From positions 192,001-256,000 of the forward strand of contig CAXXXF010000003.1 of NCBI GenBank assembly GCA_963667175.2: a stretch of 64,000 bases of DNA. The letters run 5' to 3'. A program made the translations under genes and the position numbers. The stretch comes from Candidatus Latescibacterota bacterium. GTDB lineage: Bacteria > Latescibacterota > UBA2968 > GCA-2709665. The notes below the pieces were generated by a model. That model saw nothing but the letters and a program-made list of their open reading frames with translations. It searched no databases and was not told the DNA's origin. Positions 1 through 64,000 of the stretch are shown here, in pieces; position 1 is the stretch's first letter; every line of letters begins with the position of its first letter.

Positions 1-2
1 GG

Positions 3-170
3 CTCACCCTGCGCTATATCCCCACCAGCACCCGGGTGACGCGGCAGGCCCACCCTTCCATCTTGTGCCGGGGGGCGCCAATCCCCGAAGTCGGAAACCT
101 TTACGCCGATAAGCCGAAATACGTCGAGGGAGAACACATGGCCTTCGCGGGGTGCGGGAACTGGGCGTGA
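3..170 (+). CDS. 3' end of probable phytanoyl-CoA dioxygenase (PhyH) family protein, truncated by window start
   Basis: Manual translation LTLRYIPTSTRVTRQAHPSILCRG...GEHMAFAGCGNWA*. LTxRY is typical of the last strand of PhyH-family 2OG-Fe(II) enzymes. Confidence 0.55.
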   Translation, partial: LTLRYIPTSTRVTRQAHPSILCRGAPIPEVGNLYADKPKYVEGEHMAFAGCGNWA

Positions 171-274
171 GTGGGGGTTGGAGGGAGAACGTCCTTCCCG
201 TGGACGGGGTGTCCAGGCTTCGATACGTAGCACGGGGCGCGATCCATAGGGCGCCAGGGTGTCTTTCCCGGGAT

Positions 275-412
275 CGAGGGCATCCCTGCCCTCGGTGGCC
301 GATGCGCTGTGCCTTGGCGCCGTCATTTCCGATGTTTCGGACGAATGGGAATGTAAGCCCTTGATGAGGATATTTGCGGGTTCCGCGATATTCGAGGGCA
401 GGGATGCCCTCG
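275..412. repeat. REP doublet (REPIN-like) unit 1
   Basis: CGAGGGCATCCCTGCCCTCG (275-294) and its exact reverse complement (393-412), upstream of RAYT. Confidence 0.9.
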
Positions 413-504
413 GTCCGGTTTCTGGTAGATTATGAACTGATGTAGGGCGGGATACCCTCGGTTCGGATACTATTTAATCACGTACTAATGTAGGGAAGGA
501 CACC

Positions 505-1110
505 TTGGGCTTCAGTGGACCGACATCCCGCGTAAAGCCGTCAAGTAGACTTCACCGCACCCGTCTTCCGCACTTTGAAGCCGGGGAAGTTCCCCAACAC
601 GTTTGTTTTCGACTGGCGGACAGCCTGCCGCAATATCTGCTCCGACAACGGGAGCGTGACCTGGATAGACTTCAGGAAGGGGAACACCAGAATCGTCGAA
701 GGATCGAAGAGGCGTTGGATCGGGGCCATGGCGCCTGCTGGCTGCGCCGGCCTGACATCGCAGCACTGGTGCGTGATGCCATACGGTACTTCGATGGCCA
801 CCTGTATCATCTGCATGCGTGGGTGGTCATGCCCAATCATGTCCACGTGTTGGCGACACCGATTGGCAACCACTCGCTGTCTGGCATCGTACACTCCTGG
901 AAGTCGTACACTGCTAGCCTGGCTAATAAGATGCTGAAACGCAAGGGAAAGTTCTGGCATGAGGACTACTTTGACCGGTTTGTTCGCGACGAAGATCACT
1001 TCGGAGAAATTGTCAAATATATTCACTGGAACCCGGTGAAGGCAGGGTTGTGCACGGACCCTGAAGATTGGGAATGGAGCAATTGTTGCAACCGGCGTTC
1101 ACGGGATTGA
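505..1110 (+). CDS. REP-associated tyrosine transposase (RAYT, HUH Y1 family)
   Basis: RLPH...FRLADSLP, HUH motif WVVMPNHVHVL, FWHEDYFDR and catalytic-Tyr region YIHWNPVKAGL. Flanked by REP palindromes. Confidence 0.92.
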   Translation: MGFSGPTSRVKPSSRLHRTRLPHFEAGEVPQHVCFRLADSLPQYLLRQRERDLDRLQEGEHQNRRRIEEALDRGHGACWLRRPDIAALVRDAIRYFDGHLYHLHAWVVMPNHVHVLATPIGNHSLSGIVHSWKSYTASLANKMLKRKGKFWHEDYFDRFVRDEDHFGEIVKYIHWNPVKAGLCTDPEDWEWSNCCNRRSRD

Positions 1111-1164
1111 TGGCCTCCTTCCCTCGACGCGTAGCGCCAGGCGCGATCCGTTGGGTGCGAGGAT

Positions 1165-2030
1165 GCCTTTCCCGGGAGCGAGGGCATCCCTGCCCTCGCC
1201 GGCGGATGTACGGGGCCTTGGTGCCGTCATTTCCGAAATGGAACTGGAAGCGAAGGAAGCGATAGGCCCTTGATGTAGATGTTGGCTGTTGATGCGAAGT
1301 TCGAGGGCAGGGATGCCCTCGGTCCGGGTGCTGGAGGATCATGAACTGATGCAGGGCGGGAGGCTCGGTGTTAGGGATGGCACAATCGGTGTGTGGCGGA
1401 TTTTTACGAACTGAATCAATTCCAGCGGATCTGTTCCTGGGTTCAAGGTTTCCCTGAGAGCGAGGGCATCCCTGCCCTCGCCGGCCGATACGTGAGGCCT
1501 TGGCGCCGTCATTTCCGATGTTTCGGATGAATGGGGATGATAAGCCCTTGATGAGGAAATTTGCGGGTGCTGCGATATTCGAGGGCAGGGATGCCCTCGG
1601 TCCGGACACTGGTGGATCATGTACTGAAGTAGGGCAGATCTTCAGTTTTGCAGGTATTGATCGGTCACTTGTCCTGACCGGGTAACACGCAGGGCGTGCA
1701 AGGTGGCGGGAGGAAAAAACCGCGCACCTTCGGGAGGTCAATTCGAAGTAGCGATTCACGCCAAACAGGTGTTATTGGCGCAATAGCAACGAATGCCTTT
1801 CCCGGGATCGAGGGCATCCCTGCCCTCGGTGGCCGATGCGCTGTGCCTTGGCGCCGTCATTTCCGAAATGGAATTGGAAGCAAGGGAAGCAGAAGGTCCC
1901 TGATGTGGAAATTGGCGGTTGATGCGAAGTTCGAGGGCAGGGATGCCCTCGGTCCGGGTGCTGGAGGATCATGAACTGATGCAGGGCGGGAGGCTCGGTG
2001 TTAGGGATGGCACAATCGGTGTGGTGGCGA
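1165..2030. repeat. Array of three REP doublets (units 2-4) with conserved internal and trailing sequence
   Basis: Inverted 20-mer pairs at 1179-1198/1302-1321, 1461-1480/1580-1599 and 1809-1828/1932-1951. Units share the internal ccttggYgccgtcatttccga and the tail ggtccgg...ggatcatg. Confidence 0.92.
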
Positions 2031-2062
2031 GTTCGCATTCGTAACGTCGATATCGATACCAA

Positions 2063-5000
2063 ATGCAACTGGAAGACCTCAAACCCGGCACAACCGTCCG
2101 CGGCATCGTTCCCGACGGCGTTGTAACCGTCGTCAACGTGCAATGGCACGGCTCCGGAGCGCTTACGCTGATCTATCGCCCGGCCTCCGGGCGGGTCGCC
2201 GAAGAGATTCTCTACCGGCACGACGAGGCGCGCCTCGAGATCGTCGAGCATGGCCGCCCGTGGAGTTTCGACGGCGACGGCGCGCTCTTTCGCCTTGTGT
2301 CCGAAGCCTACCGCATCCGCCTGGCCCACTTATTCGATCCCGTCCTCGCCGTACATACTTCCCTCGTCGAACCTCTCCCGCACCAGATCACGGCCGTGTA
2401 CGAGGCCATGTTACCGCACCATCCGCTGCGGTTCCTGCTGGCCGACGATCCCGGCGCCGGAAAAACGATCATGGCCGGGCTCTTGATGAAGGAACTCGTT
2501 GCCCGCGGCGATCTCCGACGATGCCTCGTGGTGTGTCCCGGTAGCCTTGCCGAGCAGTGGCAGGACGAACTCTACCGCCGTTTCCATCTCCCGTTCGAGA
2601 TTCTGACGAACGACAAGCTTGACGCCGCCCGGACTGGAAATTGGTTCCTCGAAAACGACCTCGCCATCGCCCGGCTGGACAAACTCGCCCGCAATGACGA
2701 CCTGCAGGCCAAGCTGGGCGCCCCGGACTGTCGCTACGACATGGTGGTCTGCGACGAAGCGCACAAGATGTCGGCGACCTTCTTCGGCGGCGAAGTGAGA
2801 TACACCAGGCGCTACCGGCTCGGTCAACTTCTGTCCAATCTCACCCGCCATTTTCTGCTGATGACGGCCACGCCGCACAACGGGAAGGAGGCGGACTTTC
2901 AACTCTTCCTCGCCCTGTTGGACGGCGATCGCTTCGAGGGACGGTTCCGTGACGGCGTTCACCAGGTGGACGTTTCCGATCTGATGCGCCGAATGGTGAA
3001 GGAGAATCTGTTGAAGTTCGACGGACGGCCGTTGTTCCCGGAGCGCATCGCGTATTCGGTGCCGTACAGGCTAACTGACGCCGAAGCGCGGCTGTACAGA
3101 GAGGTGACCGAATACGTCCGCGAAGAGTTCAATCGCGCGGAGGCGTTGCAAAACGATACACGCGCGGGTACCGTCGGCTTTGCGCTCACCATCCTGCAGC
3201 GGCGCCTGGCGTCTTCGCCCGAAGCGATTCACCAATCGCTGAGGCGGCGCCGTGAACGGCTCGAAGGCCGGCTTCGAGAACTGAGCCTGCTGCAACGCGG
3301 CGCCAGGCAACAGGAAGCAATCTCCCAGGCCGGTCCGTTGTTGGACGCCGAGGACGTGGAGGACCTGGACGACGCCCCGTACGAAGAGGTCGAGGCTGCC
3401 GAGGCGGCAGTGCTGGACGAGGCGACGGCGGCAGGTACCATCGCGGAACTGGAAGCCGAGATCGCTTCGCTCAAGCGGCTCGAAAAGATCGCGGGTGAAA
3501 TCCTTCGCAGCGGAGAGGATACGAAGTGGCGTGAACTCTCGAATCTGCTCGGAGAGATCTTCACGAAGGCCGGACTGGGAGCGTCGGGTGGCGAGAAAGT
3601 CGAACCCTACGGCAGCGGCGCCATCCCGCCTCCTGTTCCGTCGCCGAGCCAGAAACTCGTACTCTTCACCGAGCACCGGGATTCGCTGAACTACCTCCAG
3701 CGGCGCATTGCCACGCTGCTTGGCCGTCCGTCCGGCGTTGTCACCATCCACGGGAGCATGGGGCGGGAGGATCGCCGCAAGGCCCAGGAGGCCTTCCTGC
3801 ACGATCCGCTGGTTCGGGTTCTGTTGGCTACCGACGCCGCCGGTGAGGGCATCAACCTCCAGCGCGCCCACCTGATGGTGAACTACGACCTTCCGTGGAA
3901 CCCGAACCGCATCGAACAGCGATTCGGACGGATCCACCGCATCGGGCAGACGGAGGTCTGTCATCTCTGGAACCTGGTGGCGGAAGAAACCCGGGAAGGC
4001 GACGTGTACCGCAAACTGCTGGACAAGCTCGAGCAGGCCCGGAGCGCCCTTGGCGGACAGGTCTTCGACGTGCTCGGCAGGCTTCAGTTCGACGGCCGTC
4101 CCCTTCGCGACCTGCTGATCGAAGCGATCCGCTACGGCGAACAACCCGAAGTGCGCGCCCGGCTCTCGGAGGCTGTAGATGAAGCCGTAGACCGGCCGCA
4201 TCTTCAGGAACTGATCGATGAACACGCCCTCGCGCACGATGCGATGGACTCGACCCGGGTTGCGCGCGTGCGGGAGGAGATGGAACGCGCCGAGGCCCGG
4301 CGACTGCAACCGCACTACATCGAGGCGTTTTTCCTCGAAGCGTTCAGGCGACTGGGAGGCACGGCGCGACGGCGTGAGACGGGCCGGTATCAGATCAACC
4401 ACGTCCCGGCGCCGGTGCGCAACCGCGACAGGCAGATCGGCGTGGGCGAACCGGTTCTCGCGCGCTACGAACGCATCGCTTTCGACAAGAAGTACCTCAC
4501 GCCACAGGGGGAGACGCCCGCGGCCTTCGTGTGCCCCGGACACCCGTTACTCGACGCAATCCTCGACCTGACGCTGGAGCGCCACAGGGACCTGCTTCAT
4601 CGAGGCGCCGTACTCGTGGATGAGCGGGACCCGGGCCTGGAAACGCGCGTGATCTTCTCTCTGGAACATGCCATCAAGGATGGGAGTGTCCTGCCGAGCG
4701 GTGAAGGTCGCGTCATTTCCCGCCGGACGCTATACGTCGAGATCGATTCATCGGGCGCAAAGTATCGTCTGGACCACGCGCCTTACCTGGACTACCGGCC
4801 ACTGGGAGATCACGAACCCAATGAAGCGGACGTCCTCGCTCGTCCCGAATGCGAATGGATCACGCGCGAACTGGAGCAGCAGGCGCGCGAGGAAGCCATC
4901 GCCAACATCGTGCCGGAACACCTCGGTGAAGTACGCGACCGTCGAATTGATCTGGTTGCGAAGACCCGCGCCGCGGTAAAGGAGCGCCTGACCAGGGAAA

Positions 5001-5635
5001 TGGCGTACTGGGACCACCGGGCCGAGGAGCTCAAGCTGCAGGAGGAAGCGGGAAAGGCCGGAGCAAAGCTAAACTCGCGTGAGGCCCAGCGGCGGGCCGA
5101 CGACCTTCAGGAGCGTCTTGAGCAGCGGATGTCCCAACTGGACCGGGAAGAGAAAATTTCAGCGCTCCCTCCCGCCGTGATCGGCGGCCTTGTCGTGGTG
5201 CCGATGGGACTTCTGGCAGAGATGAGCGGCGCCTCGCCCCCGCGGCGACCCGTGGACACCCAGAAGTCGGCGGCGAAAGCGCGCGCCATCATCATGGAAG
5301 TCGAGCGCGGCCTTGGATTCGAGCCGGTCGACCGGGAGACCGAACACCTCGGATATGACATCGAGAGCCGCGTTCCGGGAACGGGGAAACTCCGGTTCAT
5401 CGAAGTGAAGGGCCGCCAATCCGGTGAAGATACGATCACGGTGACGACAAACGAGATCGTCACCGCGTTGAACAAACCGGACGACTTCGTCCTCGCCATT
5501 GTCGAGTTTCTGGATAGCGGTGAACATCGCACGCACTACCTGCGCCGGCCCTTCCAGCGGGAACCGGACTTTTCGGTGACCAGCGTGAACTACAAGCTGA
5601 AAGACTTAATTGAACGGGCCGGAAAGCCGGTCTAA
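2063..5635 (+). CDS. SNF2-family helicase with C-terminal DUF3883 (NOV-C) PD-(D/E)XK nuclease domain
   Basis: LADDPGAGKT, CDEAH, MTATPH, QRFGRIHRIGQ, and C-terminal GYDIES...FIEVKG. Confidence 0.9.
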   Translation: MQLEDLKPGTTVRGIVPDGVVTVVNVQWHGSGALTLIYRPASGRVAEEILYRHDEARLEIVEHGRPWSFDGDGALFRLVSEAYRIRLAHLFDPVLAVHTSLVEPLPHQITAVYEAMLPHHPLRFLLADDPGAGKTIMAGLLMKELVARGDLRRCLVVCPGSLAEQWQDELYRRFHLPFEILTNDKLDAARTGNWFLENDLAIARLDKLARNDDLQAKLGAPDCRYDMVVCDEAHKMSATFFGGEVRYTRRYRLGQLLSNLTRHFLLMTATPHNGKEADFQLFLALLDGDRFEGRFRDGVHQVDVSDLMRRMVKENLLKFDGRPLFPERIAYSVPYRLTDAEARLYREVTEYVREEFNRAEALQNDTRAGTVGFALTILQRRLASSPEAIHQSLRRRRERLEGRLRELSLLQRGARQQEAISQAGPLLDAEDVEDLDDAPYEEVEAAEAAVLDEATAAGTIAELEAEIASLKRLEKIAGEILRSGEDTKWRELSNLLGEIFTKAGLGASGGEKVEPYGSGAIPPPVPSPSQKLVLFTEHRDSLNYLQRRIATLLGRPSGVVTIHGSMGREDRRKAQEAFLHDPLVRVLLATDAAGEGINLQRAHLMVNYDLPWNPNRIEQRFGRIHRIGQTEVCHLWNLVAEETREGDVYRKLLDKLEQARSALGGQVFDVLGRLQFDGRPLRDLLIEAIRYGEQPEVRARLSEAVDEAVDRPHLQELIDEHALAHDAMDSTRVARVREEMERAEARRLQPHYIEAFFLEAFRRLGGTARRRETGRYQINHVPAPVRNRDRQIGVGEPVLARYERIAFDKKYLTPQGETPAAFVCPGHPLLDAILDLTLERHRDLLHRGAVLVDERDPGLETRVIFSLEHAIKDGSVLPSGEGRVISRRTLYVEIDSSGAKYRLDHAPYLDYRPLGDHEPNEADVLARPECEWITRELEQQAREEAIANIVPEHLGEVRDRRIDLVAKTRAAVKERLTREMAYWDHRAEELKLQEEAGKAGAKLNSREAQRRADDLQERLEQRMSQLDREEKISALPPAVIGGLVVVPMGLLAEMSGASPPRRPVDTQKSAAKARAIIMEVERGLGFEPVDRETEHLGYDIESRVPGTGKLRFIEVKGRQSGEDTITVTTNEIVTALNKPDDFVLAIVEFLDSGEHRTHYLRRPFQREPDFSVTSVNYKLKDLIERAGKPV

Positions 5636-5657
5636 AGTACAACTGAGGGAGGGAATT

Positions 5658-7364
5658 ATGGCGAAAGCGAATATCCTCAACACTCGTACGATCAATTACA
5701 TGGAGCTTATTGGCAACGGCAAGTTATACAGAGTGCCCCCGTATCAACGCGACTACTCCTGGTCGCAAGAACAATGGGAGGACTTATGGAACGACATTCT
5801 AGAACTGAAGTCGTCCCCCGATGAGCGCCATTATATGGGTGCACTCGTAGTTGAAGGGAAGAGTGATCGCGAATTCCTGATCATCGATGGACAGCAGCGC
5901 CTTCCTACATTGAGTCTGTTTGCGCTCGCAGTTATCGACAGATTACAGGCGATGGCCGACCAGGGGATCGAGCCTGAGGACAACGGGGAACGGGCTCGGG
6001 AACTACGGAATCGATTTATAGGAGAGAAGGATCCGGCTTCGCTTACCGAAAGCACGCGATTGTACTTAAACGAGACCGACGATCCATTCTATCAAGACTA
6101 TCTGGTTCAACTAAGAAAACCGATAAACCCAAGGGGTTTGCCCAGGTCGAATCAACTCCTTTGGCAGTGTTTCCTTTATTTTAAGCGAAGTCTCGAATCG
6201 GCTCAGGATCTACAGGTGGATGGCAGAATCACAGCTAGCCTCCTCTCAGAGACCATCGCACGCCAATTCCTTTTTATTCTGATCACAGTAGACGACGAGT
6301 TAAACGCTTACACGGTTTTTGAGACTCTTAACGCGCGGGGTTTGGAATTAACCACTACGGACCTCCTGAAGAACTACCTGTTCTCGCGAGTGTCAGTGTC
6401 TGCAGATCTGACGGCATTACAGCGTCGCTGGCAAAGGCTAGTCGCCACCGTCGAACAGCCGCGTTTTCCTGAGTTTCTTCGATATCATCTTCTCTGCGAG
6501 CACCCGAGAGTTCGAAGCGAACGGTTATTTAAGCTGGTTCGAGAGCGAACCAAAACGTCTCAGGATGTATTCGATCTCCTTGACAACCTGGAAGGCCGTG
6601 CGGAACTATTCGCGGCTGTCCTGGATCCGAACCACAGCTACTGGATTGAATTACACAAAGCAAAGCCGTACATCCATGAGCTAAACCTCTTTCGAGTACG
6701 TCAAGCAATGCCTCTGCTGTTCGCAGCTTGGGAAAATATGAATGGCGAATTTGTCCGCATTCTGAAACTCGTCAGCAATATTTCGTTCCGTTACACTGTT
6801 GTGAGCCGCCGGAACACGAATGAACTAGAACCTGTCTACCACAACGCTGCCAAGGCGGTAATCGAGGGTAAGGCGACGGGACCTGCCGAAGTTTTCAATC
6901 ATCTAAAGGCCATCTACGTGGATGACATAAGGATGGACCAGGATTTCGCATTTCTTACCGTAAACACTCGAGGGCCCAGGAAGAAATTGGCGAAATATAT
7001 CCTGGCACGACTGGAAGAGGACGCAGCTAAGCGCCCCTGCGATTCGAATACGGACCCCGGAACGATCGAGCATATCCTTCCGGAGAATCCATTGGAATCC
7101 TGGGATGAGACATTTGCTTCGGATCAGTGGGATGCCGCAATCTACCGACTCGGGAATCTAACGCTTCTCGAGCCGTCAGCCAATCGGGATTTAGGTAATT
7201 CCGCCTATGAGCAAAAACGTACGGCGTATACAATAAGCAAGTATGAAATCACCAGGACCATTCCCGAGTTGGCGCCGGAGCAATGGACACCTGAACTGTT
7301 GGACGAAAGGCAACGCAGGTTCTCCAGACGAGCCGTACATTTGTGGAGATCGGATTTCGCGTGA
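5658..7364 (+). CDS. DUF262-DUF1524 fused protein (GmrSD-like type IV restriction nuclease)
   Basis: VPPYQRDYSW, IIDGQQRL, FETLNARG, TIEHILPE...LGNLTLLE...N (HNH). ATG at 5658 follows GGGAGG. Confidence 0.88.
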   Translation: MAKANILNTRTINYMELIGNGKLYRVPPYQRDYSWSQEQWEDLWNDILELKSSPDERHYMGALVVEGKSDREFLIIDGQQRLPTLSLFALAVIDRLQAMADQGIEPEDNGERARELRNRFIGEKDPASLTESTRLYLNETDDPFYQDYLVQLRKPINPRGLPRSNQLLWQCFLYFKRSLESAQDLQVDGRITASLLSETIARQFLFILITVDDELNAYTVFETLNARGLELTTTDLLKNYLFSRVSVSADLTALQRRWQRLVATVEQPRFPEFLRYHLLCEHPRVRSERLFKLVRERTKTSQDVFDLLDNLEGRAELFAAVLDPNHSYWIELHKAKPYIHELNLFRVRQAMPLLFAAWENMNGEFVRILKLVSNISFRYTVVSRRNTNELEPVYHNAAKAVIEGKATGPAEVFNHLKAIYVDDIRMDQDFAFLTVNTRGPRKKLAKYILARLEEDAAKRPCDSNTDPGTIEHILPENPLESWDETFASDQWDAAIYRLGNLTLLEPSANRDLGNSAYEQKRTAYTISKYEITRTIPELAPEQWTPELLDERQRRFSRRAVHLWRSDFA

Positions 7365-7501
7365 AAGAGCATTCAGGTCGGCGTTAAATCCAGCTAAATC
7401 AATGTCAGGGGAGCTTGTGTGACGGAACAGGAAATGAAATACCAAATAAAGGTCAACATTACGCAAGTAAATGGGCACTTTGACGGCAATTGCGACAATT
7501 G

Positions 7502-7541
7502 TTGATGAATTCCAAGAAATCGTTACCTTTTGCGTAATGAT
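7502..7541 (+). promoter_or_regulatory. Degenerate copy of higBA promoter/operator
   Basis: TTGATG-16-TACCTT overlapped by ATCGTTAC-N7-GTAATGAT. Same motif occurs at 8561 and 9276. Confidence 0.6.
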
Positions 7542-8198
7542 GATCGCCTTCAAAAATAGGAGAATTCGTTAAGATTCCTATCGCGGCTTCGCTTTGTTCA
7601 GCCCTGCCTGCGCCGTGTCCGGCACGGCAGGCAGGCGCTCCCTCCCCGAATCCAGGGATGCGCGTCGGTCGCGCGCCTTGTCTTCGGCCACAATGACTCG
7701 GCCTCGCCTGCAGAGCGACTTTTTCAACGGACTGCTAAAGGAGAGCAAGTAATGGAGACGAACGAGTACCGCCCGGACTACGCAGTCCCCCCTGGTTGGG
7801 ATCCTCGCGGAGCGCCTCGAAGCGTAGGGATTTTCGCACGCGGAGTTCGCGAGACGATGCGACCGACCGGCGAAACTCATCAGCGAGATCATCTCCGGGA
7901 AAGCTCCGATTGAGCCGAAGACGGCCCTTCGGTTCGAAAGGGTGCTGGGGGTCAATGCGGACATCTGGTTGGGTATTGAGAAAGACTATCAGTTACATCA
8001 GAACCGGGAAGCCGATCCGAGGGTAGTTTAGCGTATACCGGCGCCGAAGGCGCATTCAGGAGTCCGGACGTGTTTCGTTCTGCCGACGAGCAGGGCATCG
8101 CTCCTGGAATCGTCGTCGGAAGGCTCCAGCACGAGAGGTATATCGAGTGGAATCGGCTGAACAACCTGAAAGTCCGATTGGAGTGGGTTGACAATTGA
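7537..8198 (+). pseudogene. Decayed second higBA copy: higB stub MMIAFKNRRIR* and frameshifted, internally deleted higA (7752-8198)
   Basis: 7752-8000 matches the 5' end and ~8085-8198 the 3' end of the intact higA at 9665-10747. The higB body is replaced by mobile-element ends. Confidence 0.85.
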
Positions 8199-8396
8199 TG
8201 CCCAAATGCGCAAAAAGAAACGCCCCTTTCGGGGCGTCGGGCCGGAGATGCTATCTCCGGCGGGGTGACGTTCAGATGATAGCTTTTTCCATGGAAATTG
8301 TCAATGGCAAAAGATGCAATCGGAAGGCAACATAAAACCACGTCGAACCGAGTTCTTGTATACATTGATGGCTTCGTACTGCGCCGGCCGGTCAAG

Positions 8397-8521
8397 TGGA
8401 TGGCGGTGAACATCGCACGCTCTACCTGCGCCGGCCCTTCCAGCGGGAACCGGACTTCGCGGTGACCAGCGTGAACTACAAGCTGAAAGATTTAATGGAG
8501 CGGGCCGGAAAGCCCACTTGA
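8397..8521 (+). repeat. Diverged direct copy of the helicase 3' end (5511-5628)
   Basis: ggtgaacatcgcacgc..tacctgcgccggcccttccagcgggaaccggactt..cggtgaccagcgtgaactacaagctgaaaga occurs at both sites. The copy ends GKPT*. Confidence 0.92.
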
Positions 8522-8560
8522 CGGGGGGAACCCGATTTGGGCAGATCGCCAAATTGGCTC

Positions 8561-8600
8561 TTGACACCGGTCTCGAAAATCGTTACCTTTTGCGTAACGA
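8561..8600 (+). promoter_or_regulatory. Sigma70-like promoter with overlapping palindromic operator
   Basis: TTGACA(8561)-17-TACCTT(8584) with the palindrome TCGTTAC-N7-GTAACGA. Confidence 0.65.
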
Positions 8601-8648
8601 AAACGAATCTCTCCACGAATTTCTCGTCAAAACCGAGAGGTGAGACAA

Positions 8649-8906
8649 ATGCCAAGAAAACCAAGAGACACCGTCACATACGACCTCAAGCTAGGCCGCG
8701 AAATCGTTTATCGTGGAACCACCAGCGATCCCGATGCGCGAGAGCAGAGCCACAGAGCAGAGGGCAAGAATTTCGATCAGCTGAAGGTAACATCAAGACG
8801 AATGACGAGAGCGGGGGCGGAGAAAAAGGAGGCCGAGAATCTGGAGACGTACCGAAAGGGACACGGTGGAAGAAATCCAAAATACAACAAGAGGGACGAC
8901 GGATAG
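8649..8906 (+). CDS. Minimal 85-aa GIY-YIG-like protein
   Basis: Y..L....VYRGTTSDPDAREQSH...AEKKE...NPKYN has the Y-x-G-x-T, R, H, E and N spacing of GIY-YIG. RBS GAGG. Confidence 0.6.
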   Translation: MPRKPRDTVTYDLKLGREIVYRGTTSDPDAREQSHRAEGKNFDQLKVTSRRMTRAGAEKKEAENLETYRKGHGGRNPKYNKRDDG

Positions 8907-8925
8907 ATCTACTACAACTCTCCGA

Positions 8926-9166
8926 GCGCGGCTTCGCGTCGTTCAACCGCAATCAAATGGGTGGCAGTGAACGCGTGAGCCCGTTCGATGTACCAATCAC
9001 TCCCCCCTTGAGGGGGAGTCGCAGAAGCCGAGCCTGATCCCTGTGCTTTTCGAAGGGTCAGGCGACGGCTGATGCGGTGGGGGGAATTCAGCGCCTTGCC
9101 GTACGCCGGTGGCGTGCATGAACTTGCTGCCGTTTTTCGCGTTGATGCCCCGCTTGAAGACTCAAA
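8926..9166 (+). mobile_element. Non-autonomous derivative of the Rep_trans-like element (diverged)
   Basis: Colinear with 52074-52293: 5' hairpin gcggcttcgc..gttcaaccgcaatcaaa, central aatcactccccccttgagggggagtcgcagaagccgagcc and degenerate 3' end. Confidence 0.75.
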
Positions 9167-9275
9167 GGACTGACGGACTACACATCCACACGATTCCGCG
9201 GTCCCGGCATCCAAACGCACCCTGCGCGATTTCGTGATCGAATACCGGTCGCCGAACAGGTATAGTAATCTCTCC

Positions 9276-9318
9276 TTGACATACGCTCACCCAAATCGTT
9301 ACCTTCCGCGTAACGATG
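9276..9318 (+). promoter_or_regulatory. higBA promoter/operator
   Basis: TTGACA-18-TACCTT. The perfect palindrome ATCGTTAC-N7-GTAACGAT runs into the higB ATG, and there is no SD (near-leaderless). Confidence 0.7.
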
Positions 9319-9651
9319 ATGATCGCCTTCAAATCCAGAAAGCTCGAAAAGACCCTAAACTCCGGTCGCGCCCTTGTGAGGACGTTCGGAAACAGGAAAG
9401 CTCGAGCAATAAAGATGCGGCTCGCCGTGCTGGCGAACGCTTCGACACTGGCCGCCGTTCCCCATACGCCACCGGATCGACGACATCAGCTAACGGATGA
9501 TCGTGAAGGGCAATTCGCGGTAGATCTCGACCATCACAATCGGCTTATCTTCGTACCCAATCACGACCCTGTCCCCCTTTTGGAAGACAGTGGAATCGAC
9601 CTTCACCGTGTCACGGCAATCATGATTCTGGAAGTCACCGACTATCACTAA
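9316..9651 (+). CDS. higB: HigB-like (RelE superfamily) toxin
   Basis: MIAFKSRKLEK...HQLTDDREGQFAVDL...RLIF...EVTDYH. Toxin-first gene order. Confidence 0.85.
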   Translation: MMIAFKSRKLEKTLNSGRALVRTFGNRKARAIKMRLAVLANASTLAAVPHTPPDRRHQLTDDREGQFAVDLDHHNRLIFVPNHDPVPLLEDSGIDLHRVTAIMILEVTDYH

Positions 9652-9664
9652 AGGAGAACGAGTG

Positions 9665-10747
9665 ATGGCGACGAACCAGTACCGCCCCGACTACGCGGTC
9701 CCTCCTGGATGGGTCTTGGAAGAGCGCCTCGCCGTCCAGGGCATTTCGCACGCGGAGTTAGCGCGACGATGTGACCGCTCGGCCAAGCTTATCAGCGAGA
9801 TTATCTCCGGGAAGGCTCCCGTCGAACCGAAGACGGCCCTTCAATTTGAAAGGGTACTGGGTGTCGAGGCCGACATCTGGTTGGGCATTGAGAAGGGCTA
9901 TCAGTTGCACCAGATTAGAGAATCTGAGGCCAGGCAAGCGGAAGCGTTAGCAGCATGGGCGAATTCTTTCCCACTCATCGAACTGGCCAAACGAGGGGCG
10001 ATCCGAACGCGTTCGGCAAGCAGAGAAGCGTTTTCCGAACTGATGGTATTCTTTCGTGTCGCGTCAATAGAGGCGTGGCACGTCAAATACGGGACCGCTA
10101 ACATCGCTTATCGACACTCGCCAAGTTTCAAGAGCGACGAGCCTTCCCTGGCGTCCTGGCTTCGACTCGCGGAGACCGACGCCGAAGAACAGAAGTGCAA
10201 TGCGTACGACAGATCGGCCTTCAAGGCTACACTTCGTCGGATCCGAGAGTTGACTCGCGAGCCGTTCGACGAAGCGCTCAAAGAGACGCATAGGCTATTT
10301 AACAACGCGGGCGTTGCGCTTTCGCTGGTGGAACCCTTACCGAATGCCCGGCTGAGCGGCGCCGCCTGGTGGCTCACGCCCCGAAAACCCGTCATCGCGT
10401 TGAGCGCGCGCCACTTAACGGACGACCACCTCTGGTTCAGTCTCTTCCACGAGGCCGCGCACATCCTGTTGCACAGCAAAAGGGACGTATTTGTTGACGA
10501 AGCCAAGTCAGGCGATGCCGACTTCGAAACCGAGGCGAACGAATGGGCTTCACACTTCCTGGTTCCCCGGTCAGATTGGCGGCGATTCGTTGACGAACGT
10601 GCATTTAAGGCTTCGGACATTCACCAGTTCGCCGATGAACAGGGCATCGCTCCTGGAATCGTCGTCGGCCGACTCCAGCACGAGGGGCATATCGAGTGGA
10701 ACCGGCTGAACAACCTGAAAGTGCGTCTGGAATGGGTTGAGAATTGA
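9665..10747 (+). CDS. higA: HigA-like HTH antitoxin fused to ImmA/IrrE (HExxH) metallopeptidase domain
   Basis: AVPPGWVLEE HTH N-terminus, WFSLFHEAAHILLH and ETEANEWA. Confidence 0.85.
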   Translation: MATNQYRPDYAVPPGWVLEERLAVQGISHAELARRCDRSAKLISEIISGKAPVEPKTALQFERVLGVEADIWLGIEKGYQLHQIRESEARQAEALAAWANSFPLIELAKRGAIRTRSASREAFSELMVFFRVASIEAWHVKYGTANIAYRHSPSFKSDEPSLASWLRLAETDAEEQKCNAYDRSAFKATLRRIRELTREPFDEALKETHRLFNNAGVALSLVEPLPNARLSGAAWWLTPRKPVIALSARHLTDDHLWFSLFHEAAHILLHSKRDVFVDEAKSGDADFETEANEWASHFLVPRSDWRRFVDERAFKASDIHQFADEQGIAPGIVVGRLQHEGHIEWNRLNNLKVRLEWVEN

Positions 10748-10947
10748 TGGTCGATTAAAACGTCACGTGGCATCGGGCGGGGGATTTGATCTCCTGCTTA
10801 GCAGAAATCGTAAAATGCCAGCCTCCGAAGGTTCATTCGAGATGCTTGGCGATACTAATAGTGACAGAATCGTCTACCCTGCCGCATATTTTGGCAAACC
10901 TCCGAGACGACTGAATCTTGAAATCGAACATTGAGGAGGTATCCGGT

Positions 10948-13113
10948 ATGAGTGTATCCATCGTTCGTGGTACGAACAACAAGCCTGTGTCCAGCGGAAC
11001 CTTGGTTGGCTTTTTTTCCGATTGTGTCGACCTTGAAGGTGAACTTTTCATTGGATATCCAATTATCAGCACTCCGGAAGGAAGGCATCCGATCGACGCG
11101 CTTTGGATATCTTGTGGACGGGGAATTGTGCTGTTCGATCTGATTGAAGGCTCTGATCTGACCGATTTTCGGGACCGACAGGACGATTTGGCAAACAAGC
11201 TCGAATCCAGGCTTAAGACCCATCGCGAACTTATGCGACGGAGGGATCTCATCGTGCCTATTCACACGATTTCCTTCGCGCCGGGAGTGCCCCAACTCGA
11301 TGAATATGTTGACGACGAGTATCTGCTTGCAAATAACGAGACGCTTTATGGGAGGATCGCCGGCATTGAAATGTGGGATGATAGTAGGGAGGAAGTTTAT
11401 AGAACTGCACTCTCGGCGATACAGAGCATTTCGACGATTCGTAAGAGAAGGACAATCCGACGGAGTATTCAAGAAGATACGAGAGGAGCCAAACTAAAGC
11501 GTTTAGAGGAATCAATTGCGACGCTTGATCGCCAACAGAGTAGAGCGGTGATAGAGACTGTGGATGGCGTACAGCGTATTCGAGGATTGGCTGGGTCTGG
11601 AAAGACGATTGTACTGGCATTGAAGGCTGCGTATTTGCACGCACAACATCCTGACTGGCGCATAGCAGTAACCTTCCACACGCGGTCTCTCAAAGGACAG
11701 TTTCGTCATCTGATTAACAACTTCTTTCTCCAACAGACAGGCGAAGAACCTGACTGGGATAATTTGCGAGTCCTCAATGCTTGGGGGGCTTCTGGGGGTG
11801 TTGATCGGGACGGAATCTACAGTGAGTTTTGTAGGACCCACGATGTCGCATGCTACGATCTCAGGGCGGCGAGAAACGCGTTTGGTCGTGAAGCCGAATT
11901 TTCTGGAGCGTGTAAACATGCACTTGCTCAAGCCCGGGGAATAAAGGCCGCATACAACGCTATCTTAGTTGATGAGGCTCAGGATTTTCCGCCAGAGTTC
12001 TTGAGACTTTGTTATCAATTTCTAGATAAGGACAAGCGATTGGTATACGCATACGATGAGTTGCAGAGCCTAGCGGGAGAGTCGCTACCGTCGCCGGAGC
12101 ACATATTTGGATATAATGCTAACGGTTCTCCAAAAGTCCAACTCGAATATGAACCCAATGACGATCGGCGGCGCGATGTGATTCTCAATGTATGCTACCG
12201 CAACTCGCGGCCATTGCTGGTTACAGCTCATGCACTTGGGTTTGGAATCTACCGAGAGGCGGAGAACCTGGGTTCGACAGGTCTTGTCCAAATGTTCGAC
12301 GTCCCAAAGTTGTGGGAGGATATTGGATATCGAGCGAAGGACGGTGAACTCAACAGTGGTTCTCGTGTTACTCTTCACAGAACAAACGAAACCAGTCCAA
12401 AGTTTCTAGAAAACCATTCGCCATTACAGGATATAATCCGGTTTATTGAATTCGACGATGAACAGCAACAAAATAACTGGCTTGTAAATGAGATTAAGCG
12501 GAATCTCGAAGAGGACCAACTTCGGCACGACGACATTATCGTAATAAATCCTGATCCTGTTACTACTCGCGATAGTGTCGGTCCCATAAGGAGTCAACTG
12601 CTGGAGATGGGCATCGAATGCCACCTTGCTGGAGTCGACACCGATCCGGATATCTTTTTCCGGCTGGGTACGGGATCTGTGACTTTTACTGGTATTTTTC
12701 GGGCTAAGGGCAATGAAGCAGGGATGGTCTATATCATCAACGCTCAAGACTGCCAATCCGCGCACTGGAACCTGGCTAGCATTCGCAACCGGCTCTTTAC
12801 GGCGATCACAAGAAGCAAGGCATGGGTTCGTGTCCTTGGTGTAGGCGAAAAGATGGTAAAGTTAAAGAGAGAATACGAACAGCTAGTGTCACATGATTTC
12901 GAGTTGAAATTCAATTATCCGTCCGACGAACAACGTCAGCAACTTCGCGTCATCCATCGTGATATGACCGAGCAGGAACGAAAAAAACTGAGGAACAAAG
13001 ACAAGGCGTTGGTTGATCTAGTGAAAGATCTCGAGGCTGGAAATATCCATACGGAAGATCTTAACGAACAAGCGATAATGAAACTCCGTGAATTGCTCTC
13101 GAAAAACGAGTGA
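10948..13113 (+). CDS. SF1 (UvrD-like) helicase of the helicase+DUF2290 antiphage system
   Basis: RIRGLAGSGKT, LVDEAQD, CYRN, FRAKGNE and LFTAITRSK. RBS GAGGAGG. Followed by DUF2290. Confidence 0.85.
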   Translation: MSVSIVRGTNNKPVSSGTLVGFFSDCVDLEGELFIGYPIISTPEGRHPIDALWISCGRGIVLFDLIEGSDLTDFRDRQDDLANKLESRLKTHRELMRRRDLIVPIHTISFAPGVPQLDEYVDDEYLLANNETLYGRIAGIEMWDDSREEVYRTALSAIQSISTIRKRRTIRRSIQEDTRGAKLKRLEESIATLDRQQSRAVIETVDGVQRIRGLAGSGKTIVLALKAAYLHAQHPDWRIAVTFHTRSLKGQFRHLINNFFLQQTGEEPDWDNLRVLNAWGASGGVDRDGIYSEFCRTHDVACYDLRAARNAFGREAEFSGACKHALAQARGIKAAYNAILVDEAQDFPPEFLRLCYQFLDKDKRLVYAYDELQSLAGESLPSPEHIFGYNANGSPKVQLEYEPNDDRRRDVILNVCYRNSRPLLVTAHALGFGIYREAENLGSTGLVQMFDVPKLWEDIGYRAKDGELNSGSRVTLHRTNETSPKFLENHSPLQDIIRFIEFDDEQQQNNWLVNEIKRNLEEDQLRHDDIIVINPDPVTTRDSVGPIRSQLLEMGIECHLAGVDTDPDIFFRLGTGSVTFTGIFRAKGNEAGMVYIINAQDCQSAHWNLASIRNRLFTAITRSKAWVRVLGVGEKMVKLKREYEQLVSHDFELKFNYPSDEQRQQLRVIHRDMTEQERKKLRNKDKALVDLVKDLEAGNIHTEDLNEQAIMKLRELLSKNE

Positions 13114-13119
13114 ACCTGA

Positions 13120-14084
13120 ATGCCATCACATAATGAGACAAGACGACAAATCAACGACCTTATCGGCCATTTGGTGCGAATTGGACTCGCCGACGATCAA
13201 CGTTTCGCGTTCCAAAGGGAAGTCGATGCCAGTCAGCATCACATAACCTTTGCAGGGTCTGAGCACATACAGTTTGCATTGAAAAACCTCAACTACGAAC
13301 AGATTTATCAGCATCTCGTACGAGAACGTGCGTACAACGTGAAAATGCTTGATGGCGCCCTAATTCAAATGATGTACATGTTCGAAAACGGAACGATCAG
13401 ACGCCATCGACTCGCGTTTTTTTCTGCGCCGCACCTTGAGAAGTTTCAGAATGATCCGGATATCTACCTACAAGACGAACGATACGCTGACGTAGTCACT
13501 AGAAACATCGTCCCATTCCCAATCAGATTCGATTACAATAATGATGATGCCCAACCAAGGCCAGATCATCCCAGGTCGCACCTTACTTTAGGTCAATACG
13601 AAAATTGTAGAATTCCCGTGACTGCACCTATGGCGCCATTTTGGTTTGTTGATTTCATTCTTCGGCACTGCTGTCCAAGAACCGTCGGATTCCCAGAGAT
13701 AAGGTTCGAAAAATGGCTACAATAGGCGATTTTGGACGGGTTTGACCCGGATAATGAAAACCAGGTTTGCCATCTTCTGCGCAATGCTGTCCAAGAACAA
13801 GGTGACGTTTCCAGCGGCCATAATTGTGCTGTTTCCGTCTCAATAAGCCCGTGAAATAAGCACTTTGTGAATCTCAGGCGATCTTGGTCGAGGGATTGCT
13901 TCGCGGAAGTGAACCAGATGCTGTCCAAGACTGAAACCGATTTTGGACAGGTGTGATTCTTCGGAATTTCTATCACACGGCATTCCACAGATTTGTCCGC
14001 CATCTTCCGAATCACAGCGACAATTTCGAGCGATCGATTCTTCCGGAAGAAGAAGCTGTTGTTCACATATCCGTTCCGCAGTGA
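13120..14084 (+). pseudogene. DUF2290 protein interrupted by a 290-bp MITE
   Basis: DGALIQMMY, PIRFDY, HPRSHLTLGQYENCRIPV. Removing the MITE and one TSD restores ...DFILRNFYHTAFHRFVRHLP...VVHISVPQ* (stop 14082-14084). Confidence 0.88.
13666..13955 (+). mobile_element. 290-bp MITE, copy A
   Basis: Terminal inverted repeats CACTGCTGTCCAA / TTGGACAGGTGTG and 9-bp TSD ATTCTTCGG (13657-13665, 13956-13964). An inverted near-identical copy lies at 61619-61908. Confidence 0.93.
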
Positions 14085-14264
14085 GGATTTACTCCGAGAA
14101 TCCACAAAACAGCGCTTGTTTAATGTGAATCGAGCATAGGTATCCAAGGGCGCTGCATCTCTTCTGTGCGCTGCATGGGGCCTTCGCTGGGCTGGCGAGC
14201 GACTTGTTGGTAACCGCGTCACAAGGAGTGTGCGAATCTAAGGCTGGTGACGGAGATTAAAATT

Positions 14265-15803
14265 ATGGCCGACCCAACAGTAAAAGACTCGCTTGAACTC
14301 GAAGTGAACGATTTTGGACCGATCGTTGATGCCAAGATTGACCTGCGTCCCTTGACTGTTTTTGTCGGACCGAGCAATACCGGGAAATCTTATCTGGCAA
14401 CGTTGATCTATGCGCTGCATCGGTATTATTGTGACTCCTCGTCGATCAACCGTCGGCTCCATATTGGGGATGATGCGATAACTCCGCATTTCTGGCATAG
14501 TGAGTTAAGCGGAAAAGATGTGCAAAGTGTAGCCGAATGGGCCGAGCAGATCCTAAGCAAAAGCACCGATCCATCTACTAAAGGACGGGTGCACTTGTCG
14601 CGTTCGGTTATGGATATTATTCGCACTGTATTCGATGCACAAGGTGAACAGGTCGACTTCGAGATGGGCAGGTGTTTCGGTACTGATAAGCCCAATGCTC
14701 TGATACGGAGAGGGAGCAGAAGTGGCGCGCGGATTGTCTTGAACAAGACATTTGCCAACGATTCGACCTCATTCTTGCAGGAATTCAGTCTTAGAGCGCG
14801 CAGGTCTCACTTGCGAACGTCAATGCCAGGAGAAGAGACGTTGCGTATTGACGCTCGGGCTGTTCGACATTGGATTGGGATTTTGTACCGTATGGTCGAT
14901 GGACTCTCGGAACTCGATCGAGACGGAGCGGAGCTGAAATTGCGTGCGTTACCATTGATGAACAAAATCCTTGAAGCCACACTGCCTAAAATACTTGGGC
15001 CTCTCTATCGTCCCGCCTTCTATCTTCCGGCGTCTCGGACAGGTGTGATGCACAGCCATCAGGTAGTCGTCGGCGCTTTGGTACAGAATGCAACTACCGC
15101 AGGACTACGTCCCACGGTCGAAACTCCAATGCTATCGGGGGTTCTTGCTGATTTTCTCCAGCAGTTGATTCAACTGAAGCCCCTTATGTATCGGCGACCA
15201 ACGTCACATAGCGCACTAAGTACGCATATTGAAGAAGCCATTCTTGGTGGATCAGTCCAGGTGGAAAGTGCTCAAGGAGTTAACTATCCACACTTTACCT
15301 ACCGCCCGAATGGGTGGAAGGAATCATTGCCACTAAAGAACGCCTCTTCGATGGTGTCGGAACTCGCGCCCGTCGTGCTGTATCTGCGTGATGTCGTCGA
15401 ATCCGGCGAGACGCTAATCATTGAAGAACCAGAATCTCACTTGCACCCCGCAATGCAGGTCGAATTCACTCGTCAAATCGTGGCACTCGTTGAGGCGGGC
15501 GTACGAGTGATCATCACGACGCATAGCGAGTGGGTTCTGGAGGAACTCGGGAACGTCGTCAGACGCTCCGAACTTTCAGAGTCCCGTCGAAAGGAGATGC
15601 CACACGGCAAATATGCCCTTCGTCCCGATCAGGTGGGGGCATGGCTGTTCAAGCCGAAGCGCCGACCAAAGGGATCCGTAGTCGAAGAAATTCGATTCGA
15701 TCCCGATGCAGGTGGGCTCGAGAGTGATTTCGGTGACGTTGCCGAGCAAGTTTATAATGATTGGTCGACGATCGGTAACCGTATCGCAGGAAACACCGAA
15801 TAA
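14265..15803 (+). CDS. ABC-type ATPase (AAA_15/AAA_21-like)
   Basis: FVGPSNTGKS, ASSMVSELAP, IIEEPESHLHP, ITTHS. Confidence 0.85.
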   Translation: MADPTVKDSLELEVNDFGPIVDAKIDLRPLTVFVGPSNTGKSYLATLIYALHRYYCDSSSINRRLHIGDDAITPHFWHSELSGKDVQSVAEWAEQILSKSTDPSTKGRVHLSRSVMDIIRTVFDAQGEQVDFEMGRCFGTDKPNALIRRGSRSGARIVLNKTFANDSTSFLQEFSLRARRSHLRTSMPGEETLRIDARAVRHWIGILYRMVDGLSELDRDGAELKLRALPLMNKILEATLPKILGPLYRPAFYLPASRTGVMHSHQVVVGALVQNATTAGLRPTVETPMLSGVLADFLQQLIQLKPLMYRRPTSHSALSTHIEEAILGGSVQVESAQGVNYPHFTYRPNGWKESLPLKNASSMVSELAPVVLYLRDVVESGETLIIEEPESHLHPAMQVEFTRQIVALVEAGVRVIITTHSEWVLEELGNVVRRSELSESRRKEMPHGKYALRPDQVGAWLFKPKRRPKGSVVEEIRFDPDAGGLESDFGDVAEQVYNDWSTIGNRIAGNTE

Positions 15804-16270
15804 TGTGTGGCGTGGTCGAACGGCTGAGAGACGAACTTCCTGAAGGAACTACCGTCAAAAGATGCTCGGCCAAGGGGTGTAACGTTCCGCTGAAAGACGC
15901 CCCATCGCCGCATCTCGTATTGGATCTGGATCATCCCTTTTTCCGGTTGAAGGACAAGATCCATTGCGATTTTCTGTATATCAGTTGCGGCGGCAATGGC
16001 GGGGACAACTGGGTTGTACCGCTGGAGTTGAAACGCGGCAGCCCCGACGCTACAGAATTGGTGTCGCAGCTACAGGCAGGGTCAAATTTCGCGCAAGCCT
16101 GGATACCGGAAGATCACAAGACCCAGTTCCGCCCCGTGGGCGCCTTTGGTGGCCGCTTGCATAAATCCCAATGGGACAGGCTCAGACGGGCTCGCATTTT
16201 GTATCGGAGAAAACGGTACGAAGTCAAACTCATACGATGTAGGACACCGTTAAGCGTTGCTATTGCGTAA
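15803..16270 (+). CDS. Small putative PD-(D/E)XK nuclease coupled to the ATPase
   Basis: HCDFLYIS...VVPLELKRG...LVSQLQAG. TAATG overlap with the ATPase. Confidence 0.55.
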   Translation: MCGVVERLRDELPEGTTVKRCSAKGCNVPLKDAPSPHLVLDLDHPFFRLKDKIHCDFLYISCGGNGGDNWVVPLELKRGSPDATELVSQLQAGSNFAQAWIPEDHKTQFRPVGAFGGRLHKSQWDRLRRARILYRRKRYEVKLIRCRTPLSVAIA

Positions 16271-16281
16271 GAGAAAACCCA

Positions 16282-19194
16282 ATGACTGTTACAAGAAAAA
16301 AACTGATTGAAGTCGCTCTGCCGCTTGACGCGATCAACACCGCGTCAGCCCGCGAAAAGTCGATCCGCCACGGCCACCCCAGCACGCTGCACCTCTGGTG
16401 GGCGCGTCGTCCGTTGGCGGCGGCGCGCGCGGTAATCTTCGCGCAGATGGTGGACGATCCGTCTGCCTGCCCGGAGGAATTCCCCACTGAAATGGAGCAG
16501 GAGAAGGAGCGAGGGCGCCTGTTCGGGCTTATCGAGGAACTGGTAAAGTGGGAAAACACGACCAACGAGGAGGTACTGGAAAGAGCGCGGGAAGATATCC
16601 GCAGGAGTTGGCGCCGGACGTGCGCTGATAATGCGGACCATCCTCGCGCCGATGAGTTGTTCGACCCGGACAAGCTACCGGCCTTCCACGATCCCTTTGC
16701 GGGTGGTGGCTCGTTACCATTGGAAGCCCAGCGTTTGGGGCTCCAGGCTTACGCCAGCGACCTTAATCCGGTGGCTGTGCTAATCAACAAAGCAATGATT
16801 GAAATTCCGCCGAAGTTTGCTGGCAGGCCCCCAGTTAACCCAGAGTCGCGCCCGGGAGGATCATCAGGGAAAGAATCGTTGATCGAACGCGACTGGACCG
16901 GCGCCAAAGGGCTTGCGGAGGACGTACGTTACTATGGGCAATGGATGCGCGACGAAGCCGAGAAACGCATCGGGCATCTCTATCCCAAGGTCGAAGTTAC
17001 TTCGGAGATGGTTCGACACCGGCCCGATCTCAAGCAATACCAGGGGCGAAAACTCACCGTAATCGCTTGGCTCTGGGCGCGGACCGTGAAAAGCCCGAAT
17101 CCAGCATTTGCGGATGTCAAGGTACCGCTCGTATCGACGTTCAGGCTATCGACAAAGAAAGGAAAAGAGGCATACGTCGAGCCGGAGATAGAGGGGCGCA
17201 GCTATCGGTTTGCGGTTCGGGTTGGGAGTCCACCGGACCCTGAGGCGGCCAAGCGGGGCACGACAGCAGGTAAACGTCAGGCATTTCGTTGCCTGATGTC
17301 TGGTGTGCCGGTACCGTATGACCACATTCGAAACGAGGGTAAGGCCGGACGAATGGACGCGCAATTGATGGCTGTTGTAGCCGAGGGCGATAGGGGAAGA
17401 GTATATCTGTCGCCGACAAGAGAACATGAATCAATCGCGAGAAAAGCAAACCCCGAATGGAAGCCTGAGTTGGCTCTTCCCAATAACCCGCGGGACTTCA
17501 AAACCCCGAATTACGGTCTTCCCACTTTCGCAGATCTCTTTACCGACCGCCAACTTGTGGCACTTACAACGTTCTCGGACTTGGTGCAGGAAGCAATCGA
17601 GCGTGTCAAATTGGATTCCGCAAACGCCCATTTAGGCCGTGACGAGCGGTCCCTCAACGACGGGGGTGGCGGTCGATTAGCGTATGCCGAGGCAATCGCA
17701 GTATATTTGGCATTGGCTGTTAATCGCATGGCGAATACCCTTTGCTCAATCGCTCGGTGGACGCCGGATCGTGGACAAACCGTTACTGCATTTGCGCGCC
17801 AAGCGATTCCGATGACATGGGACTTTCCAGATGTCAACCCATTTGCTGGTGCAGCCGGCGACTATGGGGTCTCTGTCGAAGGGGTAGTCAAGGGAATGAC
17901 CAGTGCTACGAATCCTAGTGGTGTTGCAAGCCAACAGGATGCATCTATCCAGTCGATTAGTGTTGGGAAAATTGTATCGACGGACCCGCCTTACTACGAC
18001 AACATTGGCTACGCCGACCTTTCCGACTTCTTCTACGTCTGGATGCGTCGTTCTTTGCGCTCAGTAATCACCGATATCTTTTACACGGTCGCCGTGCCGA
18101 AAGCGGAAGAGCTCGTCGCTACACCCTATCGTCACGGTACTAAGAAACAAGCTGAGAGCTTCTTTATCGCCGGAATGTCAAAGGCCATGACTCGCGTGGC
18201 TAAACAAGCACATCCAGGTTTCCCTGCTTCAATATTCTATGCGTTCAAGCAATCGGAGACCAAGGATAAGACGGGAACGCGTAGCACCGGCTGGGAGACT
18301 TTTTTGGATGCAGTTGTCCGTGCAGGATTCGCAGTCACGGGCACTTGGCCGCTACGTACCGAGTTGTCGCACCGAATGGTCGGAATGGGCACAAACGCTT
18401 TGGCATCCAGCATTGTGCTAACGTGCAGAAAGCGCGCGAAAAATGCACCACTGGCGACCCGGCGTCAATTCGTAGCAGCGTTGTACGACGAACTACCAGT
18501 TGCTATCACCCGGCTGCAGATTGGCAATATCGCGCCGGTAGATCTTGCTCAGGCAGCAATTGGACCTGGGATGGCCGTGTTCACCCGCTATGCTAAAGTG
18601 CTTGATGCGCAGGGCAATCGCGTATCGGTAGGGGAGGCCCTGGCGCTGATCAATCAGACTCTGGCTGAAGTACAGGCCGAACAGGAGGGTGAATTCGACG
18701 GTGACACCCGCTGGGCCCTGGCGTGGTTCGAGCAGGAGAGTTTCGGCGAGGGCGAATACGGCGTGGCAGAGACGCTATCCAAAGCAAAGAACACCAGCAT
18801 CGACGGCATCGTGGAAGGCGGTATTCTCGCCTCCAAGGGCGGAAAAGTGCGACTACTTCGACCGAATGAAATGGCCAGCGAATGGGATCCGACAGCGGAC
18901 ACTCGGCTGACAGTCTGGGAGGCAGTACACTACCTTGTCCGTGCTCTCGAAACCGGAGGCGAATTCGCCGCCGCCGGGCTGATTCACCAACTCGGCGGCC
19001 TCGCGGAAACCGCGCGCGAACTGGCCTACAGGCTCTATACTATCTGCGAGCGTAAGAACCGCGCCGAAGAAGCCCGTTCCTACAACGGCCTCGTTCAAAG
19101 CTGGCCAGAAATCTCGAAATTGGCGCGGGAACGGGCAACGGCGGAGCAGGGCGAGTTGTTTGGGGACGGAAATCAGGGACGTGTCACCCGATGA
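16282..19194 (+). CDS. DUF1156 adenine-specific DNA methyltransferase
   Basis: KKLIEVALPL...LHLWWARRPLAA, DPFAGGGSLP (SAM binding) and TDPPYYDN (catalytic). Confidence 0.93.
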   Translation: MTVTRKKLIEVALPLDAINTASAREKSIRHGHPSTLHLWWARRPLAAARAVIFAQMVDDPSACPEEFPTEMEQEKERGRLFGLIEELVKWENTTNEEVLERAREDIRRSWRRTCADNADHPRADELFDPDKLPAFHDPFAGGGSLPLEAQRLGLQAYASDLNPVAVLINKAMIEIPPKFAGRPPVNPESRPGGSSGKESLIERDWTGAKGLAEDVRYYGQWMRDEAEKRIGHLYPKVEVTSEMVRHRPDLKQYQGRKLTVIAWLWARTVKSPNPAFADVKVPLVSTFRLSTKKGKEAYVEPEIEGRSYRFAVRVGSPPDPEAAKRGTTAGKRQAFRCLMSGVPVPYDHIRNEGKAGRMDAQLMAVVAEGDRGRVYLSPTREHESIARKANPEWKPELALPNNPRDFKTPNYGLPTFADLFTDRQLVALTTFSDLVQEAIERVKLDSANAHLGRDERSLNDGGGGRLAYAEAIAVYLALAVNRMANTLCSIARWTPDRGQTVTAFARQAIPMTWDFPDVNPFAGAAGDYGVSVEGVVKGMTSATNPSGVASQQDASIQSISVGKIVSTDPPYYDNIGYADLSDFFYVWMRRSLRSVITDIFYTVAVPKAEELVATPYRHGTKKQAESFFIAGMSKAMTRVAKQAHPGFPASIFYAFKQSETKDKTGTRSTGWETFLDAVVRAGFAVTGTWPLRTELSHRMVGMGTNALASSIVLTCRKRAKNAPLATRRQFVAALYDELPVAITRLQIGNIAPVDLAQAAIGPGMAVFTRYAKVLDAQGNRVSVGEALALINQTLAEVQAEQEGEFDGDTRWALAWFEQESFGEGEYGVAETLSKAKNTSIDGIVEGGILASKGGKVRLLRPNEMASEWDPTADTRLTVWEAVHYLVRALETGGEFAAAGLIHQLGGLAETARELAYRLYTICERKNRAEEARSYNGLVQSWPEISKLARERATAEQGELFGDGNQGRVTR

Positions 19195-19324
19195 ACGTCT
19201 GGGAGCGCGTTGCAGGTAACCATATCCCAATATTGGAAAATGTGAAATTGACTTCAATTGTTATACATTTTCGTATATGCCCTCCCGGGAAATCTAAGTC
19301 GTAGTTCGATGTCTGGAGAACTGA

Positions 19325-21928
19325 ATGGAAAGAGTAAATGTCCTCCAAGAGATACTTGAGTGGTCTCAATCTCGCCCCGAATGGCAACGTGACGCGTTGC
19401 GACGGCTTGTCTCGAAGGGCGAATTAGCCGATTCCGACATACGCGAGCTTGCGAATCTCTGCAAGTCCAGACACGGACTCGGTGACAGAGAAACACCAGT
19501 ACCCCTCAACGCAAATCACCTCCCAAAGTCTGGTGCCGAAACGAAACCCGTGTTGCTGCAATCACTTACACATCACGCGGGTGTCAACGCACTTGCCCAA
19601 GATCAGACTATCCAATTTGGGGGATCATTGACTGTCGTATACGGAGCAAATGCCGCCGGTAAATCCGGCTATACGAGAGTCTTGAAACGTGCGTGTCGCG
19701 CGCGCGGTGCGGAGGAGATCCTGGGAAACGTAGTGTCTGGTACTGCTCCTGGGCGTCCCTCTGCGACAATCAAGTTCACAGCGAACGAAAAGTCGCACGA
19801 TCACTTGTGGGATGACGATCAGTTGCCAAATCCGATTCTTTCAAGAGTTAGCGTATTCGATCATCATTGTGCAAGCGTGTACGTTTCACAACAGACCGAT
19901 GTCGCATTTCGACCATTGGGTTTGGACTTGTTTGACAAACTTTCCGCCGCTTGTGAGGCTGTTAAGAAAGCCTTAGAAAAGGAACGAGAAGCGCTTGAAA
20001 TACTGAGCCTTAAGTTTCCGAATGTCGATTACGGTACGGCCGTCCATGATCTAGTCACAAATCTGACGCCACTTACTGATCCGGCGACTGTCCACGAACT
20101 TGCAATTCTAACAGACTGCGATAGACGCCGCCGCGACGATATCCGCAACCGGATTCGCGATCTAACGTCGGAAGACCCAAAAAAGACCGCTCGTGCAGTC
20201 GAACTTCGCGCCGCACGAGCAAAGGTCTTGGTCGAAAGAGTCACTAATGCGCAGGTGATACTTTCTGATACCGAGATTGGAGAATTGTTCACGGCTCATG
20301 AGAAGACGACCGAGACTCAGCGCGTTTTGGAAACCCTGCAAAGGGAGACTTTCCGAGAACAGCCGTTGTTAAACACAGGATCAGCAGCGTGGCGTACACT
20401 CTGGAATGCCGCGGAGAAGTTCTCAACAACAAATGCGTATCCAGATCGTGCCTTTCCGTACACAGAAGAGGGTTCGCGCTGCGTTTTATGTCAGCAACAA
20501 CTCAACGACGAGGGGATGGAGCGACTTCAGCAATTCCGGGAATTTGTCGGTTCAACCGCACAGCGTGAGCACGAAATGGCGACTGATGAATACAACCGGA
20601 AGCGTCAGCAATTCAAGGATGCAGTCGTCTTGGATGACAAAGCAATGGAAGTGCTTGAGGAACTCAAACTCGACGATGATGATCTTTTTGAAGCCATCCA
20701 GGCCACTCTCAAAGCGGCGGAGGCTCGGAGAGAATTAGTAGATACAGCGATAACTGAGAGTCTGCCTGCCCCTACGACTCTACCTGGACGACCACTCGAC
20801 GTGAGTATCCTAACGGATCATATTGAGAGCTTGGAGAATCGAGTAAATGAACTACGGAAAGCGGAAGATCCGGAGGCGATTAGCAAGTTGCGTACCGAAT
20901 TAGGTGAACTTGAAGCACGAGAGGTACTTGCGGAAAACTTGAGTACTGTACTCGAGGAGATTGAACGTAAAAAGAAAATCGCAGTTTACCAGATGTGCAT
21001 CAATGAAACTCGGACGAATTCGATAACTCGCAAGAGCAGCGACGTAACAAGACGGGCTGTCACCGAGCAACTCACAAGATGTTTTTCCGATGAACTTGAC
21101 GGACTAAGGTTTCATCATGTCGAAGTCCAGATGGTGGACACCGGAGGGTCTCGTGGAGCGCTATACCACAAATTGCAGCTTAGGCGTGCGCCGGGTGTGG
21201 ATGTGTCCAAGGTTGCCAGCGAGGGCGAAGCCCGATGCCTCTCAATTGCGTCCTTTTTCGCAGAACTCAGTACGGCCGCAGATCGATCGGCGATACTGTT
21301 CGACGATCCGGTTTCATCGCTTGACCACAGTTGGCGTGAAAATGTTGCGAAACGGTTGGTCGTCGAGTCAAAGTCTCGGCAGGTAATCATCTTTACTCAT
21401 GACATGGTTTTCCTTGTCGCGTTGGTGGAGAAGGCCAGCGAGTTAGACGTCGAACTACAACACCAATACTTGCGAAGAGACAACACTGCCGCGGGACTAT
21501 CCTCCCAGGAATTGCCATGGGCTGCGTTGAAGGTCCGCGACCGCATTGGCCGCTTGAATGCTCTCTGGCAAGACGCAGAAAGGACGTTTAGGAATGGCGA
21601 CTCAGGCAAATACGAGAAGGACGCATCTTACATTTACGGTCTTCTACGAGAAGCGTGGGAACGAGGAGTTGAGGAGGTGCTATTGGCTGGGACAGTCGAG
21701 CGTTACAGAAACAGTGTTCAAACCCAGCGCGCAAACCAACTCGCTGACATTTGTGATAATGACATAGGAACGCTGAATATCGGAATGACAAAGTGCTCAA
21801 AGTGGTTGACTGGTCACGATCAGTCACTCGCGGATAACTCACCGATTCCAGGGCCAAATGAGGTTAAGGAGGACATCGATGCCCTCGCGACTTGGATACA
21901 GAATATCCGGAAGCGTCGAGGGAATTAA
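19325..21928 (+). CDS. RloC-like ABC ATPase (AAA_13) with coiled-coil/zinc hook and probable C-terminal HEPN domain
   Basis: YGANAAGKSGY, CVLCQQ hook, SEGE, LFDDPVSSLD, FTHD, and C-terminal LREAWERGVEE...TGHD. Confidence 0.75.
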   Translation: MERVNVLQEILEWSQSRPEWQRDALRRLVSKGELADSDIRELANLCKSRHGLGDRETPVPLNANHLPKSGAETKPVLLQSLTHHAGVNALAQDQTIQFGGSLTVVYGANAAGKSGYTRVLKRACRARGAEEILGNVVSGTAPGRPSATIKFTANEKSHDHLWDDDQLPNPILSRVSVFDHHCASVYVSQQTDVAFRPLGLDLFDKLSAACEAVKKALEKEREALEILSLKFPNVDYGTAVHDLVTNLTPLTDPATVHELAILTDCDRRRRDDIRNRIRDLTSEDPKKTARAVELRAARAKVLVERVTNAQVILSDTEIGELFTAHEKTTETQRVLETLQRETFREQPLLNTGSAAWRTLWNAAEKFSTTNAYPDRAFPYTEEGSRCVLCQQQLNDEGMERLQQFREFVGSTAQREHEMATDEYNRKRQQFKDAVVLDDKAMEVLEELKLDDDDLFEAIQATLKAAEARRELVDTAITESLPAPTTLPGRPLDVSILTDHIESLENRVNELRKAEDPEAISKLRTELGELEAREVLAENLSTVLEEIERKKKIAVYQMCINETRTNSITRKSSDVTRRAVTEQLTRCFSDELDGLRFHHVEVQMVDTGGSRGALYHKLQLRRAPGVDVSKVASEGEARCLSIASFFAELSTAADRSAILFDDPVSSLDHSWRENVAKRLVVESKSRQVIIFTHDMVFLVALVEKASELDVELQHQYLRRDNTAAGLSSQELPWAALKVRDRIGRLNALWQDAERTFRNGDSGKYEKDASYIYGLLREAWERGVEEVLLAGTVERYRNSVQTQRANQLADICDNDIGTLNIGMTKCSKWLTGHDQSLADNSPIPGPNEVKEDIDALATWIQNIRKRRGN

Positions 21929-22005
21929 CTTTAAGGCGTGCCGTATTTGTACGTAGATCGAATACTAAACGCAGGTCTCACGGATTGGCCGCCGAGACCG
22001 TCTAA

Positions 22006-22827
22006 ATGAACCAATGGGTCATGCATCCTGCTGAACAAATTGCAAAGGACACCTGGGGACGATTGAAACAGTCACGCGAACTTCGGACCCGGTTGGGAGA
22101 GGTAACCCTTACTGATCTGCTCGTTTTGGATTTCGTGCGTTTCATGGATGGGCGCGCCAGGTTATTTCAAAGTACCAACAAACAGGAATCGATACGAGGG
22201 ACCGATCTCGAGATCCGGATTCACGCCGGATGCAATCGAGCCGTTGCGTTTGCACTGCAAGCCAAGAAGCTGTATCCAGATGAAAGGTATCGTGAATTAA
22301 AGACCACGGTGAAGTCATCGAACTCCCTTCAATTGGAGATTCTTGAGGATTATGCTGAATCAGTATGCGCTGTCCCACTCTATCTACTGTACAACTACGT
22401 GTGCTGGGATGATTTACAACCATGTTGGCATTGCCGCGAGCGCTTCAGCGTAGACATCGAACAATTGGGTTGTACCGTGGTACCAAGTCGGATAATTCGG
22501 CGTGCGATTTGTAAACGCGGACGCAGGAACTTCGATTGGATACATAAATCATGCGCCGCACTGCCCTGGCGTTGTCTTTTCGACTGCCCGCACCAATGCA
22601 CGCAGCGCTATGACTGCGAGTATTTGGAACCCGTTTACGGTGGGTGGCCGGACTGGCTTTGGTCTCGAAACAGCACGACGTTCTCTGATGAAGACGTGGA
22701 GAGATTGCAGCGGGAGATACGGCGCCATGACGTACAGGCGTTCACGCCGCACATCAAGGATAAGTTAATGGAACATTCAGACGAAATTCCCGGTTACCTC
22801 ATTTTAGTCAAGGAGACGAGGCGATGA
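22006..22827 (+). CDS. DUF6615-like restriction-fold protein, copy 1
   Basis: E..LTD, QESIRGTDLE, LQAKKL, PLYLLYNY. Confidence 0.65.
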   Translation: MNQWVMHPAEQIAKDTWGRLKQSRELRTRLGEVTLTDLLVLDFVRFMDGRARLFQSTNKQESIRGTDLEIRIHAGCNRAVAFALQAKKLYPDERYRELKTTVKSSNSLQLEILEDYAESVCAVPLYLLYNYVCWDDLQPCWHCRERFSVDIEQLGCTVVPSRIIRRAICKRGRRNFDWIHKSCAALPWRCLFDCPHQCTQRYDCEYLEPVYGGWPDWLWSRNSTTFSDEDVERLQREIRRHDVQAFTPHIKDKLMEHSDEIPGYLILVKETRR

Positions 22828-24053
22828 CTGACGCGAATCTGGCTCGCCGCATCCGGCTCGGTGAGGACTCCAATATTGAGTTAAAGCTGGTATCAATGCG
22901 TGGTTCCCGGGTAAGTGCGCCTAAGCGAGACGAATTTGCCGACGAGCTCGCTGCCCTGGCCAACGGCCGTGGCGGAATTGTTGTACTGGGGGTGAACGAC
23001 ATAAGCAGGGAAGTCATAGGTATACGCATGGAACATCTGGATACTGTTGAGGGCTGGGTTTCGGAAATTTGCAACGACTCCATGACACCCCCACTCGACG
23101 CGGCAATCCGAAAGTTCGAGTTACCCCGCCCTGACGGGAAGATGGTTCCGGTCATCCACATTGACATTGCTCGCAGTTTGTTTGTGCACAGGAGTCCTGG
23201 CGGATACTTCAGCAGGATCGGAAGTTCCAAGCGTGAGTTGTCGCCGGAGGCACTTGCCCGGCTGCTGCAACACCGAAGCCAGAGCCGCATGATATGGTAT
23301 GATGAATCGCTTGTGCCTCACACAGCGCCGGGAGATCTCGACTATTCTCTTACGCGCCGCTTTTTAAGAGAAGATTCGCTCGCAGAAGGCGTCAATGAAA
23401 CCCTCGCACGCAAGATTAGCCTCGTCGCTGACGATGTTGAGGGGGTTCCAAGACTAACGCTCGCCGCCGTGCTACTATGTACGCGCAAACCGCAGCAATG
23501 GCTTCCGCACGCGTACATACAAGCCGTCAGCTACACAGGTGAGCGTGCTGATATCCAATATCAGACTGACGCCCGCGATGTCGATGGGCCGCTCGACGAG
23601 CAGATCGAGGAAGCGTTGCACTTTGTGCGTCGAAATATGACGATCCGAGCGACCAAGACTACGGCCCGTGCAGAGGGACCGCAGTTCAGCGAACGCGCGG
23701 TATTCGAGGCTCTCGTAAATGCGGTCGCACATCGCGATTACTCGATGGCGGGTACTCGGATTCGTCTCCACATGTTCGGAGATCGTCTTGAACTGTATGT
23801 CCCCGGTGGGCTGGTGAATACGCTTTCCCTCGAGAGCCTGCACCTGAGGCAGGCGAGCCGGAATGAACTCATTGTGTCGTTGTTGGCCCGTTGTCGTACG
23901 CAAAGCGGTCTTGGGCGGACCCATTTGATGGATCGGCGCGGGGACGGCGTGCCAATAATACTAAAGGACAGTCAAGAGTTGTCCGGTCGCGAGCCCGAGT
24001 ATAGTCTCATTGACGATAACGAATTGCGATTGTTGATTTGGGCGGCGACATAG
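22824..24053 (+). CDS. AlbA_2 (Schlafen-like) + HATPase_c_4 protein lacking the usual C-terminal HTH
   Basis: GEDSNIELK, LAALANGRGG, EALVNAVAHRDY, LYVPGGL, RGDG. Confidence 0.8.
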   Translation: MTDANLARRIRLGEDSNIELKLVSMRGSRVSAPKRDEFADELAALANGRGGIVVLGVNDISREVIGIRMEHLDTVEGWVSEICNDSMTPPLDAAIRKFELPRPDGKMVPVIHIDIARSLFVHRSPGGYFSRIGSSKRELSPEALARLLQHRSQSRMIWYDESLVPHTAPGDLDYSLTRRFLREDSLAEGVNETLARKISLVADDVEGVPRLTLAAVLLCTRKPQQWLPHAYIQAVSYTGERADIQYQTDARDVDGPLDEQIEEALHFVRRNMTIRATKTTARAEGPQFSERAVFEALVNAVAHRDYSMAGTRIRLHMFGDRLELYVPGGLVNTLSLESLHLRQASRNELIVSLLARCRTQSGLGRTHLMDRRGDGVPIILKDSQELSGREPEYSLIDDNELRLLIWAAT

Positions 24054-24078
24054 ACCTGACGTAGCGATAAGGAAGACA

Positions 24079-24780
24079 TTGGTGCCTGAGTTCAAGCGCA
24101 TTGTTTGTTTGGCGAACTCCCGGAAAATGGCGGGACGGTGCATTGCCGGTCGGGAATGGAACGAGGAACAGAAAGTTGGTAAATGGGTCCGGCCTGTGAG
24201 CGCCCGCGACAACCAAGAAGTTTCCGAGTACGAACGTCAATACGAAGACGGAAGCGATCCTCGGGTACTCGATATCATCGACATTCCGGTTCTGAATCCA
24301 CAGCCAAAGAACTTTCAAACCGAGAATTGGTTGCTCGATCCAGACTATTATTGGGAGAAAGCAGGTAAGTTAACGCCGTACGATTTGTCCGAATTCGTGG
24401 ATATATCCACCCCTTTGTGGATTGATGGACAAAGCACGTACCACGGTCGAAATGACAAAATCCCGCTTGAATCAGCCAAATCTGTTTCGGATTCGCTAAG
24501 ACTCGTCCATGTCGAACAGTTGAACCTTTCTGTGTTTAAACCAGGTGAAGCGTTCGGAAACTCCAAGCGGCGTGTACAAGGGCATTTTCGTCACGCCGAT
24601 ACGGGATATAAACTTTGGGTCACCGATCCCGTATACGAGCAGGAATACCTGGCGAAGCTAGATGGCACCTATGAAATAGGAGAATGTTACGTCACGATCA
24701 GCCTTGGGGAACCGTACGACGAAGCGTGTTACAAACTGATCGCTGCAATCATTCCGGCAGAACTGGGGGTGAAATTATAA
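24079..24780 (+). CDS. Dual OB-fold-like protein
   Basis: IVCLANSRKMAGRCIAG, WVRPVS, LWVTDP, CYKLIAAII. Upstream of two DUF488 genes. Confidence 0.7.
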   Translation: MVPEFKRIVCLANSRKMAGRCIAGREWNEEQKVGKWVRPVSARDNQEVSEYERQYEDGSDPRVLDIIDIPVLNPQPKNFQTENWLLDPDYYWEKAGKLTPYDLSEFVDISTPLWIDGQSTYHGRNDKIPLESAKSVSDSLRLVHVEQLNLSVFKPGEAFGNSKRRVQGHFRHADTGYKLWVTDPVYEQEYLAKLDGTYEIGECYVTISLGEPYDEACYKLIAAIIPAELGVKL

Positions 24781-25412
24781 TGAAGACCAACAATACGGTT
24801 TATACAATTGGCCATTCCAATCACGCAGTTGACTCCTTGATCGCGTGTCTGCGCATGCATCATGTCACGGCAGTAGCCGATGTCCGCTCAGCGCCGTACA
24901 GCCGCTTCAATCCCCAATTCAATCGTGAGCCCTTAGATGGTTGTCTCAAAAAGCACGGGATAGAGTATTGGTTCTTTGGTCACGAATTGGGAGGTCGCTT
25001 CAGTGACCCTACATGTTACATTGACGGGCGTGTGAGTTACGACCATGTTGCTGCGACGGATTTGTTCAGGCGCGGCTTGGATGAGGTCGCGCAAAGCGTG
25101 GCCAATCACCGAATCGTGCTTCTATGCGCAGAGCGTGAGCCGCTCGAATGTCATCGGACGCTCCTTGTGGGCCGGGCAATTGACGAGCGAGGTATCGAAG
25201 TCGCACATATCCACGCCGATGGTCGGCTGGAGTCCCATGCCGAGGCGATGGACCGATTGCTCAACCGCTTCAATCTGCACCCCGACGGCGATCTGTTTCG
25301 TGCAGCGCAATCTCGAGAAAAACTGGTCGCGGAGGCCGTAGCACGGCAGGCAAAACGCATTGCCTTTGCGGACCGGAAATCGACAAAACGTTCAAGGGAG
25401 TCTACAATATGA
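24780..25412 (+). CDS. DUF488 family protein
   Basis: YTIGHSNH, DVRSAPYSR, LLCAEREPLECHR. Confidence 0.88.
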   Translation: MKTNNTVYTIGHSNHAVDSLIACLRMHHVTAVADVRSAPYSRFNPQFNREPLDGCLKKHGIEYWFFGHELGGRFSDPTCYIDGRVSYDHVAATDLFRRGLDEVAQSVANHRIVLLCAEREPLECHRTLLVGRAIDERGIEVAHIHADGRLESHAEAMDRLLNRFNLHPDGDLFRAAQSREKLVAEAVARQAKRIAFADRKSTKRSRESTI

Positions 25413-25846
25413 ATATCTCAACCATCGGCTTTACGAGAAAGCCCGCGAGCCGTTTCTTCGACTTGCTGATGCAGTCAGACGCCAGGCGTGTCGTCGACGT
25501 CCGGTTAAACAACGCGTCGCAATTGGCCGGTTTTGCGAAGAAGGATGATCTGGCGTATTTCCTGCGGGAACTCTGTGGGATGGACTACGTCCACGTCCCC
25601 CAATTGGCGCCCACGAAGGAATTGCTGGACGACTACAGGAATCGGCGGTGTGACTGGCAGGCCTACGAGGACCGTTTCAACGGGCTGATGTGCGAGCGGC
25701 GGATCGAGGAGACGGTTCCGATTGAGATCGTCGCGGACGGGTGTCTGCTGTGCAGCGAGGATAAACCGCACCGCTGCCATCGGCGGCTCGTCGCCGAATA
25801 CCTGAAATACCATTGGGTCGACGTCGAAATCGTCCATCTCCGATAG
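25409..25846 (+). CDS. DUF488 family protein (second subtype)
   Basis: STIGFT, VDVRLNNASQLAGFAK, LLCSEDKPHRCHRRLVAEYL. Confidence 0.88.
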   Translation: MNISTIGFTRKPASRFFDLLMQSDARRVVDVRLNNASQLAGFAKKDDLAYFLRELCGMDYVHVPQLAPTKELLDDYRNRRCDWQAYEDRFNGLMCERRIEETVPIEIVADGCLLCSEDKPHRCHRRLVAEYLKYHWVDVEIVHLR

Positions 25847-25856
25847 GTAGCATCGC

Positions 25857-26192
25857 GTGAACATACCTGCCTCGGAAACGTTCATCTCGACGATGGTAGA
25901 CCGAATTGTAGAAGGCTTCCAACCTTCTCGACTCGTTCTCTTCGGTTCCCATGCGCGGGGCACGGCAACCGACACAAGTGACGTGGACTTGCTCGTCATT
26001 CTGCCCAACGTGTCCGACAGGCGGCACACGGCTGTCGAATTTCGCCGAGCCCTGGGCGACCTGCCGGTATGTAAGGACATCGTAATAGCGACTCCCGAGG
26101 AAGTCACTCGTCACGGTCATCTTGTTGGTACCGTGCTGCGTTCAGCACTCCGCGAAGGAAAGGTTCTCTATGAACGACCGATTCCAACGTGA
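25857..26192 (+). CDS. Minimal nucleotidyltransferase (MNT), with HEPN partner reduced to a stub
   Basis: LFGSHARG..DTSDVDLLV, REGKVLYE. Confidence 0.85.
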   Translation: MNIPASETFISTMVDRIVEGFQPSRLVLFGSHARGTATDTSDVDLLVILPNVSDRRHTAVEFRRALGDLPVCKDIVIATPEEVTRHGHLVGTVLRSALREGKVLYERPIPT

Positions 26193-26225
26193 GGTTTGAC
26201 GCACATCGCTCCTACAACGTCCTTC

Positions 26226-26279
26226 CTGGGAGCGCGGGCGCCTGCCTGTGCGTTGCACGCAGGCAGGTCCCGCCCGCAT
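26226..26279. repeat. GGAG-type REP hairpin split by a 27-bp palindrome
   Basis: ctgggagcgcgggcg[cctgcctgtgcgttgcacgcaggcagg]tcccgcccgcat. Confidence 0.6.
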
Positions 26280-26424
26280 GTGCTGTATCTATTCGGCCAC
26301 GTAAGCGCACAATTGAACGTCGTACTACCAATGCCCACTTTTGGTGATTCAACGTATAAACGAAATCTGCGGCAATCGATGTCGCTATCCAAACAGAGTC
26401 ACACTTAGAACAGGTACTGACGCC

Positions 26425-27561
26425 ATGGACCAGGAACGCCCTGAAGACCGACTTCATCTTCCGGATCTGTCGATAACCGGATTTCGGGGAATCGCGTCAC
26501 TTTCCATTAAGCGCTTAGGCCGCGTGACGCTGCTCGCGGGAAGGAATAGTGTCGGCAAAACAACCGTCCTTGATGCCGTCCGGGTCTACGCGGCGCGGGG
26601 TCGCCCTTCCGTTCTGTCCGACGTGTTGAAGAGCCACGAAGAAGTGGCTGCCGTTACCTACCACAGTGACAGCGAGAAAATTGGCCCTCATCTGGAAGCG
26701 CTCTTCCACGGACGGGACGCTTCTGAGGAAACATTCTTCTCGATCGGCCCTGATAACGGACGGGATCAAGTTAGCGTTGAAGCGATTCCTCCGGATAAAG
26801 CCACTCGCCCTCATCATCCGTGTCCTGCCCCTTTTTTTGTGGCGCCAGTAAGAATGCTTAAAATTGTCTGTCGAGACAAAGAGGAGATCGTCCCCTGGTT
26901 TTTCTCTCCCTATGCGTTGAGTACCAAGATGGCCAAGAGTCGCCGTGTATATCAATATATCGTGGCAACAACCACAGATTACGACCTTCCAGCCACGATA
27001 GACTGTCGGTCGATGGGTCCGGCCCTTTTGAGCAAGGACCAAGTCGTGGCATTTTGGGATGACGTCGCGCTGACCGACGATGAGGAATGGGTCGTCAATT
27101 CCCTGCAGCCTGTTCTCGGGGACCAGGTTCAGCGCATTGGGACGATCGGAGATAACAGTAACGGTCGACGGGTGATCGTCAGAATTCGGGAGCAAGCCTT
27201 TCCGGTCCCTCTGGATAGTTTTGGCGACGGGGCCCTGCGCCTGTTCGGCACAGCCTTGGCGTTGATCAATAGCCGGGACGGCTTCCTGCTCATCGATGAA
27301 GTGGAAAACGGGATTCACCATACCGTGCAGCGCGATTATTGGCGAATGGTACTTGAGACCGCGCACATAAACAACGTGCAGGTTCTGGCAACAACGCACA
27401 GCTACGACTGTGTCCGCGGTTTTGCGCAGGCGGCAACGGAATGCGAGGGAATCGACGGGGCGCTTGTGCGCATTGAACGTAGAGATAAGGAAATGTGGGC
27501 AGTTGAGTATTCGGAAAAGGATCTCAGGATCGCTGCTGAACAGCGTATCGAAGTGAGGTAG
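26425..27561 (+). CDS. ABC-type ATPase (AAA_21-like)
   Basis: LAGRNSVGKTT, FGDG, LIDEVENGIH, ATTHS, IEVR*. Confidence 0.85.
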   Translation: MDQERPEDRLHLPDLSITGFRGIASLSIKRLGRVTLLAGRNSVGKTTVLDAVRVYAARGRPSVLSDVLKSHEEVAAVTYHSDSEKIGPHLEALFHGRDASEETFFSIGPDNGRDQVSVEAIPPDKATRPHHPCPAPFFVAPVRMLKIVCRDKEEIVPWFFSPYALSTKMAKSRRVYQYIVATTTDYDLPATIDCRSMGPALLSKDQVVAFWDDVALTDDEEWVVNSLQPVLGDQVQRIGTIGDNSNGRRVIVRIREQAFPVPLDSFGDGALRLFGTALALINSRDGFLLIDEVENGIHHTVQRDYWRMVLETAHINNVQVLATTHSYDCVRGFAQAATECEGIDGALVRIERRDKEMWAVEYSEKDLRIAAEQRIEVR

Positions 27562-27565
27562 GTTG

Positions 27566-28180
27566 ATGGAAAATGGTGACCGTGTCCTCCTCGTTGAAGG
27601 GCAAGACGACAAGCATGTTGTTCGACATCTGTGCCGGCAAAGCGAGTCAATGCCGCCATTTCACATTGAAGTAAAGGGTAACGACAGAAAGCTTCTTGAT
27701 TCCCTTAAACAGGAAATCAGAGTTTCCGGTCGCAGTGCCGTCGGCATCCTCATTGACGCAAACGACGATATGAATGGTCGCTGGAGTGCGGTGGAATATC
27801 GGCTTCGAGGCGAGGGTATTGAATTACCTCGTGTCCCTGTACGAACCGGTACCTTGATTGAGGGAATCATCCGCACGCCCCGCATTGGTATCTGGTTGAT
27901 GCCAGACAATCAGTCGGCCGGCGAACTCGAAGACTTTGTCTCGACGATGGTTCCTGAAAGCGATTCGGTATGGCCGCGTTCTGAGCGTTACATAAGGGAC
28001 ATTCCGAAAAAGGATAGAAAATTCAGCGACCATAAGGTACAGAGAGCCATGATCCACGCCTGGTTAGCGACTAGAAAGGAACCCAGGAAGATTGGCACAG
28101 CCATTTATGCGGGAGATTTGCGCGTTGATGGAAGACTCAGCATGGAATTTGCAGATTGGCTTCGCGAGCTTTTTAAATGA
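27566..28180 (+). CDS. DUF3226-like TOPRIM-fold protein
   Basis: LLVEGQDD, ILIDAND, IWLMPDNQSAGELEDF. Confidence 0.75.
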   Translation: MENGDRVLLVEGQDDKHVVRHLCRQSESMPPFHIEVKGNDRKLLDSLKQEIRVSGRSAVGILIDANDDMNGRWSAVEYRLRGEGIELPRVPVRTGTLIEGIIRTPRIGIWLMPDNQSAGELEDFVSTMVPESDSVWPRSERYIRDIPKKDRKFSDHKVQRAMIHAWLATRKEPRKIGTAIYAGDLRVDGRLSMEFADWLRELFK

Positions 28181-29001
28181 ACGGATGGATCATGCATCCT
28201 GCTGAACAAATCGCAAAGGACACCTGGGGACGATTGAAACTGGCACGCGAACTCCGGACCCGGCTGGGAGAGGTAACCCTTACTGATCTGCTCGTTTTGG
28301 ATTTCGTGCGTTTCATGAATGGTCGCGCCAGGTTATTTCAAAGTACCAACAAGCAGGAATCGATACGAGGGACCGATCTCGAGATTCGGATTCACGCTGG
28401 ATGCAATCGAGCCGTTGCGTTTGCACTGCAAGCCAAGAAGCTGTATCCAGATGAAAGGTATCGTGAATTAAAGACCACGGTGAAGTCATCGAACTCCCTT
28501 CAATTGGAAATTCTTGAGGATTATGCTGAATCAGTACGCGCTGTCCCACTCTATCTACTGTACAACTACGTGTGCTGGGATGATTTACAACCATATTGGC
28601 ATTGTCGTGAGCGCCTCACGGAAGACATTGAACAACTGGGTTGTACCGTGGTACCAAGTCGGATTATTCGGCATGCGATTTGTAAACGCGGGCGCAGTAA
28701 CTTCGAATGGATCCACAGACTTAACCATGCATTGCCGTGGCGTTGTCTTTTCAACTGCCCTCACCAATGCACGCAGCGCTATGACGGCGAGTATTTGGAA
28801 CCCGTTGACGGTGGGTGGCCGGACTGGCTTTGGTCTCGAAAGAACACGACGTTTTATGACGAAGACGTGGACAGATTGCGTGAGGAGATTTCAAACCGAG
28901 AGAAATCGAGGCGGAAATTGGAACAGTCCGATATTCCACACGGATTTGGACATACCGACGAGATTGGCGAACTGCCGGGTTACCTCATCTTGGTCAAGTA
29001 G
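28177..29001 (+). CDS. DUF6615-like protein, copy 2
   Basis: Near-identical to 22006-22827 except near the C-terminus. Confidence 0.65.
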   Translation: MNGWIMHPAEQIAKDTWGRLKLARELRTRLGEVTLTDLLVLDFVRFMNGRARLFQSTNKQESIRGTDLEIRIHAGCNRAVAFALQAKKLYPDERYRELKTTVKSSNSLQLEILEDYAESVRAVPLYLLYNYVCWDDLQPYWHCRERLTEDIEQLGCTVVPSRIIRHAICKRGRSNFEWIHRLNHALPWRCLFNCPHQCTQRYDGEYLEPVDGGWPDWLWSRKNTTFYDEDVDRLREEISNREKSRRKLEQSDIPHGFGHTDEIGELPGYLILVK

Positions 29002-29057
29002 AAGACCGGATAAACAGATCGAATGTAGCACGACGCTAATCCCGCGGTGCCTCGGCA

Positions 29058-29192
29058 ACCGTTCCCAACGAACTCCTCGCGGACGGGTGTCTGCTGTGCA
29101 GCGAGGATAAGCCGCACCACTGCCATAGGCGGCTCGTGGCGGAGTATCTGAAACAGCATTGGGGCGACGTCGAAATTGTCCACCTCGGATAG
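29058..29192 (+). pseudogene. 3' remnant of DUF488
   Basis: TVPNELLADGCLLCSEDKPHHCHRRLVAEYLKQHWGDVEIVHLG* matches the end of 25409-25846. Confidence 0.85.
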
Positions 29193-29202
29193 GAAACATC
29201 GC

Positions 29203-29541
29203 GTGAACATACCTGCCTCGGAAACGTTTATATCGACCATGGTAGACCGAATTGTAGAAGGCTTCCAACCTTCTCGGCTTCTCCTGTTCGGTTCCCATGC
29301 GCGGGGCACGGCAACCGAGTGGAGTGACGTCGACTTGCTCGTCATTCTGCCCAACGTGTCCGACAAGCGGGATACGGCTATCGAGATCCGCCGCGCCCTG
29401 GGAGATCTCCCAGTTTGCAAGGACATAGTAATAGCCACTCCCGAGGAAGTCATTCGTCGCGGTCATCTTGTTGGTACCGTGTTGCGTTCAGCACTCCGCG
29501 AAGGGAAGGTTCTCTATGAACGACCCTGCGCGCCATCGTGA
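29203..29541 (+). CDS. MNT nucleotidyltransferase, copy 2
   Basis: Near-identical to 25857-26192. Confidence 0.85.
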   Translation: MNIPASETFISTMVDRIVEGFQPSRLLLFGSHARGTATEWSDVDLLVILPNVSDKRDTAIEIRRALGDLPVCKDIVIATPEEVIRRGHLVGTVLRSALREGKVLYERPCAPS

Positions 29542-29900
29542 CGCGCGTCGCTTGTTTCATTTCGAGACGGGAGATCTCGTTTTCGGACAACGCTTCTTGT
29601 CGGCCGACGGCGCTTGACTTCGGCACACCCGATCCGTCGTCTAGCAAATTGACAGATCGCCAATATCCGTCAGCGGTACTACGACGCGAACTTCAAGACC
29701 CAGGACATCCCGCATTTGATGGCGAGCTCGGTATCTATTTCGAATGAACTGTGTCAGAGAAGCGATTGCATTGTGACAAGCGGTGACACAAATTTCGGCG
29801 CAATGCCCGATACAAGGAAATTCAACGAGCTTGCTTCGCGCGACGCGTTGCTTTTCTGAACGATAAATTGCACGCAACTACCGTGAAGTTCTGTCAGGCG
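29516..29900 (+). pseudogene. Possible decayed HEPN gene
   Basis: Overlapping ATG in the usual HEPN position (MNDPARHRDARRLFHFETGDL...) followed by stops. Right end is approximate. Confidence 0.3.
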
Positions 29901-29968
29901 TGACCTCAGACGTCGACTTCACCAGGAGTCCTTGCCGCCTTGTCTTTGACAGATAGGGGAATTGAACC

Positions 29969-31144
29969 ATGCAAATTGAGCAGATTGAGATCAAAAACTA
30001 CCGTCCCTTCCGCCACGCGGTCCTCGGAGCTCTGCCGCGCATGGTCGTAGTTGTCGGCGCCAACGGCTCGGGCAAATCAACGCTCTATGATGTTTTCAGC
30101 TTTCTAAAGGATGCGCTGACTCAAAATGTCGCCACGGCGGTCGCCAGGCGAGGCGGATTCCAGGAGCTTGTCAGTCGTGGAGAAAACGGCCCGATCGGTA
30201 TTACGATTAAATTTCGAGAGAAAGGCGGGCGGCTGGCCACATATGTCCTTCAAGTGGCCGAAGATAGTGGACGTGTCGTCGTCCACCGCGAGATTCTACG
30301 CTACCGGCGGGGGCAGTATGGAAAGCCCTGGCATTTCGTTGATTTTTCGCGCGGTACGGGAACTGCGATCACAAATGAGTCCGTGTACGGCCAAAAAGGC
30401 GTCGTCGAAGAGCGGGAAGAGTATGAGCTCGACGATCCAAGCATCCTGGCGATAAAAGGTTTGGGCCAATTCCGTGAATTCCGTGTTGTATCGGAGTATC
30501 GTAGCCTGGTTGAGAACTGGCACGTGTCGAATTTCCACATTGCCGACGCCCGGCCGAGTGTCGACGCTGGCTACGCCGAACATCTGTCCAGCCGAGGCGA
30601 CAATGTCGCCCAGGTCGCCCACTATCTTTACGAGAATCACCGCGACTCGTTCGACCGAATTCTAAGGGCGATGAGTCACCGCGTTCCGGGTGTTAGTAGA
30701 GTAGAAGCCAAACCCACGGAGGACGGACGTCTGGTTTTACGCTTTCAGGATGGAAGCTTCAAGGATCCATTCATCGCCCGGTACGTCTCCGACGGCACCA
30801 TAAAGATGTTTGCATATCTCGTATTGCTCTATGACCCCAGACCTCATCCCTTGTTGGCAGTCGAAGAACCTGAAAACCAACTGTACCCCGAGCTGTTGGT
30901 TGAGCTAGCTGAGGAGTTTCGCGACTACGCCCAGCGAGGAGGTCAAGTGTTTATTTCAACACACTCACCTGATTTCCTGAATGGTGTGGAACTCGAAGAG
31001 ATCTTCTATTTGGTCAAGAAAAACGGCTTCACGACTGTGCGCCGAGCATCCGAGAGCGAGTTGCTACGCAACCTCGTCGACGAAGGGGATTTACCAGGTT
31101 CTCTCTGGAAGCAAAGGCTGTTTGAGGGAGTAGGACTACAATGA
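29969..31144 (+). CDS. ABC-type ATPase (AAA_21-like)
   Basis: VGANGSGKST, VSDGT, AVEEPENQL, STHSP. Confidence 0.88.
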   Translation: MQIEQIEIKNYRPFRHAVLGALPRMVVVVGANGSGKSTLYDVFSFLKDALTQNVATAVARRGGFQELVSRGENGPIGITIKFREKGGRLATYVLQVAEDSGRVVVHREILRYRRGQYGKPWHFVDFSRGTGTAITNESVYGQKGVVEEREEYELDDPSILAIKGLGQFREFRVVSEYRSLVENWHVSNFHIADARPSVDAGYAEHLSSRGDNVAQVAHYLYENHRDSFDRILRAMSHRVPGVSRVEAKPTEDGRLVLRFQDGSFKDPFIARYVSDGTIKMFAYLVLLYDPRPHPLLAVEEPENQLYPELLVELAEEFRDYAQRGGQVFISTHSPDFLNGVELEEIFYLVKKNGFTTVRRASESELLRNLVDEGDLPGSLWKQRLFEGVGLQ

Positions 31145-31731
31145 GGCACATTGTTTTCCTTCTGGAGGAGTTCTCAATGGGCGGCTTTCTGGATGTCTTG
31201 TTGCCGAGAATTTTTCCGGATCTGTCCTTTCAGTGCGTGCCCCACGAGGGTAAACAAGACCTTGAGAAGAGTATCCCTCGAAAATTAAGGGCGTGGCGCG
31301 AGCCGGGTGTACATTTCTGCGTGATTCGGGATAACGATAGTGGCGATTGCCGCGCACTGAAGGAAAGGCTTATCGCTCAATGCAAGTCGGGCGGCCGGGA
31401 TGACACCTTGATCCGCATCGCTTGCCAGGAGTTGGAGGCCTGGTATCTGGGCGAGCCGGATGCTTTGGCGGAGGCGTTCGCTAACGAAAAGCTGCGGGGC
31501 ATCGGAAATAAAGCGCGATATCGCAATCCGGACGCCGTCGTCAGACCATCTGCCGAAGTCCGAAAGCTCGTACCTGAATTCCAAAAGGTTTCGGGCGCTC
31601 GCCGCATGGCTTGCCATTTGACCTGCGACAGGAATAGGTCGGCTAGTTTCCGCACTTTTCTAATGGGAATTGAGGACCTATGGCGAAATCCCCTGATCGG
31701 GGATGTGCGTAGTCCATCAACCGTAGGATGA
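31141..31731 (+). CDS. DUF4276-like TOPRIM-fold protein
   Basis: VFLLEE, HEGKQDL, RDNDSGDC, ELEAWYLG, NRSASF. Confidence 0.75.
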   Translation: MRHIVFLLEEFSMGGFLDVLLPRIFPDLSFQCVPHEGKQDLEKSIPRKLRAWREPGVHFCVIRDNDSGDCRALKERLIAQCKSGGRDDTLIRIACQELEAWYLGEPDALAEAFANEKLRGIGNKARYRNPDAVVRPSAEVRKLVPEFQKVSGARRMACHLTCDRNRSASFRTFLMGIEDLWRNPLIGDVRSPSTVG

Positions 31732-31743
31732 GGATAAAGGACC

Positions 31744-34700
31744 ATGGCAGTAACCAACCGTGAACGCGTCGAAAAGGCGCTCGATCTATTGAAGGCGGGA
31801 TTGGGTCCATTCGTCGATCGAGAAGTCAAGAGTGCATTTAAAGCAAAGCGATTGGACGAATACGGCTTCCACCACTATCAGGATGACCCGAAACTCAAAG
31901 GCAAGCCCGTTACCGGATGGGACGCGGCCGCTTTGTTGAAGTTGATGTGGACCACGTGGAACGACGTGTTCAGGTATACGCTCGGGCATATCGAACGTAG
32001 TCTCGTCTCCGAACTTCGTGATTGGCGCAATAAATGGGCGCACCAGGAGCACTTTTCGAGCGATGATACAGACCGGGCCCTCGACTCCGCGGAGCGACTG
32101 CTTACGGCGGTTTCGGCATCCCAGGCGGGCCAGGTCAATCGAATGAAAGTGGAGCTTCGCCGTCTGGTAATTGACGAACAGGTCCGGGGGGAACAGCGCA
32201 AGGCGGGCGCGCTTATCGAGTCCCCGGGCGCCAGTGCATTGAAACCCTGGCGCGAGGTGGCAATGCCGCACAACGACGTCGCCACGGGCGGGTACCAGCA
32301 GGCGGAGTTCGCAGCGGATTTGTGGCAGGTACACCTCGGAGAAGGGTCGGACGAGTATCGCGACCCGCAGGAGTTCTTCCGCCGCACGTATCTCACTGAA
32401 AGCCTGAGACGTCTGCTGGAAGGCGCGGTGAGACGTTTGGCAGGTACGGGAGGCGACCCGGTGGTGCAGTTGCAGACCAATTTCGGCGGCGGCAAAACGC
32501 ACTCGATGTTGGCGCTCTACCATCTGTTTTCCGGAATGGCGCCAGGAAGGCTCGAGGGCATGGACGAGGTGCTGGCGGGCGCGGCGGTCGAAACGCCCCC
32601 GTCCGTACGGCGCGTGGTGCTGGTTGGAAACCGAATCTCACCCGGGAATCCGACGGAAAAATCGGACGGCACGGTGGTGGGCACGTTGTGGGGCGAACTC
32701 GCGTACCAGCTTGGCGGTCGGGATGCGTTCGAGCGGGTCCGCGCGGATGACGAGAAGGCCACAAATCCCGGCGATACGCTGCGGGAACTGTTCAACGATT
32801 ACGGACCGTGCGTCGTGCTCATCGATGAGTGGGTGTCGTACGCGCGGCAACTGCACGATGAAGGCGACCTGCCCGGCGGCAGTTTCGAGACGCAGTTCAC
32901 GTTCGCGCAGGCCCTCACCGAATCGGTGAAAGTCACGGGCAACTGCCTGCTGGTGATATCGCTACCGGCCTCGGACACGTCGGATTCGGGTTCGCCGCAT
33001 ACGGAGGCTGACGATGCGGAGGTGGGCGGTATTCGGGGCCGAAGCGCCCTCGAACGCTTGCGAAATGTACTCGGACGGGTGGATTCGCCCTGGCGTCCGG
33101 CGAGCGCCGAGGAAAGCTTTGAAATCGTACGGCGCAGGCTGTTCGAGCCGCTCGCGGGGACGGACGCATTTAAGCAGCGCGATGTGACCGCCCGCGCTTT
33201 CGCGGATCTCTATCGCGTACAGCAGGGAAATTTTCCGGCTGAGTGCCGCGCCATGGATTATCAGAAGCGCATGATGGCCGCGTACCCCATCCATCCGGAG
33301 ATATTCGACAGGCTTTACACGGACTGGTCCGCGCTCGCCAGGTTCCAGCGGACGCGCGGCGTTCTGCGACTGATGGCCGCGGTCATCCACAGTCTTTGGG
33401 AGCGTGGCGACCGCAATCCACTCATTCTGCCGTCCACCATACCCATTGACGATCAGCGGGTTCAGAATGAACTGACGCGGTATCTGCCCGAGAACTGGAC
33501 GCCCGTTATCGAGAAAGACGTTGACGGTCCGGGCGCATTGCCGCTCAGGATCGACGCCGAAGTACCGAACCTTGGCAAACTCTCCGCGACGAGACGCGTG
33601 GCGCGTACCGTCTATATCGGATCGGCGCCGACCCGCGCGGCGGCGCAACGGGGTATCGACGACGCGCGGGTTAAACTGGGGTGCGCCATGCCGGGGGAGA
33701 CGCCAGCGGTCTTTACGGACGCGCTTCGCAGGCTAGCGACGGCGGCAACCTATCTGTACCAGGACGGGCCGCGCGTGTGGTACGATACGCAGCCGACGGT
33801 CACCAAACTGGCCGAAGACCGCGCCGAGCAGTTGAGGACCCATCCCGACGAGATGGCGAGAGAACTGGAAAAACGACTCGAATCGGACTTGCGCACGGCC
33901 GGAGATTTCGAGCGAATCCATTCACTTCCCCGTTCGGGGGCGGACGTACCGGACGATCTGGACGCACGGCTCGTGGTGCTTTCAGCGGAGCAGCCCTACT
34001 CGAGAGAGCCGGACAACGCGGCGGAAGCCGCCGCAAAAGAGGTCCTGGAAATGCGCGGCAACACGCCGCGTCTTTACAGGAATACATTGGTCTTCCTCGC
34101 AGTGGACAAGGTGCGATGGCAGGACCTGGATGAGGCCCTGCGCAAGTATCTGGCGTGGAAGTCGATTGTCGAAGACAGGGTCGAACTCAACCTTGATCCG
34201 CATCAGGCCCGCCAGGCCGAAACTCAAAGGAATGCGGCTGACGACACGGTGACCGCGCGCCTGCCAGAGGCGTATCAGTGGCTGCTCGTGCCCGAGCAGT
34301 CCAACCCACAGGCGGCGATGTCATGGAATGCAATCCGTCTCACGGCCTCCGGCGGCCTCGCCGAACGGGCTTCCAGGCGGCTGCGAAACGACGAGACGAT
34401 GATTTCCTCACTCGGCGCGACAATACTGCAAAAGCACCTCGACGACGTGCCGCTCTGGCGCGGCGAACACGTGGAGGTGCGTCAACTGATTCAGGATTTC
34501 GGGCAATTTCTCTACCTTCCCCGCCTTGCCGGGCCGGACGTTCTCACGCGCGCAATTCAGGACGGCGTGGGATTGATATCCTGGAAATCCGATAGCTTCG
34601 CCTATGCCGAGAGTTACGACGAATCCGAAAGCAGGTATCGCGGCCTGCGAGCGCCATCGACCGTGAGCGTTACGCCCGAGAGCAACGCACTCCTGGTGAA

Positions 34701-35067
34701 GCCGATTGTCGCTGGCGAACAGTTGGACGCGGAGAGACAAAAGCAAGAAGGATCGGAGACGGCGGGCGGTGGCAGCGAAGAAGACGGTAGGGAAGATCAG
34801 CCACATGTTGCGGACAAGCCACCCGAACCGAAGGCCACGCGGTACCATGGCGCGGTGACGCTGAATCACCAGCGTGTGGGTCGCGACGCCAGTCAGATTG
34901 CCGACGAGGTGATCGCGCATCTATCGGGGATCGTGGGCGCGGACGTGACGGTGACGCTGGAGATTCACGCGGAGATACCCGATGGCGCCCCGGAAAACGT
35001 CGTGCGGACGGTTACCGAGAACAGCCATACTCTAAAGTTCGAGAGCCACGGGTTCGAGGAGTCGTAA
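31744..35067 (+). CDS. DUF499 AAA+ ATPase with N-terminal Swt1-like HEPN domain
   Basis: RNKWAH (Rx4H), EFAADL, LQTNFGGGKTH, LIDEW, YPIHPE, FQRTRGVLRL. Confidence 0.9.
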   Translation: MAVTNRERVEKALDLLKAGLGPFVDREVKSAFKAKRLDEYGFHHYQDDPKLKGKPVTGWDAAALLKLMWTTWNDVFRYTLGHIERSLVSELRDWRNKWAHQEHFSSDDTDRALDSAERLLTAVSASQAGQVNRMKVELRRLVIDEQVRGEQRKAGALIESPGASALKPWREVAMPHNDVATGGYQQAEFAADLWQVHLGEGSDEYRDPQEFFRRTYLTESLRRLLEGAVRRLAGTGGDPVVQLQTNFGGGKTHSMLALYHLFSGMAPGRLEGMDEVLAGAAVETPPSVRRVVLVGNRISPGNPTEKSDGTVVGTLWGELAYQLGGRDAFERVRADDEKATNPGDTLRELFNDYGPCVVLIDEWVSYARQLHDEGDLPGGSFETQFTFAQALTESVKVTGNCLLVISLPASDTSDSGSPHTEADDAEVGGIRGRSALERLRNVLGRVDSPWRPASAEESFEIVRRRLFEPLAGTDAFKQRDVTARAFADLYRVQQGNFPAECRAMDYQKRMMAAYPIHPEIFDRLYTDWSALARFQRTRGVLRLMAAVIHSLWERGDRNPLILPSTIPIDDQRVQNELTRYLPENWTPVIEKDVDGPGALPLRIDAEVPNLGKLSATRRVARTVYIGSAPTRAAAQRGIDDARVKLGCAMPGETPAVFTDALRRLATAATYLYQDGPRVWYDTQPTVTKLAEDRAEQLRTHPDEMARELEKRLESDLRTAGDFERIHSLPRSGADVPDDLDARLVVLSAEQPYSREPDNAAEAAAKEVLEMRGNTPRLYRNTLVFLAVDKVRWQDLDEALRKYLAWKSIVEDRVELNLDPHQARQAETQRNAADDTVTARLPEAYQWLLVPEQSNPQAAMSWNAIRLTASGGLAERASRRLRNDETMISSLGATILQKHLDDVPLWRGEHVEVRQLIQDFGQFLYLPRLAGPDVLTRAIQDGVGLISWKSDSFAYAESYDESESRYRGLRAPSTVSVTPESNALLVKPIVAGEQLDAERQKQEGSETAGGGSEEDGREDQPHVADKPPEPKATRYHGAVTLNHQRVGRDASQIADEVIAHLSGIVGADVTVTLEIHAEIPDGAPENVVRTVTENSHTLKFESHGFEES

Positions 35068-35201
35068 CGTCGGGCGGGTTGTGTGGGCAATGCAATGATT
35101 GAATTGCTGCCTTGTAGAGTTATATTGAGTGTTGAGAGAGAGACCGAGGGAACCACGTCCCGAAGTAGCGGTCTATTCATATATGATTTGGAGGGCCCAA
35201 T

Positions 35202-35414
35202 ATGCGGACGAGCGAAGTTATATTCGAAGTGACCGAAGCCATTGAAGGCGGCTACGATGCCAGGGCGCTGGGTCATGCAATTTTCACCCAGGGACAAGAT
35301 TGGACCGATTTGAAGTCTATGGTCAAGGACGCGGTACTCTGCCACTTTGATACTGCGGATTTGCCCAAAGTAATCCGGCTGCATCTCGTCAAGGATGAAG
35401 TGATCGCAGTATGA
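35202..35414 (+). CDS. HicB-like (partial RNase H fold) antitoxin
   Basis: EVIFEVTEAIEGGYDARALGHAIFTQG...VKDAVLCHF. Overlaps a HicA-like start. Confidence 0.7.
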   Translation: MRTSEVIFEVTEAIEGGYDARALGHAIFTQGQDWTDLKSMVKDAVLCHFDTADLPKVIRLHLVKDEVIAV

Positions 35415-35770
35415 GACTGCCTCGGGATCTTTCCGGCGACGAATTGGCTGGATTCCCGCATATGCCGAAAGCGGGGCGTCGAGGCCAGCCCCCGACATTT
35501 ACATTGATGATGGGACTCTTGTCGAGTTTGCAATTCGTTAAATCGTATGCCTCTCGTTCAATCGGTCACAAAACGAAGCGGTTGTCAAGCATATATTCTG
35601 TGGAGACCCATTGGTCGAACATGAAGACGAATTTACATGCGCAAGCGGAGCGATTTGACACCTCTGTAAACCGAAACGATTCCTGGAGCGAGCAAGATCA
35701 AAGAGATTTGACGAAAGCCTCCTTACAGCATGCGGTGACACGCTACCCCGAGGATGAGCATCTTGTTTAA
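35411..35770 (+). pseudogene. Chimeric ORF: HicA-like stub (MRLPRDLSGDELA) joined to a putative antitoxin remnant (35621-35770)
   Basis: HicA similarity ends after ~13 aa. The C-terminal acidic DSWSEQDQRDL overlaps the PemK-like gene. Confidence 0.5.
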
Positions 35771-36104
35771 TCCGGGCGACGTGGTAGTGCTTGAATTTCC
35801 TGGTGCGAAGGAGATCAAACGCCGACCGGCGGACCTCGTCTCGTCTTCGGTTTATCATACTTCTCGACCTGATGTGGTCGTCGGCCTGGTTAAAAGCCAA
35901 ACCATGGAACTCGAGCCCGCGGACTATGTATTGCAGGATTGGCCGCAGGCGGGTTTGAGGATTCCGTCTGTTTTTCGCGGTTTTTTCGCGACTCTGCCCA
36001 CTGCTACCCATCATGCGGTTGTCGGCCGTCTGTCGGAACGCGACTGAATCGAAGTATGTGGGCGTGTGAGAATTGCCCCGGAGCCACTGGCTTCCATTGA
36101 GTGA
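35754..36104 (+). pseudogene. PemK/MazF-like toxin with probable premature stop at 36045-36047
   Basis: PGDVVVLEFP...KRRPA..VSS...DWPQAGLRIPS. LSERD* where W is expected, and the frame stays open to 36104. Confidence 0.65.
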
Positions 36105-36219
36105 CGGGCTCACAACGGCCCCACAATGCGGGCGGAGCGCCAGTGGGTATTGCGGCAATCGGAAAGATTGGAGATTGACCCCCTGCCACGATCAGCATGC
36201 CAGGGTCCAGGGCGTTAAT

Positions 36220-36472
36220 TTCCCTGGGAGCGAGGGCATCCCTGCCCTCGCCGGCAGATGCGCGGGGCCTTGGCGCCGTCATTTCCGATATGGAATTGGC
36301 TGCAAAGGAAGCGGTAGGCCCTTGATTTAGACATTGGTGGGTGATGCGAAGTTCGAGGGCAGGGATGCCCTCGGTCCGGAAACTGGTGGATCATGAACTG
36401 ATGTAAGGCAGAATTGGCTCGGTGTTGGGGATGCCCTCGGTCCGGGGATGCCCTTCGGTCCCGGGGATGCCC
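36220..36472. repeat. REP doublet unit 5 plus tandem half-REPs
   Basis: 20-mer pair at 36231-36250/36354-36373 with the same internal and tail sequence as units 2 and 4. Three gggatgccc.. half copies at 36428-36472. Confidence 0.92.
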
Positions 36473-36676
36473 ATCGTTCTGTGGATGCGGCGTCTCCGGC
36501 CGAGGATGGGTCGAAACCTTAGCTGGCGCATGATTTAGACATACTTATATTTAATACAACCCAGCGGTCCGTGCAGAGCGGCCGATGTGAATTCTCATTG
36601 ACGCCCGGCGCGCGCGGTTCCGGGTGTCTTTTAGTTGCGATCGAGAGGGATTTCGAGTCGCGAGGAGGGCTGTGCG

Positions 36677-39600
36677 ATGGCATTTTCACCTGCGGTTCAC
36701 GAGACGAATCTGGGGCAGGGGGTCTGCATATCGGCGCCGGCGGGGGAATCCTACCAGGATGCGGCCCGCAGTCTGAAGGAGTCACTGGAGGACACGCTTT
36801 CGGCGCCCGTGGACGTGCTTCCGGACGGAGAACTGGATGGCGGCGGCCGGCACGTGATCGCGCTGGGGAACATGATGGACAGCGCGTTCCTGCGAACGCT
36901 CTATTTCCGGGCCTACGATCTCACCGACCGGGTATGGCCGGGGCCTGGCGGGTGGGTGGTGCGCACGGCGCCTCATTCACTGGACGGCGCGGATCACGTG
37001 CTCGTAGCGGGCGTGAGCAGCGCGGAGGATATCGGCGAAGCGGCCGGCGCGCTGGCGGGCGCGATCGCGGAAAGCGGTCCGGTCCTCCCGTACCAATACG
37101 AGGTGCATCCGGGCAGCTGGTCGGACCTGTACGTGACGCCGGCGAACGAGTTGATCGCAAAGAGCGAAAGGGACCTCGAGCAGGAATCCATCGGCGGTGG
37201 ATCGGGCGACTGGACCTACATGATGGTTGTGGCCGATATGGGGATGTTGGCGGTGCAGACGGGAAACGAAGCGTTGACGTCGACGTTCTGCCGGCAGATC
37301 TGCCACTTCGCCCGCACGCGCTGGTTCGAGCGGACGCTGGAGGACCCCACGTTGATCCACGGCTTCATCCGGGTTCTTCTGCTGCCGTTCACGATCCTGG
37401 AAAACCATCCCGCGCTTCCCGCCTCACTCCGGGAGCAGACGCTGGAGGCGCTGCTGGGGCTCTTCAGGTCGGCGGAAGGGGCCGGCAATTCCGGGTTGCT
37501 GTCCTGCGTGGGCGTGGACAGGGTGCGCCAGAACCATCAGACCCGATCGGCGCTGGATATGTTCTACGGAGGCCGCTACTTCCACCAGGTGCATGGGCTC
37601 GCGGAGGGGTTGGCGTGGATGAAGCTGGCGGAGGTCTTCTTTGCGCCGCAGATGGGATCCAACAAGCCCGTGTGCGACTCGTGGGGCCACCAGTGGGGGG
37701 CCTCGCTGTTCAACACGGCGGATTACGCGCTGGCGGCGGGGAAGACCGACTACTTTTCAAGCCAGGCCTATCTCGAGGGCGTGGACCGGGCGCTCGTCGC
37801 GCACAGCAACCTGGAGCGCGGCCCGGAACAGTACTGCCGCATGGCCGCGGCGGTTACGGGCAATGATGAATACCTGCAGCTTTGTGAATCCATCGACGAA
37901 GAAGCCACGGCGGAGCGGACCATTCGAGGGGCTGAGGAACCCCTGCGGACATGGGTGACGGGACGGCGGGCGGTGGCGCCGGAGAGGTTGGGACGGGTCG
38001 GCGTGGCCCCTCTCTCGCGGCTTTTCTACGATTCGATCGAAGAATATACGACGTTTGCGCCGGAGAATGGCATTTATCTGCGGAATCTGCCCTACGAACA
38101 GACGTTCGACAAGGTGTACTTCCGGTCCGGATGGACGGACCAGGACGATTACCTGTTGCTGGACGGGATCTCGGGCGGCTCTCACTCCTACCAGGACGGC
38201 AACTGCATTGTGCGTTACACCAGTCGCGGCGTATCCTGGTTCAGGTTTGCCGGCGGGCATTCGCCCGCAACGGTTCGAGATTACACGGGCGTGAGTGTAT
38301 CCGTGGACGGCGCCGGGCCGGGGTGCGAGTCCAGGTACGCGGCGTTGCGTTATCTTCACGAAGGGGAGTCCCTTTCCGTGGCCGGTACGTCGATGACCTA
38401 TCCGGAGCAGGGGGACTGGTACCGGCATATCGTGTACAGCCGTGACGGATGGTTTCTTGTGATCGACGAAGTCTGGCCTGTGGTGACGGGCGACTTTCTG
38501 GTGGAGTGTCGCTGGCACCTTCTGGGCGAAGCGGACCTTTCCGATGGGCTGTTGCGTTCGGTTCAGAACGATGCGCAACTGAATATGCGCCACTGTGGAA
38601 GCGGTCGCCAGGAACTGATTGCGTCGGACGATTGGTGCGCGGAGGACTACGCGAAATGGGTCCAGCGTTCCCTGGCGACGCTCCGGCCCGGGACGGGGAT
38701 CCGGTTCGGGACGCTTTTCTGGACCGGCGCGGTGGGAGACGGAAGGGATTTCAGCCTGGTCGAGGAAAAAAGCGGCTTCCGGATCGAGGGGGATGGCGAC
38801 CCCGTCAGGATCGTCCTGGAAGAGGAGGTAGAGAGCCCCGCCGTTGCCGCCTCCGGCGCGACGTTACCCACAGCGAGCGGGGGCGTCGTTGCGTCCGATC
38901 CCACGCCATTCCAAATTGCCGGCGGCGAAGCCAGGCCTGAATGGAGTACGCGGTGTGCAAACGCCGTGACCGCGCTGGATATCGGGTCGGAGAGATGGTT
39001 CGGCGGCGACGACGGCGGGGTGACCGCGTTCGATCCCGCCGGAGACGTACTCTGGAAACGGGAGATCGAAGGCGGCGTCGGCGCCATTGCGGCCCTGGAC
39101 GACGGCGGCGCTGCCGCCGGGGGCGGCGGAGAAACCGTGTACCGGCTGGATGCCTCCGGAGATACGGTCTGGTCGCACCGGATCCAGTGGCAGCCGATGA
39201 ACTGGGATAGCTGGTCCAGGAAGAATTGTGAGGTCTTGAGTCTGGCCTCGGGCGATATCGACGGGGACGGACGGGAGGAGATCCTGGTGGGATGCGCGGA
39301 CCGTCACGTGTACGCGTTTGATGGCGAGGGCAACCAATTATGGCGTTCCCCCTGCCAGTGGGGACCGCCGGTCTGTCTGGATACGGCGAGGCTGGCGGAC
39401 GGGCCGGAACGGCAGACGCTCGCCGGCCTGGCGGACCCCGCCATCCACGCGCACACCCTGGTCTTCGGCAAGGACGGGACGCTGGGGCGGCCGCTGCGGC
39501 GGCCGGATATCGTCAGCTGGTCGATCCCTTCGTGGTCCCGGTGCCTGAGGGTGGCGGACGTGGACGGCGACGGCCGGGACGAGGTGATCAGCGGGGTGGA

Positions 39601-39991
39601 TACCAACCACCGGCAGTTGATCGTGTACGGCCGGGACGGCGAGGTGGTCTGGGACGCGGACATGGGCGGAGGGGTACTCGCGGCCGAAGCCTTTGACGGG
39701 CGTGTCGTTGCGGGGGCGTCGAACGGATTCGTGCAGTGCTTCGACGCCGGTGGCGGGTTTCTGTGGCGCCGGTTTCTGACCCAACGTGTGGCCGGTCTTG
39801 CGCCAGTTGGCGATGGAGGTTGTCTGGCGGCCCTTCGAGGCGGAACCGTCGTGGGTCTGGACGGCAACGGAGAGATCCGGGCGACGCACTCCGGAAACCC
39901 CGAGATTGCGGTAACGGGCTGGGCGTCGGGATGGCCGGACGGGGGCCTGCTGGTGGGCCGGAAGGATGGCGCGCTGGATTTCTACCGGTAG
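36677..39991 (+). CDS. Heparinase II/III-like putative lyase with C-terminal PQQ/FG-GAP beta-propeller (paralogue 1)
   Basis: RQNH in a helical domain, FDKVYFRSGW...YLLLDG..GGSHSYQDGN, DIDGDGREEI repeats. RBS GAGGAGG. Confidence 0.6.
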   Translation: MAFSPAVHETNLGQGVCISAPAGESYQDAARSLKESLEDTLSAPVDVLPDGELDGGGRHVIALGNMMDSAFLRTLYFRAYDLTDRVWPGPGGWVVRTAPHSLDGADHVLVAGVSSAEDIGEAAGALAGAIAESGPVLPYQYEVHPGSWSDLYVTPANELIAKSERDLEQESIGGGSGDWTYMMVVADMGMLAVQTGNEALTSTFCRQICHFARTRWFERTLEDPTLIHGFIRVLLLPFTILENHPALPASLREQTLEALLGLFRSAEGAGNSGLLSCVGVDRVRQNHQTRSALDMFYGGRYFHQVHGLAEGLAWMKLAEVFFAPQMGSNKPVCDSWGHQWGASLFNTADYALAAGKTDYFSSQAYLEGVDRALVAHSNLERGPEQYCRMAAAVTGNDEYLQLCESIDEEATAERTIRGAEEPLRTWVTGRRAVAPERLGRVGVAPLSRLFYDSIEEYTTFAPENGIYLRNLPYEQTFDKVYFRSGWTDQDDYLLLDGISGGSHSYQDGNCIVRYTSRGVSWFRFAGGHSPATVRDYTGVSVSVDGAGPGCESRYAALRYLHEGESLSVAGTSMTYPEQGDWYRHIVYSRDGWFLVIDEVWPVVTGDFLVECRWHLLGEADLSDGLLRSVQNDAQLNMRHCGSGRQELIASDDWCAEDYAKWVQRSLATLRPGTGIRFGTLFWTGAVGDGRDFSLVEEKSGFRIEGDGDPVRIVLEEEVESPAVAASGATLPTASGGVVASDPTPFQIAGGEARPEWSTRCANAVTALDIGSERWFGGDDGGVTAFDPAGDVLWKREIEGGVGAIAALDDGGAAAGGGGETVYRLDASGDTVWSHRIQWQPMNWDSWSRKNCEVLSLASGDIDGDGREEILVGCADRHVYAFDGEGNQLWRSPCQWGPPVCLDTARLADGPERQTLAGLADPAIHAHTLVFGKDGTLGRPLRRPDIVSWSIPSWSRCLRVADVDGDGRDEVISGVDTNHRQLIVYGRDGEVVWDADMGGGVLAAEAFDGRVVAGASNGFVQCFDAGGGFLWRRFLTQRVAGLAPVGDGGCLAALRGGTVVGLDGNGEIRATHSGNPEIAVTGWASGWPDGGLLVGRKDGALDFYR

Positions 39992-40068
39992 GCGACGGGC
40001 GCGCCTGTTCATCCATGTGAACTCCCGGACCATGATATATATGTAGCACACGGAGAAAGGATTGCGAT

Positions 40069-43000
40069 ATGAACTTCCGCAAACCGATCCACCAGACGGA
40101 TCTCACTTCGGGCGTTTGTATATCCGCGCCGGATACCCAGCCATACCAGGAAGCGGCGCAGCGTCTTCAATCTGCCCTGCAAGGCGTGCTTTCGGACAAC
40201 GTGGAGATTTTGACGGACGCACGGCTCGACGCGGATGGACGCCACGTGATCGCGTTGGGCAATATGATGGACAGCGCGTTCCTGAAGACCCTGTACTTCC
40301 GGGCATACGATCTGACCGACAGGGTCTGGCCCGGTCCCGGCGGGTGGGCGGTCCGCACCGCGCCGGACTCCCTGGACAACGTAGGGCACGTGATCGTCGT
40401 TGGTGTGAGTGGCGCCGACGACGTTTCCGAGGCGGCGGATGCGCTTTCCCGTACGATAGAGTCCGAGGGCGCCACCCTCCCGTATCAGCATCGGGTGACG
40501 CTGGGCAAGTGGGCGGACCTGTATCGGAAGCCGGCGCGTGATCGGCTGGACCAGGGGGACGAGGCTCTGGAGCGGGTGTTCACGAGCGGCCCCGGGGACT
40601 GGACCTACATGTGGGCCATCGCCGAGATCGGGATGCTGGCGATACAGACGGGCAGGGAGGAACTGATCCCGATGTTCTGCCGTCAGGTCTGTAACTTCGC
40701 GCGCACGCGGTGGTTCGAGCGTCACCTGCCGGACCCGCCGCAGATCCACGGGTTCCTGAGGACCATGCTGCTGCCCTTCACCGTTCTGGAGAACCATCCC
40801 GCCCTTTCCGGTGACCAGCGACGGGAGACGCTGGAGGCATTCCTGGGGCTGTACCGGTCCACGGAGGGCGCAGGAAACGCCGGGTTTCTCAACCACGTGG
40901 GGGTCGACCGCGTGCGGCAGAACCACCAGACGATGTCGGGACTGGATCTGTTCTACGGAGGACGGTATTTCCACCAGGTCCACGGGTTGGCCGAAGGGCG
41001 GGCGTGGATGAAGCTGGCGGACGTGTTCTTCGCGCCTCAGATGGCGTCGAACAAGCCGGTCTGCGACTCATGGGGGCACCAGTGGGCGTTCTCGCTCTTC
41101 AATACCGCCGATTTCGCCCTGGCTTCGGGAAAGATGGACTATTTCTCCAGCAAACCGTACCTGGAAGGCGTGGACCGGGCGCTGATCGCGCACAGCAATC
41201 TGGAGGGAGGGCCCCATCAGTACATGCTGATGGCCGCGGCGGTCACGGGAAACGACGAATACCTCCGGCTGTGCGGGGCGTCGGATAGCGACACCCTTGC
41301 CGAGCGGGCCGTGCGGCCAAACGTGGAGCCGTTCCGGACCTGGGTCACGGGGCGGGAGGCTGCAACGCCGGAGCGGATGGGCCGTGCGGGCGCTGCGCCG
41401 CTCTCGCGGCTGTTTTACGATTCCCTCGAAGATTTCGGTGGATTCGCGCCGGCGGGCGTGTACCAGCGTGACGTTCCGTATGAAAAGACGTTCGACAAGG
41501 TGTATTTCAGGTCCGGGTGGACGGATGAAGACGACTATCTGCTGCTCTGCGGCATATCGGGCGGCTCCCATTCCTACCAGGACGGCAACTGCATCGTCCG
41601 GTATACCGGACGCGGGCGGAACTGGTTCGGAGGTCGGTTGGGTCCGGCCTCCGTAAGGGATCACAACGGCGTGAGTGTCGCGGTCGACGGCGCGGGGCCG
41701 GGCTGCGAGGCCCGGTACGCCGCGCTGCGATACCTGGAGGAGGGAGAAGGCCTGTCCGCGGCCGGGACGTCGATGGCTTATCCCGGACAGGCGGACTGGT
41801 ACCGGCATATCGTGCACGGCAGGCAGGGGTGGTTTCTGGTTATCGACGAAGCTTGGGCGAAGGCGGAAGGCGAGTACCTGATCGAGTGCCGCTGGCACGT
41901 GTACGGAGACGTGGAAACGGTCGATGGCGGGATTCGCGCCGTCCAGGAAGACACGAGGCTGGAAATGCGGCATTCGGGAAGCGGATCCCGGGAGTTGATT
42001 CCGGTGACCTCGGCGCTGGCAAACGAAGGAACGCGGTGGGTGCAGCGCTCGCTGAAATCGCTTCGGGCCGGAGAAGGCGTGCGGTTCGCGACACTTTTCT
42101 GGAGTGATCAAGAGGCGCGGCCCCGGAATTACGCACTGGTACCTGAAGCGTCAGGTTACCGGATTGAAGGCGAGGGCGAGGCGTCCACGGTTTCGCTTTC
42201 GGCAGGATGTGAGGATGTCAACATCGAGGCTCAGGTGGCCGTACTTCCAACGGCCGGTAACGCCGAGGATGCGTCGGACGCCGGGCCGTTCATCGCTTCG
42301 GACGGAGACGCGAGGACGGACTGGCGCGGACAGTGTGGCGCGGCCGTGACAGCGGTGGACGTTTGGGCGGAAGGATGTTTCGCGGGAGATGACAGCGGAG
42401 GCATCACGGCGTTCGACCGGAACGGCGGGAAACGGTGGACCCATTCCGTGCCGCGGGGAATCCGGACGGTCCTGGCCCTTGCCGACGGCGGGGTGGTGGC
42501 CGGCGGGGAGGCGGAGGCCGTGCACCGGCTGGACGCGTCGGGCAGGGAGGTGTGGTCGTATCCGCTCGAGTGGCAGCCGATGAACTGGGACTACTGGACG
42601 TGGCTGAACTGCAAAGTCCTCAGCCTCGCGGCCGCCGATATCGACGGTGACGGCCGGGAGGAGATCCTGGCGGGTTGCGCGGATCGTCACGTGTACGTGT
42701 TCGACGAGGACGGCGGTTTGTTGTGGCGTTCGGCCTGCCAGTGGGGTCCCCCCACGTGCCTTGAGGTGGCGCGGCTGCGTGACGGGAAAGGCCGGCACGT
42801 GCTGGCCGGGATGGCGGACCCGTCGATTCACGGGTGCGTGCGGGTATTCGATGCCGATGGCGCGTGCGTGGAGACGCTGTCGCGGCCGGATATCATGAGC
42901 TGGTCGATCCCCTCGTGGTCGAAGTGCCTTCGGGCGGTGGACCTGAACGGGGACGGCCTCGACGAGGTGATCAGCGGCGTGGATACGAATCACAGGCAGT

Positions 43001-43362
43001 TGATCGTGTACGGCGGTGACGGCGAGGTGATGTGGGATGCGGACGTAGGGGGTGCAGTACTTTCGGTAGCGGTTGCGGACGGAAGGGTGTACGCGGGCGC
43101 TTCGAACGGTTATGTGCAGTGCTTCGATACCGGGGGCTGCCGGACGTGGCGCCGTTTTCTCGCGGCGCCCGTTGTCGGTCTGTCGCCAGCAGGCGGCGGC
43201 GGGTGCCTGGCGGCCCTTGGGGATGGACGGACCGCGGGACTGAATGGAAACGGCGGGATGGCGTGGACCAGTGGCGGCACTGCGATCGCCGCCGCGGCAG
43301 CGTGGCCTGATGACCGGCTGCTCGTGGGCAGGCGGGACGGAACGGTGGAGTGTTTCGGATAG
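40069..43362 (+). CDS. Lyase-like/beta-propeller protein (paralogue 2)
   Basis: Colinear with paralogue 1 and shares long identical peptide stretches. Confidence 0.6.
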   Translation: MNFRKPIHQTDLTSGVCISAPDTQPYQEAAQRLQSALQGVLSDNVEILTDARLDADGRHVIALGNMMDSAFLKTLYFRAYDLTDRVWPGPGGWAVRTAPDSLDNVGHVIVVGVSGADDVSEAADALSRTIESEGATLPYQHRVTLGKWADLYRKPARDRLDQGDEALERVFTSGPGDWTYMWAIAEIGMLAIQTGREELIPMFCRQVCNFARTRWFERHLPDPPQIHGFLRTMLLPFTVLENHPALSGDQRRETLEAFLGLYRSTEGAGNAGFLNHVGVDRVRQNHQTMSGLDLFYGGRYFHQVHGLAEGRAWMKLADVFFAPQMASNKPVCDSWGHQWAFSLFNTADFALASGKMDYFSSKPYLEGVDRALIAHSNLEGGPHQYMLMAAAVTGNDEYLRLCGASDSDTLAERAVRPNVEPFRTWVTGREAATPERMGRAGAAPLSRLFYDSLEDFGGFAPAGVYQRDVPYEKTFDKVYFRSGWTDEDDYLLLCGISGGSHSYQDGNCIVRYTGRGRNWFGGRLGPASVRDHNGVSVAVDGAGPGCEARYAALRYLEEGEGLSAAGTSMAYPGQADWYRHIVHGRQGWFLVIDEAWAKAEGEYLIECRWHVYGDVETVDGGIRAVQEDTRLEMRHSGSGSRELIPVTSALANEGTRWVQRSLKSLRAGEGVRFATLFWSDQEARPRNYALVPEASGYRIEGEGEASTVSLSAGCEDVNIEAQVAVLPTAGNAEDASDAGPFIASDGDARTDWRGQCGAAVTAVDVWAEGCFAGDDSGGITAFDRNGGKRWTHSVPRGIRTVLALADGGVVAGGEAEAVHRLDASGREVWSYPLEWQPMNWDYWTWLNCKVLSLAAADIDGDGREEILAGCADRHVYVFDEDGGLLWRSACQWGPPTCLEVARLRDGKGRHVLAGMADPSIHGCVRVFDADGACVETLSRPDIMSWSIPSWSKCLRAVDLNGDGLDEVISGVDTNHRQLIVYGGDGEVMWDADVGGAVLSVAVADGRVYAGASNGYVQCFDTGGCRTWRRFLAAPVVGLSPAGGGGCLAALGDGRTAGLNGNGGMAWTSGGTAIAAAAAWPDDRLLVGRRDGTVECFG

Positions 43363-43394
43363 ATTGCGACAGTACGTGGAAGGAGGGATCGGCG

Positions 43395-46300
43395 ATGCAT
43401 ATCGAACGTCCGCGCGCGCTCGAACCGGAAACCCAATTAAACGCGGCAACTCAGGTGCTCGTGGCGGCGCCCCGGTCCGAACACGGCCGGGCGGCGGCGG
43501 AAAGCATCCGCAGGGCGCTGGGCGACCTGAGCGTTCGCGTCGAACTTCTGGATGATCCCACCGGCGACGTGATGACGGCGGCCAACGGGCCGGTGATCGT
43601 CGTCGGCAACCTGGCGGACAGCCGGTGCGTGCGTGAACTCTACTTCCGTTTGCTGTGCGCGACGGACCTGTGGTACCCGGGTCCCGGTGGATATGAACTT
43701 CGCACGCTGTGCAACCCGTTCGGGACGGGCAACAATATCATCCAGGTGGGATACAGCGACGCCGCCGGGGCCGCGAAGGGTACGGCGGCGTTCCGTTCCC
43801 GCCTGGACGACCCCGTTCCGCACCTGGCAGATCTCGAGGTTACCCGGCTTCCGACGTCGGCGCATGAGGCGGCGCAGGTCCGGGAGGAGCCGCTCCTGCC
43901 AACGGCGTGGCAGATCGCGAATACCATGCAGGGAGACCAGAAAGGGTATCTCTACTATCTGACGGGAGAGCCCGAACTCGGAGCGGAATACCGCCGGGCG
44001 TGGGAGGCCGTTGTCGAGAGCGGGTATGTAAAATCGGAGAAAATCGTCCAGGCCCACCTCTACAGCCTCAGCCGCCTGCAGCCCTGGCGGCTGGTGGAAC
44101 ACATGGACCTGTTCAGCGAAGCGGAACGGCTCGACGTCACCCGGTTCATCTACGGCTGGGCGGAAAGCGAGGAGGGCTGGCGCCACGTCCAACGCTGTCC
44201 CCGCGTGGTGAGCATGCACGTTCCAAGGCAGAACCACGAACTCATTCCCGCCCTGGCGTTGACCTGCGCGGCGGCGTATTTCCGGACGCACTTCCCGGAA
44301 CTTGACGGCCCGGAGCAGTGGGAGCAGGTCGCCCGTCGAGCGTATGCTCCCTACGGATCCTCCTGGAAACCGCTGTGCGACGGACTCTGCCACGGATGGT
44401 GGATGTCGCAACCGGTGATCGTTGAGTACGGCCTGAACGATCCGGAACACGCGTACTTCGAGCAGGGCGGCGCCAGGCAGGCCGCGGACGCGGCGCTGGC
44501 CGTGGTGAACAACGAGGGATGGCTACCGTCGGCGGGAGACAGCGATCTGAACCGGCAGTTTCCGGGACCGAGCCTGCGTACGGCGGCGGCTTATTTCAAC
44601 GACGGGCGGTACCGTTTCGTCCACGACCTCGCGCCGCCGGAGCGTCGTCTGGTCAGCCTGACGTCACTGCCGAGGGCATTCGACGCCGGCGTGGTTCCGG
44701 TAGTGCCGGACGACCGGCTGGGTGTGACCGTCGTTCCGGTGGACCCGCTGCTCTATCACGCGTGGGAACGGGACCCTCGCGGCGCGCCGGGCGTGGTGAC
44801 CACGCCCCCATCGGCGCCGATCGACCGGTGTTTCGACAAGCTCTCGGTGCGTACCGGATGGGAGCCCGACGATGACTTTCTCCTGATCGACGGACTTGGC
44901 GGCGGCAGCCACTCGTACGACGACGCGGGCGGCATACTGGATTACGCGCGTCTGGGTCTCTCGCTGATCGTGCAGGAGGACAGTTTCGTACACTCCGCGC
45001 CCGAACATATGTCGGCCGTTACGGTCGTCCGGGACGGTGAATTCGGTGAGATACCGGGATTCGCGGTTCTGGAGGCGAACGAGACCGACGCCGAAGGCAA
45101 CGTTTATCTGCGGATACGGCTGAAGGACTACGCGGGCGCGGACTGGGTGAGGGAGGTCTACCTGCGCCCGGGGTGCTGCGTTGTTTTCAACGATACGGTG
45201 ATTGCGAACCAGGCGGGAGACTTTGCGGTGGAAGCCCGCTTCCGAACCCCCGCCCTGCTGGTTCTTAACGGGAACGAGGCGCGTTGTGCGAGGCGGAGCC
45301 CCACCGCCGGGGACGTGACGTTCCGGATCCGGAGCCTGGGTGAGGCCGCTTCGCTGGCGGTGGAGGAAGATCCGGTCCATCTGCGGTACAAGAACGCGGT
45401 GGACCGGGAGCTCTGGAAGGAGCGGTACCATACGGACGACGTCGTGCTTTCCACGTTTGTGGCCCGGCGCGCCCAGCGCCTGGAAGCCGGGGAGGGCGTG
45501 CGCCTCACCCACGTCGCGCAGGCGTGCGGACCGGGAGAAGCAGGCCTTCTCGAGAAAGAAGGCGAGGTCTGCCTCGTGCAGGAAGAGATCTCGCGGCGGC
45601 TGGAGACGCTGCCGGTGCGGGCGCCCGCGACCGGGAGATTGACGGGTGACGCTCGTTCGGAACGGGCCGATGCCGCGCTGGTTTTCACCGCCGGGGATCC
45701 CATCCGCGCAATCCGCCCGCTGGCGGACGGGTCTGTGGTCGTGGGCGCCGAAAGCGGCGGCGTCACTTTCCTCGATCCGGAGGGTCGGGCGGCCTGGTCG
45801 GCGGCGCTGGACGGCCCGCTGTACGACGTCGGCGCCGCGGAGGGAGAAGCTGTTGTACTCGCGGTCGGGCACGGTCCGAGCCGGTTGACGGGGTTCGACG
45901 TCGAAGGCCGGCAATTGTGGCAGACGGACGTCGAGCGGGAACCCTGCCCGTGGCCGTGGTGGGAACTGCCGACGCCGGCGCCCGTGCAGGTGGAGGGCGG
46001 CGTACACGAGGGTTCGGCCTTCTTTGCCGTCGGGTGCGGGGACATACAGATCCGCGGCTTCGACGGCGCCGGACGAGAGCGGTGGCGGCAGCGCTACAAT
46101 GAAGGGGTGCCCGGTCGCATCCGGGTGGCCGACGTGGACGGTTGCGGCGGTCCGGAAATCGTCGCCGGGGGCGAGGTGCTCAGCGACACGTCCAAATGCC
46201 GTATCCTGGACCCCAAGGGGGATTTTCTCGCCCACCTGGACGTGGAGGGATGGACGAGCATTCTGACGGCGCTGGCGTTCGCCGAATTCGACGGACGGCG

Positions 46301-46712
46301 CGTCATCGGATGCGGCGCGAACCGGGGCCGGAACCTGCACGTGTACGAACACGGTGACGGTGAGGGCTGGCAACGGCGCTGGATGAAGCGCCTGGGCGGG
46401 CGGGTCACTGGCATCTGGTTCCTCGGGTCCGACCAAAACGTGATCGTGTGTACGAGCCAGGGATTCCTGCTCTGTTACGACCTGGACGGGAACCGAATCT
46501 GGCGCCGGCTTTTCGAAAAGGGCATCCGCCACCTGGCGCCGTTTGGAGACGAAACGCTTGTGATCGACGATCAGGGACAGCTCAGCGCGGTCACCGCACC
46601 CGGAGACGTCCGGACGCTGGGCCGGTTGCCGGGACCATGCGCGATCGCGGAACCCTGCGGAGCAGGGGTGCTCCTGGCGTGCGGGCGCGAGATCTGGCGC
46701 ATCGATGTTTGA
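43395..46712 (+). CDS. Lyase-like/beta-propeller protein (paralogue 3)
   Basis: PRQNH, FDKLSVRTGW...LLIDGLGGGSHSYDDA, propeller repeats. RBS AGGAGG. Confidence 0.6.
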   Translation: MHIERPRALEPETQLNAATQVLVAAPRSEHGRAAAESIRRALGDLSVRVELLDDPTGDVMTAANGPVIVVGNLADSRCVRELYFRLLCATDLWYPGPGGYELRTLCNPFGTGNNIIQVGYSDAAGAAKGTAAFRSRLDDPVPHLADLEVTRLPTSAHEAAQVREEPLLPTAWQIANTMQGDQKGYLYYLTGEPELGAEYRRAWEAVVESGYVKSEKIVQAHLYSLSRLQPWRLVEHMDLFSEAERLDVTRFIYGWAESEEGWRHVQRCPRVVSMHVPRQNHELIPALALTCAAAYFRTHFPELDGPEQWEQVARRAYAPYGSSWKPLCDGLCHGWWMSQPVIVEYGLNDPEHAYFEQGGARQAADAALAVVNNEGWLPSAGDSDLNRQFPGPSLRTAAAYFNDGRYRFVHDLAPPERRLVSLTSLPRAFDAGVVPVVPDDRLGVTVVPVDPLLYHAWERDPRGAPGVVTTPPSAPIDRCFDKLSVRTGWEPDDDFLLIDGLGGGSHSYDDAGGILDYARLGLSLIVQEDSFVHSAPEHMSAVTVVRDGEFGEIPGFAVLEANETDAEGNVYLRIRLKDYAGADWVREVYLRPGCCVVFNDTVIANQAGDFAVEARFRTPALLVLNGNEARCARRSPTAGDVTFRIRSLGEAASLAVEEDPVHLRYKNAVDRELWKERYHTDDVVLSTFVARRAQRLEAGEGVRLTHVAQACGPGEAGLLEKEGEVCLVQEEISRRLETLPVRAPATGRLTGDARSERADAALVFTAGDPIRAIRPLADGSVVVGAESGGVTFLDPEGRAAWSAALDGPLYDVGAAEGEAVVLAVGHGPSRLTGFDVEGRQLWQTDVEREPCPWPWWELPTPAPVQVEGGVHEGSAFFAVGCGDIQIRGFDGAGRERWRQRYNEGVPGRIRVADVDGCGGPEIVAGGEVLSDTSKCRILDPKGDFLAHLDVEGWTSILTALAFAEFDGRRVIGCGANRGRNLHVYEHGDGEGWQRRWMKRLGGRVTGIWFLGSDQNVIVCTSQGFLLCYDLDGNRIWRRLFEKGIRHLAPFGDETLVIDDQGQLSAVTAPGDVRTLGRLPGPCAIAEPCGAGVLLACGREIWRIDV

Positions 46713-46747
46713 GACGTTTATCTTCCGTGTAAATTAAGGAGGGACGT

Positions 46748-47614
46748 ATGGACGCCTATGAGCGATATCATTTCGACGTGAACGGGTACATTGTGGTCGA
46801 GGACATACTGACGCCGGACGAGGTGGCGGCGCTGAACGAGGCGATCGACCACAATCCGGATCATGTCCACATCCGAAAGGGCGAATTGTTGCTCTCCGGC
46901 GCGGCCAAACAGCACGGGGGCAAGGCAGCGCCGTTGTTGAAGGGCACCCACGGCCGTGGGGACATCATGGATATACTGAACTGGCCCAAACCCTGGCGCC
47001 AGCCCTTCCGTGACCTGCTGACGCATCCGCGGGCCATGCGGTACATGCTGGAACTGATCGGCGACGGGTTTCGCTACGGCAACGCAAACGGGATCAGCAT
47101 GACGGCAGGCGCCGAGGGGTTCCTGTTTCACGGCGGGGGCACGCCCAGGGGTCCGTATTATTACGATTTTCAGGACGGGCGGATGTGGAACGGGCTGATG
47201 GCCGTCTGCTATCAGTTGACGGACGTCGGTCAGGGCGACGGTGGGTTCGCCTGCATTCCCGGCAGCCACCGGGCGAACTACCCCTGCCCCAATGACGTTC
47301 GCCGGCTGGACGTCCATCCGGAGTGGTTCAAACATCTCCCGATGAAGGCGGGTTCGGCGCTGATCTTCACCGAGGCGCTCACCCACGGCACGCTTCCATG
47401 GACGGCGTCCCACGAGCGGCGAACGCTGCTCTACAGGTATGGCTCCGGGGATATGGTCTTCGGGTCCGGGCCGGCCATCCACCCGGCCGGTTACGAGTCG
47501 TTCAAGGACGAGTTGACGCCCTTGCAGCGCGCGCTGATGGAGCCGCCCTACGCCAGCAGGCGGCCCAGTCTCCTGCCGCTGATGGAAGAAGAGGAGAAAC
47601 GACGGGGAGGGTGA
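46748..47614 (+). CDS. Phytanoyl-CoA dioxygenase (PhyH) family protein
   Basis: FDVNGYIVVEDIL, FHGG, DGGFACIPGSHRAN, KAGSALIFTEALTHGTLPW...RRTLLYRY. Confidence 0.9.
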   Translation: MDAYERYHFDVNGYIVVEDILTPDEVAALNEAIDHNPDHVHIRKGELLLSGAAKQHGGKAAPLLKGTHGRGDIMDILNWPKPWRQPFRDLLTHPRAMRYMLELIGDGFRYGNANGISMTAGAEGFLFHGGGTPRGPYYYDFQDGRMWNGLMAVCYQLTDVGQGDGGFACIPGSHRANYPCPNDVRRLDVHPEWFKHLPMKAGSALIFTEALTHGTLPWTASHERRTLLYRYGSGDMVFGSGPAIHPAGYESFKDELTPLQRALMEPPYASRRPSLLPLMEEEEKRRGG

Positions 47615-47657
47615 GCCGGATATAGCGCACAATGGAATCACACGGAATGTCACGAAT

Positions 47658-49643
47658 ATGACTCAATCCGCGGCGAAGTCCCCGCCGGAGACGCAGCCCT
47701 TGAAACTGAGGGAAGGGATCACCCTTCGAGCCGTGGTCATCGGCGTGCTCGCCGTGGTCGCCATCAATCTCTGGGTCACCTACGCGGAGACGGTGGTACG
47801 GTCCTCCCGGCTCAACCTGAGTTTCTTTCAGCTGACGCTGCTCAGCATTTTCATTGCGCTGGTGGGCGGCGTGAACCCGTTGCTCCGGCGAATCAGGCCC
47901 CGCTCCGTTCTGTCTCCGTCCGAACTGCTGACGGTGGCGGCAATCGGCATGGTCGGGTCGGTGGCGCCGACTTCCGGAGTTACCGGGTTCCTGGTGGGCG
48001 TGATCGGCAGCCCCATCTATTTCGCAACGCCCGAAAACGGGTGGGCGGAATACTACCACCCGCATCTCAAGCCGTGGATGGTTCCGTCGGACAGCGGCGC
48101 CCTGCGGGCCTTCTTCGAGGGGAGCGCCGGCGGCCTTCCGGCATGGAAGACCTGGCTGGCGCCGCTGGCGTGGTGGAGCAGCCTGGTCGCGGCGCTTCTG
48201 GCGGGCTCCGCGTGCGCGATGGTGATACTGCGAAGGCAATGGGCGGAGCACGAGAAGCTGGTCTATCCCCTTGCCGCCGTGCCGGTCGAAATGGCGGAGG
48301 GCGCGTCGTCCCGAAGCGCGCTGCCCGATTTCATGAAAGGCAAGCTCTTCTGGCTCGGGGCGATTCTTGCGTTCGGGCTCTTCGCCTGGCACGCGACGTC
48401 CTGGTTCTTTCACGGGATGCCGGGCATCCGGTTCTTTCCCCACGCCGGCTACTTCCGCTTTACCCGCTATTCTCCAGGCGTCTACATCCAGCCCCTGCAG
48501 TTCTATACGATCGGGTTCGCGTATTTCGCCAACCTGCAGGTGTTGTTCAGCATCTGGTTCTTCTTCCTGGCGCACGTGGTGGAGGGCGGAATCTTCAACC
48601 GCCTCGGGTATCAGATCGAACGGTCCACCGATACCTTCAGCGCGGACCCGCCCACCGAAGCGTGGCAGTGCTTCGGCGCGCTGGCTTGTCTGGTCGCCTG
48701 GCGACTCTGGGTGGCCCGGACCCACCTGCGGGACGTGTTCCTCAAGGCGATGCGGGCGGACCATCCGCTCGACGACGGCCGGGAGGTCCTTTCGTACCGG
48801 GCATCGGTCCTGGGGCTGCTGCTGAGCGCGGTCTACGCGCTGTTCTGGCTCCAGCGGTCCGGTATGGACGCGCTCTCGGCGGCGATGTTCCTGTTTGCCC
48901 TCGGCATCATATACATCGGCCTGGCGCGGGTCGTTTCGGAGGCGGGGGTGGCCTACGCCCAGGGCACCGTGACGCCGCAGGCCTTCGTGATGGACCTTCG
49001 GGGTACCTACGGGCTCTCCGGCGCCTGCCTGACGTCCATCGCGCTCTCCTACGCGTTGATCGACTATATGCGCGGCCTCTTCACGCCCGGTCTTGCGCAG
49101 GCGGTTCGAATCGCGGACCGGATCCGGGGGAACCGGCGTCTCCTGTTGTTCTGCGTGACGGTGGGGGTGTTCGCGGGGCTCGCGTCATCGGTCTGGTTCA
49201 CGCTACACCTTGGCCATACGCACGGCGCGTACAATTTCTCGCGTCTGTTTTTCAACGGGAACCCGAAGGCCGTCTTTTCCACCACGCTGGGACAGATGCG
49301 AACGCCGGGGGCGCCCGAGTTGAGCCGGGTGTTGTTTTTCGGGATCGGCGCGGGCCTGATGGGGGCGCTCACCTTTCTGCGCTACCGGTACTCCTGGTGG
49401 CCGATCCATCCCATCGGGCTGGCCGTCGCCGCCGCCGATAACGTGTACAGCCTGGCGATGCCGGTGTTCATGGCCTGGGCCGCCAAGGCGGTGGTCATGC
49501 GGGTCGGCGGGGTTGCGCTCTACCGGCGGTCCAAGCCGCTGTTCCTGGGCCTGCTGGTGGGATATACGGCGGGCGTGGTGCTGGCCTTCACGGTCGACGC
49601 CGTGTGGTTTCCCGGCCAGGGACACCAGGTGCACTGGTGGTAG
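47658..49643 (+). CDS. DUF6785/DUF6784-like polytopic membrane protein (putative transporter)
   Basis: Many hydrophobic segments, ILRRQWAEHEKLVYPL, WWPIHPIG, KPLFLGL. Confidence 0.75.
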   Translation: MTQSAAKSPPETQPLKLREGITLRAVVIGVLAVVAINLWVTYAETVVRSSRLNLSFFQLTLLSIFIALVGGVNPLLRRIRPRSVLSPSELLTVAAIGMVGSVAPTSGVTGFLVGVIGSPIYFATPENGWAEYYHPHLKPWMVPSDSGALRAFFEGSAGGLPAWKTWLAPLAWWSSLVAALLAGSACAMVILRRQWAEHEKLVYPLAAVPVEMAEGASSRSALPDFMKGKLFWLGAILAFGLFAWHATSWFFHGMPGIRFFPHAGYFRFTRYSPGVYIQPLQFYTIGFAYFANLQVLFSIWFFFLAHVVEGGIFNRLGYQIERSTDTFSADPPTEAWQCFGALACLVAWRLWVARTHLRDVFLKAMRADHPLDDGREVLSYRASVLGLLLSAVYALFWLQRSGMDALSAAMFLFALGIIYIGLARVVSEAGVAYAQGTVTPQAFVMDLRGTYGLSGACLTSIALSYALIDYMRGLFTPGLAQAVRIADRIRGNRRLLLFCVTVGVFAGLASSVWFTLHLGHTHGAYNFSRLFFNGNPKAVFSTTLGQMRTPGAPELSRVLFFGIGAGLMGALTFLRYRYSWWPIHPIGLAVAAADNVYSLAMPVFMAWAAKAVVMRVGGVALYRRSKPLFLGLLVGYTAGVVLAFTVDAVWFPGQGHQVHWW

Positions 49644-49764
49644 CCGGGAACGGTCTTCGTTCTCCCGCCGGTCGTACCTGGTGATACGCCGTCGTCCGCA
49701 CAATCGGACGGAATACCCACGCGTTCCTGATCTTCCCGTCTGAAACACGTTCGAAACGAAATTC

Positions 49765-51736
49765 ATGGAATCGTCGCCGATACATAGCGGGGCGCCACAC
49801 ACCGGAAGCCCCGAGGACAAACCGGGCGGAGTCACCGCGAGGTCGGTGGGAATCGGCCTTCTCATGGTGGTGTTCGTCAACTTCTGGATCCTCTACTCGC
49901 TGTACCTGATCCGGGCGTCCTGGCTGCAGGTGACCCATTTTCCGATGGGACTGTTCGTGCCCTTCATGCTCCTGGCGCTGTTTGCGAATCCCGCGCTCAA
50001 GGCGCTCCGGCGCGGCAGGGGCCTGTCCCGTTCGGAGATTCTGGTGGTGGCCGCGATGGGCCTGACCGGCGCGATGGCGCCCGGATTCAGCCTGATGACC
50101 ACGCTCCTGGGGACCATCTCGGTTCCGTACTACATGGCGACCCCGGAAAACCAGTGGAGCGCCTTTTTCCATCTCCACATGCCGGACTGGATCGCGCCGT
50201 CGAACCGCGGCGGCGCGATGCGGATGCTGTTCGAAGGCCTCCCCACGAGGGACACGCCGATTCCCCTTGGCGCCTGGGCCGGACCGTTGACCTGGTGGAT
50301 GGCCCTGGTGGGGGCGTTCGCGTTCGCTTCGATGTGCCTGATGGTGATCCTGCGCCGGCAGTGGGTGGAGTACGAACGGCTGGTGTACCCGCTCGCGCAG
50401 GTGGCCGCCGACATGGCCGGCGACGAGCGGGACGGGCGCTCGCTTCCAGGGTTCATGCGCGCCCGCGCCTTCAAGTTCGGGTTCGGGGCGGCCACCCTGG
50501 TCATGACCTGGAACATGATGTCTCATTTCGCGCCGGGGTTTCCCGAGATACCGCTCGGCATCCCGTCGAGGTGGACCACGTTCTTCAAGGGATTTCCGCC
50601 GCTCCACACGACCATCAACTTCTACACGATCGGATTCGCGTATCTGGCCAACCTGGACGTGCTCTTCAGCATCTGGTTCTTCCACTTCATGGCGATGTGG
50701 GAGGTCTTCGTCTTCGGAAGGCTGGGCGTGGGAAGGATCTCCGGCGGGGCGGCCGTATCGTGGCAGAGTATCGGCGCGTTGTGTGCGCTGGTGGCGTGGG
50801 GGCTGTGGACCGCGCGGAAGCACCTGCGCCAGGTCCTCAGAGGGGCGATCCATCCATCCGGGGACGATGCTCAGGAGATTCTGTCCTACCGGACGGCTGC
50901 GTGCGGCGCGGCGCTGAGTCTGATCTTCATCGTCGCCTGGTTCTACAATGCCGGCATGGGCATGCTTCTCTCAGCCGTACTGGTTCTGTTCTTCTTTATT
51001 ACCTATCTGGGCATCGCGCGGGTGGTGGCGCAGTCGGGTCTGCTGTACGTCAGCTCCCCGATGTTTCCGCAAACCGCGATCCTGCGTTCCGTCGGCCCCG
51101 CCGCGATTCCCGGGCGCGCGATGACGGCGTTGGCGTTTTCTTTCGCCCTGCGCAATGACGGCCGCGGGCTCTTCATGCCCGCCCTGGCGCACGTGGCGAA
51201 AATCGGCGACCTGATCGGCGGGGGACCGGCGCCGGCTCGGTTACGCCGTGGCGCTGGGCCTTGGCGGCGCCGTGGCGACCTCCGTCGGTCTGACGCTTTA
51301 CTGGGGATATACGATCGGCGCGTACAATTTCGGCAGTATCGCGCTGCTGCGGCGGACGGTTCCCACCTTCAACTGGTTCGCGGGGATGATGTCCAGCCCG
51401 GAACCGGTGAAGCCGGAGGTGTTCGGGTATTTCGGCGCCGGCTGCGCCGCGATGCTCGCGCTGACGTTCCTGCGTTACCGCCTGCCCTGGTGGCCGCTGC
51501 ATCCGCTGGGTCTGGCCGTGACCTGGTCGGGAATGACGGTACACTCGGTACTCTCGGTTTTTCTGGCCTGGGCGGTAAAGGGCATCGTACTGAAGGCGGG
51601 CGGCGTTTTTCTGTACCGGCGATCCATTCCTTTTTTCATGGGGTTGATGGTCGGATACGCGCTGAACGTGGGGGTTTCGTTCGTGCTGGACGTCACGTAT
51701 TTCGGCGGGGAGGGACACGGGGTGCATGCGTATTAG
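49765..51736 (+). pseudogene. Second DUF6785/DUF6784-like protein with +1 frameshift in the G run at 51220-51224
   Basis: ORFs 49765.. and 51248-51736 join as LIGGDRRRLGYAVALG if one G is removed, paralleling RIRGNRRLL in paralogue 1. May be an assembly error. Confidence 0.75.
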
Positions 51737-51760
51737 GTGAGCGGCCATTTGTGCGGTCTC

Positions 51761-52073
51761 TTAATCACCTTTTGAACAACCTGTCGCAAACACCCGACAC
51801 TGAAATATGCCTGCATCATTACAGTTTTCCAGGGCTTCTTCTTCTGCCGTCTCCCTCGAATTAGTGGACACGTAACTAAATTGACCACCGGGACTTAATG
51901 CCACCGCAATGCATGCATTCTTGAATGTGGCTTTTATCGTGCAGTCACCGTCACATCGAGCAAGTGCTGCAAGTTCTGCCTCTGCCTCGGTGTCCTTGTT
52001 GTAAGCCACGCCGATTTCAGGATACCCGTTTCCTGATCCAGCGGCTACCGCTCCCCAGTAATCCTGGTCAGGT
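51761..52073 (-). pseudogene. DUF4189-like domain, 5'-truncated at the MITE end
   Basis: YWGAVAAG...AELAALARCDGDC...NACIAVA...AEEEALENC...C. The upstream part of the ORF is MITE sequence. Confidence 0.65.
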
Positions 52074-52293
52074 CCTAACGCGGCTTCACTACGCTCAGCC
52101 GCAACCAAATAGATTGAAGTGAACGTCTGAGCCCGTTTGACGTCGCAATCACTCCCCCCTTGAGGGGGAGTCGCAGAAGCCGAGCCGACCGGCGAAGGCT
52201 GATGCGGTGGGGGACTTAAACGCGTTACCGTAAGCAAACAGCACGAACAAACATGCACGCATTTTGCGTGGAAGTCTCGCTGTAAGATTCTAA
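52074..52293 (+). mobile_element. 220-bp non-autonomous element carrying both ends of the Rep_trans-like element
   Basis: 5' cctaacgcggcttcactacgctcagccgcaaccaaa matches the reverse complement of 54082-54117. 3' acgcattttgcgtggaagtctcgctgtaagattctaa matches the reverse complement of 52406-52442. Confidence 0.85.
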
Positions 52294-52405
52294 GACTCCC
52301 GTCAAAGGCCATGTCAAGGTCAATCATCGTAGCGCAGTCGCACGATTCAATACAATGGAATTCAAACAAACCCTCGGTTTCGAACACAAACAGAATTCTG
52401 CTAAA

Positions 52406-54117
52406 TTAGAGTCTTACAGTAAGACTTCAACGCAAGATGCGTAGAAGTTTGTTCATGCTGCTTGGATAGGGTTTGTGTGCTTGTGGTATAGTGTCAGTGA
52501 AGTCGCGAGTGTGACGTGTCCGGCCTGTGTGACGCGCCATCTTCTGGACCGTGGGATTTTGGCGATCAGGCCTCGGACGTGTAGGCGTTTGAGAAGTCGG
52601 CTGACGGCGTTGGCCTGCCGTCGGCGCTGGTCGAGGGTTCTGGGTTGTTTGAAGAGGTGTTTTCGGATGTCCCGATTGCGGAAGCCCATCAGGGCGTGTT
52701 CGCCTTTCAGGACGGCGGTGAAGAGGTCGAGGTCGCGGGTGTCGGCGGGATTGAAGCCCCGATAGGTACGCCCCCTGTGCCTGCGTGGTCGGGCAAGTGT
52801 GGTGAGGCTGTGACGGCTCTTCGCGGTGTCTGGTGCTGCTGCCAGCGCATGAAGGTAGTGTTGGTTGGCCTTCAATGAGATTTCCCGATAGCGGTAGAGG
52901 TTGGCCACGCCTTTGGCCATGGGATACCAGCCCATCACGCGTTGTCCTTGGCGTATGCCCCAGCGGCGGACCTTGAACTGCCTTGGATGGTTGATCACTG
53001 TCTCTATGCGTAGTACGCGCCCGTGTTTGTCGTACATTTTTATCCAGTTCTCACACATCCGGTGTTTGACCCGTGCGCCGGGTTGGCGTTTGTTTTTGAA
53101 GTCCGTGAGGACTTCGCCCTGAAAGTTGCCGTGGAGTTTGCGTCCCAGGAAGGTCAGGATGTCCTGGGGGGAGAAGCACAGCAACCGTATGTCTGAGCAG
53201 ATTTTCATACAGCACCTTCAGGGCGTGGGGGCTTGTGAACATCACGTCGGTGGCGAACTCAGCCTGGTCAACGACCCAGTAATAGTCCATTCCCGAAAGC
53301 AGGTCTTTGAGCAGGGGGTTGACCCTGCGGGCAAGCCCGGAGAGAATGCGCGGCCAATTCTTCTCGACAAAACGATCGGCAAAGCGTTGCGCCCGGGCCA
53401 CGTCGTCGATCCATAGAAACGCGTTGTCTGCTTTTTCATAGGCAATGCCGTTTTTATCGAGCTTGCGCGCCAGGTATTCGTGGCCATTGAGACAGACCTG
53501 CACCACCAGGGGGAACCAGGACTGGATGCGGATATGCAGCAACCCGAACTCACGGTCGATATAGTAGAAGTAGTAGCACAGGCACTTCCGCCGGGCGTTG
53601 AGCAGGCGAGGCCTTCCTTCCCCTGGAACCAGCTTGAAACTCTGACAGCCTTCCACGGCGCGGAACACACAGACCAGGCCGCGGGTGATCCCATCTCGTT
53701 GGGCGATGCGTCGCGCTTCCTCCTCTTTCCTGACGGTGTTGCGGTCGAGATAGAGGAACGGGCGCTTGTGCCTGCTCGCCACCGCCTCCGCGTGGGCTTT
53801 GATCGTTTTGGAATGCGACGTCACAAAACGCTTGAAGTCCTTCAACAAAAAACCCTGATTACCCATGAAACGCTCCATCGCATTGCCAAATCCCAGCGGC
53901 AGGTACCCCTTGAACAAAACCCGATCAAAACACGATACCACGCCACTGATTTTTTCATTATATTGGTCCACGAAGTCGTTCACGGCGTTCCTCCTTGGGT
54001 TGATGGCGGTTGGGACCACCATCATAAAGGACGAACGCCGTTTTTCATACCACAAAACAAACTGCTCTTGACTACCACCTTTTTGGTTGCGGCTGAGCAA
54101 AGCGAAGCCGCCTTAGG
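52406..54117 (-). mobile_element. ~1.7-kb IS-like element with asymmetric ends
   Basis: Ends are defined by their match to the short copies. CTAA occurs at both termini and there is a single ORF. Confidence 0.75.
52453..53983 (-). pseudogene. ~509-aa putative Rep_trans-like rolling-circle transposase with C-terminal winged HTH, +1 frameshift near 53186
   Basis: GTG at 53983 after AGGAGG. SCFDRVLFKGYL, QAEFATDVMF, WIKMYDK...LRIETVIN, GFRNRDIR...RLHVRGLIAKIPRSRRWRVT. Confidence 0.6.
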
Positions 54118-54133
54118 ATGACAAGCGAAACAA

Positions 54134-56230
54134 TCACTCCGGTGCGATCTGAAGGGCATGGCGAATTATTGCCACGGCCGCAGGAATCTGTTGTTTCTCC
54201 CGTACATCGATGTACACGCCGCAATCCCTATGGACTACGTTGGGCAGAAACTTCCATTGAGTTACATCTCCCGCTATCTCTTCCGGATCGTATGCTTCCT
54301 CAAAGTCGATGGGAACGAGGATTCTAACGTACCCGGACATTGGCAATGTTTCTGAAACAAAGTTCGCAGATCCATCGTAGTAACAAAGCGACTTACGTTC
54401 CACCACCTCGACACATTCGCTCATCTGTCTTATCGAATCTTGGACATCGTGCATTAACGATCGTACGCTGCTGTGCATTTCTAGGTTGTCCAGGGTCTTC
54501 TCAGCAGATTTAGACCGTAGTTCACGCAATTTGTCTTCTGCTACCATCTTTGTGTCAGCCCCGTGGTTCGGCCAGATTTCGACTGCACGTCTCGCGAGTA
54601 ACTGACCTCTCTCTTGTATTTCATTGACGGTCCACCGCACCTGTTGACCAACGAAACTGTTCAGTCGCAGCGGGCTCTCCGCGAATCCACCCGTAATGGA
54701 CTTCTTTTCGTGGAATGGCCTGTTTGAATACGTACTGTTGTACGCCGTGAGCGTCAGGTTGCCCAGCCGGTTCACCCACGACGAGTGGTTAATCTCCCAA
54801 TCTTCTCCCAGCATTTTTCGCCATTCAGGCACGTCAACGATCGTTTGTGGCATTATGTGTTCGACAGAATACTCTCGGGTCGGGCTGGGCTCTTTGTATC
54901 CGGCATTCTCGAGTTGCGAAAGGATGTGCCAACACACACGAAGGCTGTAAAGATCCCGTTCTTGAACAGCCGTTTCAAATTCCTGGTCAGACGGAAATCT
55001 ATAGCTCTGTCTGGCCAATGCAACCCTTAAGGATGCCAATGGATTGTCGTCATCGATCGAATGTGCCATCCGAGCAAACACGGACCAATAATTGCGAGTC
55101 TGCAGTTGCAAGACCGACCTCCTGACGAGGAAGCTCTCAATCAGATTTAACGCTGTCACGAAATCATCTGGCTCGAGTGAATTTTTCTGGTAACATTCGT
55201 AGAGACGCATAACCAGCGTAGCGTGAACCACGACTCCCAACTGTCTCCCTTGTATCATCGCTTCTTTGATAGACCCGTTTTCGATTCGTTCTGGTTTCAA
55301 GAAGTACGCGTAGTAGCGTGCGGACCGAACCATGTCTTCGAAGCGGTCGTCAAGCGATTCGTTCCGTCGCGTTTGCCAAAATTCCTTGAATTCAGTATAG
55401 ATTCGATCCGAGCGTATCTGGATGTTGGTCTTTCGTTTTATCGCAACGAAATCGCGTAGAAACGCATCAGGGCTATTTCCAGCATCTCGGAATAACGTCT
55501 CAATTTCGCTCCAATGTTTTTCATACATCCGCGTCTGCTCGGGTTCAGGCAAACCCATGAGCAAGTAATTGCGTATCAAGTCGCTCTCTGTAAGGTCAAC
55601 GCCGGTAGAGTTCAAACTTTCGAAGACAAGCTGAGGATTGTCTATATGGCGTTCGAGTCTGACGTCGACAACATTCAGTAGCCTGATCCCTCGGTAGATT
55701 TCAGCGATATCACCATCGCATGAGTTCAACTGACTCAGGAAAAATTCGTACGCATCGACTATCATTTCCGACCGATCTGTCACATCGTCAGGGTTATTGC
55801 CATCCAACAATGCCCTCAAAGTTTCGTCATCGTGGCGTCGTAGCGCAAGTTTGTATTGCCGGCTTCCCGGCTCGTGGATATTCTTCAAATAGTACGCATC
55901 AATCCGATCGGATGTCGGATCATCCCCGTGCCAATCGGTTTCGACGATGTGGTCGCGCACTGCCGCTAGCAGGAGAGACAGTGTTGTCAACCGCTGTTGA
56001 CCGTCGATCACCAGCCATTTTGTGAAAGCGGCACCGCCAACATCACCTTCAGCGTAGACAAACGACCCCAAGAAATGGGCATCATCACCGTTCCGGCCAG
56101 TGCGTAGAACATCATCCCAAAATTGTTGGCACTGTTCAGTTGTCCAACTGTAGTCGCGTTGGAACACAGGGATAATGAACTGGTGATCACCGTTGATAAC
56201 TTTAACAAATGGATTTTTCACCACTTGCAT
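54134..56230 (-). CDS. DUF262-DUF1524 (GmrSD-like) nuclease with extra C-terminal domain
   Basis: IPVFQRDYSW, VIDGQQRLTT, FESLNSTG, SVEHIMPQ...LGNLTLT.YN. ATG at 56230 after GGAGG. Confidence 0.88.
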   Translation of the reverse strand: MQVVKNPFVKVINGDHQFIIPVFQRDYSWTTEQCQQFWDDVLRTGRNGDDAHFLGSFVYAEGDVGGAAFTKWLVIDGQQRLTTLSLLLAAVRDHIVETDWHGDDPTSDRIDAYYLKNIHEPGSRQYKLALRRHDDETLRALLDGNNPDDVTDRSEMIVDAYEFFLSQLNSCDGDIAEIYRGIRLLNVVDVRLERHIDNPQLVFESLNSTGVDLTESDLIRNYLLMGLPEPEQTRMYEKHWSEIETLFRDAGNSPDAFLRDFVAIKRKTNIQIRSDRIYTEFKEFWQTRRNESLDDRFEDMVRSARYYAYFLKPERIENGSIKEAMIQGRQLGVVVHATLVMRLYECYQKNSLEPDDFVTALNLIESFLVRRSVLQLQTRNYWSVFARMAHSIDDDNPLASLRVALARQSYRFPSDQEFETAVQERDLYSLRVCWHILSQLENAGYKEPSPTREYSVEHIMPQTIVDVPEWRKMLGEDWEINHSSWVNRLGNLTLTAYNSTYSNRPFHEKKSITGGFAESPLRLNSFVGQQVRWTVNEIQERGQLLARRAVEIWPNHGADTKMVAEDKLRELRSKSAEKTLDNLEMHSSVRSLMHDVQDSIRQMSECVEVVERKSLCYYDGSANFVSETLPMSGYVRILVPIDFEEAYDPEEIAGDVTQWKFLPNVVHRDCGVYIDVREKQQIPAAVAIIRHALQIAPE

Positions 56231-56607
56231 CGTTTCCTCCGAGTCTCCGGGAATTCGCATGTGTAAGGTTGATCAAGGAATCATAAACCGATAAATTTTG
56301 CGGGCAGGATGAAGCCCTCTTCAGTGCCCGTACCAACACTCCGCAGCCAGAACTGAGCAAAACGAAACCTGGGTCCGCTGAACGAGTGTGACTGTGGCAC
56401 AGAGTACGGGAATGATGCCCCCAAACTTTCTTACACTTCGAATTTCCTACCGGTTATTGTTCTACTCCGAACCATTCCCTTCCGTTCCCGCGATCGATGT
56501 GGCCTCCTGCAGGGAATCCCCTATCGAAAGAACGTCGCGCTGGAGTGGGAGACCAGCGCCCGGGGAAAATGGTTTGGGCTGCTGTTTTTCGGAGTTTTGG
56601 AAATGGT

Positions 56608-56970
56608 TCATTCGTCAGGCGATTCAGGCTCATGATCGACCAGTAATTTTTCGACGTCGGTATAGAGACTGTCCAGGTTTTCTTCAATAATGCCCCACAC
56701 GATTGTGTGATCGATACTGTTGTAATCATGTGCGAGTATATTCCTGAATGAAATGATACTGCGATGATCCCTTATTCTATTCAGTAATTGTGGATTATTC
56801 CGTTTCATTTTGTTCATGGCTTCACCGATTATTTCGAACTTTCGTTCGACACCACTCTTGAGCAGTTCGTCGTCTCGGTAATCATCATAGGTCTTGTCCT
56901 GGACAAACTTGAGGATTGCCGAGGCCGCATCTTTGATGTCATAGAGATATTTGAGTATCTCAGCGTCCAT
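56608..56970 (-). CDS. HepT-like HEPN ribonuclease (DUF86)
   Basis: FEIIGEA, FRNILAHDY (Rx4HxY). Confidence 0.88.
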   Translation of the reverse strand: MDAEILKYLYDIKDAASAILKFVQDKTYDDYRDDELLKSGVERKFEIIGEAMNKMKRNNPQLLNRIRDHRSIISFRNILAHDYNSIDHTIVWGIIEENLDSLYTDVEKLLVDHEPESPDE

Positions 56971-57256
56971 AGATGTTCACCCTTTCGTCAAGGATGCTGC
57001 GACGAAAGTAGGGGTTCTTGAGTCCGTTGAATGTAAGCAGATCAACTCTGCAATTCAGCTTGTCCTCAAGATGGTGAAGAAGCCCGAAAAACCTCTTCGA
57101 AGGCAGCGTCGCAGGGTCTTCAAACTCCACAATTAGATCCACGTCGCTGATAGCAGTCCCCTGGTCTCGGCTCAGAGATCCAAAGAGGTCCAATCTTTTC
57201 ACCCTGAATTCCCGACACGCCGGTTCTGCGATTTCTCTTATTTTCTCTATTGTCAC
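56960..57256 (-). CDS. MntA-like nucleotidyltransferase antitoxin
   Basis: LFGSLSRD....SDVDLIVEF. Overlaps the HEPN gene. Confidence 0.88.
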   Translation of the reverse strand: MTIEKIREIAEPACREFRVKRLDLFGSLSRDQGTAISDVDLIVEFEDPATLPSKRFFGLLHHLEDKLNCRVDLLTFNGLKNPYFRRSILDERVNIYGR

Positions 57257-57709
57257 CGGCAGGAATCTCCTAACCCCATTAATTCATGAAACGGAACAAA
57301 CATGGATGGACAGGATGGACAGGATGAAAACCAAAAAGCGCGACAAAGGCACGAGAAAACGAACATCAGAAACTACGAAACACGCGAAAAATACGAAAAA
57401 TCCGTGGTTGAAGCTAATTGCCACAAGAGACGCAAGACGACAATGTTGCACGTCAGCCCGACACCCCAACATTACGCCGGCCAACTCGACTTTGGACGAA
57501 TCAAGGTTCTCGTTATATTCTCCATTCATGTTATTGAAAATCAACCGATTATACGAAAAATCCACGGGTTTTCATGAATAATTCAGGCTAATTGAGGTAA
57601 AGATACTATACCCATTAAGATACGCGAATCGACGCAAACTGTCACGCACAATTCTTCCATTCAGTCGCGATATCATCCTGCCGTGGAATTCCATCAATAG
57701 GGGCGTGCG

Positions 57710-60700
57710 ATGGCCGAGCGAAAGATCGACAGGCTGAAACAGATGCGCCTGACCACGGACCTCAGGGACGGCGCGGAGATCGTGGCGCCGGCGGACCCGG
57801 ACTGGGCGCCTCTCGGCAGGCGGCTTCAGGAGATGGTCCGCGCGCATGCGGGCGTGGTCCTGCCTGTCGTGGATCCGGCCGGCCTGCCGCCCCTGCCCGA
57901 GGGCCGGCACCGCGTCCTGCTGGGCAACGCGATGGTCAACGGTTCGATCATGGCCCTGTACCGGCGGCAATACACGTTTTTGGACGAGTTCTATCCGGGA
58001 GGGGACGGGTACGCGGTCCGGACGGTGCACAACCCCGAGAATTGCGGCCGCAACGTCTTGCTGGTCGGCGCAAGCAGCCTGGAAGGCGCGGCCGCGGCGC
58101 TCGAGGCGCTGGAGGGGATTCTGGAGGAGACGCGGGGGCGTCTGGGGTACACCAATCTGTCGCGGTCGGAGGTCCACGAAACGCTCCTGCCGGAGATGAC
58201 GCCGGATGCGTTCCGGGCGTGGGTGGCGGAGATGTACCGGGACAACCTCAGCTATTACCCGGTCGAGCAGGGGACGTTCCTGGGGCTGGTCCACCATCTG
58301 ACGAACGATCCCGGCTGCGCCCGGATGTTCCGGGACGCCCTGTTCTACTACGAGGACCTGGTGAGGAACCGCTACGGGGGGAACTGGCTGTTCGAGCATA
58401 TGCTGTTCATCTATTCGTGGGCGTGGCGGCTGTTCATGGTCTGGGATCTCATCGAGGAGAGCGATGCGTTTACGGACGCGGAGCGCCTCCGCGTCACAAA
58501 CGTGTTGTGGGGGCTCGCGAATTACGTGGCCGGCACCCGTTATTTTCAGGGCGAGGCGCCGCCCCCGCTGGAGATCCGGCAGAACCACTGGACGTTCGCG
58601 GGGTTGAGCGGGTCGTTCTGCGCGCGGTATTTCGAGGCGTATTACGGGGTCGGGGAATTCGAGAAGCAGATCCGGTTCTCGCGGGCGGTTTTCGACGGTC
58701 AGGCGGACAGCTACAAGCCGAACGACGACGCGGGGGGCGGCTGGTGGGGCTACTGCTGGCTGGCGCCTTATCACCAGGTAATCTACGATCTGAAGCGAGA
58801 CGACTTCCGTTTCCTGGAGAACGGCCAGCTCCGGGCCTTTGCCGATTACGGCATCCAGGTGACGGACAATCTCGGCGTTCCGGTGAGCTTCGGCGATATG
58901 TGGTCCTATATCGAGAAGGGTCGCTACGCGATGGCTCTCAAGAACAAGACCATCTCGCTCGAGCTGGCAATGGCCCTGTGTACGGCTTCATGGTACTATG
59001 AGGACGGGAGCTACCTGTGGGCGCTGGACTGGATGGGCGGCGCGCCGTATCCGGGCTGTTTCTACCGGGCGCTGCCGAAGCGGCCGCCCGACAGGTTGGC
59101 CGGGACTTCGATCGCGCCGTTCAACCGGTCGCTCTACGACTGGGTGGAGCGACACGCGCCTGGAGGAGCGAACGTGCCGATGGAAGAAGCGTTCGACAAG
59201 CTGGTCCTGCGCGGCGGGTTCGACAGAGACGACGAGTACCTGCTGCTGGACGGCACGTCGACGTTCGCGCACGGGCACGAGGACGGCAACTCGATCGAGC
59301 GGCTGACGTGGAAGGGGCGGATGTGGCTGGCGGAACTGGACTACATCTGGAAACGGCCCCGACACCACTGTTCGGTCGTGTCGATCTGCGGCGGCGAAAC
59401 CGCCCCGATGCCGCCGCTGGTGGCATTGAAATGGGCGGAGGCGTTCGGAGCGACCTCGTTGACGCGCACGGTTGCGCCGGAATATAACGGCCTGGACTGG
59501 ACGCGGGACATCTTCTGGGTGAAGGGCCGGTTCTTTGTGGTTGCGGACTCGCTCAGGCTGCTTCGGGACGCGGATTACGATCTCAGGTGCCTCTGGCGGA
59601 CCCTTGGCGACGTCCGGCATGACGGTCGCGAGTTGACCGTGGAACAGGAGGGAGTACACTTCCGGATTCTGAACGCGGACGATTCGGATGCGTCTCTTCT
59701 GACGGAGGAAGCCCGGGTTGCCGGAACCGACCCATACGAATTGTACCCGCACACGGACGGCCCGATCCGGATCTTCAGCCAGCACAAGGCGCTGCATGGC
59801 CGTCCCGGAGACGTGGAGCGATTCTTCAACCTGATGGTGGCGGGATCGCAGGCGGAGGTCGATGCATGGCGAATCGAACGGATCGGCGAGGGTTTGGCGA
59901 AGGTGGTCCATCCCGACGGGTCCACTGTCTTCGGCGTCCTCGATGAGGAGCTAATGATCGGTGACCTGAGGATTGCCGCCGAGGTCTTCGCGCTGACCGA
60001 AACGTCTGTGGTGCTGCTCGACGCGACGGGTTTCCAGACGGATGGCGGCCTCTTCGAGAGCGAGGCCCCGGTGCATCTGGTTCTTTATCCCGGTGCGGGA
60101 CGCGGCGAGGTCCGGTTAAACGAGTCGACCCGGGCGCGGATGGACGGACTTCGAATCGACGGGATGGCGGACCCCATACCGGACAGCCTTCCGGCCGGGA
60201 CGTACGGGATCAGCATCGAAACCGGGCTCGTGGACGTACTTCGCGAGGCGGTCCGGTCCGGCGCGCCATACGCACATCGGAGAGCGCCGAGAGTACACGG
60301 ATTCGTCCCGAAGGATACGCCGATCGCGCGTCACTGGGAGGCGCAGGTCGGGGGACCGGTCCGATGCGTCGACGTGAGGGGCGAATCGACGGCCGCCGGC
60401 GCGGCCGGAGGACAGGTGAGATTGCTGGACCGGGAGGGGCGGGTCCGGTGGACGCGCGAGACCGGCGCCGAGGTTCGCGCCGTGCATCTCACCGACCTGG
60501 ACGAAGGACGGCTTCTGGCCGGCGGACGGGACCGCGCGTTGACGATGTTCGATGCCAACGGAGGCGTTTGCTGGAAACGGTCGTTTTCGGAGTCCCACGG
60601 CGTGGACCAGAACGTGAACGCGGTGACGACGGCGGACCTGACCGGAGACGGAAACCCGGTGATCCTGGCGGCGACGGACGGGTGGCTCGTGTGGGCGCTG

Positions 60701-61357
60701 GCGCCGGATGGAGAGGAGGTCTGGCAGCGGCAGATCGAACACCACGCCGCCCGCACCCTGGTGGTCGGCGACGTGGAGGGCGACGGAATGCAGGAGATTC
60801 TGGTGGGCGCCGAGTACTATACGTCCAATCTGCTGGAGGCCGACGGGAGGATCCGGTGGACGGTGAACGGAGGCCCCTGCTTCGCGGCGCTGGCCCTCGC
60901 GGACCTGAATGGCGACGGGGTGAAGGAATCCGTCTACGGGGCCATGGATGGAAACGTCTACGCGGTGGATTCGAACTCCGGAAAGATCCTCTGGACGGCC
61001 AACCTGGGGGACGACGTGCGCCACGGCGTAACGGTTGGCGGGAACGGATTTGCGGCGGGGAGCCAGAGCGGTCACGTCGCGCTGCTGAACGGTGCTGGAG
61101 AGAAGCGCTGGCGACGGGACCTGGACGGAGGCGTGACCGGACTGGCCCTTCTCGAGGCCGACGGCGAGGAGATGATCGGGGCGGGGACCTCCGACGGTTG
61201 GATCGTGTTTCTGTCGCTTGACGGAGAAGTCGTCTGCAGCCACCGCATGGAATCCGGGGTGACCGTGTTGTCCCGCCTGTCGCCGCTCGGAGAGCCCGGA
61301 CTCCTGGTGGGAACTGACGGCGGCGCTGTGAGCGCGTTCAGCCCCGTTCTCGCATAG
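57710..61357 (+). CDS. Lyase-like/beta-propeller protein (paralogue 4)
   Basis: IRQNHW, KPNDD...GY, FDKLVLRGGF...YLLLDG...AHGHEDGNSI, DLNGDGVKE repeats. Confidence 0.6.
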   Translation: MAERKIDRLKQMRLTTDLRDGAEIVAPADPDWAPLGRRLQEMVRAHAGVVLPVVDPAGLPPLPEGRHRVLLGNAMVNGSIMALYRRQYTFLDEFYPGGDGYAVRTVHNPENCGRNVLLVGASSLEGAAAALEALEGILEETRGRLGYTNLSRSEVHETLLPEMTPDAFRAWVAEMYRDNLSYYPVEQGTFLGLVHHLTNDPGCARMFRDALFYYEDLVRNRYGGNWLFEHMLFIYSWAWRLFMVWDLIEESDAFTDAERLRVTNVLWGLANYVAGTRYFQGEAPPPLEIRQNHWTFAGLSGSFCARYFEAYYGVGEFEKQIRFSRAVFDGQADSYKPNDDAGGGWWGYCWLAPYHQVIYDLKRDDFRFLENGQLRAFADYGIQVTDNLGVPVSFGDMWSYIEKGRYAMALKNKTISLELAMALCTASWYYEDGSYLWALDWMGGAPYPGCFYRALPKRPPDRLAGTSIAPFNRSLYDWVERHAPGGANVPMEEAFDKLVLRGGFDRDDEYLLLDGTSTFAHGHEDGNSIERLTWKGRMWLAELDYIWKRPRHHCSVVSICGGETAPMPPLVALKWAEAFGATSLTRTVAPEYNGLDWTRDIFWVKGRFFVVADSLRLLRDADYDLRCLWRTLGDVRHDGRELTVEQEGVHFRILNADDSDASLLTEEARVAGTDPYELYPHTDGPIRIFSQHKALHGRPGDVERFFNLMVAGSQAEVDAWRIERIGEGLAKVVHPDGSTVFGVLDEELMIGDLRIAAEVFALTETSVVLLDATGFQTDGGLFESEAPVHLVLYPGAGRGEVRLNESTRARMDGLRIDGMADPIPDSLPAGTYGISIETGLVDVLREAVRSGAPYAHRRAPRVHGFVPKDTPIARHWEAQVGGPVRCVDVRGESTAAGAAGGQVRLLDREGRVRWTRETGAEVRAVHLTDLDEGRLLAGGRDRALTMFDANGGVCWKRSFSESHGVDQNVNAVTTADLTGDGNPVILAATDGWLVWALAPDGEEVWQRQIEHHAARTLVVGDVEGDGMQEILVGAEYYTSNLLEADGRIRWTVNGGPCFAALALADLNGDGVKESVYGAMDGNVYAVDSNSGKILWTANLGDDVRHGVTVGGNGFAAGSQSGHVALLNGAGEKRWRRDLDGGVTGLALLEADGEEMIGAGTSDGWIVFLSLDGEVVCSHRMESGVTVLSRLSPLGEPGLLVGTDGGAVSAFSPVLA

Positions 61358-61457
61358 ACGAGAACGTCTCCTTTGACGAATTGAAGGGTACGTCGCGGGG
61401 TCTTCATTCTGCGTTGAGGAGATAGCGATTGTCGAGCCTGGAACAGAGTTAAAACTG

Positions 61458-61485
61458 TTGACAATTGACACAATTCGGCTATATT
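61458..61485 (+). promoter_or_regulatory. Possible sigma70 promoter
   Basis: TTGACA-16-TATATT in an AT-rich intergenic region. Confidence 0.4.
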
Positions 61486-61494
61486 TTCGCGGCA

Positions 61495-61618
61495 GGGAGT
61501 CGCAGAATCCGAGCCGTCAGGCAACGGCTGATGCGGTGGGGGGATTCCAACACGTGAACGTGAGTAAACTGCGCGAATAAACACGCACGCATTTTGCGTT
61601 GAAGTCTTACTGTAAGAT
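61495..61618 (+). mobile_element. 3' half of the Rep_trans-like non-autonomous element
   Basis: gggagtcgcagaatccgagcc...acgcattttgcgttgaagtcttactgtaaga matches 52166-52288 and the autonomous element end. Confidence 0.8.
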
Positions 61619-61908
61619 CACACCTGTCCAAAATCGGTTTCAGTCTTGGACAGCATCTGATTCACTTTCTCGAAGCAATCCATCGACCAAGATCGCCTGA
61701 GATTCACAAAGTGCTTATTTCACGGGCTTATTGAGACGGAAACAGCACAGTTATGGCCGCTGGAAACGTCACCTTGTTCTTGGACAGCATTGCGCAGACG
61801 ATGGCAAACCTGGTTTTCATTATCTGGGTCAAACCCGTCCAAAATCGCCTATTGAAGCCATTTTTCGGACCTTATCTCTGGGAATCCGACGGTTCTTGGA
61901 CAGCAGTG
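61619..61908 (-). mobile_element. 290-bp MITE, copy B
   Basis: Reverse complement of 13666-13955 with 9-bp TSD CTGTAAGAT (61610-61618, 61909-61917). Confidence 0.93.
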
Positions 61909-61983
61909 CTGTAAGATGATAATTTCAGGTCATTTTCTGCATTTTTTCGAACATGCATACCTTCTTTAGATGAGTATTACAAC

Positions 61984-62433
61984 ATGGAATACAGAAACGG
62001 TGATTTTCGCGGGCAACACCCAAAGGCTATCGACGTGGGAGTTGACGAGTCTGTCGCCGGCGATGCGGGTGGCATCGATGGCATTGTTGAGGATGCAAAG
62101 CAACGGCTATTTGCTTTAGAAGCCGATTGGGATGGCGAAGCGTCTCCTGTCTTCGATGAAATTACGGTTAAAACCGCCATAGATTTTGTCCATGAATTGT
62201 CTCTTCAAGTCAATGGCGAGAACCTTGCGAAGGACATGGAGATTTTACCGGCAAGCGCGGGAAGCGTAGACCTTCATTGGCAAACACCCCATTTCGAACT
62301 CCTGGTTGTATTTCACGCCGACGGCTCATCTTCGTTTTACGGAGATAACTGCCATGGCGAAAGATCTATTCAGGGCGAACAAAGACCCGATCCTGAGGAG
62401 ATCGCGCGCTGGATGGAGGACTTGAATGCGTAA
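61984..62433 (+). CDS. Acidic hypothetical protein (DWDGE motif), possible antitoxin
   Basis: LEADWDGEASP...ILPASAGSVDLHW. Overlaps the next gene. Confidence 0.5.
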   Translation: MEYRNGDFRGQHPKAIDVGVDESVAGDAGGIDGIVEDAKQRLFALEADWDGEASPVFDEITVKTAIDFVHELSLQVNGENLAKDMEILPASAGSVDLHWQTPHFELLVVFHADGSSSFYGDNCHGERSIQGEQRPDPEEIARWMEDLNA

Positions 62434-62821
62434 GTGGGACGTTGAATGTATTCCGAATCCTGACTTGCTCTATTACCGCGTGAACAAAAAGAAATATCAT
62501 GAAATCTGGAAGTCGAAGAGGGTGAATAAAGGGCATAAATTTCCTGCCGGGTTGTTTAGCTTCGCGGGTAGTTATCTGTCTGTAGATTGGTCGAAGTATT
62601 CTACTCCCCGACAGTCGCAGAGTCGAGCGAGAATCCCCGATGACAACGGTATCGTTGAATTCAAAGTCGCAGATGTTCGTAGAGAACGTCACAAAGTGCG
62701 TCACGTTCCAACACGCGGCAATCGCGCTCATAGCGCGATCTGCGGAATACAGCCAAAGATTCGGATAACTTTGCAGCGCATTGCGCAATGGAGCGAAGGA
62801 TTTGTAATCGACCCAGACTGA
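62426..62821 (+). CDS. Basic hypothetical protein, possible ADP-ribosyltransferase-like fold toxin
   Basis: LYYRV...LSVDW...HVPTRGNRAHSAICG. Confidence 0.45.
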   Translation: MRKWDVECIPNPDLLYYRVNKKKYHEIWKSKRVNKGHKFPAGLFSFAGSYLSVDWSKYSTPRQSQSRARIPDDNGIVEFKVADVRRERHKVRHVPTRGNRAHSAICGIQPKIRITLQRIAQWSEGFVIDPD

Positions 62822-63213
62822 GGAAGACCTGCATTTGAGATCTTTACCGACCGAATAAACTTGCCAAAGAAGCTTGATTTTCGTTAGACGTTTGATGCCT
62901 CACGCCTTGCATCCCATTATTGGCTGAGGCATTATTTGTATATGCCGTGCGTCCTTGATCGCAATGCAAAGAACAGATCGCTACATACCTGGTCTGTCAA
63001 TTGTGTCCGCCCATTTCCAGCGCGAAGTCTGTTGGTTTGCCCGGTTCAGTGCAATATTCGCTTCCGCCGTGCAGTGGGAATTGCCGGACTGTCGCGCCAA
63101 ATATTGACGATTCCGCGACCAAGCCTGCATTGATCAAACGAAACATCGCCAAACACTGCTGAAACCGGTTCGGTTCAACCGCTTTTCTAACCTCGATTTC
63201 GGAGAACTGCACA

Positions 63214-64000
63214 ATGAAATTCGCACTCGTCCTGAGTCCCCTCGATGAAGAACGGATGGCCCTCGCCCGCCAGATCGGCGTGACCGACCTGGTGACCACA
63301 CTTCCCAATGGCGGCCCGATCTGGGACTTTGACGCCATCGTGCATCACAAGCAGCGCATTGCCGACGCGGGTCTTACGTGGTCCGTGGTGGAGTCGGTCC
63401 CGATCTCAAACCGCATCACGCTGGGTCTGGACGGCCGGGACGAGGACGTCGACGCGTACTGTCAGACGATCCGCAACCTGGGCGCGGCCGGGATCGGCAT
63501 CATGTGCTGGAACTGGATGGCCGTGTTCAACTGGATGCGCACCTCCTTTACCACGCGCGGCCGGGGCGATGCGTTTGTGAGCAGCTACGACGATGCGCTG
63601 ATGCAGGACGCTCCGCATACGCAATACGGGGAAGTGAGCGAAGCGCGGCTTTGGGAAACCCTGGAGTACTTTCTGGAAAGGGTCATCCCCGTGGCAGAGG
63701 AGGCCGGCGTCAAACAGGCGCTGCATCCCGACGACCCGCCCCTGTCGCCCGTCCGCGGGATCGGCCGCATCATCACCAGCGTGGACGCGTTCCAGCGCGT
63801 CGTCGACATGGTACCCAGCGAATACAATGGCATTACCTTCTGCCAGGGCAACTTCGCCGCCATGGGCGCGGACGTGCCGGCCGCCATCCGCCGGTTTGCG
63901 GACAAGATCCACTTTTCACACTTCCGCGACGTCAGAGGCGCCGTGCCCAGTTTCGAAGAGACCTTCCACGACGAGGGCGACACGGACATGGCGGAGTGCA
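63214..64000 (+). CDS. uxuA: Mannonate dehydratase, truncated by window end (absent from the ORF track)
   Basis: Manual translation: ARQIGVT...WSVVES...CWNWMAVFNWMRT...ALHPDDPP...NGITFCQG...IHFSHFRDV...FEETFHDEGDTDM. Confidence 0.92.
   Translation, partial: MKFALVLSPLDEERMALARQIGVTDLVTTLPNGGPIWDFDAIVHHKQRIADAGLTWSVVESVPISNRITLGLDGRDEDVDAYCQTIRNLGAAGIGIMCWNWMAVFNWMRTSFTTRGRGDAFVSSYDDALMQDAPHTQYGEVSEARLWETLEYFLERVIPVAEEAGVKQALHPDDPPLSPVRGIGRIITSVDAFQRVVDMVPSEYNGITFCQGNFAAMGADVPAAIRRFADKIHFSHFRDVRGAVPSFEETFHDEGDTDMAEC

Follow-up and report, generated by a model that had tools for sequence, protein, structure and literature searches.

On balance, the comparison of related genomes favours a vertically inherited Hma defence locus, the border RAYT and REPs of which would go back to a REP-RAYT-REP unit formerly in frame within the locus's own hmaB, from where it moved upstream of hmaA. 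The window, i.e. the whole stretch of 64,000 nt analysed here, belongs to a Candidatus Latescibacterota bacterium (genome G000). The initial annotation had read the same arrangement as a 34-kb defence cargo placed between REP doublets that served as landing pad or boundary. The claim that a RAYT mobilized this cargo does not hold, and the border REPs appear, by their sequence relationships, to derive from inside the island.

The features of the locus are compiled in Table 1. Five REP doublets in one orientation, four of them arranged around an intact RAYT and the fifth 34 kb away, were found as initially annotated, and so was the start of the helicase gene (hmaA) about 33 nt past the tail of unit 4. 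The placement of unit 5 after the last island gene held in part: it lies approximately 170 nt past the last small ORF but 1.15 kb outside the hma block, because this block ends at 35067 with hmaC, its right edge in the comparison with congeners. The small ORFs in between are toxin-antitoxin-like by reading only, and two of them that were scanned had no Pfam or NCBIfam match. Both flanks had been called catabolic; the left one is a PhyH-family dioxygenase gene, present here in each of the 14 congeners as well as in G015, a genome outside the genus. For the FG-GAP/beta-propeller gene on the right, a catabolic role would be putative.

Table 1. Features of the analysed locus, in positions of the window
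Feature	Position	Strand	Remarks
PhyH-family dioxygenase, 3' end	1..170	+	Pfam PF05721; conserved left flank; gene start 609 nt left of the window
REP doublet unit 1	263..470	+	arms 276-293, 394-411
DNA just before and into RAYT	477..560	+	homologous to in-frame REP linker of RAYT in G016 hmaB
Free-standing RAYT / TnpA_REP	505..1110	+	HUH (HVH) and catalytic Tyr intact
REP doublet unit 2	1168..1369	+	arms 1180, 1303
REP doublet unit 3	1449..1638	+	arms 1462, 1581
147-nt spacer	1646..1792	+	one copy in G000
REP doublet unit 4	1798..2030	+	arms 1810, 1933
hmaA	2063..5635	+	SNF2 helicase with NOV_C nuclease domain; PADLOC HmaA 1643.8 bits; Pfam
GmrSD-type HEC-06 cargo	5610..7364	+	
Embedded cargo	9662..16270	+	HTH-ImmA/IrrE, helicase and DUF2290, AAA ATPase and partner
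hmaB	16282..19194	+	DUF1156 adenine methyltransferase; PADLOC HmaB 1543.5 bits; no RAYT insert
Embedded cargo	19325..31731	+	PDC-S06, DUF6615 (two), AlbA, PDC-M45, nucleotidyltransferase (two), PDC-M38, HEC-01
hmaC	31744..35067	+	HEPN-DUF499 ATPase; PADLOC HmaC 1136.4 bits
Small ORFs 3' of hmaC, before unit 5	35202..36047	+	last one 35754-36047
REP doublet unit 5 and partial arms	36219..36472	+	arms 36232, 36355
Right flank gene	36635..39991	+	ATG at 36677; conserved 1118-aa FG-GAP/beta-propeller protein

The REP arm reads GAGGGCA-TCCC-TGCCCTC, or the inverse, with a hairpin z score of -2.5 to -3.6 in the four arms tested, and cognate inverted hairpin pairs flank the RAYT. The E. coli enzyme TnpA_REP requires a GTAG foot, according to the accessible part of PMC8266576; a GT(A/G)G foot was matched by none of ten arms here, the 10-nt feet of which end in GGATC, GGAGC, AGAGC or GGACC. 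Among the loci fetched, 26 distinct doublets with spacers of 100–106 nt have the form of REPINs. Arm pairs about 120 nt apart are found throughout the genomes of G003 and G005, and the largest expansions (71–107 arms in G001, G003, G005 and G008) occur in genomes that lack this RAYT. In the 5.52-Mb genome G000, exact matches to the 20-nt core number 13, of which 10 lie in the window and the other 3 at C6:494633-494931; when a shorter-loop variant is included, 30 arms in 15 clusters are counted. Unit 4 has its first 70 nt in common with unit 1, while its tail is nearest to unit 2; unit 5 is orthologous to the last unit of G009. A single clade (100/99) comprises all 12 doublets that G000 and G009 have at this locus and excludes the dispersed copies. 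As 10 of only 13 exact core copies in 5.5 Mb are located here, the pairing of unit 5 with the array is therefore not a matter of chance, in agreement with the initial annotation. The 147-nt spacer occurs twice in G009, in the left array and directly 3' of hmaC; it had been considered as a remnant of hmaC, a match that was not significant.

The window RAYT reaches 100.8 bits with NF047646 (cut-off 80), aligns to the E. coli TnpA_REP structure (PDB 4ER8, E 1e-5) and is under purifying selection, with a dN/dS of 0.09–0.27 among congeners. It is 78% identical to a RAYT lodged in frame, at residue ~450, in hmaB of G016, a member of another genus of the same family, the island of which has RAYTs only inside hmaB. 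This insert is flanked by the same REP as in the window, and the window DNA leading into the RAYT aligns to its REP linker with a local score of 40 (0/200 shuffles). Altogether, RAYTs with translated REP hairpins were found inside HmaB at two sites, which on the window hmaB map to ~16850-16895 (site 1) and ~17610-17645 (site 2, that of this G016 copy). In a tree built on 180 columns, the five free RAYTs of the genus are sister to the site-2 inserts P0002/P0003 (97/93), and the site-2 inserts L108, L109 and L113 fall outside this group. Monophyly of the site-2 inserts is rejected (p-AU 0.00013, for a group named after the tree was seen), and the free RAYT clades of the L110 and L111 groups are placed within the same 17-row clade.

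RAYTs are in frame in HmaB at 8 of 80 genome loci and 9 of 80 metagenome loci; free ones adjoin hma at 3 of the former, all from congeners, and at none of the latter. Among these 160 loci, many of them short, a RAYT beside hma was found nowhere outside the genus, which gives no support to a general partnership. Nor does this RAYT keep the fixed site of a domesticated gene: sequence comparison places one lineage at two positions in orthologous islands, within hmaB in G016 but, in five genomes of the genus, in front of hmaA. Within the genus, four non-orthologous sites hold a RAYT 3' end to which a doublet is attached.

The direction of the change is marked by host codons. In three congeners (G007, G011 and G013) the free RAYT retains hmaB codons of the insertion site. 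The frame upstream of it in G011 and G013 reads FSDLVSDVMERVK, matching HmaB FSDLV..MERVK just before site 2. When hmaB of G016 was masked for REP and RAYT, the best match was the site-2 flank; out of 300 shuffles, 0 reached this result for G013, 0 for G011 and 2 for G007. In G013 the arm following hmaC is likewise preceded by 83 nt that align to this hmaB flank (0/300 shuffles), in register with the left REP of the insert. Furthermore, a decayed REP was detected at site 2 in three of seven congeneric hmaB genes tested (G007, G013 and G011b; 0–2/500 shuffles with the best query); no such scar was seen in the other four or in the window hmaB. The doublet spacers of the window match hmaB only via the G007 and G013 intermediates; directly their match was not significant (15–120/200 shuffles), nor was that of a profile of 26 doublet spacers to hmaB itself (E 5.5), and the right-border DNA of G007 and G008 gave no match to hmaB. 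Given the RAYT with its REP in hmaB of G016 and the hmaB codons beside the free RAYT in congeners, the REPtron therefore likely left hmaB. The left arrays of G011 and G013 also contain an 80–100-nt piece of hmaC and right-border DNA. In G013 the order is right-border DNA joined to the hmaB flank, REPs, RAYT, arm and hmaC piece, with microhomology at the first join. Several junctions are located within 17–85 nt of a REP arm.

The island corresponds to a described type of locus, Hma (hmaABC) with defence cargo embedded in it, and is predicted to act against phages. Its hmaA, hmaB and hmaC are ordered on one strand with full-length PADLOC matches (E reported as 0), and HEC-06, HEC-01, PDC-S06, PDC-M45, PDC-M38 and helicase-DUF2290 cassettes are embedded among them. 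Hma is found at this site in 8 out of 15 genomes of the genus, including its deepest branch. The three clades in the trees of hmaA and hmaC are those of the flanking gene, and divergence is equal (outside the G009 pair, 83–85% nucleotide identity of hmaA to G000 vs 82–84% for the right flank gene). The rpoB tree has the same small clades as hma, with an unresolved backbone, G002 half covered and G012–G014 missing. Hma was thus inherited vertically at this site, as judged from these trees, which does not support the mobile cargo of the initial annotation. The empty sites might represent the allele before insertion. This is rejected for five of the seven hma-less congeners (G005, G008, G010, G012 and G014), which keep island remnants with ends outside the REPs; the empty sites of G002 and G006 fit either direction and, these two being sisters, count as one event. 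A REP arm is present at the place of unit 5 also in hma-less congeners. In G001, G003 and G007 no arm lies between hmaC and the native next gene.

Relatives that have the island but lack flanking REPs, which by the initial annotation's own criterion would count against its model, do occur: G016 carries the same island elsewhere and without border REPs, in the order found in the window (hmaA-o8537-o9316-ImmA-AAA-x155-hmaB-AlbA-DUF488-MNT-hmaC). Inside the island, duplicated hma and cargo genes rather than REPs are the anchors of cargo turnover. HEC-06 is followed by another copy of the hmaA 3' end (8397-8514, 94% identical to 5511-5628), and five internal direct repeats, 118–706 nt in length, occur in the window. 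No integrase, as a mobile island or composite transposon might carry, was found among the island ORFs scanned.

Recombination between the direct units, the other route proposed initially, is borne out by several junctions. A metagenome contig of run X1, in which the RAYT has no cover, skips from 262 to 1797 via the 70 letters common to units 1 and 4. This is one contig from one run at the left border only, possibly an assembly path through the repeat, and in the metagenome runs found the assembled contigs contain no more than 0.48 of the words. In G009 a 372-bp direct repeat, 90% identical, is located left of the RAYT and directly after hmaC, and the empty site of G002 corresponds to the left arm of G009 joined to its right arm. 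In G008 and G014 a point 17 nt past the left arm is joined to the last 45 nt of hmaC. G013 has a 36-bp, 97% repeat around RAYT and hma, and G011 has tandem hmaB copies. Read as deletions between repeats, these junctions indicate that direct repeats were substrates for losing the RAYT or, once, the whole block.

Taking these results together, the ancestral state would have been a REP-RAYT-REP unit in frame within hmaB of the same locus. This unit would have moved, with ~45-80 nt of hmaB, into the gap upstream of hmaA, presumably through strand transfer after the RAYT had nicked single-stranded DNA beside its REP hairpins; we infer this catalysis by the RAYT of its own move. REP units may then have been copied to the right border in the ancestor of the genus or later, and the resulting direct repeats could lead to deletion of the RAYT or, once, of the entire block. 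They would not be an entry site for the 33-kb cargo.

An origin in hmaB does not necessarily imply a jump catalysed by the RAYT. A duplication or a second, tandem acquisition of the hma block, or of its part from hmaB to the right border, may have been followed by erosion of one copy to the REPtron, which we consider possible but rather unlikely. The same holds for the course of such erosion by ordinary recombination and palindrome-prone deletion, which would have left scraps of hmaB and hmaC before the intact copy. The hmaC piece and right-border DNA in the left arrays of G011 and G013 fit an eroded duplicate island equally well as a jump. The array of G013 is collinear with a collapsed island, and its microhomology, the tandem hmaB of G011 and the internal repeats of the window point the same way. 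Against erosion speak, though not decisively, the junctions close to REP arms, the RAYT 3' ends with doublet at four non-orthologous places, and a RAYT that is intact and under purifying selection. A free REPtron that was ancestral beside hmaA and later inserted into site 2 in the lineage of G016 would agree with the L110 and L111 clades and with site-2 inserts not being one clade. It is contradicted by the in-frame site-2 codons of hmaB that adjoin the free RAYT of G011 and G013 and leaves the site-2 scars unexplained; we regard it as very improbable.

That a REP array already in place formed the landing pad or boundary, at which 34-kb cargo integrates or is mobilized by the RAYT or by recombination between direct units, is improbable and largely refuted for this locus. 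It would accommodate the repeats around RAYT and hma in G009 and G013 and the clean arm junction in G002, probably also in G006, the site of which is partly covered by a run of N; REPs at recombination points around O157-antigen clusters offer a precedent, given as speculation in the accessible part of PMC3158064. It is opposed by the vertical descent of hma, by five of seven empty sites being eroded islands, by the island of G016 at another site without border REPs, by G015 having no arm between the two flank genes, and by the island-internal DNA carried by the border REPs. A PADLOC defence match (E<=1e-30) within ~5 kb was found for only 3 of the 13 other REP clusters of G000 (148 ORFs, no random control). 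With GC content as a proxy for islands, 5 of these 13 clusters had one side below 56% GC, vs 25% of random sites. Finally, the high arm numbers of some congeners (up to 71–107) might suggest that unit 5 is a REPIN inserted there by chance and has no relation to the array; full doublets at just two loci of G000 and the grouping with the left array (100/99), i.e. both counts and tree, refute this, and we hold it to be highly implausible.

Returning to the exit from hmaB as the preferred reading, the locus may represent a rare trace of a RAYT transposase changing place: a comparative record of one lineage at two positions in the same defence island, which in the window points to exit from the host gene rather than entry, with hmaB codons still joined to the RAYT in congeners. 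It also illustrates how repeats left behind by a parasite of a defence gene can later cause deletion of the RAYT or the island. For a direct cleavage and transfer test, matched natural substrates are available in the fused and the free enzyme, the REP ends and the mapped junctions. Tentatively, RAYTs of this family might possibly shuttle between an in-frame state in host proteins, favouring defence methylases, and a free state, the exit by their own nick-and-join chemistry founding a REPIN family with decayed host coding DNA as spacer. If true, the locus would be a dated record of the birth of a REPIN family, RAYTs of this family would be no fixed, domesticated genes, and new repeats would make a defence locus deletable.

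No description of a RAYT inside HmaB, or of its exit, was found in the mostly open-access literature, taken without supplements; long fusion proteins were excluded by Quentin et al., according to the accessible part of bioRxiv 279083. According to bioRxiv 2021.07.10.451892 and the accessible part of PMC8266576, evidence for RAYT mobility is lacking and the spread of REPs is unresolved; the latter reports cleavage and rejoining of single-stranded REP DNA for other RAYT members. As in Hma (PADLOC HmaA/B/C; Payne et al., bioRxiv 10.1101/2024.01.29.577857) and the DUF499-centred BREX-related systems (PMC12839542, the main text of which does not mention RAYT, HUH, Y1_Tnp or transposase), the locus combines a helicase, a DUF1156 methyltransferase and a HEPN-DUF499 ATPase, with HEC-01, HEC-06 and PDC cassettes among the hma genes. 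Embedded genes are reported by Payne et al. in 62.7% of 1,485 Hma systems; unlike known ones, the window has about 20 of them over 33 kb and a REPtron at the left border, and relatives of the locus carry a RAYT domain inside HmaB. In E. coli O157-antigen clusters, too, REPs coincide with some indel or junction points around a large variable block (PMC3158064, accessible part), but no RAYT was considered there, and the present block is vertical, with REPs that appear to come from within it. The HUH-Y1 enzyme beside tandem inverted-hairpin doublets resembles the REPtrons and RAYT-REPIN clusters of E. coli (TnpA_REP, PDB 4ER8) and P. fluorescens (REPINs, PMC3116915), as do the dispersal of doublets in the genome and vertical inheritance within the genus. 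In contrast to these known REPtrons, the window REPs lack the GT(A/G)G foot, and this RAYT lineage is also found in frame in host genes and has changed its position within one locus.

The five REP doublets (inverted hairpin pairs) that the initial annotation reported in one orientation are all present where it placed them: units 1–4 surround a RAYT gene, coding for a TnpA_REP enzyme of the HUH-Y1 type, and unit 5 lies about 34 kb away. The RAYT exceeds the NCBIfam cut-off and its HUH and Tyr motifs are intact. Its nearest relatives come from Candidatus Latescibacterota, and the sequencing runs sharing most words with the window are sponge metagenomes. The REP arms fold into hairpins and lack a GTAG foot. 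The 5.52 Mb genome contains 13 exact copies of their 20-nt core, ten in the window (C3:192001-256000) and three at C6:494.6 kb; once a variant with a shorter loop is counted, there are 30 arms in 15 clusters. As the 12 locus doublets of this genome (G000) and G009 form one clade, separate from 10 sampled dispersed doublets, unit 5 is part of the array. The short-loop variant numbers 71–107 arms in G001, G003, G005 and G008, all without this RAYT (best matches about 40% identical, or fragments), and 10–17 arms in each of the five genomes with an intact RAYT.

Features of the Hma locus and of other loci (window coordinates unless a contig or locus is given)
Feature	Position or locus	Remark
RAYT	505-1110	
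hmaA	2063-5635	
hmaB	16282-19194	
hmaC	31744-35067	
Dispersed-repeat copies	7576-7603; 8921-9090	related to ends of element 52073-54118
MITE-like element, 290 nt	13655-13957 (within island); 61617-61919	about 20 genome copies, 91-99% identity
FG-GAP/beta-propeller proteins, 1100-1200 aa	36635-46712; 57710-61357	tandem family; some 26-33 matches per genome across genus
Second defence island	G000:C7:42700-63600 (L186, L187)	PsyrA, DRT3, UvrD helicase, Pycsar
Third RAYT	G000:C8:17533-18174 (L189)	internal REP; inside type I restriction-modification locus
Extra 8-kb cargo of G009	L031:9711-17471	SNF2 helicase, PIN-like protein, sacsin-domain protein
Other proteins with in-frame RAYT	L120, L127, L136, L155, L182; P0048, P0059, P0108	IleRS, Eco57I-type and N6/N4 methylases, MttB, MiaB-like, IspG

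The island is an Hma locus, with HEC-06, helicase-DUF2290, PDC-S06, PDC-M45, PDC-M38 and HEC-01 as cargo among the hma genes. Embedded cargo is typical for Hma systems (bioRxiv 10.1101/2024.01.29.577857), which have also been named DUF499-centred BREX-related (PMC12839542). The island ORFs that were scanned include no integrase. Inside the island lie five direct repeats of 118–706 nt, one of which is due to a repeated hmaA 3' end downstream of the GmrSD gene; they suggest cargo exchange anchored on genes rather than on REPs. The hmaB genes of G000 and G009 share 79% amino-acid identity, versus 97% for hmaA, and G011 has two hmaB genes in tandem, suggesting that hmaB specificity regions have been exchanged.

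Both flank genes are present in all 14 congeners, and hmaA and hmaC occupy the site in eight of 15 genomes (G000, G001, G003, G004, G007, G009, G011 and G013; in G003 and G004 the locus is divided between two contigs). The hmaA and hmaC trees contain three clades, matching the right-flank tree, and identity to G000 is 83–85% for hmaA and 82–84% for the right flank, the close pair G009 excepted. An empty site with a clean arm junction was found only in the sisters G002 and G006, the latter partly masked by an N run, but the other five hma-less genomes hold remnants: island-gene fragments in G005, G010 and G012, and in G008 and G014 the final 45 nt of hmaC, which begin 17 nt past the left arm. 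In G016, from another genus of the family, an island of identical gene order stands at a different site, and its borders carry no REP of the window family. This comparison of sites, trees and remnants, together with the G016 island, indicates that the island is old, vertically inherited and repeatedly lost. Since a native 76-aa gene, missing from G000, comes after hmaC in five genomes with the island and lies between the flanks at 7/7 empty sites, the right edge of the block is the hmaC end, 1.15 kb short of unit 5. An arm separates hmaC from this gene in G009 and G013, and is absent in G001, G003 and G007. On the right side of the G009 locus, REP units enclose the extra cargo, which lies past the small native gene.

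The suggestion that direct REP units recombine was borne out by a join of units 1 and 4 and by junctions in G009 and G002. A contig from run X1 matches 1–262 and then, with no mismatch, 1797–1947, joined via 70 letters common to both units, and the RAYT has zero cover in that run; this is one contig at the left border and could be an assembly artefact. G009 has a 372-bp direct repeat, 90% identical, at the array start and directly after hmaC, whose 147-nt spacer occurs at these two places only genome-wide, and the G002 junction aligns as the first left arm plus the last right arm of G009. G001, G003, G004 and G005 have a single intact arm ahead of hmaA and no RAYT.

The RAYT search led to 1200-aa frames within the congeners' islands, which are HmaB with a second, more distant RAYT (42–46% identical) in frame at about residue 190 and translated REPs on both sides. 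Fusions of this kind are common: DUF1156 and Y1_Tnp occur together in 90 of the best 120 of 652 matches, a count biased toward fusions because the query contained HmaB flanks. There are two insertion sites, at about residues 190 (site 1) and 450 (site 2), and nearly all lodged RAYTs retain the HUH and Tyr motifs. Both sites are occupied in G016, where the site-2 RAYT is 78% identical to the window RAYT and has the same REP on its flanks. An in-frame RAYT in HmaB was found at 8/80 genome and 9/80 metagenome loci, and a free RAYT adjoining hma at 3/80 and 0/80, in this genus only. Several other proteins also host in-frame RAYTs (table).

In a tree of 31 of 205 RAYT domains, picked around the clade, the free RAYTs of the genus are sister to the site-2 lineage (97/93), with three further site-2 inserts outside. 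In G011 and G013, the reading frame ahead of the free RAYT crosses the REPs and continues into FSDLVSDVMERVK. Within masked G016 hmaB it matches best directly before site 2; shuffles were as good in 0, 0 and 2 of 300 cases for G013, G011 and G007. The in-frame linker of G016 matches pre-RAYT DNA over 123 nt in G007 and 85 nt in the window (0 of 200 shuffles each). In G013 the same hmaB flank, in register, precedes the arm after hmaC. Such flanks on free copies mark the direction, from hmaB to the free position. A decayed REP remains at site 2 in three of seven hmaB genes tested, and none at site 2 of G000 hmaB. The doublet spacer of the window is similar to the pre-RAYT segment of G007 (profile E 0.002) but shows no direct similarity to hmaB (E 5.5); a host-gene origin of the spacer is therefore tentative.

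One RAYT lineage and its REP occupy two positions in orthologous islands, free copies carry hmaB flank, and deletions are found at and near repeats. Reading both the move and its catalyst from sequence, we lean towards a RAYT-catalysed exit from hmaB: the site-2 RAYT would leave with flanking hmaB DNA for a free-standing position, itself cutting beside the REP hairpins. In vitro, E. coli TnpA_REP cuts single-stranded REP DNA on the 5' or the 3' side of the hairpin and can recombine it (PMC8266576), and REPINs are excised asymmetrically, with a 5' tail (PMC3116915). This pattern fits junctions 17–85 nt from the arms and the RAYT 3' ends with a doublet, found at four non-orthologous places. The main rival, a duplicated island eroded down to its REPtron (RAYT plus adjoining REPs), is favoured by the left arrays of G011 and G013, where an hmaC piece and right-border DNA stand in collinear order; we regard it as possible, if less likely. 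The initial annotation was right that the feature is real and its repeats recombine, but its landing pad or boundary for 34-kb defence cargo is very improbable, given hma trees that match the flank, remnants at 5/7 empty sites and a relative, G016, with the island and no flanking REPs.

RAYT loci touch defence genes in three of four cases examined in G000. At the end of the C7 island stand two copies, separated by 3.4 kb, of an unrelated RAYT whose REP is of the GTAG type; since they are 96% identical, a recently duplicated REPtron flanks cargo here. The same site in G003 and G008 spans about 1 kb, in which a RAYT 3' end carries the doublet of the window. Three REP-bearing repeats of 450 nt, in tandem, come after the C8 RAYT.

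The literature searched gave no description of a RAYT inside HmaB or of such a RAYT leaving it, though supplementary files, especially the one to PMC12839542, might include the fusion; long fusion proteins were set aside by Quentin et al. (bioRxiv 279083). Cargo-bearing Hma loci, REPtrons and REPIN clusters are already known, as are REPs alone within genes (PMC3733652), and REPs at the junctions of a large cluster have been proposed earlier (PMC3158064). RAYTs themselves have been described as single-copy, vertically inherited and not self-mobile (PMC5581495; bioRxiv 2021.07.10.451892).
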